Origin: Eledone cirrhosa
Taxonomy: Eukaryota
Length of the DNA: 64,000 nt
Assembly: GCA_964016885.1 (NCBI GenBank)
Contig: OZ024744.1
Location: 131,688,001-131,752,000, forward strand
Direction: 5' to 3'
Part shown: positions 1 to 64,000 of the stretch, piece after piece
Position numbering within the stretch: position 1 is the first letter of the stretch
How the letters are laid out: each line of letters begins with the position of its first letter
The notes under the pieces: generated by a model
Database searches by the model: none
Told to the model about the DNA's origin: nothing
The model's input: the letters and a program-made list of their open reading frames with translations, nothing else
Made by a program: the position numbers and the translations under genes

Positions 1-162
1 ACTTAAATTAACCCCAACTTAAATTAACCCCAACTTAACTTAACCCCAACTTAACTTAACCCCAACTTAACTCACACCCAACTTAACTTACCCCCAACTT
101 AACTTAACCCCAACTTGACTTAACCCAAACTTAACTTAACCCCAACTTAACTTAACCCCAAA
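1..162 (-). repeat. Inverted satellite cassette 1 (5' part outside the window)
   Basis: (CTTAACTTAACCCCAA)n with the diagnostic CTCACACCC (71-79) and TACCCCC (89-95) variants; ends at the CCCCAAA|TTCGGGG junction (centre 162/163). Confidence 0.97.
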
Positions 163-2125
163 TTCGGGGTTAAGTTAAGTTGGGGTTAAGTTAAGTTAGG
201 CTTAACTTAAGTTGGGGTTAAGTTAAGTTGGGGGTAAGTTAAGTTCTGGGTAAGTTAAGTTGGGGTTAAGTTGGGGTTAATTTAAGTTAGGGTTAAGTTA
301 AGTTGGGGTTGAGTTAAGTTGGGGTTAAGTTAAGTTGGGGTTAAGTTAAGTTGGGGTCAAGTTAAGTTGGGGTTAAAATTAAGTTGGGGTTAAGTCAAGT
401 TGGGGTTAAGTTAAGTTGGGGTTAATTTAGTTGGGGTTAAGTTAAGTTGGGGCTAAGTTAATTTGGGGCTAAGTTAAGTTGGGGCTAAGTTAAGTTGGGG
501 TTAAGTTAAGTTGGGGTTAAGTTAAGTTGGGGTTAATTTAAATTGGGGTTAAGTTAACTTTGTGGTTAAGTTAAGTTGGGGTTAAGTTAAGTTGGGGCTA
601 AGTTAAGTTGGGGTTAAGTTAAGTTGGGGTTAAGTTAAGTTGGGGTTGAGTTAAGTTGGGGTTGAGTGAAGTTGGGGTTAAGTTAAGTTGGCGTTAAGTT
701 AAGTTGGGGTTGAGTTAAGTTGGGGTTGAGTTAATTTAGGGTTAAGTTAAGTTGGGGTTAAGTTAAGTTGGGTTTAAGTTAAGTTGGGGTTAAATTAAGT
801 TGGGGTTAAATTAAGTTGGGGTTAAGTTAAGTTGGGGGTAAGTTAAGTTGGGGTTAAGTTAAGTTGGGGTTCAGTTAAGTTAGGGTTAAGTTAAGTTTGG
901 GTTAAGTTGGGGTTAAATTAAGTTGGGGTTAAGTTAAGTTGGGGTTTAGTTAAGTTGGAGTTAAGTTAAGTTGGGGTTAATTTAAGTTGGGGTTAAGTTA
1001 AGTTGGTGTTAAGTTAAGTGGTGGTTATGTTAAGTTGGGGTTAAGTTAAGTTGGGGTTAATTTAAATTGGGGTTAAGTTAACTTTGTGGTTAAGTTAAGT
1101 TGGGGTTAAGTTAAGTTGGGGTTAAGTTAAGTTGGGGTTGAGTTAAGTTGGGGTTGAGTGAAGTTGGGGTTAAGTTAAGTTGGGGTTAATTTAAGTTGGG
1201 GTTAAGTTAAGTCGGGGTTAAGTTAAGTTGGGGTTGAGTTAAGTTGGTGTTAATTTAAGTTGGGGCTAAGTTAATTTGTGGTTAAGTTAAGTTGGGGTTA
1301 AGTTAAGTTGGGGTTAAGTTAAGTTGGGGTTGAGTTAAGTTGGGGTTGAGTTAATTTAGGGTTAAGTTAAGTTGGGGTTAAGTTAAGTTGGGTTTAAGTT
1401 AAGTTGGGGTTAAATTAAGTTGGGGTTAAGTTAAGTTGGGGGTAAGTTAAGTTGGGGGCAAGTTAAGTTGGGGTTCAGTTAAGTTGGGGTTAAATTAAGT
1501 TGGGGTTAAGTTTAGTTGGTGTTAAGTTAAGTTGGGGTTTATTTAAGTTGGGGTTAATTAAGTTGGGGTTAAGTTAAGTTGGGGTTAAGTTAAGTTGGGG
1601 TTAATTTAAGTTGGGGTTGAGTTAAGTTGGGGTTAAGTTAAGTTGGGTTTATATTAAGTTGGGGTTAAGTTAAGTTGGGGTTAAGTTAAGTTGGGGTTCA
1701 GTTAAGTTGCGGTTAAGTTAAGTTGGGGTTAAGTTAAGTTGGGGTTAAGTTAAGTTGGGGTTAAGTTAAGTTGGGGTTAAGTTAAGTTGGTGTTAAGTTA
1801 AGTTGGGGCTGAGTTAAGTTGGGGCTGAGTTAAGTTGGGGTTAAGTTAAGTTGGGGTTGAGTTAAGTTGGGGTTAAGTTAAGTTGGGGTTAAGTTAAGTT
1901 GGGGTTAAGTTAAGTTGGGGTCAAGTTAAGCTGGGGTTAAGTTAAGTTGGGGTTAAGCTAAGTTGGGGTTAAGTTAATTTGGGGTTCAGTTAAGTTGGGG
2001 TTAAGTCAAGTTGGGGTTAAGTTGTGGTTAAATTAATTTGGGGTTAAGTTAAGTTGGGGTTAAGTTAAGTTGGGGTTAAGTTAAGTTGGGGTTAAGTTAA
2101 TTTGTGGTTAAGTTAAGTTGGGGTT

Positions 2126-2518
2126 AACCCCAACTTCACTCAACCCCACCTTAACTCAACCCCAACTTAACTTAACCCCAACTTCACTCAACCCCAACTT
2201 AACTCAACCCCAACTGAACTTAACCCCAACTTAACTTAACCCTAACTTAACTTAACCCCGACTTAACTTAACTTCGACTTAACTTAACCCCAACTTAACT
2301 TAACCCCAACTTAACTTAACCCCAACTTAACTTAACCACAAATTAAGTTAACCCCAACTTAAATTAACCCCAACTTAAATTAACCCCAACTTAACTTAAC
2401 CCCAACTTAACTTAACCCCAACTTAACTCACACCCAACTTAACTTACCCCCAACTTAACTTAACCCCAACTTGACTTAACCCAAACTTAACTTAACCCCA
2501 ACTTAACTTAACCCCAAA
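2126..2518 (-). repeat. Inverted satellite cassette 2 (393 bp)
   Basis: Left junction GGGGTT|AACCCC at 2125/2126; internal CTTCACTCAACCCCACC and AACTTCGAC; right junction CCCCAAA|TTCGGGG. Confidence 0.97.
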
Positions 2519-5265
2519 TTCGGGGTTAAGTTAAGTTGGGGTTAAGTTAAGTTAGGCTTAACTTAAGTTGGGGTTAAGTTAAGTTGGGGGTAAGTTAAGT
2601 TCTGGGTAAGTTAAGTTGGGGTTAAGTTGGGGTTAATTTAAGTTAGGGTTAAGTTAAGTTGGGGTTGAGTTAAGTTGGGGTTAAGTTAAGTTGGGGTTAA
2701 GTTAAGTTGGGGTCAAGTTAAGTTGGGGTTAAAATTAAGTTGGGGTTAAGTCAAGTTGGGGTTAAGTTAAGTTGGGGTTAATTTAGTTGGGGTTAAGTTA
2801 AGTTGGGGCTAAGTTAATTTGGGGCTAAGTTAAGTTGGGGCTAAGTTAAGTTGGGGTTAAGTTAAGTTGGGGTTAAGTTAAGTTGGGGTTAATTTAAATT
2901 GGGGTTAAGTTAACTTTGTGGTTAAGTTAAGTTGGGGTTAAGTTAAGTTGGGGCTAAGTTAAGTTGGGGTTAAGTTAAGTTGGGGTTAAGTTAAGTTGGG
3001 GTTGAGTTAAGTTGGGGTTGAGTGAAGTTGGGGTTAAGTTAAGTTGGGGTTAAGTTAAGTTGGCGTTAAGTTAAGTTGGGGTTGAGTTAAGTTGGGGTTG
3101 AGTTAATTTAGGGTTAAGTTAAGTTGGGGTTAAGTTAAGTTGGGTTTAAGTTAAGTTGGGGTTAAATTAAGTTGGGGTTAAATTAAGTTGGGGTTAAGTT
3201 AAGTTGGGGGTAAGTTAAGTTGGGGTTAAGTTAAGTTGGGGTTCAGTTAAGTTAGGGTTAAGTTAAGTTTGGGTTAAGTTGGGGTTAAATTAAGTTGGGG
3301 TTAAGTTAAGTTGGGGTTTAGTTAAGTTGGAGTTAAGTTAATTTGGGGTTAATTTAAGTTGGGGTTAAGTTAAGTTGGTGTTAAGTTAAGTGGTGGTTAT
3401 GTTAAGTTGGGGTTAAGTTAAGTTGGGGTTAATTTAAATTGGGGTTAAGTTAACTTTGTGGTTAAGTTAAGTTGGGGTTAAGTTAAGTTGGGGTTAAGTT
3501 AAGTTGGGGTTGAGTTAAGTTGGGGTTGAGTGAAGTTGGGGTTAAGTTAAGTTGGGGTTAATTTAAGTTGGGGTTAAGTTAAGTCGGGGTTAAGTTAAGT
3601 TGGGGTTGAGTTAAGTTGGGGTTGAGTTAAGTTGGGGTTGAGTTAATTTAGGGTTAAGTTAAGTTGGGGTTAAGTTAAGTTGGGTTTAAGTTAAGTTGGG
3701 GTTAAATTAAGTTGGGGTTAAGTTAAGTTGGGGGTAAGTTAAGTTGGGGGCAAGTTAAGTTGGGGTTCAGTTAAGTTGGGGTTAAATTAAGTTGGGGTTA
3801 AGTTTAGTTGGTGTTAAGTTAAGTTGGGGTTTATTTAAGTTGGGGTTAATTAAGTTGGGGTTAAGTTAAGTTGGGGTTAAGTTAAGTTGGGGTTAATTTA
3901 AGTTGGGGTTGAGTTAAGTTGGGGTTAAGTTAAGTTGGGTTTATATTAAGTTGGGGTTAAGTTAAGTTGGGGTTAAGTTAAGTTGGGGTTCAGTTAAGTT
4001 GCGGTTAAGTTAAGTTGGTGTTAAGTTAAGTTGGGGCTGAGTTAAGTTGGGGCTGAGTTAAGTTGGGGTTAAGTTAAGTTGGGGTTGAGTTAAGTTGGGG
4101 TTAAGTTAAGTTGGGGTTAAGTTAAGTTGGGGTTAAGTTAAGTTGGGGTTAAGTTAAGTTGGGGTTTAGTTAAGTTGGGGTTCAGTTAAGTTGGGGTTAA
4201 GTTAAGTTTGGGTTAAGTTGGGGTTAAATTAATTTGGGGTTAAGTTAAGTTGGGGTTTAGTTTAGTTGGGGTTAATTTAAGTTGGGGTTAAGTTAAGTTG
4301 CGGGTAATTTAAGTTGGGGTTAAGTTAAGTTGCGGTTAAGTTAAGTTGGGGTTAAGTTAAGTTGGGGTTAAGTTAAATTGGGGTTAAGTTAATTTGGGGT
4401 TGAGTTAAGTTGGGGTTAAGTTAAGTTGGGGTTATGTTAAGTTGGGGTTAATTTAAGTTGCGGTTAAGTTAAGTTGGGGTTAAGTTGGGGTTAAGTTAAG
4501 TGGTGGTTATGTTAAGTTGGGGTTAAGTTAAGTTGGGTTTAATTTAAATTGGGGTTAAGTTAACTTTGTGGTTAAGTTAAGTTGGGGCTAAATTAAGTTG
4601 GGGCTAAGTTAAGTTGGGGCTAAGTTAAGTTGGGGTTCAGTTAAGTTGGGGTTAAGTTAAGTTTGGGTTAAGTTGGGGTTAAATTAAGTTGGGGTTAAGT
4701 TAAGTTGGGGTTTAGTTAAGTTGGGGTTAAGTTAAGTTGGGGTTAATTTAAGTTGGGGTTAAGTTAAGTGGTGGTTATGTTAAGTTGGGGTTAAGTTAAG
4801 TTGGGGTTAATTTAAATTGGGGTTAAGTTAACTTTGTGGTTAAGTTAAGTTGGGGTTAAGTTAAGTTGGGGTTAAGTTAAGTTGGGGTTCAGTTAAGTTG
4901 CGGTTAAGTTAAGTTGCGGTTAAGTTAAGTTGGGGTTAATTTAAGTTGGGGTTAAGTTAAGTTGGGGTCAAGTTAAGCTGGGGTTAAGTTAAGTTGGGGT
5001 TAAGTTAAGTTGGTTAGTTAAGTTGAGTTTAAGTTAAGTTGGGGTTAATTTAAGTTGGGTTTAAGTTAAGTTGGGGTTAAGTTAAGTTGGGGTTAAGTTA
5101 AGTTGGGGTTAAGTTAATTTGGGGTTCAGTTAAGTTGGGGTTAAGTCAAGTTGGGATTAAGTTGGGGTTAAATTAATTTGGGGTTAAGTTAAGTTGGGGT
5201 TAAGTTAAGTTGGGGTTAAGTTAAGTTGGGGTTAAGTTAATTTGTGGTTAAGTTAAGTTGGGGTT

Positions 5266-5685
5266 AACCCCAACTTCACTCAACCCCACCTTAACTCAAC
5301 CCCAACTTAACTTAACCCCAACTTCACTCAACCCCAACTTAACTTAACCCCAACTTCACTCAACCCCAACTTAACTCAACCCCAACTTAACTTAACCCCA
5401 ACTTAACTTAACCCTAACTTAACTTAACCCCGACTTAACTTAACTTCGACTTAACTTAACCCCAACTTAACCCCAACTTAACTTAACCCCAACTTAACTT
5501 AACCACAAATTAACTTAACCCCAACTTAAATTAACCCCAACTTAAATTAACCACAACTTAACTTAACCCCAACTTAACTTAACCCCAATTTAACTCACAC
5601 CCAACTTAACTTACCCCCAACTTAACTTAACCCCAACTTGACTTAACCCAAACTTAACTTAACCCCAACTTAACTTAACCCCAAA
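5266..5685 (-). repeat. Inverted satellite cassette 3 (420 bp)
   Basis: Same junctions and diagnostic variants as cassette 2; contains one 11-bp monomer. Confidence 0.97.
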
Positions 5686-8058
5686 TTCGGGGTTAAGTTA
5701 AGTTGGGGTTCAGTTAAGTTAGGCTTAACTTAAGTTGGGGTTAAGTTAAGTTGGGGGTAAGTTAAGTTCTGGGTAAGTTAAGTTGGGGTTAATTTAAGTT
5801 GGGGTTAATTTAAGTTAAGGTTAAGTTAAGTTGGGGTTGAGTTAAGTTGGGGTTAAGTTAAGTTGGAGTTAAGTTAAGTTGGGGTCAAGTTAAGTTGGGG
5901 TTAAAATTAAGTTGGGGTTAAGTCAAGTTGGGGTTAAGTTAAGTTGGGGTTAATTTAGTTGGGGTTAAGTTAAGTTGGGGCTAAGTTAAGTTGGGGCTAA
6001 GTTAAGTTGGGGCTAAGTTAAGTTGGGGTTAATTTAAATTGGGGTTAAGTTAACTTTGTGGTTAAGTTAAGTTGGGGTTAAGTTAAGTTGGGGCTAAGTT
6101 AAGTTGGGGTTAAGTTAAGTTGGGGTTAAGTTAAGTTGGGGTTGAGTTAAGTTGGGGTTGAGTGAAGTTGGGGTTAAGTTAAGTTGGGGTTAAGTTAAGT
6201 TGGCGTTAAGTTAAGTTGGGGTTGAGTTAAGTTGGGGTTGAGTTAATTTAGGGTTAAGTTAAGTTGGGGTTAAGTTAAGTTGGGTTTAAGTTAAGTTGGG
6301 GTTAAATTAAGTTGGGGTTAAATTAAGTTGGGGTTAAGTTAAGTTGGGGCTAAGTTAAGTTGGGGTTAAGTTAAGTTGGGGTTAAGTTAAGTTGGGGTTA
6401 AGTTAAGTTGGGGTTAAGTTAAGTTGGGGGTAAGTTAAGTTGGGGGTAAGTTAAGTTGGGGTTAAGTTAAGTTGGGGTTAAGTTAAGTTAGGGTTAAGTT
6501 AAGTTGGGGTTGAGTTAAGTTGGGGTTAAGTTAAGTTGATGTTATGTTAAGTTGGGGTTAAGTTAAGTTGCGGTTAAGTTAAGTTGGGGTTAAGTTAAGT
6601 TGGGGTTAAGTTAAATTGGGGTTAAGTTAAGTTGGGGTTGAGTTAAGTTGGGGTTAAGTTAAGTTGGGGTTATGTTAAGTTGGGGTTAATTTAAGTTGCG
6701 GTTAAGTTAAGTTGGGGTTAAGTTGGGGTTAAGTTAAGTTGGGGTTAAGTTAAGTTGGGGTTGAGTTAAGTTGGGGTTGAGTGAAGTTGGGGTTAAGTTA
6801 AGTTGGGGTTAAGTTAAGTTGGCGTTAAGTTTAGTTGGTGTTAAGTTAAGTTGGGGTTTATTTAAGTTGGGGTTAAGTTAAGTTGGGGTTAAGTTAAGTT
6901 GGGTTTAAGTTAAGTTGGGGTTAAATTAAGTTGGGGTTAAATTAAGTTGGGGTTAAGTTAAGTTGGGGCTAAGTTAAGTTGGGGTTAAGTTAAGTTGGGG
7001 TTAAGTTAAGTTGGGGTTAAGTTAAGTTGGGGTTAAGTTAAGTTGGGGGTAAGTTAAGTTGGGGGTAAGTTAAGTTGGGGTTAAGTTAAGTTGGGGTTAA
7101 GTTAAGTTAGGGTTAAGTTAAGTTGGGGTTGAGTTAAGTTGGGGTTAAGTTAAGTTGATGTTATGTTAAGTTGGGGTTAAGTTAAGTTGCGGTTAAGTTA
7201 AGTTGGGGTTAAGTTAAGTTGGGGTTAAGTTAAATCGGGGTTAAGTTAAGTTGGGGTTGAGTTAAGTTGGGGTTAAGTTAAGTTGGGGTTATGTTAAGTT
7301 GGGGTTAATTTAAGTTGCGGTTAAGTTAAGTTGGGGTTAAGTTGGGGTTAAGTTAAGTGGTGGTTATGTTAAGTTGGGGTTAAGTTAAGTTGGGGTTAAT
7401 TTAAATTGGGGTTAAGTTAACTTTGTGGTTAAGTTAAGTTGGGGCTAAATTAAGTTGGGGCTAAGTTAAGTTGGGGCTAAGTTAAGTTGGGGTTCAGTTA
7501 AGTTGGGGTTAAGTTAAGTTTGGGTTAAGTTGGGGTTAAATTAAGTTGGGGTTAATTTAAGTTGGGGTTAAGTTAAGTGGTGGTTATGTTAAGTTGGGGT
7601 TAAGTTAAGTTGGAGTTAATTTAAATTGGGGTTAAGTTAACTTTGTGGTTAAGTTAAGTTGGGGTTAAGTTAAGTTGGGGTTAAGTTAAGTTGGGGTTCA
7701 GTTAAGTTGCGGTTAAGTTAAGTTGCGGTTAAGTTAAGTTGGGGTTAAGTTAAGTTGGGGTTAAGTTAAGTTGGGGTTAAGTTAAGTTGGTTAGTTAAGT
7801 TGAGTTTAAGTTAAGTTGGGGTTAATTTAAGTTGGGTTTAAGTTAAGTTGGGGTTAAGTTAAGTTGGGGTTAAGTTAAGTTGGGGTTAAGTTAATTTGGG
7901 GTTCAGTTAAGTTGGGGTTAAGTCAAGTTGGGGTTAAGTTGGGGTTAAATTAATTTGGGGTTAAGTTAAGTTGGGGTTAAGTTAAGTTGGGGTTAAGTTA
8001 AGTTGGGGTTAAGTTAAGTTGGGGTTAAGTTAATTTGTGGTTAAGTTAAGTTGGGTTT

Positions 8059-8451
8059 AACCCCAACTTCACTCAACCCCACCTTAACTCAACCCCAACT
8101 TAACTTAATCCCAACTTCACTCAACCCCAACTTAACTTAACCCCAACTTCACTCAACCCCAACTTAACTTAACCCCAACTTAACTTAACCCTAACTTAAC
8201 TTAACCCCGACTTAACTTAACTTCGACTTAACTTAACCCCAACTTAACTTAACCCCAACTTAACTTAACCCCAACTTAACTTAACCACAAATTAACTTAA
8301 CCCCAACTTAAATTAACCCCAACTTAAATTAACCCCAACTTAACTTAACCCCAACTTAACTTAACCCCAACTTAACTCACACCCAACTTAACTTACCCCC
8401 AACTTAACTTAACCCCAACTTGACTTAACCCCAACTTAACTTAACCCCAAA
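8059..8451 (-). repeat. Inverted satellite cassette 4 (393 bp)
   Basis: Left junction variant GGGTTT|AACCCC; carries the TTAATCCCAAC variant; standard right junction. Confidence 0.97.
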
Positions 8452-10482
8452 TTCGGGGTTAAGTTAAGTTGGGGTTAACTTAAGTTGGGGTTAATTTAAG
8501 TTGGGGTTAAGTTAAGTCGGGGTTAAGTTAAGTTAGGCTTAACTTAAGTTGGGGTTAAGTTAAGTTGGGGGTAAGTTAAGTTCTGGGTAAGTTAAGTTGG
8601 GGTTAAGTTAAGTTGGGGTTAAGTTGGAGTTAATTTAAGTTAGGGTTAAGTTAAGTTGGGGTTGAGTTAAGTTGGGGTTAAGTTAAGTTGGGGTTAAGTT
8701 AAGTTGGGGTCAAGTTAAGTTGGGGTTAAAATTAAGTTGGGGTTAAGTCAAGTTGGGGTTAAGTTAAGTTGGGGTTAATTTAGTTGGGGTTAAGTTAAGT
8801 TGGGGCTAAGTTAAGTTGGGGCTAAGTTAAGTTGGGGCTAAGTTAAGTTGGGGTTAAGTTAAGTTGGGGTTAAGTTAAGTTGGGGTTAATTTAAATTGGG
8901 GTTAAGTTAACTTTGTGGTTAAGTTAAGTTGGGGTTAAGTTAAGTTGGGGCTAAGTTAAGTTGGGGTTAAGTTAAGTTGGGGTTAAGTTAAGTTGGGGTT
9001 GAGTTAAGTTGGGGTTGAGTGAAGTTGGGGTTAAGTTAAGTTGGGGTTAAGATAAGTGGGGTTAAGTTAAGTTGGGGTTGAGTTAAGTTGGGGTTAAGTT
9101 AAGTTGGGGTTATGTTAAGTTGGGGTTAATTTAAGTTGCGGTTAAGTTAAGTTGGGGTTAAGTTGGGGTTAAGTTAAGTTGGGGTTAAGTTAAGTTGGGG
9201 TTGAGTTAAGTTGGGGTTGAGTGAAGTTGGGGTTAAGTTAAGTTGGGGTTAAGTTAAGTTGGCGTTAAGTTAAGTTGGGGTTGAGTTAATTTAGGGTTAA
9301 GTTAAGTTGGGGTTAAGTTAAGTTGGGTTTAAGTTAAGTTGGGGTTAAATTAAGTTGGGGTTAAATTAAGTTGGGGTTAAGTTAAGTTGGGGCTAAGTTA
9401 AGTTGGGGTTAAGTTAAGTTGGGGTTAAGTTAAGTTGGGGTTAAGTTAAGTTGGGGTTAAGTTAAGTTGGGGGTAAGTTAAGTTGGGGGTAAGTTAAGTT
9501 GGGGTTAAGTTAAGTTGGGGTTAAGTTAAGTTAGGGTTAAGTTAAGTTGGGGTTGAGTTAAGTTGGGGTTAAGTTAAGTTGATGTTATGTTAAGTTGGGG
9601 TTAAGTTAAGTTGCGGTTAAGTTAAGTTGGGGTTAAGTTAAGTTGGGGTTAAGTTAAATCGGGGTTAAGTTAAGTTGGGGTTGAGTTAAGTTGGGGTTAA
9701 GTTAAGTTGGGGTTATGTTAAGTTGGGGTTAATTTAAGTTGCGGTTAAGTTAAGTTGGGGTTAAGTTGGGGTTAAGTTAAGTGGTGGTTATGTTAAGTTG
9801 GGGTTAAGTTAAGTTGGGGTTAATTTAAATTGGGGTTAAGTTAACTTTGTGGTTAAGTTAAGTTGGGGCTAAATTAAGTTGGGGCTAAGTTAAGTTGGGG
9901 CTAAGTTAAGTTGGGGTTCAGTTAAGTTGGGGTTAAGTTAAGTTTGGGTTAAGTTGGGGTTAAATTAAGTTGGGGTTAATTTAAGTTGGGGTTAAGTTAA
10001 GTGGTGGTTATGTTAAGTTGGGGTTAAGTTAAGTTGGAGTTAATTTAAATTGGGGTTAAGTTAACTTTGTGGTTAAGTTAAGTTGGGGTTAAGTTAAGTT
10101 GGGGTTAAGTTAAGTTGGGGTTCAGTTAAGTTGCGGTTAAGTTAAGTTGCGGTTAAGTTAAGTTGGGGTTAAGTTAAGTTGGGGTTAAGTTAAGTTGGGG
10201 TTAAGTTAAGTTGGTTAGTTAAGTTGAGTTTAAGTTAAGTTGGGGTTAATTTAAGTTGGGTTTAAGTTAAGTTGGGGTTAAGTTAAGTTGGGGTTAAGTT
10301 AAGTTGGGGTTAAGTTAATTTGGGGTTCAGTTAAGTTGGGGTTAAGTCAAGTTGGGGTTAAGTTGGGGTTAAATTAATTTGGGGTTAAGTTAAGTTGGGG
10401 TTAAGTTAAGTTGGGGTTAAGTTAAGTTGGGGTTAAGTTAAGTTGGGGTTAAGTTAATTTGTGGTTAAGTTAAGTTGGGGTT

Positions 10483-10891
10483 AACCCCAACTTCACTCAA
10501 CCCCACCTTAACTCAACCCCAACTTAACTTAATCCCAACTTCACTCAACCCCAACTTAACTTAACCCCAACTTCACTCAACCCCAACTTAACTTAACCCC
10601 AACTTAACTTAACCCTAACTTAACTTAACCCCGACTTAACTTAACTTCGACTTAACTTAACCCCAACTTAACTTAACCCCAACTTAACTTAACCCCAACT
10701 TAACTTAACCACAAATTAACTCAACCCCAACTTAAATTAACCCCAACTTAAATTAACCCCAACTTAACTTAACCCCAACTTAACTTAACCCCAACTTAAC
10801 TCACACCCAACTTAACTTACCCCCAACTTAACTTAACCCCAACTTGACTTAACCCAAACTTAACTTAACCCCAACTTAACTTAACCCCAAA
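10483..10891 (-). repeat. Inverted satellite cassette 5 (409 bp)
   Basis: Standard junctions; TTAATCCCAAC variant shared with cassettes 4, 6 and 7. Confidence 0.97.
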
Positions 10892-13800
10892 TTCGGGGTT
10901 AAGTTAAGTTGGGGTTAACTTAAGTTGGGGTTAATTTAAGTTGGGGTTAAGTTAAGTCGGGGTTAAGTTAAGTTAGGCTTAATTTAAGTTGGGGTTAAGT
11001 TAAGTTGGGGGTAAGTTAAGTTCTGGGTAAGTTAAGTTGGGGTTAAGTTAAGTTGGGGTTAAGTTGGAGTTAATTTAAGTTAGGGTTAAGTTAAGTTGGG
11101 GTTGAGTTAAGTTGGGGTTAAGTTAAGTTGGGGTTAAGTTAAGTTGGGGTTAAGTTAAGTTGGGGTTAATTTAGTTGGGGCTAAGTTAAGTTGGGGCTAA
11201 GTTAAGTTGGGGCTAAGTTAAGTTGGGGCTAAGTTAAGTTGGGGTTAAGTTAAGTTGGGGTTAAGTTAAGTTGGGGTTAATTTAAATTGGGGTTAAGTTA
11301 ACTTTGTGGTTAAGTTAAGTTGGGGTTAAGTTAAGTTGGGGCTAAGTTAAGTTGGGGTTAAGTTAAGTTGGGGTTAAGTTAAGTTGGGGTTGAGTTAAGT
11401 TGGGGTTGAGTGAAGTTGGGGTTAAGTTAAGTTGGGGTTAAGATAAGTGGGCGTTAAGTTAAGTTGGGGTTGAGTTAAGTTGGGGTTGAGTTAATTTAGG
11501 GTTAAGTTAAGTTGGGGTTAAATTAAGTTGGGGTTAAATTAAGTTGGGGTTAATTTAAGTTGGGGGTAAGTTAAGTTGGGGTTAAGTTAAGTTGGGGTTC
11601 AGTTAAGTTAGGGTTAAGTTAAGTTTGGGTTAAGTTGGGGTTAAATTAAGTTGGGGTTAAGTTAAGTTGGGGTTTAGTTAAGTTGGAGTTAAGTTAAGTT
11701 GGGGTTAATTTAAGTTGGGGTTAAGTTAAGTCGGGGTTAAGTTAAGTTGGGGTTGAGTTAAGTTGGGGTTAATTTAAGTTGGGGCTAAGTTAATTTGTGG
11801 TTAAGTTAAGTTGGGGTTAAGTTAAGTTGGGGTTAAGTTAAGTTGGGGTTGAGTTAAGTTGGGGTTGAGTTAATTTAGGGTTAAGTTAAGTTGGGGTTAA
11901 GTTAAGTTGGGTTTAAGTTAAGTTGGGGTTAAATTAAGTTGGGGTTAAGTTAAGTTGGGGGTAAGTTAAGTTGGGGGCAAGTTAAGTTGGGGTTAAGTTA
12001 AGTTGGGGTTACATTAAGTTGGGGTTAAGTTTAGTTGGTGTTAAGTTAAGTTGGGGTTTATTTAAGTTGGGGTTAATTAAGTTGGGGTTAAGTTAAGTTG
12101 GGGTTAAGTTAAGTTGGGGTTAATTTAAGTTGGGGTTGAGTTAAGTTGGGGTTAAGTTAAGTTGGGTTTATATTAAGTTGGGGTTAAGTTAAGTTGGGGT
12201 TAAGTTAAGTTGGGGTTCAGTTAAGTTGCGGTTAAGTTAAGTTGGGGTTAAGTTAAGTTGGGGTTAAGTTAAGTTGGGGTTAAGTTAAGTTGGGGTTAAG
12301 TTAAGTTGGTGTTAAGTTAAGTTGGGGCTGAGTTAAGTTGGGGCTGAGTTAAGTTGGGGTTAAGTTAAGTTGGGGTTGAGTTAAGTTGGGGTTAAGTTAA
12401 GTTGGGGTTAAGTTAAGTTGGGGTTAAGTTAAGTTGGGGTTAAGTTAAGTTGGGGTTTAGTTAAGTTGGGGTTCAGTTAAGTTGGGGTTAAGTTAAGTTT
12501 GGGTTAAGTTGGGGTTAAATTAATTTGGGGTTAAGTTAAGTTGGGGTTTAGTTTAGTTGGGGTTAAGTTAAGTTGGGGTTAATTTAAGTTGGGGTTAAGT
12601 TAAGTTGCGGGTAATTTAAGTTGGGGTTAAGTTAAGTTGGGGTTAATTTAAGTTGGGGTTAAGTTAAGTTGGGGTTAAGTTAAGTTGGGGTTAAGTTAAG
12701 TTGGGGGAAAGTTAAGTTGGGGGTAAGTTAAGTTGGGGGTAAGTTAAGTTGGGGTTAAGTTAAGTTGGGGTTAAGTTAAGTTAGGGTTAAGTTAAGTTGG
12801 GGTTGAGTTAAGTTGGGGTTAAGTTAAGTTGGGGTTATGTTAAGCTGGGGTTAAGTTAAGTTGCGGTTAAGTTAAGTTGGGGTTAAGTTAAGTTGGGGTT
12901 AAGTTAAATTGGGGTTAAGTTAAGTTGGGGTTGAGTTAAGTTGGGGTTAAATTAAGTTGGGGTTATGTTAAGTTGGGGTTAAGTTAAGTTGCGGTTAAGT
13001 TAAGTTGGGGTTAAGTTGGGGTTAAGTTAAGTGGTGGTTATGTTAAGTTGGGGTTAAGTTAAGTTGGGGTTAATTTAAATTGGGGTTAAGTTAACTTTGT
13101 GGTTAAGTTAAGTTGGGGCTAAATTAAGTTGGGGCTAAGTTAAGTTGGGGTTAAGTTAAGTTTGGGTTAAGTTGGGGTTAAATTAAGTTGGGGTTAAGTT
13201 AAGTTGGGGTTTAGTTAAGTTGGGGTTAAGTTAAGTTGGGGTTAAATTAAGTTGGGGTTAAGTTAAGTTGGGGTTAAGTTAAGTGGTGGTTATGTTAAGT
13301 TGGGGTTAAGTTAAGTTGGGGTTAATTTAAATTGGGGTTAAGTTAACTTTGTGGTTAAGTTAAGTTGGGGTTAAGTTAAGTTGGGGTTAAGTTAAGTTGG
13401 GGTTCAGTTAAGTTGCGGTTAAGTTAAGCTGGGGTTAAGTTAAGTTGGGGTTAAGTTAAGTTGGTTAGTTAAGTTGAGTTTAAGTTAAGTTGGGGTTAAT
13501 TTAAGTTGGGTTTAAGTTAAGTTGGGGTTGAGTTAAGTTGGGGTTGAGTTAAATTGGGGTGGAGTTAAGTTGGGGTTGAGTTAAGTTGGTGTTGAGTTAA
13601 GTTGGGGTTAAGTTAAGTTGGGGTTAAGTTAAGTTGCAGTTAAGTTGAGGTTAAGTTAAGTAGGGGTTAAGTTAAGTTGTGGTTAAGTTAAGTTGGGGCT
13701 AAGTTAAGTTGGGGCTAAGTTAAGTTGGGGCTAAGATAAGTTGGGGTTCAGTCAAGTTGGGGTTAAGTTAATTTGGGTTAATTTGGGGTTAAATTAAGTT

Positions 13801-16800
13801 GGGGTTAAGTTAAGTTGGGGTTTAGTTAAGTTGGGGTTAAGTTAAGTTGGGGTTAATTTAAGTTGGGGTTAAGTTAAGTTGGTGTTAAGTTAAGTGGTGG
13901 TTATGTTAAGTTGGGGTTAAGTTAAGTTGGGGTTAATTTAAATTGGGGTTAAGTTAACTTTGTGGTTAAGTTAAGTTGTGGTTATGTTAAGTTGGGGTTA
14001 AGTTAAGTTGGGGTTGAGTTAAGTTGGGGTTGAGTGAAGTTGGGGTTACGTTAAGTCGGGGTTAAGTTAAGTTGGGGTTGAGTTAAGTTGGGGTTAATTT
14101 AAGTTGGGGCTAAGTTAATTTGTGGTTAAGTTAAGTTGGGGTTAAGTTAAGTTGGGGTTAAGTTAAGTTGGGGTTGAGTTAAGTTGGGGTTGAGTTAATT
14201 TAGGGTTAAGTTAAGTTGGGGTTAAGTTAAGTTGGGTTTAAGTTAAGTTGGGGTTAAATTAAGTTGGGGTTAAGTTAAGTTGGGGGTAAGTTAAGTTGGG
14301 GGCAAGTTAAGTTGGGGTTAAGTTAAGTTGGGGTTAAATTAAGTTGGGGTTAAGTTTAGTTGGTGTTAAGTTAAGTTGGGGTTTATTTAAGTTGGGGTTA
14401 ATTAAGTTGGGGTTAAGTTAAGTTGGGGTTAAGTTAAGTTGGGGTTAATTTAAGTTGGGGTTGAGTTAAGTTGGGGTTAAGTTAAGTTGGGGTTAAGTTA
14501 AGTTGGGGTTCAGTTAAGTTGCGGTTAAGTTAAGTTGCGGTTAAGTTAAGTTGGGGTTAAGTTAAGTTGGGGTTAAGTTAAGTTGGGGTTAAGTTAAGTT
14601 GGGGTTAAGTTAAGTTGGTGTTAAGTTAAGTTGGGGCTGAGTTAAGTTGGGGCTGAGTTAAGTTGGGGTTAAGTTAAGTTGGGGTTGAGTTAAGTTGGGG
14701 TTAAGTTAAGTTGGAGTTAAGTTAAGTTGGGGTTAAGTTAAGTTTGGGTTAAGTTAAGTTGGGGTTTAGTTTAGTTGGGGTTAAGTTAAGTTGGGGTTAA
14801 TTTAAGTTGGGGTTAAGTTAAGTTGCGGGTAATTTAAGTTGGGTTTAAGTTAAGTTGGGGTTAAGTTAAGTTGGGGTTAAGTTAAGTTGGGGATAAGTTA
14901 AGTTGGGGTTAAGTTAAGTTGGGGGTAAGTTAAGTTGGGGGTAAGTTAAGTTGGGGGTAAGTTAAGTTGGGGTTAAGTTAAGTTGGGGTTAAGTTAAGTT
15001 AGGGTTAAGTTAAGTTGGGGTTGAGTTAAGTTGGGGTTAAGTTAAGTTGGGGTTATGTTAAGTTGGGGTTAAGTTAAGTTGCGGTTAAGTTAAGTTGGGG
15101 TTAAGTTAAGTTGGGGTTAAATTAAGTTGGTGTTAAGTTAAGTTGGGGCTAAGTTAAGTTGGGGCTGATTTAAGTTGGGGCCGAGTTAAGTTGGGGTTAA
15201 GTTAAGTTGGGGTTGAGTTAAGTTGGGGTTAAGTTAAGTTGGGGTTAAGTTAAGTTGGGGTTCAGTTAAGTTGGGGTTAAGTTAAGTTGGGGTTAAGATG
15301 GGGTTAAATTAAGTTGGGGTTAATTTAAGTTGGGGATAAGTTAAGTTGGTGTTAAGTTAAGTTGGGGTTAAGTTAAGTCGGGGTTAAGTTAAGTCGGGGT
15401 TAAGTTAAGTTAGGGTTAAGTTAAGTTGGAGTTAAGTTAAGTTGGGGTTGAGTTAAGTTGGGGTTGAGTTAAATTGGGGTGGAGTTAAGTTGGGGTTGAG
15501 TTAAGTTGGTGTTGAGTTATGTTGGGGTTAAGTTAAGTTGGGGTTAAGTTAAGTTGCAGTTAAGTTAAGTTGAGGTTAAGTTAAGTTGGGGTTAAGTTAA
15601 GTTGGGGTTAAGTTAAGTTGGGGCTAAGTTAAGTTGGGGCTAAGTTAAGTTGGGGCTAAGTTAAGTTGGGGTTCAGTTAAGTTGGGGTTAAGTTAAGTTT
15701 GGGTTAAGTTGGGGTTAAATTAAGTTGGGGTTAATTTAAGTTGGGGTTTAGTTAATTTGGGGTTAAGTTAAGTTGGGGTTAATTTAAGTTGGGGTTAAGT
15801 TAAGTTGGGGTTAGGTTAAGTGGTGGTTATGTTAAGTTGGGGTTAATTTAAGTTGGGGTTAATTTAAATTGGGGTTAAGTTAACTTTGTGGATAAGTTAA
15901 GTTGGGGTTAAGTTAAGTTGGGGTTAAGTTAAGTTGGGGTTGAGTTAAGTTGGGGTTGAGTGAAGTTGGGGTTAAGTTAAGTTGGGGTTAATTTAAGTTG
16001 GGGTTAAGTTAAGTCGGGGTTAAGTTAAGTTGGGGTTGAGTTAAGTTGGGGTTAATTTAAGTTGGGGCTAAGTTAATTTGTGGTTAAGTTAAGTTGGGGT
16101 TAAGTTAAGTTGGGGTTAAGTTAAGTTGGGGTTGAGTTAAGTTGGGGTTGAGTTAATTTAGGGTTAAGTTAAGTTGGGGTTAAGTTAAGTTGGGTTTAAG
16201 TTAAGTTGGGGTTAAATTAAGTTGGGGTTAAATTAAGTTGGGGTTAAGTTAGGTTGGGGGTAAGTTAAGTTGGGGGCAAGTTAAGTTGGGGTTAAGTTAA
16301 GTTGGGGTTAAATTAAGTTGGGGTTAAGTTAAGTTGGTGTTTAGTTAAGTTGGGGTTTATTTAAGTTGGGGTTAATTAAGTTGGGGTTAAGTTAAGTTGG
16401 GGTTAAGTTAAGTTGGGGTTAATTTAAGTTGGGGTTGAGTTAAGTTGGGGTTAAGTTAAGTTGGGTTTATATTAAGTTGGGGTTAAGTTAAGTTGGGGTT
16501 AAGTTAAGTTCGGGTTCAGTTAAGTTGCGGTTAAGTTAAGTTGGGGTTAAGTTAAGTTGGGGTTAAGTTAAGTTGGGGTTAAGTTAAGTTGGGGTTAAGT
16601 TAAGTTGGTGTTAAGTTAAGTTGGGGCTAAGTTAAGTTGGGGCTGAGTTAAGTTGGGGCTGAGTTAAGTTGGGGTTAAGTTAAGTTGGGGTTGAGTTAAG
16701 TTGGGGTTAAGTTAAGTTGGGGTTAAGTTAAGTTGGTTAGTTAAGTTGAGTTTAAGTTAAGTTGGGGTTAATTTAAGTTGGGTTTAAGTTAAGTTGGGGT

Positions 16801-17576
16801 TAAGTTAATTTGGGGTTAAGTTAAGTTGGGGTTCAGTTAAGTTGGGGTTAAGTTAAGTTGGGGTTAAGATGGGGTTAAATTAAGTTGGGGTTAAGTTAAG
16901 TTGGGGTTAAGTTAAGTTGGGGTTAAGTTAAGTCGGGGTTAAGTTAAGTTAGGGTTAAGTTAAGTTGGAGTTAAGTTAAGTTGGGGTTGAGTTAAGTTGG
17001 GGTTGAGTTAAATTGGGGTGGAGTTAAGTTGGGGTTGAGTTAAGTTGGTGTTGAGTTATGTTGGGGTTAAGTTAAGTTGGGGTTAAGTTAAGTTGCAGTT
17101 AAGTTAAGTTGAGGTTAAGTTAAGTTGGGGTTAAGTTAAGTTGGGGTTAAGTTAAGTTGGGGCTAAGTTAAGTTGGGGCTAAGTTAAGTTGGGGCTAAGT
17201 TAAGTTGGGGTTCAGTTAAGTTGGGGTTAAGTTAAGTTTGGGTTAAGTTGGGGTTAAATTAAGTTGGGGTTAAGTTAAGTTGGGGTTTAGTTAAGTTGGG
17301 GTTAAGTTAAGTTGGGGTTAATTTAAGTTGGGGTTAAGTTAAGTTGGGGTTAGGTTAAGTGGTGGTTATGTTAAGTTGGGGTTAAGTTAAGTTGGGGTTA
17401 ATTTAAATTGGGGTTAAGTTAACTTTGTGGATAAGTTAAGTTGGGGTTAAGTTAAGTTGGGGTTAAGTTAAGTTGGGGTTGAGTTAAGTTGGGGTTAAGT
17501 TAAGTTGGGGTTAAGTTAAGTTGGGGTTAAGTTAAGTTGGGGTTAAGTTAATTTGTGGTTAAGTTAAGTTGGGTTT

Positions 17577-17969
17577 AACCCCAACTTCACTCAACCCCAC
17601 CTTAACTCAACCCCAACTTAACTTAATCCCAACTTCACTCAACCCCAACTTAACTTAACCCCAACTTCACTCAACCCCAACTTAACTTAACCCCAACTTA
17701 ACTTAACCCTAACTTAACTTAACCCCGACTTAACTTAACTTCGACTTAACTTAACCCCAACTTAACTTAACCCCAACTTAACTTAACCCCAACTTAACTT
17801 AACCACAAATTAACTTAACCCCAACTTAAATTAACCCCAACTTAAATTAACCCCAACTTAACTTAACCCCAACTTAACTTAACCCCAACTTAACTCACAC
17901 CCAACTTAACTTACCCCCAACTTAACTTAACCCCAACTTGACTTAACCCCAACTTAACTTAACCCCAAA
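17577..17969 (-). repeat. Inverted satellite cassette 6 (393 bp; duplicate of cassette 4)
   Basis: Same GGGTTT|AACCCC variant as cassette 4, at offset 9518. Confidence 0.97.
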
Positions 17970-20000
17970 TTCGGGGTTAAGTTAAGTTGGGGTTAACTTA
18001 AGTTGGGGTTAATTTAAGTTGGGGTTAAGTTAAGTCGGGGTTAAGTTAAGTTAGGCTTAACTTAAGTTGGGGTTAAGTTAAGTTGGGGGTAAGTTAAGTT
18101 CTGGGTAAGTTAAGTTGGGGTTAAGTTAAGTTGGGGTTAAGTTGGAGTTAATTTAAGTTAGGGTTAAGTTAAGTTGGGGTTGAGTTAAGTTGGGGTTAAG
18201 TTAAGTTGGGGTTAAGTTAAGTTGGGGTCAAGTTAAGTTGGGGTTAAAATTAAGTTGGGGTTAAGTCAAGTTGGGGTTAAGTTAAGTTGGGGTTAATTTA
18301 GTTGGGGTTAAGTTAAGTTGGGGCTAAGTTAAGTTGGGGCTAAGTTAAGTTGGGGCTAAGTTAAGTTGGGGTTAAGTTAAGTTGGGGTTAAGTTAAGTTG
18401 GGGTTAATTTAAATTGGGGTTAAGTTAACTTTGTGGTTAAGTTAAGTTGGGGTTAAGTTAAGTTGGGGCTAAGTTAAGTTGGGGTTAAGTTAAGTTGGGG
18501 TTAAGTTAAGTTGGGGTTGAGTTAAGTTGGGGTTGAGTGAAGTTGGGGTTAAGTTAAGTTGGGGTTAAGATAAGTGGGGTTAAGTTAAGTTGGGGTTGAG
18601 TTAAGTTGGGGTTAAGTTAAGTTGGGGTTATGTTAAGTTGGGGTTAATTTAAGTTGCGGTTAAGTTAAGTTGGGGTTAAGTTGGGGTTAAGTTAAGTTGG
18701 GGTTAAGTTAAGTTGGGGTTGAGTTAAGTTGGGGTTGAGTGAAGTTGGGGTTAAGTTAAGTTGGGGTTAAGTTAAGTTGGCGTTAAGTTAAGTTGGGGTT
18801 GAGTTAATTTAGGGTTAAGTTAAGTTGGGGTTAAGTTAAGTTGGGTTTAAGTTAAGTTGGGGTTAAATTAAGTTGGGGTTAAATTAAGTTGGGGTTAAGT
18901 TAAGTTGGGGCTAAGTTAAGTTGGGGTTAAGTTAAGTTGGGGTTAAGTTAAGTTGGGGTTAAGTTAAGTTGGGGTTAAGTTAAGTTGGGGGTAAGTTAAG
19001 TTGGGGGTAAGTTAAGTTGGGGTTAAGTTAAGTTGGGGTTAAGTTAAGTTAGGGTTAAGTTAAGTTGGGGTTGAGTTAAGTTGGGGTTAAGTTAAGTTGA
19101 TGTTATGTTAAGTTGGGGTTAAGTTAAGTTGCGGTTAAGTTAAGTTGGGGTTAAGTTAAGTTGGGGTTAAGTTAAATCGGGGTTAAGTTAAGTTGGGGTT
19201 GAGTTAAGTTGGGGTTAAGTTAAGTTGGGGTTATGTTAAGTTGGGGTTAATTTAAGTTGCGGTTAAGTTAAGTTGGGGTTAAGTTGGGGTTAAGTTAAGT
19301 GGTGGTTATGTTAAGTTGGGGTTAAGTTAAGTTGGGGTTAATTTAAATTGGGGTTAAGTTAACTTTGTGGTTAAGTTAAGTTGGGGCTAAATTAAGTTGG
19401 GGCTAAGTTAAGTTGGGGCTAAGTTAAGTTGGGGTTCAGTTAAGTTGGGGTTAAGTTAAGTTTGGGTTAAGTTGGGGTTAAATTAAGTTGGGGTTAATTT
19501 AAGTTGGGGTTAAGTTAAGTGGTGGTTATGTTAAGTTGGGGTTAAGTTAAGTTGGAGTTAATTTAAATTGGGGTTAAGTTAACTTTGTGGTTAAGTTAAG
19601 TTGGGGTTAAGTTAAGTTGGGGTTAAGTTAAGTTGGGGTTCAGTTAAGTTGCGGTTAAGTTAAGTTGCGGTTAAGTTAAGTTGGGGTTAAGTTAAGTTGG
19701 GGTTAAGTTAAGTTGGGGTTAAGTTAAGTTGGTTAGTTAAGTTGAGTTTAAGTTAAGTTGGGGTTAATTTAAGTTGGGTTTAAGTTAAGTTGGGGTTAAG
19801 TTAAGTTGGGGTTAAGTTAAGTTGGGGTTAAGTTAATTTGGGGTTCAGTTAAGTTGGGGTTAAGTCAAGTTGGGGTTAAGTTGGGGTTAAATTAATTTGG
19901 GGTTAAGTTAAGTTGGGGTTAAGTTAAGTTGGGGTTAAGTTAAGTTGGGGTTAAGTTAAGTTGGGGTTAAGTTAATTTGTGGTTAAGTTAAGTTGGGGTT

Positions 20001-20409
20001 AACCCCAACTTCACTCAACCCCACCTTAACTCAACCCCAACTTAACTTAATCCCAACTTCACTCAACCCCAACTTAACTTAACCCCAACTTCACTCAACC
20101 CCAACTTAACTTAACCCCAACTTAACTTAACCCTAACTTAACTTAACCCCGACTTAACTTAACTTCGACTTAACTTAACCCCAACTTAACTTAACCCCAA
20201 CTTAACTTAACCCCAACTTAACTTAACCACAAATTAACTCAACCCCAACTTAAATTAACCCCAACTTAAATTAACCCCAACTTAACTTAACCCCAACTTA
20301 ACTTAACCCCAACTTAACTCACACCCAACTTAACTTACCCCCAACTTAACTTAACCCCAACTTGACTTAACCCAAACTTAACTTAACCCCAACTTAACTT
20401 AACCCCAAA
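20001..20409 (-). repeat. Inverted satellite cassette 7 (409 bp; duplicate of cassette 5)
   Basis: Same variants as cassette 5, at offset 9518. Confidence 0.97.
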
Positions 20410-23400
20410 TTCGGGGTTAAGTTAAGTTGGGGTTAACTTAAGTTGGGGTTAATTTAAGTTGGGGTTAAGTTAAGTCGGGGTTAAGTTAAGTTAGGCTTAA
20501 TTTAAGTTGGGGTTAAGTTAAGTTGGGGGTAAGTTAAGTTCTGGGTAAGTTAAGTTGGGGTTAAGTTAAGTTGGGGTTAAGTTGGAGTTAATTTAAGTTA
20601 GGGTTAAGTTAAGTTGGGGTTGAGTTAAGTTGGGGTTAAGTTAAGTTGGGGTTAAGTTAAGTTGGGGTTAAGTTAAGTTGGGGTTAATTTAGTTGGGGCT
20701 AAGTTAAGTTGGGGCTAAGTTAAGTTGGGGCTAAGTTAAGTTGGGGCTAAGTTAAGTTGGGGTTAAGTTAAGTTGGGGTTAAGTTAAGTTGGGGTTAATT
20801 TAAATTGGGGTTAAGTTAACTTTGTGGTTAAGTTAAGTTGGGGTTAAGTTAAGTTGGGGCTAAGTTAAGTTGGGGTTAAGTTAAGTTGGGGTTAAGTTAA
20901 GTTGGGGTTGAGTTAAGTTGGGGTTGAGTGAAGTTGGGGTTAAGTTAAGTTGGGGTTAAGATAAGTGGGCGTTAAGTTAAGTTGGGGTTGAGTTAAGTTG
21001 GGGTTGAGTTAATTTAGGGTTAAGTTAAGTTGGGGTTAAATTAAGTTGGGGTTAAATTAAGTTGGGGTTAAGTTAAGTTGGGGGTAAGTTAAGTTGGGGT
21101 TAAGTTAAGTTGGGGTTCAGTTAAGTTAGGGTTAAGTTAAGTTTGGGTTAAGTTGGGGTTAAATTAAGTTGGGGTTAAGTTAAGTTGGGGTTTAGTTAAG
21201 TTGGAGTTAAGTTAAGTTGGGGTTAATTTAAGTTGGGGTTAAGTTAAGTCGGGGTTAAGTTAAGTTGGGGTTGAGTTAAGTTGGGGTTAATTTAAGTTGG
21301 GGCTAAGTTAATTTGTGGTTAAGTTAAGTTGGGGTTAAGTTAAGTTGGGGTTAAGTTAAGTTGGGGTTGAGTTAAGTTGGGGTTGAGTTAATTTAGGGTT
21401 AAGTTAAGTTGGGGTTAAGTTAAGTTGGGTTTAAGTTAAGTTGGGGTTAAATTAAGTTGGGGTTAAGTTAAGTTGGGGGTAAGTTAAGTTGGGGGCAAGT
21501 TAAGTTGGGGTTAAGTTAAGTTGGGGTTACATTAAGTTGGGGTTAAGTTTAGTTGGTGTTAAGTTAAGTTGGGGTTTATTTAAGTTGGGGTTAATTAAGT
21601 TGGGGTTAAGTTAAGTTGGGGTTAAGTTAAGTTGGGGTTAATTTAAGTTGGGGTTGAGTTAAGTTGGGGTTAAGTTAAGTTGGGTTTATATTAAGTTGGG
21701 GTTAAGTTAAGTTGGGGTTAAGTTAAGTTGGGGTTCAGTTAAGTTGCGGTTAAGTTAAGTTGGGGTTAAGTTAAGTTGGGGTTAAGTTAAGTTGGGGTTA
21801 AGTTAAGTTGGGGTTAAGTTAAGTTGGTGTTAAGTTAAGTTGGGGCTGAGTTAAGTTGGGGCTGAGTTAAGTTGGGGTTAAGTTAAGTTGGGGTTGAGTT
21901 AAGTTGGGGTTAAGTTAAGTTGGGGTTAAGTTAAGTTGGGGTTAAGTTAAGTTGGGGTTAAGTTAAGTTGGGGTTTAGTTAAGTTGGGGTTCAGTTAAGT
22001 TGGGGTTAAGTTAAGTTTGGGTTAAGTTGGGGTTAAATTAATTTGGGGTTAAGTTAAGTTGGGGTTTAGTTTAGTTGGGGTTAAGTTAAGTTGGGGTTAA
22101 TTTAAGTTGGGGTTAAGTTAAGTTGCGGGTAATTTAAGTTGGGGTTAAGTTAAGTTGGGGTTAATTTAAGTTGGGGTTAAGTTAAGTTGGGGTTAAGTTA
22201 AGTTGGGGTTAAGTTAAGTTGGGGGAAAGTTAAGTTGGGGGTAAGTTAAGTTGGGGGTAAGTTAAGTTGGGGTTAAGTTAAGTTGGGGTTAAGTTAAGTT
22301 AGGGTTAAGTTAAGTTGGGGTTGAGTTAAGTTGGGGTTAAGTTAAGTTGGGGTTATGTTAAGCTGGGGTTAAGTTAAGTTGCGGTTAAGTTAAGTTGGGG
22401 TTAAGTTAAGTTGGGGTTAAGTTAAATTGGGGTTAAGTTAAGTTGGGGTTGAGTTAAGTTGGGGTTAAATTAAGTTGGGGTTATGTTAAGTTGGGGTTAA
22501 GTTAAGTTGCGGTTAAGTTAAGTTGGGGTTAAGTTGGGGTTAAGTTAAGTGGTGGTTATGTTAAGTTGGGGTTAAGTTAAGTTGGGGTTAATTTAAATTG
22601 GGGTTAAGTTAACTTTGTGGTTAAGTTAAGTTGGGGCTAAATTAAGTTGGGGCTAAGTTAAGTTGGGGTTAAGTTAAGTTTGGGTTAAGTTGGGGTTAAA
22701 TTAAGTTGGGGTTAAGTTAAGTTGGGGTTTAGTTAAGTTGGGGTTAAGTTAAGTTGGGGTTAAATTAAGTTGGGGTTAAGTTAAGTTGGGGTTAAGTTAA
22801 GTGGTGGTTATGTTAAGTTGGGGTTAAGTTAAGTTAGGGTTAATTTAAATTGGGGTTAAGTTAACTTTGTGGTTAAGTTAAGTTGGGGTTAAGTTAAGTT
22901 GGGGTTAAGTTAAGTTGGGGTTCAGTTAAGTTGCGGTTAAGTTAAGCTGGGGTTAAGTTAAGTTGGGGTTAAGTTAAGTTGGTTAGTTAAGTTGAGTTTA
23001 AGTTAAGTTGGGGTTAATTTAAGTTGGGTTTAAGTTAAGTTGGGGTTGAGTTAAGTTGGGGTTGAGTTAAATTGGGGTGGAGTTAAGTTGGGGTTGAGTT
23101 AAGTTGGTGTTGAGTTAAGTTGGGGTTAAGTTAAGTTGGGGTTAAGTTAAGTTGCAGTTAAGTTGAGGTTAAGTTAAGTAGGGGTTAAGTTAAGTTGTGG
23201 TTAAGTTAAGTTGGGGCTAAGTTAAGTTGGGGCTAAGTTAAGTTGGGGCTAAGATAAGTTGGGGTTCAGTCAAGTTGGGGTTAAGTTAATTTGGGTTAAT
23301 TTGGGGTTAAATTAAGTTGGGGTTAAGTTAAGTTGGGGTTTAGTTAAGTTGGGGTTAAGTTAAGTTGGGGTTAATTTAAGTTGGGGTTAAGTTAAGTTGG

Positions 23401-26400
23401 TGTTAAGTTAAGTGGTGGTTATGTTAAGTTGGGGTTAAGTTAAGTTGGGGTTAATTTAAATTGGGGTTAAGTTAACTTTGTGGTTAAGTTAAGTTGTGGT
23501 TATGTTAAGTTGGGGTTAAGTTAAGTTGGGGTTGAGTTAAGTTGGGGTTGAGTGAAGTTGGGGTTACGTTAAGTCGGGGTTAAGTTAAGTTGGGGTTGAG
23601 TTAAGTTGGGGTTAATTTAAGTTGGGGCTAAGTTAATTTGTGGTTAAGTTAAGTTGGGGTTAAGTTAAGTTGGGGTTAAGTTAAGTTGGGGTTGAGTTAA
23701 GTTGGGGTTGAGTTAATTTAGGGTTAAGTTAAGTTGGGGTTAAGTTAAGTTGGGTTTAAGTTAAGTTGGGGTTAAATTAAGTTGGGGTTAAGTTAAGTTG
23801 GGGGTAAGTTAAGTTGGGGGCAAGTTAAGTTGGGGTTAAGTTAAGTTGGGGTTAAATTAAGTTGGGGTTAAGTTTAGTTGGTGTTAAGTTAAGTTGGGGT
23901 TTATTTAAGTTGGGGTTAATTAAGTTGGGGTTAAGTTAAGTTGGGGTTAAGTTAAGTTGGGGTTAATTTAAGTTGGGGTTGAGTTAAGTTGGGGTTAAGT
24001 TAAGTTGGGGTTAAGTTAAGTTGGGGTTCAGTTAAGTTGCGGTTAAGTTAAGTTGCGGTTAAGTTAAGTTGGGGTTAAGTTAAGTTGGGGTTAAGTTAAG
24101 TTGGGGTTAAGTTAAGTTGGGGTTAAGTTAAGTTGGTGTTAAGTTAAGTTGGGGCTGAGTTAAGTTGGGGCTGAGTTAAGTTGGGGTTAAGTTAAGTTGG
24201 GGTTGAGTTAAGTTGGGGTTAAGTTAAGTTGGAGTTAAGTTAAGTTGGGGTTAAGTTAAGTTGGGGTTAAGTTAAGTTGGGGTTTAGTTAAGTTGGGGTT
24301 CAGTTAAGTTGGGGTTAAGTTAAGTTTGGGTTAAGTTAAGTTGGGGTTTAGTTTAGTTGGGGTTAAGTTAAGTTGGGGTTAATTTAAGTTGGGGTTAAGT
24401 TAAGTTGCGGGTAATTTAAGTTGGGTTTAAGTTAAGTTGGGGTTAAGTTAAGTTGGGGTTAAGTTAAGTTGGGGATAAGTTAAGTTGGGGTTAAGTTAAG
24501 TTGGGGGTAAGTTAAGTTGGGGGTAAGTTAAGTTGGGGGTAAGTTAAGTTGGGGTTAAGTTAAGTTGGGGTTAAGTTAAGTTAGGGTTAAGTTAAGTTGG
24601 GGTTGAGTTAAGTTGGGGTTAAGTTAAGTTGGGGTTATGTTAAGTTGGGGTTAAGTTAAGTTGCGGTTAAGTTAAGTTGGGGTTAAGTTAAGTTGGGGTT
24701 AAATTAAGTTGGTGTTAAGTTAAGTTGGGGCTAAGTTAAGTTGGGGCTGATTTAAGTTGGGGCCGAGTTAAGTTGGGGTTAAGTTAAGTTGGGGTTGAGT
24801 TAAGTTGGGGTTAAGTTAAGTTGGGGTTAAGTTAAGTTGGGGTTCAGTTAAGTTGGGGTTAAGTTAAGTTGGGGTTAAGATGGGGTTAAATTAAGTTGGG
24901 GTTAATTTAAGTTGGGGATAAGTTAAGTTGGTGTTAAGTTAAGTTGGGGTTAAGTTAAGTCGGGGTTAAGTTAAGTCGGGGTTAAGTTAAGTTAGGGTTA
25001 AGTTAAGTTGGAGTTAAGTTAAGTTGGGGTTGAGTTAAGTTGGGGTTGAGTTAAATTGGGGTGGAGTTAAGTTGGGGTTGAGTTAAGTTGGTGTTGAGTT
25101 ATGTTGGGGTTAAGTTAAGTTGGGGTTAAGTTAAGTTGCAGTTAAGTTAAGTTGAGGTTAAGTTAAGTTGGGGTTAAGTTAAGTTGGGGTTAAGTTAAGT
25201 TGGGGCTAAGTTAAGTTGGGGCTAAGTTAAGTTGGGGCTAAGTTAAGTTGGGGTTCAGTTAAGTTGGGGTTAAGTTAAGTTTGGGTTAAGTTGGGGTTAA
25301 ATTAAGTTGGGGTTAATTTAAGTTGGGGTTTAGTTAAGTTGGGGTTAAGTTAAGTTGGGGTTAATTTAAGTTGGGGTTAAGTTAAGTTGGGGTTAGGTTA
25401 AGTGGTGGTTATGTTAAGTTGGGGTTAATTTAAGTTGGGGTTAATTTAAATTGGGGTTAAGTTAACTTTGTGGATAAGTTAAGTTGGGGTTAAGTTAAGT
25501 TGGGGTTAAGTTAAGTTGGGGTTGAGTTAAGTTGGGGTTGAGTGAAGTTGGGGTTAAGTTAAGTTGGGGTTAATTTAAGTTGGGGTTAAGTTAAGTCGGG
25601 GTTAAGTTAAGTTGGGGTTGAGTTAAGTTGGGGTTAATTTAAGTTGGGGCTAAGTTAATTTGTGGTTAAGTTAAGTTGGGGTTAAGTTAAGTTGGGGTTA
25701 AGTTAAGTTGGGGTTGAGTTAAGTTGGGGTTGAGTTAATTTAGGGTTAAGTTAAGTTGGGGTTAAGTTAAGTTGGGTTTAAGTTAAGTTGGGGTTAAATT
25801 AAGTTGGGGTTAAATTAAGTTGGGGTTAAGTTAGGTTGGGGGTAAGTTAAGTTGGGGGCAAGTTAAGTTGGGGTTAAGTTAAGTTGGGGTTAAATTAAGT
25901 TGGGGTTAAGTTAAGTTGGTGTTTAGTTAAGTTGGGGTTTATTTAAGTTGGGGTTAATTAAGTTGGGGTTAAGTTAAGTTGGGGTTAAGTTAAGTTGGGG
26001 TTAATTTAAGTTGGGGTTGAGTTAAGTTGGGGTTAAGTTAAGTTGGGTTTATATTAAGTTGGGGTTAAGTTAAGTTGGGGTTAAGTTAAGTTCGGGTTCA
26101 GTTAAGTTGCGGTTAAGTTAAGTTGGGGTTAAGTTAAGTTGGGGTTAAGTTAAGTTGGGGTTAAGTTAAGTTGGGGTTAAGTTAAGTTGGTGTTAAGTTA
26201 AGTTGGGGCTAAGTTAAGTTGGGGCTGAGTTAAGTTGGGGCTGAGTTAAGTTGGGGTTAAGTTAAGTTGGGGTTGAGTTAAGTTGGGGTTAAGTTAAGTT
26301 GGGGTTAAGTTAAGTTGGTTAGTTAAGTTGAGTTTAAGTTAAGTTGGGGTTAATTTAAGTTGGGTTTAAGTTAAGTTGGGGTTAAGTTAATTTGGGGTTA

Positions 26401-29400
26401 AGTTAAGTTGGGGTTCAGTTAAGTTGGGGTTAAGTTAAGTTGGGGTTAAGATGGGGTTAAATTAAGTTGGGGTTAAGTTAAGTTGGGGTTAAGTTAAGTT
26501 GGGGTTAAGTTAAGTCGGGGTTAAGTTAAGTTAGGGTTAAGTTAAGTTGGAGTTAAGTTAAGTTGGGGTTGAGTTAAGTTGGGGTTGAGTTAAATTGGGG
26601 TGGAGTTAAGTTGGGGTTGAGTTAAGTTGGTGTTGAGTTATGTTGGGGTTAAGTTAAGTTGGGGTTAAGTTAAGTTGCAGTTAAGTTAAGTTGAGGTTAA
26701 GTTAAGTTGGGGTTAAGTTAAGTTGGGGTTAAGTTAAGTTGGGGCTAAGTTAAGTTGGGGCTAAGTTAAGTTGGGGCTAAGTTAAGTTGGGGTTCAGTTA
26801 AGTTGGGGTTAAGTTAAGTTTGGGTTAAGTTGGGGTTAAATTAAGTTGGGGTTAAGTTAAGTTGGGGTTTAGTTAAGTTGGGGTTAAGTTAAGTTGGGGT
26901 TAATTTAAGTTGGGGTTAAGTTAAGTTGGGGTTAGGTTAAGTGGTGGTTATGTTAAGTTGGGGTTAAGTTAAGTTGGGGTTAATTTAAATTGGGGTTAAG
27001 TTAACTTTGTGGATAAGTTAAGTTGGGGTTAAGTTAAGTTGGGGTTAAGTTAAGTTGGGGTTGAGTTAAGTTGGGGTTGAGTGAAGTTGGGGTTAAGTTA
27101 AGTTGGGGTTAATTTAAGTTGGGGTTAAGTTAAGTCGGGGTTAAGTTAAGTTGGGGTTGAGTTAAGTTGGGGTTAATTTAAGTTGGGGCTAAGTTAATTT
27201 GTGGTTAAGTTAAGTTGGGGTTAAGTTAAGTTGGGGTTAAGTTAAGTTGGGGTTGAGTTAAGTTGGGGTTGAGTTAATTTAGGGTTAAGTTAAGTTGGGG
27301 TTAAGTTAAGTTGGGTTTAAGTTAAGTTGGGGTTAAATTAAGTTGGGGTTAAATTAAGTTGGGGTTAAGTTAGGTTGGGGGTAAGTTAAGATGGGGGCAA
27401 GTTAAGTTGTGGTTAATTTAAGTTGGGGTTAAATTAAGTTGGGGTTAAGTTAAGTTGGTGTTAAGTTAAGTTGGGGTTTATTTAAGTTGGGGTTAATTAA
27501 GTTGGGGTTAAGTTAAGTTGGGGTTAAGTTAAGTTGGGGTTAATTTAAGTTGGGGTTGAGTTAAGTTGGGGTTAAGTTAAGTTGGGTTTATATTAAGTTG
27601 GGGTTAAGTTAAGTTGGGGTTAAGTTAAGTTGGGGTTCAGTTAAGTTGCGGTTAAGTTAAGTTGGGGTTAAGTTAAGTTGGGGTTAAGTTAAGTTGGGGT
27701 TAAGTTAAGTTGGGGTTAAGTTAAGTTGGTGTTAAGTTAAGTTGGGGTTGAGTTAAGTTGGGGTTAAGTTAAGTTGGGGTTAAGTTAAGTTGGGGTTAAG
27801 TTAAGTTGGGGTTTAGTTAAGTTGGGGTTAAGTTAAGTTGGGGTTAATTTAAGTTGGGGTTAAGTTAAGTTGGGGTTAAGTTAAGTGGTGGTTATGTTAA
27901 GTTGGGGTTAAGTTAATTGGGGTTAATTTAAATTGGGGTTAAGTTAAGTTGGGGTTAAGTTAAGTTGGGGTTAAGTTAAGTTGGGGTTAAGTTAAGTTGG
28001 GGTTAAGTTAAGTTGGTTAGTTAAGTTGAGTTTAAGTTAAGTTGGGGTTAATTTAAGTTGGGTTTAAGTTAAGTTGGGGTTAAGTTAAGTTGGGGTTAAG
28101 TTAAGTTGGGGTTCAGTTAAGTTGGGGTTAAGTTAAGTTGGGGTTAAGATGGGGTTAAATTAAGTTGGGGTTAAGTTAAGTTGGGGTTAAGTTAAGTTGG
28201 GGTTAAGTTAAGTTGGGGTTAAGTTAAGTCGGGGTTAAGTTAAGTTAGGGTTAAGTTAAGTTGGAGTTAAGTTAAGTTGGGGTTGAGTTAAGTTGGGGTT
28301 GAGTTAAATTGGGGTGGAGTTAAGTTGGGGTTGAGTTAAGTTGGTGTTGAGTTAAGTTGGGGTTAAGTTAAGTTGCAGTTAAGTTAAGTTGAGGTTAAGT
28401 TAAGTAGGGGTTAAGTTAAGTTGGGGTTAAGTTAAGTTGGGGTTAATTTAAGTTGGGGTTAAGTTAAGTCGGGGTTAAGTTAAGTTGGGGTTGAGTTAAG
28501 TTGGGGTTAATTTAAGTTGGGTTTAAGTTAAGTTGGGGTTAAATTAAGTTGGGGTTAAGTTAAGTTGGGGGTAAGTTAAGTTGGGGGCAAGTTAAGTTGG
28601 GGTTAAGTTAAGTTGGGGTTAAATTAAGTTGGGGTTAATTTTAGTTGGTGTTAAGTTAAGTTGGGGTGTATTTAAGTTGGGGTTAATTAAGTTGGGGTTA
28701 AGTTAAGTTGGGGTTAAGTTAAGTTGGGGTTAATTTAAGTTGGGGTTGAGTTAAGTTGGGGTTAAGTTAAGTTGGGTTTATATTAAGTTGGGGTTAAGTT
28801 AAGTTGGGGTTAAGTTAAGTTGGGGTTCAGTTAAGTTGCGGTTAAGTTAAGTTGGGGTTAAGTTAAGTTGGGGTTAATTTAAGTTGGGGTTAAGTTAAGT
28901 TGGGGTTAAGTTAAGTTGGGTTTAGTTAAGTTGGAGTTCAGTTAAGTTGGGGTTAAGTTAAGTTTGGGTTTAGTTAAGTTGGGGTTCAGTTAAGTTGGAG
29001 TTAAGTTAAGTTGGGGTTGAGTTAAGTTGGGGTTGAGTTAAATTGGGGTGGAGTTAAGTTGGGGTTGAGTTAAGTTGGTGTTGAGTTAAGTTGGGGTTAA
29101 GTTAAGTTGGGGTTAAGTTAAGTTGCAGTTAAGTTAAGTTGAGGTTAAGTTAAGTAGGGGTTAAGTTAAGTTGGGGCTAAGATAAGTTGGGGTTCAGTCA
29201 AGTTGGGGTTAAGTTAAGTTTGGGTTAAGTTGGGGTTAAATTAAGTTGGGGTTAAGTTAAGTTGGGGTTTAGTTAAGTTGGGGTTAAGTTAAGTTGGGGT
29301 TAATTTAAGTTGGGGTTAAGTTAAGTTGGTGTTAAGTTAAGTGGTGGTTATGTTAAGTTGGGGTTAAGTTAAGTTGGGGTTAATTTAAATTGGGGTTAAG

Positions 29401-30804
29401 TTAACTTTGTGGTTAAGTTAAGTTGGGGTTAAGTTAAGTTGGGGTTAAGTTAAGTTGGGGTTGAGTTAAGTTGGGGTTAATTTAAGTTGGGGCTAAGTTA
29501 ATTTGTGGTTAAGTTAAGTTGGGGTTAAGTTAAGTTGGGGTTAAGTTAAGTTGGGGTTGAGTTAAGTTGGGGTTGAGTTAATTTAGGGTTAAGTTAAGTT
29601 GGGGTTAAGTTAAGTTGGGTTTAAGTTAAGTTGGGGTTAAATTAAGTTGGGGTTAAGTTAAGTTGGGGGTAAGTTAAGTTGGGGGCAAGTTAAGTTGGGG
29701 TTAAGTTAAGTTGGGGTTAAATTAAGTTGGGGTTAAGTTTAGTTGGTGTTAAGTTAAGTTGGGGTTTATTTAAGTTGGGGTTAATTAAGTTGGGGTTAAG
29801 TTAAGTTGGGGTTAAGTTAAGTTGGGGTTAATTTAAGTTGGGGTTGAGTTAAGTTGGGGTTAAGTTAAGTTGGGTTTATATTAAGTTGGGGTTAAGTTAA
29901 GTTGGGGTTAAGTTAAGTTGGGGTTCAGTTAAGTTGCGGTTAAGTTAAGTTGGGGTTAAGTTAAGTTGGGGTTAAGTTAAGTTGGGGTTAAGTTAAGTTG
30001 GGGTTAAGTTAAGTTGGGGTTAAGTTAAGTCGGTGTTAAGTTAAGTTGGGGCTGAGTTAAGTTGGGGTTATGTTAAGTTGGGGTTAAGTTAAGTTGCGGT
30101 TAAGTTAAGTTGGGGTTAAGTTAAGTTGGGGTTAAGTTAAATTGGGGTTAAGTTAAGTTGGGGTTGAGTTAAGTTGGGGTTAAGTTAAGTTGGGGTTATG
30201 TTAAGTTGGGGTTAAGTTAAGTTGCGGTTAAGTTAAGTTGGGGTTAAGTTGGCGTTAAGTTAAGTGGTGGTTATGTTAAGTTGGGGTTAAGTTAAGTTGG
30301 GGTTAATTTAAATTGGGGTTAAGTTAACTTTGTGGTTAAGTTAAGTTGGGGCTAAATTAAGTTGGGGCTAAGTTAAGTTGGGGTTCAGTTAAGTTGGGGT
30401 TAAGTTAAGTTTGGGTTAAGTTGGGGTTAAATTAAGTTGGGGTTAAGTTAAGTTGGGGTTTAGTTAAGTTGGGGTTAAGTTAAGTTGGGGTTAATTTAAG
30501 TTGGGGTCAAGTTAAGCTGGGGTTAAGTTAAGTTGGGGTTAAGTTAAGTTGGTTAGTTAAGTTGAGTTTAAGTTAAGTTGGGGTTAATTTAAGTTGGGTT
30601 TAAGTTAAGTTGGGGTTAAGTTAAGTTGGGGTTAAGTTAAGTTGGGGTTAAGTTAATTTGGGGTTCAGTTAAGTTGGGGTTAAGTCAAGTTGGGGTTAAG
30701 TTGGGGTTAAATTAATTTGGGGTTAAGTTAAGTTGGGGTTAAGTTAAGTTGGGGTTAAGTTAAGTTGGGGTTAAGTTAATTTGTGGTTAAGTTAAGTTGG
30801 GGTT

Positions 30805-31229
30805 AACCCCAACTTCACTCAACCCCACCTTAACTCAACCCCAACTGAACTTAACCCCAACTTCACTCAACCCCAACTTAACTTAACCCCAACTTCACTC
30901 AACCCCAACTTAACTCAACCCCAACTTAACTTAACCCCAACTTAAGTTAACCCTAACTTAACTTAACCCCGACTTAACTTAACTTCGACTTAACTTAACC
31001 CCAACTTAACTTAACCCCAACTTAACTTAACCCCAACTTAACTTAACCACAAATTAACTTAACCCCAACTTAAATTAACCCCAACTTAAATTAACCCCAA
31101 CTTAACTTAACCCCAACTTAACTTAACCCCAACTTAACTCACACCCAACTTAACTTACCCCCAACTTAACTTAACCCCAACTTGACTTAACCCCAACTTA
31201 ACTTAACCCCAACTTAACTTAACCCCAAA
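30805..31229 (-). repeat. Inverted satellite cassette 8 (425 bp)
   Basis: Standard junctions and AACTTCGAC; the downstream TTAGGCTTAAC unit is missing in this copy. Confidence 0.97.
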
Positions 31230-32792
31230 TTCGGGGTTAAGTTAAGTTGTGGTTAAGTTAAGTTGGGGGTAAGTTAAGTTCTGGGTAAGTTAAGTTGGGG
31301 TTAAGTTAAGTTGGGGTTAAGTTGGGGTTAAGTTAAGTTAGGGTTAAGTTAAGTTGGGGTTGAGTTAAGTTGGGGTTAAGTTAAGTTGGGGTTAAGTTAA
31401 GTTGGGGTCAAGTTAAGTTGGGGTTAAAATTAAGTTGGGGTTAAGTCAAGTTGGGGTTAAGTTAAGTTGGGGTTAATTTAGTTGGGGTTAAGTTAAGTTG
31501 GGGCTAAGTTAAGTTGGGGCTAAGTTAAGTTGGGGCTAAGTTAAGTTGGGGTTAAGTTAAGTTGGGGTTAATTTAAATTGGGGTTAAGTTAACTTTGTGG
31601 TTAAGTTAAGTTGGGGTTAAGTTAAGTTGGGGTTAAGTTAAGTTGGGGTTGAGTTAAGTTGGGGTTGAGTGAAGTTGGGGTTAAGTTAAGTTGGGGTTAA
31701 GTTAAGTTGGCGTTAAGTTAAGTTGGGGTTGAGTTAAGTTGGGGTTGAGTTAATTTAGGGTTAAGTTAAGTTGGGGGTAAGTTAAGTTGGGGTTAAGTTA
31801 AGTTGGGGTTAAGTTAAGTTGGGGTCAAGTTAAATTTGTGGTTAAGTTAAGTTGGGGTTAAGTTAAGTTGGGGTTAAGTTAAGTTGGCGTTAATTTAAGT
31901 TGGGGTTAATTTAAGTTGGGGGTAAGTTAAGTTGGGGTTAAGTTAAGTTGGGGTTAAGTTAAGTTGGGGTTAAGTTAAGTTGGGGTTAAGTTAAGTTGGG
32001 GTCAAGTTAAGTTGGGGTTAAAATTAAGTTGGGGTTAAGTCAAGTTGGGGTTAAGTTAAGTTGGGGTTCATTTAGTTGGGGTTAAGTTAAGTTGGGGCTA
32101 AGTTAAGTTGGGGCTAAGTTAAGTTGGGGCTAAGTTAAGTTGGGGTTAAGTTAAGTTGGGGTTAAGTTAAGGTGGGGTTCAGTTAAGTTGCGGTTAAGTT
32201 AAGTTGGGGTTAAGTTAAGTTGGGGTTAAGTTAAGTTGGGGTTAAGTTAAGTTGGGGTTCAGTTAAGTTGCGGTTAAGTTAAGTTGGGGTTAAGTTAAGT
32301 TGGGGTTAAGTTAAGTTGGGGTTAAGTTAAGTTGGGGTCAAGTTAAGTTGGGGTTAAGTTAAGTTGGGGTTAAGTTAAGTTGGTTAGTTAAGTTGAGTTT
32401 AAGTTAAGTTGGGGTTAATTTAAGTTGGGGTTAAGTTAAGTTGGGGTTAAGTTAAGTTGGGGTTAAGTTAAGTTGGGTTTAAGTTAATTTGGGGTTTAGT
32501 TAAGTTGGGGTTAAGTCAAGTTGGGGTTAAGTTGGGGTTAAATTAATTTGGGGTTCAGTTAAGTTGGGGTTAAGTTAAGTTGGGGTTAAGTTAAGTTGGG
32601 GTTAAGTTAAGTTGGGGTCAAGTTAAGTTGGGGTTAAGTTAAGTTGGGGTTAAGTTAAGTTGGTTAGTTAAGTTGAGTTTAAGTTAAGTTGGGGTTAATT
32701 TAAGTTGGGGTTAAGTTAAGTTGGGGTTAAGTTAAGTTGGGGTTAAGTTAAGTTGGGGTTAAGTTAATTTGTGGTTAAGTTAAGTTGGGGTT

Positions 32793-33056
32793 AACCCGAA
32801 CTTCACTCAACCCCACCTTAACTCAACCCCAACTTAACTTAACCCCAACTTCACTCAACCCCAACTTAACTCAACCCCAACTTAACTTAACCCCAACTTA
32901 ACTTAACCTTAACTTAACTTAACCCCGACTTAACTTAACTTCGACTTAACTTAACCCCAACTTAACTTAACCCCAACTTAACTTAACCCCAACTTAACTT
33001 AACACAAATTAACTTAACCCCAACTTAAATTAACCCCAACTTAAATTAACCCCAAA
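32793..33056 (-). repeat. Inverted satellite cassette 9 (264 bp, internally deleted)
   Basis: Left junction GGGGTT|AACCCG; lacks the CTCACACCC, TACCCCC and CTTGAC monomers but keeps the right junction. Confidence 0.96.
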
Positions 33057-36000
33057 TTCGGGGTTAAGTTAAGTTGGGGTTAATTTAAGTTAGGCTTAAC
33101 TTAAGTTGGGGTTAAGTTAAGTTGCGGGTAAGTTAAGTTCTGGGTAAGTTAAGTTGTGGTTAAGTTAAGTTGGGGTTAAGTTGGGGTTAATTTAAGTTAG
33201 GGTTAAGTTAAGTTGGGGTTGAGTTAAGTTGGGGTTAAGTTAAGTTGGGGTTAAGTTAAGTTGGGGTCAATTAAGTTGGGGTTAAAATTAAGTTTGGGTT
33301 AAGTCAAGTTTGGGTTAAGTTAAGTTGGGGTTAATTTAGTTGGGGTTAAGTTAAGTTGGGGCTAAGTTAAGTTGGGGCTAAGTTAAGTTGGGGTTAAGTT
33401 AAGTTGGAGTTGAGTGAAGTTGGGGTTAAGTTAAATTTGTGGTTAAGTTAAGTTGGGGTTAAGTTAAGTTGGGGTTGAGTTAAGTTGGGGTTGAGTTAAT
33501 TTAGGGTTAAGTTAAGTTGGGGGTAAGTTAAGTTGGGGTTAAGTTAAGTTGGGGTTAAGTTAAGTTGGGGTCAAGTTAAATTTGTGGTTAAGTTAAGTTG
33601 GGGTTAAGTTAAGTTGGGGTTAAGTTAAGTTGGCGTTAATTTAAGTTGGGGTTGAGTTATGTTGGGGTTGAGTTAATTTAGGGTTAAGTTAAGTTGGGGT
33701 TAAGTTAAGTTGGGTTTAAGTTAAGTTGGTGTTAAGTTAAGTTGGGACTAAGTTAAGTTGGGGTTGAGTTAATTTAGGGTTAAGGTAAGTTGGGGTTAAG
33801 TTAAGTTGGGGTTAAGTTAAGTTGGGTTTAAGTTAAGTTGGGGTCAAGTTAAGTTGGGGTTAAAATTAAGTTGGGGTTAAGTCAAGTTGGGGTTAAGTTA
33901 AGTTGGGGTTAATATAGTTGGGGTTAAGTTAAGTTGGGGCTAAGTTAAGTTGGGGCTAATTTAAGTTGGGGCTAACTTAAGTTGGGGTTAAGTTAAGTTG
34001 GGGTTAAGTTAAGGTGGGGTTAATTTAAGTTGGGGTCAACTTAAATTGGGGTTAAATTAAGTTGGTGTTAAGTTAAGTTGGGGCTAAGTTAAGTTGGGGT
34101 TGAGTTAAGTTGTGGTTAAGTTAAGTTGGGGTTAAGTTAAGTTGGGGTTAAGTTAAGTTGGGGTTAAATTAAGTTGGTGTTAAGTTATGTTGGGGCTAAG
34201 TTAAGTTGGGGTTGAGTTAAGTTGGGGCTGAGTTAAGTTGGGGTTAAGTTAAGTTGGGGTTGAGTTAAGTTGGGGTTAAGTTAAGTTGGGGTTAAGTTAA
34301 GTTGGGGTTAACTTAAGTTGGGGTTAAGTTAAGTTAGGGTTGAGTTAAGTTGGGGTTAAGTTAAGTTGGGGTTAAGTTAAGTTGGGGTTCAGTTAAGTTG
34401 GGGTTAAGTTAAGTTGGGGTTAAGATGGGGTTAAATTAAGTTGGGGTTAATTTAAGTTGGGGATAAGTTAAGTTGGTGTTAAGTTAAGTTGGGGTTAAGT
34501 TAAGTCGGGGTTAAGTTAAGTCGGGGTTAAGTTAAGTTAGGGTTAAGTTAAGTTGGAGTTAAGTTAAGTTGGGGTTGAGTTAAGTTGGGGTTGAGTTAAA
34601 TTGGGGTGGAGTTAAGTTGGGGTTGAGTTAAGTTGGTGTTGAGTTATGTTGGGGTTAAGTTAAGTTGGGGTTAAGTTAAGTTGCAGTTAAGTTAAGTTGA
34701 GGTTAAGTTAAGTTGGGGTTAAGTTAAGTTCGGGTTAAGTTAAGTTGGGGCTAAGTTAAGTTGGGGCTAAGTTAAGTTGGGGTTCAGTTAAGTTGGGGTT
34801 AAGTTAAGTTTGGGTTAAGTTGGGGTTAAATTAAGTTGGGGTTAAGTTAAGTTGGGGTTTAGTTAAGTTGGGGTTAAGTTAAGTTGGGGTTCATTTAAGT
34901 TGGGGTTAAGTTAAGTTGGGGTTAGGTTAAGTGGTGGTTATGTTAAGTTTGGGTTAAGTTAAGTTGGGGTTAATTTAAATTGGGGTTAAGTTAACTTTGT
35001 GGTTAAGTTAAGTTGGGGTTAAGTTAAGTTGGGGTTAAGTTAAGTTGGGGTTGAGTTAAGTTGGGGTTGAGTGAAGTTGGGGTTAAGTTAATTTGGGGTT
35101 AATTTAAGTTGGGGTTAAGTTAAGTCGGGGTTAAGTTAAGTTGGGGTTGGGTTAAGTTGGGGTTAATTTAAGTTGGCGCTAAGTTAATTTGTGGTTAAGT
35201 TAAGTTGGGGTTAAGTTAAGTTGGGGTTAAGTTAAGTTGGGGTTGAGTTAAGTTGGGGTTAAATTAAGTTGGGGTTAAATTAAGTTGGGGTTAAGTTAGG
35301 TTGGGGGTAAGTTAAGTTGGGGGCAAGTTAAGTTGGGGTTAAGTTAAGTTGGGGTTAAATTAAGTTGGGGTTAAGTTAAGTTGGTGTTAATTTAAGTTGG
35401 GGTTTATTTAAGTTGGGGTTAATTAAGTTGGGGTTAAGTTAAGTTGGGGTTAAGTTAAGTTGGGGTTAATTTAAGTTGGGGTTGAGTTAAGTTGGGGTTA
35501 AGTTAAGTTGGGTTTATATTAAGTTGGGGTTAAGTTAAGTTGGGGTTAAGTTAAGTTGGGGTTCAGTTAAGTTGCGGTTAAGTTAAGTTGGGGTTAAGTT
35601 AAGTTGGGGTTAAGATAAGTTGGGGTTAAGTTAAGTTGGGGTTAAGTTAAGTTGGGGCTAAGTTAAGTTGGGGCTGAGTTAAGTTGGGGCTGAGTTAAGT
35701 TGGGGTTAAGTTAAGTTGGGGTTAAGTTAAGTTGGGGTTAAGTTAAGTTGGGGTTAAGTTAAGTTGGGGTTAAGTTAAGTTGGGGTTTAGTTAAGTTGGG
35801 GTTCAGTTAAGTTGGGGTTAAGTTAAGTTTGGGTTAAGTTGGGGTTAAATTAATTTGGGGTTAAGTTAAGTTGGGGTTTAGTTTAGTTGGGGTTAAGTTA
35901 AGTTGGGGTTAATTTAAGTTGGGGTTAAGTTAAGTTGCGGGTAATTTAAGTTGGGGTTAAGTTAAGTTGGGGTTAAGTTAAGTTGGGGTTAAGTTAAGTT

Positions 36001-39000
36001 GGGGTTAAGTTAAGTTGGGGGTAAGTTAAGTTGGGGGTAAGTTAAGTTGGGGTTAAGTTAAGTTAGGGTTAAGTTAAGTTGGGGTTGAGTTAAGTTGGGG
36101 TTAAGTTAAGTTGGGGTTATGTTAAGTTGGGGTTAAGTTAAGCTGCGGTTAAGTTAAGTTGGGGTTAAGTTAAGTTGGTGTTAAGTTAAATGGGGGTTAA
36201 GTTAAGTTGGGGTTAAGTTAAGTTGGGGTTAAGTTAGATTGTGGTTAAGTTAAGTTGGGGTTAAGTTAAGTTGGGGTTAAGTTAAGTTGGGGTCAAGTTA
36301 AGTTGGGGTTAAGTTAAGTTGGGGTTAAGTTGGGGTAAAGTTAAGTTAGGGTTAAGTTAAGTTGGGGTTGAGTTAAGTTGGGGTTAATTTAAGTTGGGGT
36401 TGAGTTAAGTTAGGGTTGAGTGAAGTTGGGGTTAAGTTAAGTTGGGGTTAAGTTAAGTTGGCGTTAAGTTAAGTTGGGGTTGAGTTTAGTTGGGGTTGAG
36501 TTAATTTAGGGTTAAGTTAAGTTGGGGTTAAGTTAAGTTGGGTTTAAGTTAAGTTGGGGTTAAATTAAGTTGGGGTTAAATTAAGATGGGGTTAAGTTAA
36601 GTTGGGGGTAAGTTAAGTTGGTGTTAAGTTAAGTTGGGGTTAAGTTAAGTTGGGGTTAAGTTAGGTTGGGGTCAAGTTAAGTTGGGGTTAAGTTAAGTTG
36701 GGGTTAAGTCAAGTTGGGGTTAAGTTAAGTTGGGGTTAATTTAGTTGGGGTTAAGTTAAGTTGGGGCTAAGTTAAGTTGGGGCTAAGTTAAGTTGGGGCT
36801 AAGTTAAGTTGGGGTTAAGTTAAGTTGGGGTTAAGTTAAGGTGGGGTTAATTTAAGTTGGGGTCAACTTAAATTGGGGTTAAGTTAAGTTGGGGTCAATT
36901 TAATGTGGGGTTAAGTTAAGTTGGGGTTAAGTTAAGTTGGTGTTAAGTTAAGTTGGGGCTGAGTTATGTTGGGGCTGAGTTAAGTTGGGGTTAAGTTAAG
37001 TTGGGGTTGAGTTAAGTTGGGGTTAAGTTAAGTTGGGGTTAAGTTAAGTTGGGGTTAAGTTAAGTTGGGGTTAAGTTAAGTTGGGGTTGAGTTAAGTTGG
37101 GGTTAAGTTAAGATGGGGTTAAGTTAAGTTGGGGTTCAGTTAAGTTGGGGTTAAGTTAAGTTGGGGTTAAGATGGGGTTAAATTAAGTTGGGGTTTAGTT
37201 AAGTTGGGGTTAAGTTAAGTTGGGGTTAAGTTAAGTTGGGTTAAGTTAAGTCGGGGTTAAGTTAAGTTGGGGTTGAGTTAAGTTGCGGTTGAGTTAAATT
37301 AGGGTGGAGTTAAGTTGGGGTTGAGTTAAGTTGGTGTTGTGTTAAGTTGGGGTTAAGTTAAGTTGGGGTTAAGTTAAGTTGCAGTTAAGTTAAGTTGAGG
37401 TTAAGTTAAGTTGGGGTTAAGTTAAGTTGGGGTTCAGTTAAGTTGCGGTTAATTTAAGTTGGGGTTAAGTTAAGTTGGGGTTAAGTTAAGTTGGGGTTAA
37501 GTTAAGTTGGGGTTAAGTTAAGTTGGTGTTAAGTTAAGTTGGGGCTAAGTTAAGTTGGGGCTGAGTTAAGTTGGGGCTGAGTTAAGTTGGGGTTAAGTTA
37601 AGTTGGGGTTGAGTTAAGTTGGGGTTAATTTAAGTTGGGGCTAAGTTAAGTTGGGGTTAAGTTAAGTTGGGGTTATGTTAAGTTGGGGTTAAGTTAAGTT
37701 GGGGTTAATTTAAATTGGGGTTAAGTTAACTTTGTGGTTAAGTTAAGTTGGGGTTAAGTTAAGTTGGGGTTAAGTTAAGTTGGGGTTGAGTTAATTGGGG
37801 TTGAGTGAAGTTGGGGTTAAGTTAAGTTGGGGTTAATTTAAGTTGGGGTTAAGTTAAGTCGGGGTTAAGTTAAGTTGGGGTTGAGTTAAGTTGGGGTTAA
37901 CTTAAGTTGGGGCTAAGTTAATTTGTGGTTAAGTTAAGTTGGGGTTAAGTTAAGTTGGGGTTAAGTTAAGTTGGGGTTAAGTTAAGTTGGGGTTGAGTTA
38001 ATTTAGGGTTAAGTTAAGTTGGGGTTAAGTTAAGTTGGGTTTAAGTTAAGTTGGGGTTAAATTAAGTTGGGGTTAAGTTAAGTTGGGGGTAAGTTAAGTT
38101 GGGGGCAAGTTAAGTTGGGGTTAAGTTAAGTTGGGGTAAAATTAAGTTGGGGTTAAGTTAAGTTGGTGTTAAGTTAAGTTGGGGTTTATTTAAGTTGGGG
38201 TTAATTAAGTTGGGGTTAAGTTAAGTTGGGGTTAAGTTAAGTTGGGGTTAATTTAAGTTGGGGTTGAGTTAAGTTGGGGTTAAGTTAAGTTGGGTTTATA
38301 TTAAGTTGGGGTTAAGTTAAGTTGGGGTTAAGTTAAGTTGGGGTTCAGTTAAGTTGCGGTTAAATTAAGTTGGGGTTAAGTTAAGTTGGGGGTAAGTTAA
38401 GTTGGGGGCAAGTTAAGTTGGGGTTAAGTTAAGTTGGGGTTAAATTAAGTTGGGGTTAAGTTAAGTTGGTGTTAAGTTAAGTTGGGGTTTATTTAAGTTG
38501 GGGTTAATTAAGTTGGGGTTAAGTTAAGTTGGGGTTAAGTTAAGTTGGGGTTAATTTAAGTTGGGGTTGAGTTAAGTTGGGGTTAAGTTAAGTTGGGTTT
38601 ATATTAAGTTGGGGTTAAGTTAAGTTGGGGTTAAGTTAAGTTGGGGTTCAGTTAAGTTGCGGTTAATTTAAGTTGGGGTTAATTTAAGTTGGGGTTAAGT
38701 TAAGTTGGGGTTAAGTTAAGTTGGGGTTAAGTTAAGTTGGTGTTAAGTTAAGTTGGGGCTAATTAAGTTGGGGCTGAGTTAAGTTGGGGTTAAGTTAAGT
38801 TGGGGTTAAGTTAAGTTGGGGTTAAGTTAAGTTGGGGTTTAGTTAAGTTGGGGTTCAGTTAAGTTGGGGTTAAGTTAAGTTTAGGTTAAGTTGGGGTTAA
38901 ATTAATTTGGGGTTAAGTTAAGTTGGGGTTTAGTTAAGTTGGGGTTAAGTTAAGTTGCGGGTAATTTAAGTTGGGGTTAAGTTAAGTTGGGGTTAAGTTA

Positions 39001-41438
39001 AGTTGGGGTTAAGTTAAGTTGGGGGTAAGTTAAGTTGGGGGTAAGTTAAGTTGGGGGTAAGTTAAGTTGGGGTTAAGTTAAGTTGGGGTTAAGTTAAGTT
39101 AGGGTTAAGTTAAGTTGGGGTTGAGTTAAGTTGGGGTTAAGTTAAGTTGGGGTTATGTTAAGTTGGGGTTAAGTTAAGTTGCGGTTAAGTTAAGTTGGGG
39201 TTAAGTTAAGTTGGGGTTAAGTTAAATTGGGGTTAAGTTAAGTTGGGGTTAAGTTAAGTTGGGGTTAAGTTAAGTTGGGGTTAAGTTAGATTAAGGTTAA
39301 GTTAAGTTGGGGTTAAGTTAAGTTGGGGTTAAGTTAAGTTGGGGTTAAGTTAAGGCGGGGTTAAGTTGAGTTGGTGTTAAGTTAAGTTGGGGTTAAGTTA
39401 AGTTGGGGTTGAGTTAATTTTGGGTTAACTTAAGTTGGGGGTACTTAAGTTGGGTTTAAGTTAAGTGGGGTTAAGTTAAGTTGGGGTTAAGTTAAGTTGG
39501 GGTTAAGTTAAGTTGGGGTTAAGTTAGGTTGTGGTTAAGTTAAGTTGGGGGTAAGTTAAGTTGGGGGTAAGTTAAGTTGGGGTTAATTTAAGTTGGGTCT
39601 AATTAAGTTGGGGTTAAGTTAAGTTGGGGTTAAGTTAAGTTGGGGTTGAGTTAAGTTGGGGTTAATTTAAGTTGGGGCTAAGTTAATTTGTGGTTAAGTT
39701 AAGTTGGGGTTAAGTTAAGTTGGGGTTAAGTTAAGTTGGGGGTAAGTTAAGTTGGGGGCAAGTTAAGATGGGGTTAAGTTAAGTTGGGGTTAAATTAAGT
39801 TGGGGTTAAGTTAAGTTGGTGTTAAGTTAAGTTGGGGTTTATTTAAGTTGGGGTTAATTAAGTTGGGGTTAAGTTTAGTTGGGGTTAAGTTAAGTTGGGG
39901 TTAATTTAAGTTGGGGTTGAGTTAAGTTGGGGTTAAGTTAAGTTGGGTTTATATTAAGTTGGGGTTAAGTTAAGTTGGGGTTAAGTTAAGTTGGGGTTCA
40001 GTTAAGTTGCGGTTAATTTAAGTTGGGGTTAAGTTAAGTTGGGGTTAAGTTAAGTTGGGGTTAAGTTAAGTTGGGGTTAAGTTAAGTTGGTGTTAAGTTA
40101 AGTTGGGGCTAAGTTAAGTTGGGGCTGAGTTAAGTTGGGGCTGAGTTAAGTTGGGGTTAACTTAAGTTGGGGTTGAGTTAAGTTGGGGTTAAGTTAAGTT
40201 GGGGTTAAGTTAAGTTGGGGTTAAGTTAAGTTGGGGTTAAGTTAAGTTGGGGTTTAGTTAAGTTGGGGTTCAGTTAAGTTGGGGTTAAGTTAAGTTTAGG
40301 TTAAGTTGGGGTTAAATTAATTTGGGGTTAAGTTAAGTTGGGGTTTAGTTAAGTTGGGGTTAAGTTAAGTTGGGGTTAATTTAAGTTGGGGTTAAGTTAA
40401 GTTGCGGGTAATTTAAGTTGGGGTTAAGTTAAGTTGGGGTTAAGTTAAGTTGGGGTTAAGTTAAGTTGGGGGTAAGTTAAGTTGGGGGTAAGTTAAGTTG
40501 GGGGTAAGTTAAGTTGGGGTTAAGTTAAGTTGCGGTTAAGTTAAGTTGGGGTTAAGTTAAGTTGGGGTTAACTTAAATTGGGGTTAAGTTAAGTTGGGGT
40601 TAAGTTAAGTTGGGGTTAAGTTAAGTTGGGGTTAAGTTAAGTTGGGGTTAAGTTAAGGCGGGGTTAAGTTGAGTTGGTGTTAAGTTAAGTTGGGGTTAAG
40701 TTAAGTTGGGGTTGAGTTAATTTTGGGTTAACTTAAGTTGGGGGTACTTAAGTTGGGTTTAAGTTAAGTGGGGTTAAGTTAAGTTGGGGTTAAGTTAAGT
40801 TGGGGTTAAGTTAAGTTGGGATTAAGTTAGGTTGTGGTTAAGTTAAGTTGGGGGTAAGTTAAGTTGGGGGTAAGTTAAGTTGGGGTTAATTTAAGTTGGG
40901 TCTAATTAAGTTGGGGTTAAGTTAAGTTGGGGTTAAGCTAAGTTGGGGTTGAGTTAATTTGGGGTTAACTTAAGTTGGGGGTACTTAAGTTGGGGTTAAG
41001 TTAAGTTGGGGTTAATTTAAATTGGGGTTAAGTTAACTTTGTGGTTAAGTTAAGTTGGGGTTAAGTTAAGTTGGGGTTAAGTTAAGTTGGGGTTCAGTTA
41101 AGTTGCGGTTAAGTTAAGTTGGGGTTAAGTTAAGTTGGGGTCAAGTTAAGCTGGGGTTAAGTTAAGTTGGGGTTAAGTTAGGTTGGTTAGTTAAGTTGAG
41201 TTTTAGTTAAGTTGGGGTTAATTTAAGTTGGGTTTAAGTTAAGTTGGGGTTAAGTTAAGTTGGGGTTAAGTTAAGTTGGGGTTAAGTTAATTTGGGGTTC
41301 AGTTAAGTTGGGGTTAAGTCAAGTTGGGGTTAAGTTGGGGTTAAATTAATTTGGGGTTAAGTTAAGTTGGGGTTAAGTTAAGTTGGGGTTAATTTAAGTT
41401 GGGGTTAAGTTAATTTGTGATTAAGTTAAGTTGGGGTT

Positions 41439-41862
41439 AACCCCAACTTCACTCAACCCCACCTTAACTCAACCCCAACTTAACTTAACCCCAACTTCAC
41501 TCAACCCCAACTTAACTTAACCCCAACTTCACTCAACCCCAACTTAACTCAAACCCAACTTAACTTAACCCCAACTTAACTTAACCCTAACTTAACTTAA
41601 CCCCGCTTAACTTAACTTCGACTTAACTTAACCCCAACTTAACTTAACCCCATTTTAACTTAACCCCAACTTAACTTAACCACAAATTAACTTAACCCCA
41701 ACTTAAATTAACCCCAACTTAAATTAACCCCAACTTAACTTAACCCCAACTTAACTTAACCCCAACTTAACTCACACCCAACTTAACTTACCCCCAACTT
41801 AACTTAACCCCAACTTGACTTAACCCCAACTTAACTTAACCCCAACTTAACTTAACCCCAAA
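41439..41862 (-). repeat. Inverted satellite cassette 10 (424 bp)
   Basis: Standard junctions; variants CTCAAACCC, CCCCGCTTAAC (1-bp deletion) and CCCCATTTT. Confidence 0.97.
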
Positions 41863-44800
41863 TTCGGGGTTAAGTTAAGTTGGGGTTAAGTTAAGTTAGG
41901 CTTAACTTAAGTTGGGGTTAAGTTAAGTTGGGGGTAAGTTAAGTTCTGGGTAAGTTAAGTTGGGGTTAAGTTAAGTTGGGGTTAAGTTGGGGTTAAGTTA
42001 AGTTAGGGTTAAGTTAAGTTGGGGTTGAGTTAAGTTGGGGTTAAGTTAAGTTGGGGTTAAGTTAAGTTGGGGTCAAGTTAAGTTGGGGTTAAAATTAAGT
42101 TTGGGTTAAGTCAAGTTGGGGTTAAGTTAAGTTGGGGTTAATTTAGTTGGGGTTAAGTTAAGTTGGGGCTAAGTTAAGTTGGGGCTAAGTTAAGTTAGGG
42201 CTAAGTTAAGTTGGGGTTAAGTTAAGTTGGGGTTAAGTTAAGTTGGGGTTAATTTAAATTGGGGTTAAGTTAACTTTGTGGTTAAGTTAAGTTGGGGTTA
42301 AGTTAAGTTGGGGTTAAGTTAAGTTGGGGTTGAGTTAAGTTGGGGTTGAGTTAATTTAGGGTTAAGTTAAGTTGGGGTTAAGTTAAGTTGGGTTTAAATT
42401 AAGTTGGGGTTAAATTAAGTTGGGGTAAATTTAAGTTGGGGGTAAGTTAAGTTGGGGTTAAGTTAAGTTGGGGTTAAGTTAAGTTGGGGTTAAGTTAAGT
42501 TGGGGTTAAGTTAAGTTGGGGTCAAGTTAAGTTGGGGTTAAAATTAAGTTGGGGTTTAGTTAAGTTGGGGTTCAGTTAAGTTGGGGTTAAGTTAAGTTTA
42601 GGTTAAGTTGGGGTTAAATTAATTTGGGGTTAAGTTAAGTTGGGGTTTAGTTAAGTTGGGGTTAAGTTAAGTTGGGGTTAATTTAAGTTGGGGTTAAGTT
42701 AAGTTGCGGGTAATTTAAGTTGGGGTTAAGTTAAGTTGGGGTTAAGTTAAGTTGGGGTTAAGTTAAGTTGGGGTTAAGTTAAGTTGGGGGTAAGTTAAGT
42801 TGGGGGTAAGTTAAGTTGGGGGTAAGTTAAGTTGGGGTTAAGTTAAGTTGGGGTTAAGTTAAGTTAGCGTTAAGTTAAGTTGGGGTTGAGTTAAGTTGGG
42901 GTTAAGTTAAGTTGGGGTTATGTTAAGTTGGGGTTAAGTTAAGTTGCGGTTAAGTTAAGTTGGGGTTAAGTTAAGTTGGGGTTAAGTTAAATTGGGGTTA
43001 AGTTAAGTTGGGGTTAAGTTAAGTTGGGGTTAAGTTAAGTTGGGGTTAAGTTAGATTGTGGTCAAGTTAAGTTGGGGTTAAGTTAAGTTGGGGTTAAGTT
43101 AAGGCGGGGTTAAGTTAAGGCGGGGTTAAGTTGAGTTGGTGTTAAGTTAAGTTGGGGTTAAGTTAAGTTGGGGTTGAGTTAATTTTGGGTTAACTTAAGT
43201 TGGGGGTACTTAAGTTGGGTTTAAGTTAAGTGGGGTTAAGTTAAGTTGGGGTTAAGTTAAGTTGGGGTTAAGTTAAGTTGGGGTTAAGTTAGGTTGTGGT
43301 TAAGTTAAGTTGGGGGTAAGTTAAGTTGGGGGTAAGTTAAGTTGGGGTTAATTTAAGTTGGGTCTAATTAAGTTGGGGTTAAGTTAAGTTGGGGTTGAGT
43401 TAAGTTGGTGTTAATTTAAGTTGGGGCTAAATTAATTTGTGGTTAAGTTAAGTTGGGGTTAAGTTAAGTTGGGGTTAAGTTAAGTTGGGGCTGAGTTAAG
43501 TTGGGGTTGAGTTAATTTAGGGTTAAGTTAAGTTGGGGTTAAGTTAAGTTGGGTTTAAGTTAAGTTGGGGTTAAATTAAGTTGGGATTAAGTTAAGTTGG
43601 GGGTAAGTTAAGTTGGGGTTAAGTTAAGTTGGGGCTAAGTTAAGTTGGGGCTGAGTTAAGTTGGGGTTAAGTTAAGTTGGGGTTAAGTTAAGTTGGGGTT
43701 AAGTTAGGTTGTGGTTAAGTTAAGTTGGGGGTAAGTTAAGTTGGGGATAAATTAAGTTGGGGTTAATTTAAGTTGGGTCTAATTAAGTTGGGGTTAAGTT
43801 AAGTTGGGGTTAAGTTAAGTTGGGATTGAGTTAAGTTGGGGTTAATTTAAGTTGGGGCTAAGTTAATTTGTGGTTAAGTTAAGTTGGGGTTAAGTTAAGT
43901 TGGGGTTAATTTAAGTTGGGGGTAAGTTAAGTTGGGGGCAAGTTAAGATGGGGTTAAGTTAAGTTGGGGTTAAATTAAGTTGGGGTTAAGTTAAGTTGGT
44001 GTTAAGTTAAGTTGGGGTTGAGTTAAGTTGGGGTTAAGTTAAGTTGGGTTTATATTAAGTTGGGGTTAAGTTAAGTTGGGGTTAAGTTAAGTTGGGGTTC
44101 AGTTAAGTTGCGGTTAATTTAAGTTGGGGTTAAGTTAAGTTGGGGTTAAGTTAAGTTGGGGTTAAGTTAAGTTGGGGTTAAGTTAAGTTGGTGTTAAGTT
44201 AAGTTGGGGCTAAGTTAAGTTGGGGCTGAGTTAAGTTGGGGCTGAGTTAAGTTGGGGTTAAGTTAAGTTGGGGTTGAGTTAAGTTGGGGTTAAGTTAAGT
44301 TGGGGTTAAGTTAAGTTGGGGTTAAGTTAAGTTGGGGTTAAGTTAAGTTGGGGTTTAGTTAAGTTGGGGTTCAGTTAAGTTGGGGTTAAGTTAAGTTTAG
44401 GTTAAGTTGGGGTTAAATTAATTTGGGGTTAAGTTAAGTTGGGGTTTAGTTAAGTTGGGGTTAAGTTAAGTTGGGGTTAATTTAAGTTGGGGTTAAGTTA
44501 AGTTGCGGGTAATTTAAGTTAGGGTTAAGTTAAGTTGGGGTTAAGTTAAGTTGGGGTTAAGTTAAGTTGGGGTTAAGTTAAGTTGGGGGTAAGTTAAGTT
44601 GGGGGTAAGTTAAGTTGGGGGTAAGTTAAGTTGGGGTTAAGTTAAGTTGGGGTTAAGTTAAGTTAGGGTTAAGTTAAGTTGGGGTTGAGTTAAATTGGGG
44701 TTAAGTTAAGTTGGGGTTATGTTAAGTTGGGGTTAAGTTAAGTTGCGGTTAAGTTAAGTTGGGGTTAAGTTAAGTTGGGGTTAATTTAAATTGGGGTTAA

Positions 44801-47001
44801 GTTAAGTTGGGGTTAAGTTAAGTTGGGGTTAAGTTAAGTTGGGGTTAAGTTAAGGCGGGGTTAAGTTGAGTTGGTGTTAAGTTAAGTTGGGGTTAAGTTA
44901 AGTTGGGGTTGAGTTAATTTTGGGTTAACTTAAGTTGGGGGTACTTAAGTTGGGTTTAAGTTAAGTGGGGTTAAGTTAAGTTGGGGTTAAGTTAAGTTGG
45001 GGTTAAGTTAGGTTGTGGTTAAGTTAAGTTGGGGGTAAGTTAAGTTGGGGGTAAGTTAAGTTGGGGTTAATTTAAGTTGGGTCTAATTAAGTTGGGGTTA
45101 AGTTAAGTTGGGGTTAAGTTAAGTTGGGGTTGAGTTAAGTTGGGGTTAATTTAAGTTGGGGCTAAGTTAATTTGTGGTTAAGTTAAGTTGGGGTTAAGTT
45201 AAGTTGGGGTTAAGTTAAGTTGGGGGTAAGTTAAGTTGGGGGCAAGTTAAGATGGGGTTAAGTTAAGTTGGGGTTAAATTAAGTTGGGGTTAAGTTAAGT
45301 TGGTGTTAAGTTAAGTTGGGGTTTATTTAAGTTGGGGTTAATTAAGTTGGGGTTAAGTTTAGTTGGGGTTAAGTTAAGTTGGGGTTAATTTAAGTTGGGG
45401 TTGAGTTAAGTTGGGGTTAAGTTAAGTTGGGTTTATATTAAGTTGGGGTTAAGTTAAGTTGGGGTTAAGTTAAGTTGGGGTTCAGTTAAGTTGCGGTTAA
45501 TTTAAGTTGGGGTTAAGTTAAGTTGGGGTTAAGTTAAGTTGGGGTTAAGTTAAGTTGGGGTTAAGTTAAGTTGGTGTTAAGTTAAGTTGGGGCTAAGTTA
45601 AGTTGGGGCTGAGTTAAGTTGGGGCTGAGTTAAGTTGGGGTTAACTTAAGTTGGGGTTGAGTTAAGTTGGGGTTAAGTTAAGTTGGGGTTAAGTTAAGTT
45701 GGGGTTAAGTTAAGTTGGGGTTAAGTTAAGTTGGGGTTTAGTTAAGTTGGGGTTCAGTTAAGTTGGGGTTAAGTTAAGTTTAGGTTAAGTTGGGGTTAAA
45801 TTAATTTGGGGTTAAGTTAAGTTGGGGTTTAGTTAAGTTGGGGTTAAGTTAAGTTGGGGTTAATTTAAGTTGGGGTTAAGTTAAGTTGCGGGTAATTTAA
45901 GTTGGGGTTAAGTTAAGTTGGGGTTAAGTTAAGTTGGGGTTAAGTTAAGTTGGGGGTAAGTTAAGTTGGGGGTAAGTTAAGTTGGGGTAAGTTAAGTTGG
46001 GGTTAAGTTAAGTTGCGGTTAAGTTAAGTTGGGGTTAAGTTAAGTTGGGGTTAACTTAAATTGGGGTTAAGTTAAGTTGGGGTTAAGTTAAGTTGGGGTT
46101 AAGTTAGATTGTGGTTGAGTTAAGTTGGGGTTAAGTTAAGTTGGGGTTAAGTTAAGTTGGGGTTAAGTTAAGGCGGGGTTAAGTTGAGTTGGTGTTAAGT
46201 TAAGTTGGGGTTAAGTTAAGTTGGGGTTGAGTTAATTTTGGGTTAACTTAAGTTGGGGGTACTTAAGTTGGGTTTAAGTTAAGTGGGGTTAAGTTAAGTT
46301 GGGGTTAAGTTAAGTTGGGGTTAAGTTAAGTTGGGATTAAGTTAGGTTGTGGTTAAGTTAAGTTGGGGGTAAGTTAAGTTGGGGGTAAGTTAAGTTGGGG
46401 TTAATTTAAGTTGGGTCTAATTAAGTTGGGGTTAATTTAAGTTGGGGTTAAGCTAAGTTGGGGTTGAGTTAATTTGGGGTTAACTTAAGTTGGGGGTACT
46501 TAAGTTGGGGTTAAGTTAAGTTGGGGTTAAGTTAAGTGGTGGTTATGTTAAGTTGGGGTTAAGTTAAGTTGGGGTTAATTTAAATTGGGGTTAAGTTAAC
46601 TTTGTGGTTAAGTTAAGTTGGGGTTAAGTTAAGTTGGGGTTAAGTTAAGTTGGGGTTCAGTTAAGTTGCGGTTAAGTTAAGTTGGGGTTAAGTTAAGCTG
46701 GGGTCAAGTTAAGCTGGGGTTAAGTTAAGTTGGGGTTAAGTTAGGTTGGTTAGTTAAGTTGAGTTTTAGTTAAGTTGGGGTTAATTTAAGTTGGGTTTAA
46801 GTTAAGTTGGGGTTAAGTTAAGTTGGGGTTAAGTTAAGTTGGGGTTAAGTTAATTTGGGGTTCAGTTAAGTTGGGGTTAAGTCAAGTTGGGGTTAAGTTG
46901 GGGTTAAATTAATTTGGGGTTAAGTTAAGTTGGGGTTAAGTTAAGTTGGGGTTAATTTAAGTTGGGGTTAAGTTAATTTGTGATTAAGTTAAGTTGGGGT
47001 T

Positions 47002-47425
47002 AACCCCAACTTCACTCAACCCCACCTTAACTCAACCCCAACTTAACTTAACCCCAACTTCACTCAACCCCAACTTAACTTAACCCCAACTTCACTCAAC
47101 CCCAACTTAACTCAAACCCAACTTAACTTAACCCCAACTTAACTTAACCCTAACTTAACTTAACCCCGCTTAACTTAACTTCGACTTAACTTAACCCCAA
47201 CTTAACTTAACCCCATTTTAACTTAACCCCAACTTAACTTAACCACAAATTAACTTAACCCCAACTTAAATTAACCCCAACTTAAATTAACCCCAACTTA
47301 ACTTAACCCCAACTTAACTTAACCCCAACTTAACTCACACCCAACTTAACTTACCCCCAACTTAACTTAACCCCAACTTGACGTAACCCCAACTTAACTT
47401 AACCCCAACTTAACTTAACCCCAAA
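47002..47425 (-). repeat. Inverted satellite cassette 11 (424 bp; sister of cassette 10)
   Basis: Shares the variants of cassette 10 and the upstream TTTGTGA; offset 5563. Confidence 0.97.
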
Positions 47426-49839
47426 TTCGGGGTTAAGTTAAGTTGGGGTTAAGTTAAGTTAGGCTTAACTTAAGTTGGGGTTAAGTTAAGTTGGGGGTAA
47501 GTTAAGTTCTGGGTAAGTTAAGTTGGGGTTAAGTTAAGTTGGGGTTAAGTTGGGGTTAAGTTAAGTTAGGGTTAAGTTAAGTTGGGGTTGAGTTAAGTTG
47601 GGGTTAAGTTAAGTTGGGGTTAAGTTAAGTTGGGGTCAAGTTAAGTTGGGGTTAAAATTAAGTTTGGGTTAAGTCAAGTTGGGGTTAAGTTAAGTTGGGG
47701 TTAATTTAGTTGGGGTTAAGTTAAGTTGGGGCTAAGTTAAGTTGGGGCTAAGTTAAGTTAGGGCTAAGTTAAGTTGGGGTTAAGTTAAGTTGGGGTTAAG
47801 TTAAGTTGGGGTTAATTTAAATTGGGGTTACGTTAACTTTGTGGTTAAGTTAAGTTGGGGTTAAGTTAAGTTGGGGTTAAGTTAAGTTGGGGTTGAGTTA
47901 AGTTGGGGTTGAGTTAATTTAGGGTTAAGTTAAGTTGGGGTTAAGTTAAGTTGGGTTTAAATTAAGTTGGGGTTAAATTAAGTTGGGGTAAATTTAAGTT
48001 GGGGGTAAGTTAAGTTGGGGTTAAGTTAAGTTGGGGTTAAGTTAAGTTGGGGTTAAGTTAAGTTGGGGTTAAGTTAAGTTGGGGTCAAGTTAAGTTGGGG
48101 TTAAAATTAAGTTGGGGTTTAGTTAAGTTGGGGTTCAGTTAAGTTGGGGTTAAGTTAAGTTTAGGTTAAGTTGGGGTTAAATTAATTTGGGGTTAAGTTA
48201 AGTTGGGGTTTAGTTAAGTTGGGGTTAAGTTAAGTTGGGGTTAATTTAAGTTGGGGTTAAGTTAAGTTGCGGGTAATTTAAGTTGGGGTTAAGTTAAGTT
48301 GGGGTTAATTTAAGTTGGGGTTAAGTTAAGTTGGGGTTAAGTTAAGTTGGGGGTAAGTTAAGTTGGGGGTAAGTTAAGTTGGGGGTAAGTTAAGTTGGGG
48401 TTAAGTTAAGTTGGGGTTAAGTTAAGTTAGGGTTAAGTTAAGTTGGGGTTGAGTTAAGTTGGGGTTAAGTTAAGTTGGGGTTATGTTAAGTTGGGGTTAA
48501 GTTAAGTTGCGGTTAAGTTAAGTTGGGGTTAAGTTAAGTTGGGGTTAAGTTAAATTGGGGTTAAGTTAAGTTGGGGTTAAGTTAAGTTGGGGTTAAGTTA
48601 AGTTGGGGTTAAGTTAGATTGTGGTCAAGTTAAGTTGGGGTTAAGTTAAGTTGGGGTTAAGTTAAGGCGGGGTTAAGTTAAGGCGGGGTTAAGTTGAGTT
48701 GGTGTTAAGTTAAGTTGGGGTTAAGTTAAGTTGGGGTTGAGTTAATTTTGGGTTAACTTAAGTTGGGGGTACTTAAGTTGGGTTAAAGTTAAGTGGGGTT
48801 AAGTTAAGTTGGGGTTAAGTTAAGTTGGGGTTAAGTTAAGTTGGGGTTAAGTTAGGTTGTGGTTAAGTTAAGTTGGGGGTAAGTTAAGTTGGGGGTAAGT
48901 TAAGTTGGGGTTAATTTAAGTTGGGTCTAATTAAGTTGGGGTTAAGTTAAGTTGGGGTTAAGTTAAGTTGGGGTTGAGTTAAGTTGGTGTTAATTTAAGT
49001 TGGGGCTAAGTTAATTTGTGGTTAAGTTAAGTTGGGGTTAAGTTAAGTTGGGGTTAAGTTAAGTTGGGGCTGAGTTAAGTTGGGGTTGAGTTAATTTAGG
49101 GTTAAGTTAAGTTGGGGTTAAGTTAAGTTGGGTTTAAGTTAAGTTGGGGTTAAATTAAGTTGGGGTTAAGTTAAGTTGGGGGTAAGTTAAGTTGGGGTTA
49201 AGTTAAGTTGGGGCTAAGTTAAGTTGGGGCTGAGTTAAGTTGGGGTTAAGTTAAGTTGGGGTTAAGTTAAGTTGGGGTTAAGTTAGGTTGTGGTTAAGTT
49301 AAGTTGGGGGTAAGTTAAGTTGGGGATAAATTAAGTTGGGGTTAATTTAAGTTGAGTCTAATTAAGTTGGGGTTAAGTTAAGTTGGGGTTAAGTTAAGTT
49401 GGGATTGAGTTAAGTTGGGGTTAATTTAAGTTGGGGCTAAGTTAATTTGTGGTTAAGTTAAGTTGGGGTTAAGTTAAGTTGGGGTTAATTTAAGTTGGGG
49501 GTAAGTTAAGTTGGGGGCAAGTTAAGATGGGGTTAAGTTAAGTTGGGGTTAAATTAAGTTGGGGTTAAGTTAAGTTGGTGTTAAGTTAAGTTGGGGTTGA
49601 GTTAAGTTGGGGTTAAGTTAAGTTGGGTTTATATTAAGTTGGGGTTAAGTTAAGTTGGGGTTAAGTTAAGTTGGGGTTCAGTTAAGTTGCGGTTAATTTA
49701 AGTTGGGGTTAAGTTAAGTTGGGGTTAAGTTAAGTTGGGGTTAAGTTAAGTTGGGGTTAAGTTAAGTTGGTGTTAAGTTAAGTTGGGGCTAAGTTAAGTT
49801 GGGGCTGAGTTAAGTTGGGGCTGAGTTAAGTTGGGGTTA

Positions 49840-52480
49840 AGTTAAGTTGGGGTTGAGTTAAGTTGGGGTTAAGTTAAGTTGGGGTTAAGTTAAGTTGGGG
49901 TTAAGTTAAGTTGGGGTTAAGTTAAGTTGGGGTTTAGTTAAGTTGGGGTTCAGTTAAGTTGGGGTTAAGTTAAGTTTAGGTTAAGTTGGGGTTAAATTAA
50001 TTTGGGGTTAAGTTAAGTTGGGGTTTAGTTAAGTTGGGGTTAAGTTAAGTTGGGGTTAATTTAAGTTGGGGTTAAGTTAAGTTGCGGGTAATTTAAGTTA
50101 GGGTTAAGTTAAGTTGGGGTTAAGTTAAGTTGGGGTTAAGTTAAGTTGGGGTTAAGTTAAGTTGGGGGTAAGTTAAGTTGGGCGTAAGTTAAGTTGGGGG
50201 TAAGTTAAGTTGGGGTTAAGTTAAGTTGGGGTTAAGTTAAGTTAGGGTTAAGTTAAGTTGGGGTTGAGTTAAATTGGGGTTAAGTTAAGTTGGGGTTATG
50301 TTAAGTTGGGGTTAAGTTAAGTTGCGGTTAAGTTAAGTTGGGGTTAAGTTAAGTTGGGGTTAATTTAAATTGGGGTTAAGTTAAGTTGGGGTTAAGTTAA
50401 GTTGGGGTTAAGTTAAGTTGGGGTTAAGTTAGATTGTGGTTAAGTTAAGTTGGGGTTAAGTTAAGTTGGGGTTAAGTTAAGTTGGGGTTAAGTTAAGGCG
50501 GGGTTAAGTTGAGTTGGTGTTAAGTTAAGTTGGGGTTAAGTTAAGTTGGGGTTGAGTTAATTTTGGGTTAACTTAAGTTGGGGGTACTTAAGTTGGGTTT
50601 AAGTTAAGTGGGGTTAAGTTAAGTTCGGGTTAAGTTAAGTTGGGGTTAAGTTAAGTTGGGATTAAGTTAGGTTGTGGTTAAGTTAAGTTGGGGGTAAGTT
50701 AAGTTGGGGGTAAGTTAAGTTGGGGTTAATTTAAGTTGGGTCTAATTAAGTTGGGGTTAAGTTAAGTTGGGGTTAAGTTAAGTTGGGGTTGAGTTAATTT
50801 GGGGTTAACTTAAGTTGGGGGTACTTAAGTTGGGGTTAAGTTAAGTTGGGGTTAAGTTAAGTGGTGGTTATGTTAAGTTGGGGTTAAGTTAAGTTGGGGT
50901 TAATTTAAATTGGGGTTAAGTTAACTTTGTGGTTAAGTTAAGTTGGGGTTAAGTTAAGTTGGGGTTAAGTTAAGTTGGGGTTCAGTTAAGTTGCGGTTAA
51001 GTTAAGTTGGGGTTAAGTTAAGTTGGGGTCAAGTTAAGCTGGGGTTAAGTTAAGTTGGGGTTAAGTTAGGTTGGTTAGTTAAGTTGAGTTTTAGTTAAGT
51101 TGGGGTTAATTTAAGTTGGGTTTAAGTTAAGTTGGGGTTAAGTTAAGTTGGGGTTAAGTTAAGTTGGGGTTGAGTTAAGTTGGGGTTAAGTTAAGTTGGG
51201 GTTAAGTTAAGTTGGGGTTAAGTTAAGTTGGGGTTAAGTTAAGTTGGGGTTTAGTTAAGTTGGGGTTCAGTTAAGTTGGGGTTAAGTTAAGTTTAGGTTA
51301 AGTTGGGGTTAAATTAATTTGGGGTTAAGTTAAGTTGGGGTTTAGTTAAGTTGGGGTTAAGTTAAGTTGGGGTTAATTTAAGTTGGGGTTAAGTTAAGTT
51401 GCGGGTAATTTAAGTTAGGGTTAAGTTAAGTTGGGGTTAAGTTAAGTTGGGGTTAAGTTAAGTTGGGGTTAAGTTAAGTTGGGGGTAAGTTAAGTTGGGA
51501 GTAAGTTAAGTTGGGGGTAAGTTAAGTTGGGGTTAAGTTAAGTTGGGGTTAAGTTAAGTTAGGGTTAAGTTAAGTTGGGGTTGAGTTAAATTGGGGTTAA
51601 GTTAAGTTGGGGTTATGTTAAGTTGGGGTTAAGTTAAGTTGCGGTTAAGTTAAGTTGGGGTTAAGTTAAGTTGGGGTTAATTTAAATTGGGGTTAAGTTA
51701 AGTTGGGGTTAAGTTAAGTTGGGGTTAAGTTAAGTTGGGGTTAAGTTAGATTGTGGTTAAGTTAAGTTGGGGTTAAGTTAAGTTGGGGTTAAGTTAAGTT
51801 GGGGTTAAGTTAAGGCGGGGTTAAGTTGAGTTGGTGTTAAGTTAAGTTGGGGTTAAGTTAAGTTGGGGTTGAGTTAATTTTGGGTTAACTTAAGTTGGGG
51901 GTACTTAAGTTGGGTTTAAGTTAAGTGGGGTTAAGTTAAGTTCGGGTTAAGTTAAGTTGGGGTTAAGTTAAGTTGGGATTAAGTTAGGTTGTGGTTAAGT
52001 TAAGTTGGGGGTAAGTTAAGTTGGGGGTAAGTTAAGTTGGGGTTAATTTAAGTTGGGTCTAATTAAGTTGGGGTTAAGTTAAGTTGGGGTTAAGTTAAGT
52101 TGGGGTTGAGTTAATTTGGGGCTAACTTAAGTTGGGGGTACTTAAGTTGGGGTTAAGTTAAGTTGGGGTTAAGTTAAGTGGTGGTTATGTTAAGTTGGGG
52201 TTAAGTTAAGTTGGGGTTAATTTAAATTGGGGTTAAGTTAACTTTGTGGTTAAGTTAAGTTGGGGTTAAGTTAAGTTGGGGTTAAGTTAAGTTGGGGTTC
52301 AGTTAAGTTGCGGTTAAGTTAAGTTGGGGTTAAGTTAAGTTGGGGTCAAGTTAAGCTGGGGTTAAGTTAAGTTGGGGTTAAGTTAGGTTGGTTAGTTAAG
52401 TTGAGTTTTAGTTAAGTTGGGGTTAATTTAAGTTGGGTTTAAGTTAAGTTGGGGTTAAGTTAAGTTGGGGTTAAGTTAAG
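49840..52480 (+). repeat. 1317-bp tandem duplication
   Basis: TTCGGG variant at 50626 and 51943, with the same order of flanking variants; boundaries approximate. Confidence 0.8.
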
Positions 52481-52643
52481 TTGGGGTTAAGTTAATTTGG
52501 GGTTCAGTTAAGTTGGGGTTAAGTCAAGTTGGGGTTAAGTTGGGGTTAAATTAATTTGGGGTTAAGTTAAGTTGGGGTTAAGTTATGTTGGGGTTAAGTT
52601 AAGTTGGGGTTAAGTTAATTTGTGGTTAAGTTAAGTTGGGGTT

Positions 52644-53068
52644 AACCCCAACTTCACTCAACCCCACCTTAACTCAACCCCAACTTAACTTAACCCCAAC
52701 TTCACTCAACCCCAACTTAACTTAACCCCAACTTCACTCAACCCCAACTTAACTCAAACCCAACTTAACTTAACCCCAACTTAACTTAACCTTAACTTAA
52801 CTTAACCCCGACTTAACTTAACTTCGACTTAACTTAACCCCAACTTAACTTAACCCCAACTTAACTTAACCCCAACTTAACTTAACCACAAATTAACTTA
52901 ACCCCAACTTAAATTAACCCCAACTTAAATTAACCCCAACTTAACTTAACCCCAACTTAACTTAACCCCAACTTAACTCACACCCAACTTAACTTACCCC
53001 CAACTTAACTTAACCCCAACTTGACTTAACCCCAACTTAACTTAACCCCAACTTAACTTAACCCCAAA
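52644..53068 (-). repeat. Inverted satellite cassette 12 (425 bp)
   Basis: Standard junctions; CTCAAACCC and AACCTTAAC variants; downstream TTATGGCT. Confidence 0.97.
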
Positions 53069-54699
53069 TTCGGGGTTAAGTTAAGTTGGGGTTAAGTTAA
53101 GTTAGGCTTAACTTAAGTTGGGGTTAAGTTAAGTTGGGGGTAAGTTAAGTTCTGGGTAAGTTAAGTTGGGGTTAAGTTAAGTTGGGGTTAAGTTGGGGTT
53201 AAGTTAAGTTAGGGTTAAGTTAAGTTGGGGTTGAGTTAAGTTGGGGTTAAGTTAAGTTGGGGTTAAGTTAAGTTGGGGTCAAGTTAAGTTGGGGTTAAAA
53301 TTAAGTTGGGGTTAAGTCAAGTTGGGGTTAAGTTAAGTTGGGGTTAATTTAGTTGGGGTTAAGTTAAGTTGGGGCTAAGTTAAGTTGGGGCTAAGTTAAG
53401 TTATGGCTAAGTTAAGTTGGGGTTAAGTTAAGTTGGGGTTAAGTTAAGTTGGGGTTAATTTAAATTGGGGTTAAGTTAACTTTGTGGTTAAGTTAAGTTG
53501 GGGTTAAGTTAAGTTGGGGTTAAGTTAAGTTGGGGTTGAGTTAAGTTGGGGTTGAGTGAAGTTGGGGTTAAGTTAAGTTGGGGTTAAGTTAAGTTGGCGT
53601 TAAGTTAAGTTGGGGTTGAGTTAAGTTGGGGTTGAGTTAATTTAGGGTTAAGTTAAGTTGGGGTTAAGTTAAGTTGGGTTTAAATTAAGTTGGGGTTAAA
53701 TTAAGTTGGGGTAAATTTAAGTTGGGGGTAAGTTAAGTTGGGGTTAAGTTAAGTTGGGGTTAAGTTAAGTTGGGGTTAAGTTAAGTTGGGGTTAAGTTAA
53801 GTTGGGGTCAAGTTAAGTTGGGGTTAAAATTAAGTTGGGGTTTAGTTAAGTTGGGGTTCAGTTAAGTTGGGGTTAAGTTAAGTTTAGGTTAAGTTGCGGT
53901 TAAATTAATTTGGGGTTAAGTTAAGTTGGGGTTTAGTTAAGTTGGGGTTAAGTTAAGTTGGGGTTAATTTAAGTTGGGGTTAAGTTAAGTTGCGGGTAAT
54001 TTAAGTTGGGGTTAAGTTAAGTTGGGGTTAAGTTAAGTTGGGGTTAAGTTAAGTTGGGGGTAAGTTAAGTTGGGGGTAAGTTAAGTTGGGGGTAAGTTAA
54101 GTTGGGGTTAAGTTAAGTTGGGGTTAAGTTAAGTTAGGGTTAAGTTAAGTTGGGGTTGAGTTAAGTTGGGGTTAAGTTAAGTTGGGATTATGTTAAGTTG
54201 GGGTTAAGTTAAATTGGGGTTAAGTTAAGTTGGGGTTAAGTTAAGTTGGGGTTAAGTTAAGTTGGGGTTAAGTTAGATTGTGGTAAAGTTAAGTTGGGGT
54301 TAAGTTAAGTTGGGGTTAATTTAAGTTGGGGTTAAGTTAAGGCGGGGTTAAGTTGAGTTGGTGTTAAGTTAAGTTGGGGTTAAGTTAAGTTGGGGTTGAG
54401 TTAATTTTGGGTTAACTTAAGTTGGGGCTACTTAAGTTGGGTTTAAGTTAAGTGGGGTTAAGTTAAGTTGGGGTTAAGTTAAGTTGGGGTTTAGTTAAGT
54501 TGGGGTTAAGTTAGGTTGTGGTTAAGTTAAGTTGGGGGTAAGTTAAGTTGGGGGTAAGTTAAGTTGGGGTTAATTTAAGTTGGGTCTAATTAAGTTGGGG
54601 TTAAGTTAAGTTGGGGTTAAGTAAAGTTGGGGTTGAGTTAAGTTGGGGTTAATTTAAGTTGGGGCTAAGTTAATTTGTGGTTAAGTTAAGTTGGGGTTA

Positions 54700-56690
54700 A
54701 GTTAAGTTGGGGTTAAGTTAAGTTGGGGCTGAGTTAAGTTGGGGTTGAGTTAATTTAGGGTTAAGTTAAGTTGGGGTTAAGTTAAGTTGGGTTTAAGTTA
54801 AGTTGGGGTTAACTTAAGTTGGGGTTAAGTTAAGTTGGGGGTAAGTTAAGTTGGGGGCAAGTTAAGTTGGGGTTAAGTTAAGTTGGGGTTAAATTAAGTT
54901 GGGGTTAAGTTAAGTTGGTGTTAAGTTAAGTTGGGGTTTATTTAAGTTGGGGTTAATTAAGTTGGGGTTAAGTTTAGTTGGGGTTAAGTTAAGTTGGGGT
55001 TAATTTAAGTTGGGGTTGAGTTAAGTTGGGGTTAAGTTAAGTTGGGGTTAAGTTAAGTTGGGGTCAAGTTAAGTTGGGGTTAAAATTAAGTTGGGGTTTA
55101 GTTAAGTTGGGGTTCAGTTAAGTTGGGGTTAAGTTAAGTTTAGGTTAAGTTGGGGTTAAATTAATTTGGGGTTAAGTTAAGTTGGGGTTTAGTTAAGTTG
55201 GGGTTAAGTTAAGTTGGGGTTAATTTAAGTTGGGGTTAAGTTAAGTTGCGGGTAATTTAAGTTGGGGTTAAGTTAAGTTGGGGTTAAGTTAAGTTGGGGT
55301 TAAGTTAAGTTGGGGTTAAGTTAAGTTGGGGGTAAGTTAAGTTGGGGGTAAGTTAAGTTGGGGGTAAGTTAAGTTGGGGTTAAGTTAAGTTGGGGTTAAG
55401 TTAAGTTAGGGTTAAGTTAAGTTGGGGTTGAGTTAAGTTGGGGTTAAGTTAAGTTGGGGTTATGTTAAGTTGAGGTTAAGTTAAGTTGCGGTTAAGTTAA
55501 GTTGGGGTTAAGTTAAGTTGGGGTTAAGTTAAATTGGGGTTAAGTTAAGTTGGGGTTAAGTTAAGTTGGGGTTAAGTTAAGTTGGGGTTAAGTTAGATTG
55601 TGGTTAAGTTAAGTTGGGGTTAAGTTAAGTTGGGGTTAAGTTAAGGCGGGGTTAAGTTAAGGCGGGGTTAAGTTGAGTTGGTGTTAAGTTAAGTTGGGGT
55701 TAAGTTAAGTTGGGGCTGAGTTAAGTTGGGGTTGAGTTAATTTAGGGTTAAGTTAAGTTGGGGTTAAGTTAAGTTGGGTTTAAGTTAAGTTGGGGTTAAC
55801 TTAAGTTGGGGTTAAGTTAAGTTGGGGGTAAGTTAAGTTGGGGGCAAGTTAAGTTGGGGTTAAGTTAAGTTGGGGTTAAATTAAGTTGGGGTTAAGTTAA
55901 GTTGGTGTTAAGTTAAGTTGGGGTTTATTTAAGTTGGGGTTAATTAAGTTGGGGTTAAGTTTAGTTGGGGTTAAGTTAAGTTGGGGTTAATTTAAGTTGG
56001 GGTTGAGTTAAGTTGGGGTTAAGTTAAGTTGGGGTTAAGTTAAGTTGGGGTCAAGTTAAGTTGGGGTTAAAATTAAGTTGGGGTTTAGTTAAGTTGGGGT
56101 TCAGTTAAGTTGGGGTTAAGTTAAGTTTAGGTTAAGTTGGGGTTAAATTAATTTGGGGTTAAGTTAAGTTGGGGTTTAGTTAAGTTGGGGTTAAGTTAAG
56201 TTGGGGTTAATTTAAGTTGGGGTTAAGTTAAGTTGCGGGTAATTTAAGTTGGGGTTAAGTTAAGTTGGGGTTAAGTTAAGTTGGGGTTAAGTTAAGTTGG
56301 GGTTAAGTTAAGTTGGGGGTAAGTTAAGTTGGGGGTAAGTTAAGTTGGGGGTAAGTTAAGTTGGGGTTAAGTTAAGTTGGGGTTAAGTTAAGTTAGGGTT
56401 AAGTTAAGTTGGGGTTGAGTTAAGTTGGGGTTAAGTTAAGTTGGGGTTATGTTAAGTTGAGGTTAAGTTAAGTTGCGGTTAAGTTAAGTTGGGGTTAAGT
56501 TAAGTTGGGGTTAAGTTAAATTGGGGTTAAGTTAAGTTGGGGTTAAGTTAAGTTGGGGTTAAGTTAAGTTGGGGTTAAGTTAGATTGTGGTTAAGTTAAG
56601 TTGGGGTTAAGTTAAGTTGGGGTTAAGTTAAGGCGGGGTTAAGTTAAGGCGGGGTTAAGTTGAGTTGGTGTTAAGTTAAGTTGGGGTTAA
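54700..56690 (+). repeat. 987-bp tandem duplication
   Basis: GGGGTTAACTT at 54813/55800 and TTGAGG at 55473/56460, both offset 987; boundaries approximate. Confidence 0.82.
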
Positions 56691-59274
56691 GTTAAGTTGG
56701 GGTTGAGTTAATTTTGGGTTAACTTAAGTTGGGGGTACTTAAGTTGGGTTTAAGTTAAGTGGGGTTAAGTTAAGTTGGGGTTAAGTTAAGTTGGGGTTAA
56801 GTTAAGTTGGGGTTAAGTTAGGTTGTGGTTAAGTTAAGTTGGGGGTAAGTTAAGTTGGGGGTAAGTTAAGTTGGGGTTAATTTAAGTTGGGTCTAATTAA
56901 GTTGGGGTTAAGTTAAGTTGGGGTTAAGTTAAGTTGGGGTTGAGTTAAGTTGGTGTTAATTTAAGTTGGGGCTAAGTTAATTTGTGGTTAAGTTAAGTTG
57001 GGGTTAAGTTAAGTTGGGGTTAAGTTAAGTTGGGGCTGAGTTAAGTTGGGGTTGAGTTAATTTAGGGTTAAGTTAAGTTGGGGTTAAGTTAAGTTGGGTT
57101 TAAGTTAAGTTGGGGTTAAATTAAGTTGGGGTTAAGTTAAGTTGGGGGTAAGTTAAGTGGGGCTAAGTTAAGTTGGGGCTAAGTTAAGTTGGGGCTGAGT
57201 TAAGTTGGGGTTAAGTTAAGTTGGGGTTAAGTTAAGTTGGGGTTAAGTTAGGTTGTGGTTAAGTTAAGTTGGGGGTAAGTTAAGTTGGGGATAAGTTAAG
57301 TTGGGGTTAATTTAAGTTGGGTCTAATTAAGTTGGGGTTAAGTTAAGTTGGGGTTAAGTTAAGTTGGGATTGAGTTAAGTTGGGGTTAATTTAAGTTGGG
57401 GCTAAGTTAATTTGTGGTTAAGTTAAGTTGGGGTTAAGTTAAGTTGGGGTTAATTTAAGTTGGGGGTAAGTTAAGTTGGGGGCAAGTTAAGATGGGGTTA
57501 AGTTAAGTTGGGGTTAAATTAAGTTGGGGTTAAGTTAAGTTGGTGTTAAGTTAAGTTGGGGTTGAGTTAAGTTGGGGTTAAGTTAAGTTGGGTTTATATT
57601 AAGTTGGGGTTAAGTTAAGTTGGGGTTAAGTTAAGTTGGGGTTCAGTTAAGTTGCGGTTAATTTAAGTTGGGGTTAAGTTAAGTTGGGGTTAAGTTAAGT
57701 TGGGGTTAAGTTAAGTTGGGGTTAAGTTAAGTTGGTGTTAAGTTAAGTTGGGGCTAAGTTAAGTTGGGGCTGAGTTAAGTTGGGGCTGAGTTAAGTTGGG
57801 GTTAAGTTAAGTTGGGGTTGAGTTAAGTTGGGGTTAAGTTAAGTTGGGGTTAAGTTGAGTTGGGGTTAAGTTAAGTTGGGGTTTAGTTAAGTTGGGGTTC
57901 AGTTAAGTTGGGGTTAAGTTAAGTTTAGGTTAAGTTGGGGTTAAATTAATTTGGGGTTAAGTTAAGTTGGGGTTTAGTTAAGTTGGGGTTAAGTTAAGTT
58001 GGGGTTAATTTAAGTTGGGGTTAAGTTAAGTTGCGGGTAATTTAAGTTAGGGTTAAGTTAAATTGGGGTTAAGTTAAGTTGGGGTTAAGTTAAGTTGGGG
58101 TTAAGTTAAGTTGGGGGTAAGTTAAGTTGGGGGTAAGTTAAGTTGGGGGTAAGTTAAGTTGGGGTTAAGTTAAGTTGGGGTTAAGTTAAGTTAGGGTTAA
58201 GTTAAGTTGGGGTTGAGTTAAATTGGGGTTAAGTTAAGTTGGGGTTATGTTAAGTTGGGGTTAAGTTAAGTTGCGGTTAAGTTAAGTTGGGGTTAAGTTA
58301 AGTTGGGGTTAAGTTAAATTGGGGTTAAGTTAAGTTGGGGTTAAGTTAAGTTGGGGTTAAGTTAAGTTGGGGTTAAGTTAGATTGTGGTTAAGTTAAGTT
58401 GGGGTTAAGTTAAGTTGGGGTTAAGTTAAGTTGGGGTTAAGTTAAGGCGGGGTTAAGTTGAGTTGGTGTTAAGTTAAGTTGGGGTTAAGTTAAGTTGGGG
58501 TTGAGTTAATTTTGGGTTAACTTAAGTTGGGGGTACTTAAGTTGGGTTTAAGTTAAGTGGGGTTAAGTTAAGTTGGGGTTAAGTTAAGTTGGGGTTAAGT
58601 TAAGTTGGGATTAAGTTAGGTTGTGGTTAAGTTAAGTTGGGGGTAAGTTAAGTTGGGGGTAAGTTAAGTTGGGGTTAATTTAAGTTGGGTCTAATTAAGT
58701 TGGGGTTAAGTTAAGTTGGGGTTAAGTTAAGTTGGGGTTGAGTTAATTTGGGGTTAACTTAAGTTGGGGGTACTTAAGTTGGGGTTAAGTTAAGTTGGGG
58801 TTAAGTTAAGTGGTGGTTATGTTAAGTTGGGGTTAAGTTAAGTTGGGGTTAATTTAAATTGGGGTTAAGTTAACTTTGTGGTTAAGTTAAGTTGGGGTTA
58901 AGTTAAGTTGGGGTTAAGTTAAGTTGGGGTTCAGTTAAGTTGCGGTTAAGTTAAGTTGGGGTTAAGTTAAGTTGGGGTCAAGTTAAGCTGGGGTTAAGTT
59001 AAGTTCGGGTTAAGTTAGGTTGGTTAGTTAAGTTGAGTTTTAGTTAAGTTGGGGTTAATTTAAGTTGGGTTTAAGTTAAGTTGGGGTTAAGTTAAGTTGG
59101 GGTTAAGTTAAGTTGGGGTTAAGTTAATTTGGGGTTCAGTTAAGTTGGGGTTAAGTCAAGTTGGGGTTAAGTTGGGGTTAAATTAATTTGGGGTAAGTTA
59201 AGTTGGGGTTAAGTTAAGTTGGGGTTAAGTTAAGTTGGGGTTAAGTTAATTTGTGGTTAAGTTAAGTTGGGGTT

Positions 59275-59699
59275 AACCCCAACTTCACTCAACCCCACCT
59301 TAACTCAACCCCAATTTAACTTAACCCCAACTTCACTCAACCCCAACTTAACTTAACCCCAACTTCACTCAACCCCAACTTAACTCAAACCCAACTTAAC
59401 TTAACCCCAACTTAACTTAACCTTAACTTAACTTAACCCCGACTTAACTTAACTTCGACTTAACTTAACCCCAACTTAACTTAACCCCAACTTAACTTAA
59501 CCCCAACTTAACTTAACCACAAATTAACTTAACCCCAACTTAAATTAACCCCAACTTAAATTAACCCCAACTTAACTTAACCCCAACTTAACTTAACCCC
59601 AACTTAACTCACACCCAACTTAACTTACCCCCAACTTAACTTAACCCCAACTTGACTTAACCCCAACTTAACTTAACCCCAACTTAACTTAACCCCAAA
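59275..59699 (-). repeat. Inverted satellite cassette 13 (425 bp; sister of cassette 12)
   Basis: Shares CTCAAACCC, AACCTTAAC and downstream TTATGGCT with cassette 12. Confidence 0.97.
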
Positions 59700-60194
59700 T
59701 TCGGGGTTAAGTTAAGTTGGGGTTAAGTTAAGTTAGGCTTAACTTAAGTTGGGGTTAAGTTAAGTTGGGGGTAAGTTAAGTTCTGGGTAAGTTAAGTTGG
59801 GGTTAAGTTAAGTTGGGGTTAAGTTGGGGTTAAGTTAAGTTAGGGTTAAGTTAAGTTGGGGTTGAGTTAAGTTGGGGTTAAGTTAAGTTGGGGTTAAGTT
59901 AAGTTGGGGTCAAGTTAAGTTGGGGTTAAAATTAAGTTGGGGTTAAGTCAAGTTGGGGTTAAGTTAAGTTGGGGTTAATTTAGTTGGGGTTAAGTTAAGT
60001 TGGGGCTAAGTTAAGTTGGGGCTAAGTTAAGTTATGGCTAAGTTAAGTTGGGGTTAAGTTAAGTTGGGGTTAAGTTAAGTTGGGGTTAATTTAAATTGGG
60101 GTTAAGTTAACTTTGTGGTTAAGTTAAGTTGGGGTTAAGTTAAGTTGGGGTTAAGTTAAGTTGGGGTTGAGTTAAGTTGGGGTTGAGTGAAGTT

Positions 60195-63100
60195 GGGGTT
60201 AAGTTAAGTTGGGGTTAAGTTAAGTTGGCGTTAAGTTAAGTTGGGGTTGAGTTAAGTTGGGGTTGAGTTAATTTAGGGTTAAGTTAAGTTGGGGTTAAGT
60301 TAAGTTGGGTTTAAATTAAGTTGGGGTTAAATTAAGTTGGGGTAAATTTAAGTTGGGGGTAAGTTAAGTTGGGGTTAAGTTAAGTTGGGGCTGAGTTAAG
60401 TTGGGGTTGAGTTAATTTAGGGTTAAGTTAAGTTGGGGTTAAGTTAAGTTGGGTTTAAGTTAAGTTGGGGTTAAATTAAGTTGGGGTTAAGTTAAGTTGG
60501 GGGTAAGTTAAGTGGGGTTAAGTTAAGTTGGGGCTAAGTTAAGTTGGGGCTGAGTTAAGTTGGGGTTAAGTTAAGTTGGGGTTAAGTTAAGTTGGGGTTA
60601 AGTTAGGTTGTGGTTAAGTTAAGTTGGGGGTAAGTTAAGTTGGGGATAAGTTAAGTTGGGGTTAATTTAAGTTGGGTCTAATTAAGTTGGGGTTAAGTTA
60701 AGTTGGGGTTAAGTTAAGTTGGGATTGAGTTAAGTTGGGGTTAATTTAAGTTGGGGCTAAGTTAATTTGTGGTTAAGTTAAGTTGGGGTTAAGTTAAGTT
60801 GGGGTTAATTTAAGTTGGGGGTAAGTTAAGTTGGGGCAAGTTAAGATGGGGTTAAGTTAAGTTGGGGTTAAATTAAGTTGGGGTTAAGTTAAGTTGGTGT
60901 TAAGTTAAGTTGGGGTTGAGTTAAGTTGGGGTTAAGTTAAGTTGGGTTTATATTAAGTTGGGGTTAAGTTAAGTTGGGGTTAAGTTAAGTTGGGGTTCAG
61001 TTAAGTTGCGGTTAATTTAAGTTGGGGTTAAGTTAAGTTGGGGTTAAGTTAAGTTGGGGTTAAGTTAAGTTGGGGTTAAGTTAAGTTGGTGTTAAGTTAA
61101 GTTGGGGCTAAGTTAAGTTGGGGCTGAGTTAAGTTGGGGCTGAGTTAAGTTGGGGTTAAGTTAAGTTGGGGTTGAGTTAAGTTGGGGTTAAGTTAAGTTG
61201 GGGTTAAGTTGAGTTGGGGTTAAGTTAAGTTGGGGTTTAGTTAAGTTGGGGTTCAGTTAAGTTGGGGTTAAGTTAAGTTTAGGTTAAGTTGGGGTTAAAT
61301 TAATTTGGGGTTAAGTTAAGTTGGGGTTTAGTTAAGTTGGGGTTAAGTTAAGTTGGGGTTAATTTAAGTTGGGGTTAAGTTAAGTTGCGGGTAATTTAAG
61401 TTAGGGTTAAGTTAAATTGGGGTTAAGTTAAGTTGGGGTTAAGTTAAGTTGGGGTTAAGTTAAGTTGGGGGTAAGTTAAGTTGGGGGTAAGTTAAGTTGG
61501 GGGTAAGTTAAGTTGGGGTTAAGTTAAGTTGGGGTTAAGTTAAGTTAGGGTTAAGTTAAGTTGGGGTTGAGTTAAATTGGGGTTAAGTTAAGTTGGGGTT
61601 ATGTTAAGTTGGGGTTAAGTTAAGTTGCGGTTAAGTTAAGTTGGGGTTAAGTTAAGTTGGGGTTAAGTTAAATTGGGGTTAAGTTAAGTTGGGGTTAAGT
61701 TAAGTTGGGGTTAAGTTAAGTTGGGGTTAAGTTAGATTGTGGTTAAGTTAAGTTGGGGTTAAGTTAAGTTGGGGTTAAGTTAAGTTGGGGTTAAGTTAAG
61801 GCGGGGTTAAGTTGAGTTGGTGTTAAGTTAAGTTGGGGTTAAGTTAAGTTGGGGTTGAGTTAATTTTGGGTTAACTTAAGTTGGGGGTACTTAAGTTGGG
61901 TTTAAGTTAAGTGGGGTTAAGTTAAGTTGGGGTTAAGTTAAGTTGGGGTTAAGTTAAGTTGGCGTTAAGTTAAGTTGGGGTTGAGTTAAGTTGGGGTTGA
62001 GTTAATTTAGGGTTAAGTTAAGTTGGGGTTAAGTTAAGTTGGGTTTAAATTAAGTTGGGGTTAAATTAAGTTGGGGTAAATTTAAGTTGGGGGTAAGTTA
62101 AGTTGGGGTTAAGTTAAGTTGGGGCTGAGTTAAGTTGGGGTTGAGTTAATTTAGGGTTAAGTTAAGTTGGGGTTAAGTTAAGTTGGGTTTAAGTTAAGTT
62201 GGGGTTAAATTAAGTTGGGGTTAAGTTAAGTTGGGGGTAAGTTAAGTGGGGTTAAGTTAAGTTGGGGCTAAGTTAAGTTGGGGCTGAGTTAAGTTGGGGT
62301 TAAGTTAAGTTGGGGTTAAGTTAAGTTGGGGTTAAGTTAGGTTGTGGTTAAGTTAAGTTGGGGGTAAGTTAAGTTGGGGATAAGTTAAGTTGGGGTTAAT
62401 TTAAGTTGGGTCTAATTAAGTTGGGGTTAAGTTAAGTTGGGGTTAAGTTAAGTTGGGATTGAGTTAAGTTGGGGTTAATTTAAGTTGGGGCTAAGTTAAT
62501 TTGTGGTTAAGTTAAGTTGGGGTTAAGTTAAGTTGGGGTTAATTTAAGTTGGGGGTAAGTTAAGTTGGGGGCAAGTTAAGATGGGGTTAAGTTAAGTTGG
62601 GGTTAAATTAAGTTGGGGTTAAGTTAAGTTGGTGTTAAGTTAAGTTGGGGTTGAGTTAAGTTGGGGTTAAGTTAAGTTGGGTTTATATTAAGTTGGGGTT
62701 AAGTTAAGTTGGGGTTAAGTTAAGTTGGGGTTCAGTTAAGTTGCGGTTAATTTAAGTTGGGGTTAAGTTAAGTTGGGGTTAAGTTAAGTTGGGGTTAAGT
62801 TAAGTTGGGGTTAAGTTAAGTTGGTGTTAAGTTAAGTTGGGGCTAAGTTAAGTTGGGGCTGAGTTAAGTTGGGGCTGAGTTAAGTTGGGGTTAAGTTAAG
62901 TTGGGGTTGAGTTAAGTTGGGGTTAAGTTAAGTTGGGGTTAAGTTGAGTTGGGGTTAAGTTAAGTTGGGGTTTAGTTAAGTTGGGGTTCAGTTAAGTTGG
63001 GGTTAAGTTAAGTTTAGGTTAAGTTGGGGTTAAATTAATTTGGGGTTAAGTTAAGTTGGGGTTTAGTTAAGTTGGGGTTAAGTTAAGTTGGGGTTAATTT

Positions 63101-63680
63101 AAGTTGGGGTTAAGTTAAGTTGCGGGTAATTTAAGTTAGGGTTAAGTTAAATTGGGGTTAAGTTAAGTTGGGGTTAAGTTAAGTTGGGGTTAAGTTAAGT
63201 TGGGGGTAAGTTAAGTTGGGGGTAAGTTAAGTTGGGGGTAAGTTAAGTTGGGGTTAAGTTAAGTTGGGGTTGAGTTAAGTTAGGGTTAAGTTAAGTTGGG
63301 GTTGAGTTAAATTGGGGTTAAGTTAAGTTGGGGTTATGTTAAGTTGGGGTTAAGTTAAGTTGCGGTTAAGTTAAGTTGGGGTTAAGTTAAGTTGGGGTTA
63401 AGTTAAATTGGGGTTAAGTTAAGTTGGGGTTAAGTTAAGTTGGGGTTAAGTTAAGTTGGGGTTAAGTTAGATTGTGGTTAAGTTAAGTTGGGGTTAAGTT
63501 AAGTTGGGGTTAAGTTAAGTTGGGGTTAAGTTAAGGCGGGGTTAAGTTGAGTTGGTGTTAAGTTAAGTTGGGGTTAAGTTAAGTTGGGGTTGAGTTAATT
63601 TTGGGTTAACTTAAGTTGGGGGTACTTAAGTTGGGTTTAAGTTAAGTGGGGTTAAGTTAAGTTGGGGTTAAGTTAAGTTG
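60195..63680 (+). repeat. 1734/1735-bp tandem duplication
   Basis: TTGGCG at 60229/61963 and AAGGCGGGG at 61802/63537; a 1-bp G-run indel near 60836 explains the offset change; boundaries approximate. Confidence 0.82.
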
Positions 63681-64000
63681 GGGTTAAGTTAAGTTGGGAT
63701 TAAGTTAGGTTGTGGTTAAGTTAAGTTGGGGGTAAGTTAAGTTGGGGGTAAGTTAAGTTGGGGTTAATTTAAGTTGGGTCTAATTAAGTTGGGGTTAAGT
63801 TAAGTTGGGGTTAAGTTAAGTTGGGGTTGAGTTAATTTGGGGTTAACTTAAGTTGGGGGTACTTAAGTTGGGGTTAAGTTAAGTTGGGGTTAAGTTAAGT
63901 GGTGGTTATGTTAAGTTGGGGTTAAGTTAAGTTGGGGTTAATTTAAATTGGGGTTAAGTTAACTTTGTGGTTAAGTTAAGTTGGGGTTAAGTTAAGTTGG

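Follow-up and report, generated by a model that had tools for sequence, protein, structure and literature searches.

The window, that is, the whole 64 kb stretch of DNA that was analysed (C28:131,688,001-131,752,000, in a genome of 3.0 Gb), consists of one 16-bp G-rich satellite with higher-order variant patterns. It is part of an array that extends on C28 from approximately 126.97 to at least 135.33 Mb; an inverted island of the satellite lies near 124.6-124.7 Mb of C28, and a second array of the same satellite occupies at least 9.95-10.51 Mb of C18. The G-rich strand is the forward strand across the window, except in 13 inverted cassettes (Table 1). Approximately 1.3 Mb from 126 loci was decomposed into monomers and every variant was recorded, which corresponds to about 15% of the approximately 8.4 Mb array being aligned. 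Each monomer contains a run of four Gs that is 12 bases from the next, and putative quadruplexes on one strand might stall forks. Non-satellite insertions of up to approximately 3 kb break the array, some of them within cassettes (L030, L032, L074, L103, L105, L122, L133, L176, L193 and L194). Several other short-unit satellites flank it (L041-L047 and L060; C28 118-124.4 and 135.5 Mb), one of which may be derived from retrotransposon-like sequence.

Table 1. Satellite, cassettes, junctions and variants in the window.
Feature	Position	Strand	Remark
16-bp satellite, consensus TTAAGTTAAGTTGGGG	1..64000	+	part of ~8.4 Mb array
Family 1 cassette, right part, cut by window start	1..162	-	
C75 (cassette monomer 6) and C91 (cassette monomer 5), T>G in the first base of each; two extra changes absent from flank	75..91	-	
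Family 1 right junction, CCCC-AAATTC-GGGG, tip base 163 = T	156..169	.	
Right-flank block with own variants A198, C201, C206 and an 11-bp monomer	163..276	+	also cassette-free at 128.6-129.8 Mb
G234 and G250, mirrored T>G doublet of right flank	234..250	+	
Family 1 left junction, GGGG-TTAA-CCCC, 4 bp TTAA microhomology	2120..2131	.	identical across all full copies
Family 1 full cassette copy, doublet in register	2126..2518	-	
Family 1 cassette copy, doublet in register	5266..5685	-	
Family 1 cassette copy, doublet out of register (4 vs 8)	8059..8451	-	
Family 1 cassette copy, doublet out of register (5 vs 8)	10483..10891	-	
Family 1 cassette copy, doublet out of register (4 vs 8)	17577..17969	-	
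Family 1 cassette copy, doublet out of register (5 vs 8)	20001..20409	-	
Family 1 cassette copy, doublet out of register (5 vs 3)	30805..31229	-	
Family 1 short cassette copy, 264 bp, doublet lost	32793..33056	-	
Family 1 cassette copy, doublet in register	41439..41862	-	
Family 1 cassette copy, doublet in register	47002..47425	-	
Family 1 cassette copy, doublet in register	52644..53068	-	
Family 1 cassette copy, doublet in register	59275..59699	-	

The 13 cassettes are copies of a single inverted unit (family 1) and measure 264-425 bp, the first being cut by the window start. One pair of left and right junctions is common to the 147 family 1 copies that were sampled at 124.6-135.0 Mb in several lineages; their length ranges from 127 to 522 bp, and the forward runs between them are mostly 0.4-10 kb long. 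The right junction has at least 783 matches in the genome (two exact patterns, 272 and 511), and among the matches listed every one sits on C28. With its 147 copies and these matches, family 1 represents a conserved and amplified inversion site within a satellite array. In the window cassettes the right junction reads CCCC-AAA(G/T)TC-GGGG. Because the tip base is G in 97 of the 147 copies (T in 36, A in 14), the AATT appearance of the right tip in the window is likely to be derived, and the ancestral junction, in its G form, probably had 1 bp of microhomology. The AATT palindrome was ruled out as a priming site, T being found in just 36 copies. A mechanism of the FoSTeS/MMBIR kind would leave short microhomology at both junctions. 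The left junction has 4 bp of microhomology (TTAA), while the 1 bp of the right junction is reached or exceeded by 80 of 256 random junctions. Family 1 shows lineage-specific gain and loss of whole monomers, and its cassettes have sometimes been deleted from the array. An assembly chimera was ruled out, as the cassette copies bear lineage-specific variants. Contigs of the run X3 span the left junction (record 2074-2178) and the right one (records 136-189, with 27 bases per side, below the 31-base bar), but as X3 may be the source sample this support is weak; no piece spanning either junction was found in the small shares of the runs X1 and X2 that were searched.

The first-pass annotation had described variants that were mirrored across the right junction, and the mirror itself was confirmed in the sequence. 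About the centre 162/163, C91 maps onto G234 and C75 onto G250; both represent one and the same T>G change, which affects the initial base of the fifth and sixth monomers counted from the junction. The left junction is indeed devoid of such variants, with a mean of 0.05 in-register shared variant per copy (8 monomers, 146 copies). The third monomer, which was said to be aberrant on both arms, differs from the consensus by changes that the arms do not share. Since the mirrored doublet is also in register in the distant lineage at 124.6 Mb, the pair must be old. Across 92 bases, the arms about the right junction share two variants against nine mismatches; with seven differences, the plain consensus is closer to the cassette arm than the flank is. 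The register of the doublet is held in seven of the 13 window copies, shifted in five and lost with the doublet itself in one; array-wide, it was found in 31 of the 58 copies that keep both doublets, while 89 of the 147 are without one or both. As the earlier caveat had noted, such G doublets occur elsewhere: of the 3,682 adjacent forward pairs that the window contains, 87 are G-G, and for the sampled array the figure is 1,706 of 77,196 (2.2%). The mirrored G pair likely reflects a frequent variant doublet that happened to align.

When the reverse-complemented cassette was scored against the forward positions, the right flank, which had been proposed as its donor, was not the best match, and better partial donors were found. 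Over the six monomers that had been picked in the first-pass annotation, the score of the right flank was equalled at 73 of the 3,651 positions in the window and at 987 of the 53,323 in the array (1.9%; m=0.4); over the whole window cassette, it was equalled at 6,059 of 48,621 forward positions (12.5%; m=0.4). The mirror is nominally above chance (p of about 0.01-0.03), but the tested interval was picked after the mirror had been seen. In forward orientation, the cassette doublet plus its extra T was counted 115 times (28 loci), and the version carrying both extra changes nine times. For its middle and for its far part, the cassette has its best alignments with other forward blocks (128.9-129.7 and 130-135 Mb), at five shared and three to four unshared variants. 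The block that forms the right flank, with variants that are absent from the cassette, has 49 occurrences, in 22 of the 58 loci without a family 1 cassette; against a cassette-free relative it has 16 shared and four unshared variants, which is the level of true homologs here. Given the observed loss of cassettes, these cassette-free copies could be secondary. In the approximately 1.3 Mb that was aligned of the approximately 8.4 Mb array, no contiguous forward donor of family 1 was found, only partial matches to several forward blocks. The top alignment matches in L103, L105 and L192 were rejected as donors because they are broken cassettes; L103, L105 and the right-flank starts were left out of all later null sets, as were the cassette-free homologs from the nulls of the tests that used the long reconstruction or omitted the spotted monomers. 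The cassette source was likely a forward stretch other than the immediate right flank.

Two sister families of cassettes, both younger, show the form of a true local inverted duplication. Family 2 (212-245 bp; C28 128.56-129.16 Mb; L030:1692-1920 and L073:4808-5052) duplicates, in inverted orientation and on one side only, the last four monomers of its own left flank. Its arms have 5.6 shared versus 0.7 unshared variants per copy (10 copies), a score that was matched by none of 77,870 positions; six variants are shared, TTAA is present at both ends and the TTAA pairs used are 69 bp apart. The un-inverted source of family 2 was not found in the sampled array. Family 3 (144 bp; three copies, C18 10.13-10.19 Mb; L161:4119-4263, L161:7219-7363 and L162:3795-3939) shares five variants with its own left flank in two copies and two in the third, which was matched at none of 34,512 C28 positions, and its TTAA pairs are 32 bp apart. 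Comparison with a diverged forward paralog suggests that the family 3 event lost no sequence. Families 2 and 3 prove that local inverted duplication occurs in this satellite; both are mirrored at the left junction and with a spacer, unlike the spacer-less geometry at the right junction that was first proposed for family 1.

A 4-bp TTAA overlap was present at eight of nine independent strand-switch junctions, whereas 20 of 256 would be expected by chance. They comprise the left junction of family 1, the two ends of family 2, the two ends of family 3 and three single junctions (130.475, 131.965 and 132.859 Mb); the lone exception is the right junction of family 1. Pattern searches, which possibly favoured TTAA junctions, contributed four of the nine; of the five that were met by plain sampling, four had TTAA (p of about 2e-4). 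In one family 1 copy (L171:4687-4813, C28 130.475 Mb), the original right tip is deleted and a new TTAA junction is found in its place, as would be expected for the loss of a palindrome centre.

Exchange between the cassettes and the forward array is also visible. A variant that is otherwise specific to the cassette is found in forward orientation at C28:131,677,101 (L037:5000-5260), and this stretch is likely a conversion from an inverted copy. A family 1 junction marks an end of each of three inverted blocks, of approximately 2 kb, 23 kb and 560 kb, the largest (C28 ~132.8-133.36 Mb; L106-L110 and L172-L181) having been read at one end, so that its orientation is putative. Moreover, the reversed island of approximately 90 kb at 124.60-124.69 Mb (L021-L027 and L192), 2 Mb outside the array, starts within a cassette and is similar to the lineage at 132.0-132.8 Mb, and one inversion joins a cassette to forward sequence. 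The forward-oriented variant and the three inverted blocks suggest that cassettes and the forward array have recombined.

We consider it moderately probable that one template switch at TTAA gave rise to family 1, copied from a forward stretch whose identity has been lost, and that the amplification of the array spread it. Template switching is likely to be the class of mechanism; for family 1 we infer it from the sister families 2 and 3, as no contiguous donor was found in the aligned part of the array. A nascent strand would have jumped to the opposite strand via TTAA pairing and read some 21-26 monomers in the backward direction before its return, which used 1 bp of microhomology, after which ordinary array amplification would have spread the unit and erased the donor signal. 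The cassettes would then have offered inverted homology for larger flips, in line with the inversions that end at cassette junctions. Of the initial proposal, namely a hairpin or template-switch copy of the right flank that rejoined the array at a TTAA palindrome, the mechanism class and the left-junction TTAA fit, as does the divergence of the arms before amplification, but the right flank, with only two shared variants, is an unlikely donor. The absence of TTAA at the right junction of family 1 speaks against our explanation.

In the fold-back reading, the cassette is an old, spacer-less copy of its right flank; the arms would have diverged, and monomers would have been deleted and converted so that the arms were reshuffled, before the unit was amplified. 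We regard this as unlikely, even though several results favour it. More than one lineage has the doublet in register, and for a reconstructed ancestor over 6-10 monomers the right flank ranks in the top 0.7-1%. A long, 26-monomer reconstruction of the cassette shares variants in register with the ancestral right flank at monomers 5, 6, 20, 21 and 26, a match that was equalled at 84 of 71,205 positions; a gapped alignment fixed at the junction was equalled at 120 of 32,687, which places the flank in the top 0.1-0.4%, or at 2.2% with a free offset. Five or six such matches were present in three of the 147 real copies. When the monomers that had been spotted first were left out, one of six pairings gave p=0.0075, but the other five, the window's own included, gave p=0.17-0.67. 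With free offset and gaps, mirroring had p=0.065-0.78 on the left side, where a fold-back with a 14-monomer spacer reached p=0.065, and p=0.02-0.50 on the right. Further, this reading requires either two mutually cancelling 5-monomer indels or the loss of most variants, the flank variants occur without the cassette, and both clean families are mirrored at the opposite junction and with a spacer. In a one-way array, an inverted repeat from which a 6-nt loop could be primed would also not have existed beforehand.

A cassette that came from elsewhere, with the two G variants transferred later from one arm to the other during hairpin or cruciform pairing, is very improbable. The right-junction region can be folded into a long hairpin (-82 kcal/mol), and the exchange at C28:131,677,101 and the inversion joining cassette to forward sequence show that cassettes and array do exchange sequence. 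The plain consensus, however, folds better (-91.8 kcal/mol), and equally good folding was obtained with 37 of 150 random in-register partners; the hairpin z-score of -17.5 was discarded as uninformative, because any inverted satellite folds likewise. An unshared change lies between the two Gs, and no sign of continuing copying in hairpin register was seen in the 147 copies, which beyond the doublet have three single mirrored variants at zero offset, a number not in excess of that seen at other offsets. Hardly less improbable is a break-and-rejoin origin in which end joining put an excised or circular piece of the satellite back in reverse, without any switch during replication. The lack of an adjacent donor and the 1 bp of microhomology at the right junction agree with it, and TTAA ends would also suit microhomology-mediated end joining. 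Yet the duplicated flank sequence of families 2 and 3 needs synthesis, and joining the flanks of family 1 to the re-inverted cassette leaves five bases between the G-runs at both ends instead of 12. A clean reciprocal inversion was ruled out, since whole monomers are not restored.

The origin of strand switches inside satellite arrays is usually guessed. Our results lean, if narrowly, towards a scheme in which inter-strand switches at the TTAA of the monomer make short, one-sided inverted duplications, one junction of which was amplified at least 783 times, its copies seeding inversions of 2 kb to approximately 560 kb. If this is true, macro-dyad satellites would gain an origin mechanism at the level of the base. 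A single founder junction suffices to explain hundreds of identical sites, the arms of which are not kept in register; in the available part of PMC13081366, conserved inversion sites are read as signs of function. The two young events, families 2 and 3, lend themselves to a base-by-base reading as template switches, and it is in these clean families and the TTAA rule that the value of the data lies; the right-junction mirror is too thin to name a donor. A literature search of main texts, with incomplete coverage, returned no satellite inversions that had been traced to template switches by variant sharing, and the monomer string appeared in no paper.

Among the closest known systems is the four-point short-range template switch as described in the available part of PMC5453318, in which an inverted fragment arises by copying of the opposite strand near the fork and little microhomology is needed. 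Families 2 and 3 match the opposite strand of nearby sequence and correspond to its type 3-1-2-4, an inverted repeat with an inverted spacer, which the apparent lack of sequence loss in family 3 fits; family 1 has partial matches to several blocks. The fold-back of the right flank would be type 1-4-3-2 or 1-3-4-2, whereas a mirror-less origin would be 1-3-2-4, the commonest type there (45%). Those events, as reported in that part, concern single-copy primate DNA and jumps of tens of bases, while the pieces here are 144-522 bp long, lie inside a satellite and were later amplified. Small inverted triplications (PMC13334657, in the part available) have an inverted piece of about 160 bp, a spacer of about 30 bp and a junction of about 6 bp, and family 3 falls within their size range (144, 32 and 4 bp). 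They are, however, duplicated on both sides, while none of the three families here is mirrored on more than one. In ODIRA, according to the accessible part of PMC10766183, a leading-to-lagging switch takes place at interrupted inverted repeats of 2-14 bp that are mostly 40-80 bp apart. The 69 bp between the TTAA pairs of family 2 resembles this spacing, and a junctional inverted repeat spaced by 30-80 bp, a trait of ODIRA and small triplications, is found in families 2 and 3 but not at the right junction of family 1, where the offset is zero. There is no triplication here; ODIRA would also involve an origin-bearing hairpin or dogbone intermediate. The likeness to ODIRA that had been suggested for family 1 fails: no more than one side is mirrored even weakly, and the right junction has 1 bp of microhomology and no spacer. 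Because neither side is clearly duplicated, family 1 is neither ODIRA nor a small inverted triplication and would work like a short-range template switch. As an amplified, conserved inversion site in an array, it resembles the Tribolium macro-dyad satellites, in which, in the part of PMC13081366 that was available, orientation switches at a few conserved inversion sites that are repeated thousands of times. The inverted subarrays of Tribolium are kilobases long and roughly symmetric, in contrast to cassettes of 127-522 bp between long forward runs, and ectopic recombination was proposed for them, whereas here the tracing of variants points to template switching.

Follow-up and report, generated by a model that had tools for sequence, protein, structure and literature searches.

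A satellite array of Eledone cirrhosa that otherwise keeps one orientation repeatedly switches strand over short, similar segments, which raises the question of whether these inverted cassettes arose once or many times, and whether their retention reflects a function. The window (the whole stretch of DNA analysed, 64,000 bp at G000:C28:131.688–131.752 Mb) had been the subject of a preliminary description, which read its stereotyped flips as a single ancestral inversion amplified together with the array and allowed for a structural role or active amplification. Our analysis identifies a single origin with passive spread as the most likely explanation of the cassettes. We consider it probable that one old flip at the monomer's TTAA was followed by passive copying through the local duplications that build the array.

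Inverted cassettes within the window

The window consists throughout of one 16-bp satellite with the consensus GGGGTTAAGTTAAGTT, in ~4,000 monomers. Each monomer contains two TTAA, and the G-rich strand is the majority orientation. Orientation scoring of the window recovered exactly 13 C-rich segments in the G-rich array (12 complete and one cut at the window start), the number of stereotyped flips claimed earlier. The features are listed below, with a slash at the strand switch.

1..64000, + strand: 16-bp satellite array GGGGTTAAGTTAAGTT, part of a ~8.3 Mb array on G000:C28, about 127.0–135.3 Mb
1..162, − strand: right-hand part of an inverted cassette that is truncated at the window start and measures 332 bp in full
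2120..2131, no strand: left joint GGGGTT/AACCCC (type example), a palindrome centred on the monomer's first TTAA
2126..2518, − strand: inverted cassette, 393 bp
2512..2525, no strand: right joint CCCCAAATTCGGGG (type example), lacking the 14 central bases of the palindrome that a clean inversion would give
5266..5685, − strand: inverted cassette, 420 bp
7964..27078, + strand: recent tandem duplication of ~9.5 kb, with identities of 99.97% and 99.96% at offsets 9518 and 9582
8059..8451, − strand: inverted cassette, 393 bp
10483..10891, − strand: inverted cassette, 409 bp
17577..17969, − strand: inverted cassette, 393 bp, duplicate of 8059–8451
20001..20409, − strand: inverted cassette, 409 bp, duplicate of 10483–10891
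30805..31229, − strand: inverted cassette, 425 bp
32793..33056, − strand: inverted cassette with internal deletion, 264 bp
41439..41862, − strand: inverted cassette, 424 bp
47002..47425, − strand: inverted cassette, 424 bp
52644..53068, − strand: inverted cassette, 425 bp
59275..59699, − strand: inverted cassette, 425 bp

Measured from the left TT/AA to the right AA/TT, the 12 complete lengths reproduce those given earlier exactly, as do the spacings between right joints (2356, 3167, 2766, 2440, 7078, 2440, 10820, 1827, 8806, 5563, 5643 and 6631 bp). The observation that most lengths equal 16n+9 holds for 8 of 12 and follows from the right joint being a TTAA palindrome without 14 bp. The shared breakpoints were likewise recovered: the right joint CCCCAAATTCGGGG occurs in all 13 copies, and the left joint GGGGTTAACCCC is matched perfectly by 9 of the 12 complete copies and differs by a single base in the other three. 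The internal variants CCCCACC, CCCCG and AACTTCGAC are present in 12/12 on the + strand. Regarding the flanks that had been described as shared, TTAGGC accompanies 12 of 13 copies, but TTTGTGG fails as a cassette marker: it is a common array variant with 77 copies in the window and reads TTTGTGA in 2/12 cassette copies. Outside the type example, the right joint also takes the forms AAAGTC, AAAATC and AAAGCC. A 22-mer joint yielded 92 matches, against 0 for its reversed control, which excludes chance.

The cassettes consist of satellite monomers only and have no non-satellite core, terminal repeats or target-site duplication of the kind that defines a transposon or foldback element. Orientation changes directly between monomers of one satellite, without a foreign spacer. 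The tandem duplication at 7964..27078 copied two cassettes in one step.

Presence of the joints in sequencing reads

The possibility that the joints are sequencing or assembly artefacts, arising from fold-back reads or from ligation at TTAA/AATT, draws on their coincidence with TTAA and AATT-like words, which are cut sites of common enzymes. It also draws on the low-quality contig ends and gaps present in the array, and on RAD reads of two other samples, 76–95% of which are chimeric. However, both joints are bridged by contigs from public short-read runs: the left by a 105-bp contig of run X1 at depth 251, and the right by contigs of X1 (depth 1464) and X2 (depth 1041). These bridging contigs are short and come from one sample, possibly the assembled individual. 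Furthermore, the cassette is not a mirror image of its flank, private cassette variants diverge in nested subfamilies over megabases, and the commonest cassette relatives read AAAGTC, without AATT. The RAD reads themselves, being mostly chimeric, add little; 27 in X12 and 10 in X13 cross the right joint (at position 2519), and the AAAGTC variant, which AATT ligation cannot produce, appears in only 4 reads from 2 starts in X12, a weak signal. The artefact explanation is largely refuted, and we regard it as extremely improbable.

A single cassette family on C28

A genome-wide search with the 23-base left joint gave 773 exact matches on the forward strand and 690 on the reverse (palindromic ones are counted twice), which corresponds to at least 773 exact left joints; allowing for mismatched joints, we estimate about a thousand cassettes. 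Among the matches listed, all lie in the ~8 Mb C28 array or in a 0.1-Mb block near it, and none lies on C1–C27 apart from three different joints on C18. Complete listings place window-type joints (92/92) and insert joints (32/32) on C28. Within 974 kb of C28 satellite, a sample partly chosen at known joint matches, all 380 strand switches belong to two joint types (185 left, 195 right). Few joint types in many near-identical copies thus characterize the array, with two further single joints in targeted loci.

The right joint occurs in 18 point-variant forms sorted by region, and cassette lengths range from 108 to 526 bp. Variant order within cassettes is common to subfamilies, which are nested, and the family persists over about 5 Mb and in every subfamily there. 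These shared joints and shared variants rule out thirteen independent inversion events. The reading as a single ancestral inversion amplified with the array is therefore supported, for a family far larger than the window shows; on sequence comparison, the cassettes likely descend from one event, followed by point change and by monomer gain and loss.

The preliminary description had also proposed comparing cassette density elsewhere. Cassettes are abundant in the C28 array, but about 3.2 Mb of this same array contains no exact left joint, and 11/11 loci sampled there show no switch. The matches listed include no left joint from 124.69 to 130.25 Mb, although the array itself already starts near 127.0 Mb. 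The arrays sampled on C2 and C3 are likewise free of cassettes (1/1 and 3/3 satellite loci). Among the matches listed, the same inversion sites were not found on non-homologous chromosomes, and the C18 joint differs. A locus at 129.0 Mb (L032) was considered as a pre-inversion allele and proved uninformative; both flank markers are present there, but not around a cassette-like segment.

Birth of the joints

By monomer arithmetic, a clean flip at the first TTAA predicts a 28-bp palindrome on the right, and the observed joint is that palindrome minus its 14 central bases, with one substitution. Loss of the tip is a recognised outcome at palindromes, and short inverted microhomology at the joint is typical of short template-switch mutations, which are one-off events in unique DNA. 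One old strand flip at the monomer's self-complementary TTAA would account for both joints. Microhomology at TTAA may have given rise to that flip, either by inversion in place or by template switching, and the right palindrome would have shed the 14 bp at its tip then or, equally possibly, afterwards.

A forward copy of the C28 cassette was not found among majority-strand segments (62,683 monomers counted, the contiguous block being represented by its first ~7,000 aligned); the best scores were 14.6–17.4, compared with 11.2–18.8 for shuffled sequence, and only a partial old motif exceeded the shuffles. With no forward donor in this sample, in-place inversion and template switch are indistinguishable. 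A fold-back of the present upstream flank was also considered, but no sign of one was seen; at offset 0 the mirror score averaged 0.36. The only resemblance between the C28 cassette and its adjacent flank is a two-variant in-register echo at the right joint.

An independent element on C18 measures 144 bp (9 × 16) and has both joints as perfect TTAA palindromes. It is present in three copies:

G000:C18:10,129,113 (L061): C18 fold-back copy
G000:C18:10,132,213 (L062): C18 fold-back copy
G000:C18:10,188,789 (L064): C18 fold-back copy

Its variants mirror the upstream flank with a score of 18.3, compared with 10.7–14.5 for shuffled sequence, and by this pattern it is a fold-back inverted duplication of that flank. 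With both joints at TTAA, it shows that the proposed birth route recurs. Two more single joints on C28 both lie at the second TTAA. The birth of a joint is thus visible at base level, and joints mark later flips.

All five intact joint types or instances are symmetric about TTAA, which would also be expected if the first joint had come not from microhomology pairing but from a break with a TTAA overhang, such as piggyBac-type excision leaves, that was joined to a sister end. The available part of one account (PMC7351741) describes piggyBac as using TTAA and hairpin intermediates, in line with such a break. However, no transposon remnant was seen at any joint, and TTAA is the monomer's only self-complementary word. 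We consider an overhang origin very unlikely; it bears on birth only and leaves the account of spread as it is.

Spread through the array

That array duplications spread the cassettes is evident from the 9.5-kb duplication in the window and from repeated blocks of cassettes elsewhere. A contiguous stretch of 434 kb contains 81 cassettes 0.7–12.3 kb apart, and its last 103 kb has none, so that spacing ranges from 0.7 kb to over 100 kb. In the same 434 kb, 34 old variant markers have 2–419 copies, with a median of 97.5, and 21 of them reach 81 or more, in a census that is not fully independent because linkage to the cassette, or possible recurrence, affects some of the markers. Seven downstream markers stand without their cassette, which has been lost.

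The modal length accounts for 50/81 cassettes and for 48/76 and 22/81 of the flanking forward intervals in the 434 kb. The perfect left arm has a mode of 11 bp there (47/80 joints) and a median of 14 elsewhere, against a null median of 13. Perfect stem length therefore matches that of random joins, and cassette length is no more fixed than that of the flanking intervals. Across the arms, 13.4 of 96 pairs are mismatched on average. The local duplications by which the array grows would copy the cassettes passively, and survival would be favoured by arms about 14% mismatched and by same-direction duplications and deletions between monomers, which would handle a cassette as one block.

A further process seen in the array is replacement by an AT-rich insert (18% GC, tandem ~36-bp units, up to 2.7 kb), which takes the place of the left joint and half the cassette in 32 copies:

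L026:3250-5917 and 32 places on C28 (132.11–132.78 Mb, 124.63 Mb): AT-rich insert, amplified with the array

The values observed for cassette number, spacing CV and length spread fall within the range of a neutral simulation, although its density is partly built in because its parameters were chosen arbitrarily. Most runs, however, lose the cassette (survival in 46/105, 29/118 and 37/120).

Hairpins could, alternatively, drive their own amplification by stalling replication forks, with repair by break-induced replication duplicating the cassette and its flanks; out-of-register break-induced repair is described as a route of array expansion in the available text of 10.1101/731430. Cassettes do participate in rearrangements, and jump breakpoints within 10 monomers of them slightly exceed expectation in one direction (13 observed, 9.3 expected). 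However, the other direction is flat (10 vs 10.1), and inside cassettes the counts are 15 vs 13.2 and 7 vs 14.2, so that duplication breakpoints are not enriched beside cassettes. Moreover, the cassette count lies below the old-marker median, and long cassette-free expansions exist. Self-driven amplification appears quite unlikely.

Strong folding is predicted at both joints (−46 and −50 kcal/mol for 120-nt segments, compared with −7 and −5). Selection might accordingly keep the cassettes as hairpin or cruciform sites, either for (peri)centromeric chromatin organisation or for hairpin RNA in silencing, a hypothesis of the kind proposed for Tribolium macro-dyads in the accessible part of PMC13081366. 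The strong predicted stems at both joints, the persistence over about 5 Mb and the mid-chromosome arrays on C2 and C3, which may be centromeric DNA, are consistent with selection. On the other hand, neither 3.2 Mb of the C28 array nor the sampled C2 and C3 arrays carry cassettes, no exact joint occurs on C1–C27 among the matches listed, spacing is irregular, the left joint is replaced in 32 copies, and stems are no longer than the null. We judge selection of this kind unlikely.

The earlier suggestion of a structural role or active amplification is unsupported, given an ordinary count, flat breakpoints, irregular spacing and 3.2 Mb without cassettes. Confinement to a local block at hitchhiking density, which the preliminary description had named as evidence against a function, largely describes what was found. 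Weak selection or drive may nevertheless be compatible with persistence over ~5 Mb and with the finding that no sampled cassette exceeds 526 bp.

Later rearrangements at cassettes

The premise that long inverted repeats are unstable is weakened here because the arms are imperfect, at about 14% mismatch, but the cassettes are not inert, since they sit at later rearrangement joints. The available text of PMC7999016 relates palindrome risk positively to arm identity and negatively to spacer length. Cassettes comprise 7.9% of monomers, and cassette homology was found at later joints at 131.32, 132.86 and 133.36 Mb. A reversed block of 2.5 kb at 131.32 Mb has its two ends concealed in cassette-direction homology; about 15 cassette monomers are missing there. 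Another reversed block, of 2 kb at 132.857 Mb, ends at a cassette on one side and at a new TTAA on the other. A third case is a C-rich domain of at least 560 kb that ends at 133.355 Mb, where the sequence becomes G-rich again two monomers into a cassette; the other end of the domain lies in a gap.

Variants crossed the left joint in three cases, into the cassette at 131,492,139 and into the flanks in L009 and L004/L005, one to two monomers off mirror register. The donor at 131,492,139 resembles the usual flank rather than that copy's own, so that pairing within one molecule is no more than a possibility there. By supplying homology in the opposite direction, a cassette could permit later inversions, inverted insertions and conversions without a new joint, as a by-product. 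It is possible, and we propose only tentatively, that cassettes act as orientation adaptors through which blocks from kilobases to half a megabase flip or insert inverted by ordinary homology, with variants exchanged with the mirror flank. If so, the rate of inversion in (peri)centromeric arrays, and their strand architecture, would be governed by such cassettes. The putative secondary flips and conversions comprise few events in one assembly.

On C28, the G-rich sequences before a first switch at 131,964,574 and after a second at 133,355,372 are neighbours in one higher-order motif, as if one long inverted block lay between them, an interval that includes two gaps.

Comparison with known systems

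Available portions of PMC13081366 and PMC12581902 report thousands of conserved inversion sites and "cassettes" in Tribolium satellites, with a structural role hypothesised without experiment. Like the macro-dyads of Tribolium madens and T. freemani in these accounts, the E. cirrhosa array repeats a few stereotyped joints many times over in near-identical form with no foreign spacer, and it has predicted hairpins and a "cassette" frame with variable monomer number. The Tribolium subarrays, as described there, are multi-kb and roughly symmetric, have long monomers, lie on several or all chromosomes and have a proposed function. In contrast, the E. cirrhosa cassette is a patch of 0.1–0.5 kb in which a 16-bp monomer runs on the minority strand; its two joints have been inherited as a pair, it lies on one chromosome among the matches listed, and its statistics are neutral-like.

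Human HSat3B5 (chr9) and beta-satellite arrays resemble the C28 array in that a simple satellite changes orientation hundreds of times, over 200 according to the part of 10.1101/2021.07.12.452052 available to us. Their number scales with array length and is interpreted as a by-product of expansion in the accessible text of 10.64898/2026.07.22.740206. The passages available neither trace these switches to one inherited joint pair nor describe one as homology for later inversions, although the supplements may do so. The cassettes thus work like the switch systems of Tribolium and human satellites but differ from macro-dyads in size (108–526 bp against kb-long opposite arms, rather than several-kb, near-symmetric inverted subarrays) and in multi-chromosome occurrence.

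Fold-back inverted duplications carry short inverted microhomology at the joint (PMC3907307, in the part available), and the C18 element resembles them as a direct mirror copy of its upstream flank. Those duplications are described there as one-off events in unique DNA, whereas the C28 cassette has no surviving mirror donor and has been amplified about a thousandfold by our estimate. Conserved inversion sites in Tribolium satellites were read as signs of a structural role, and the C28 array provides an internal control: about a thousand (estimated) near-identical joints show no sign of selection, and conservation alone is therefore not evidence of function.

The array and its surroundings

The left edge of the C28 array falls at 126.91–127.0 Mb and the right edge at 135.31–135.35 Mb. 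Monomers of the GGGGTTAAGTTAAGTT type also occur mid-chromosome on C2 and C3, and on C18; the mid-chromosome position of the C2 and C3 arrays suggests that the satellite is (peri)centromeric. Because this single assembly has 200-N gaps in C28 (124.69, 131.99 and 132.79 Mb), large-scale block order on C28 is uncertain. The monomer resembles TTAGG-type telomeric motifs. No telomere repeat was found in 250-base heads and tails of contig ends. A literature text search for the monomer sequence gave no match, and one on 16-bp satellites returned nothing related. The G strand of the window has a G4 run every 16 bases with 12-base loops, which makes it a candidate weak G-quadruplex former.

Low-complexity, apparently low-quality contig ends lie beside 200-N gaps at L031:3743-5200 and C28 ~131.985–131.987 Mb and include a short AACCT-like repeat. 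Two gap-bounded blocks, at 124.60–124.69 Mb (L042–L047) and 131.99–132.79 Mb, have a common subfamily and the AT-rich insert; they lie 7 Mb apart in opposite directions, possibly through scaffolding misplacement. On C2 at 209.30 Mb (L019), a composite unit of ~520 bp comprises about 16 satellite monomers and a ~270-bp non-satellite segment, to which non-satellite sequence at C28 125.5 Mb (the start of L052) is similar. At C28 ~124.598–124.600 Mb (L041:8200-9690), a block ends in half a cassette abutting older degenerate G-rich satellite of the same direction, whose TTAAG/CTAAG pentamers may represent a relative of the 16-mer.
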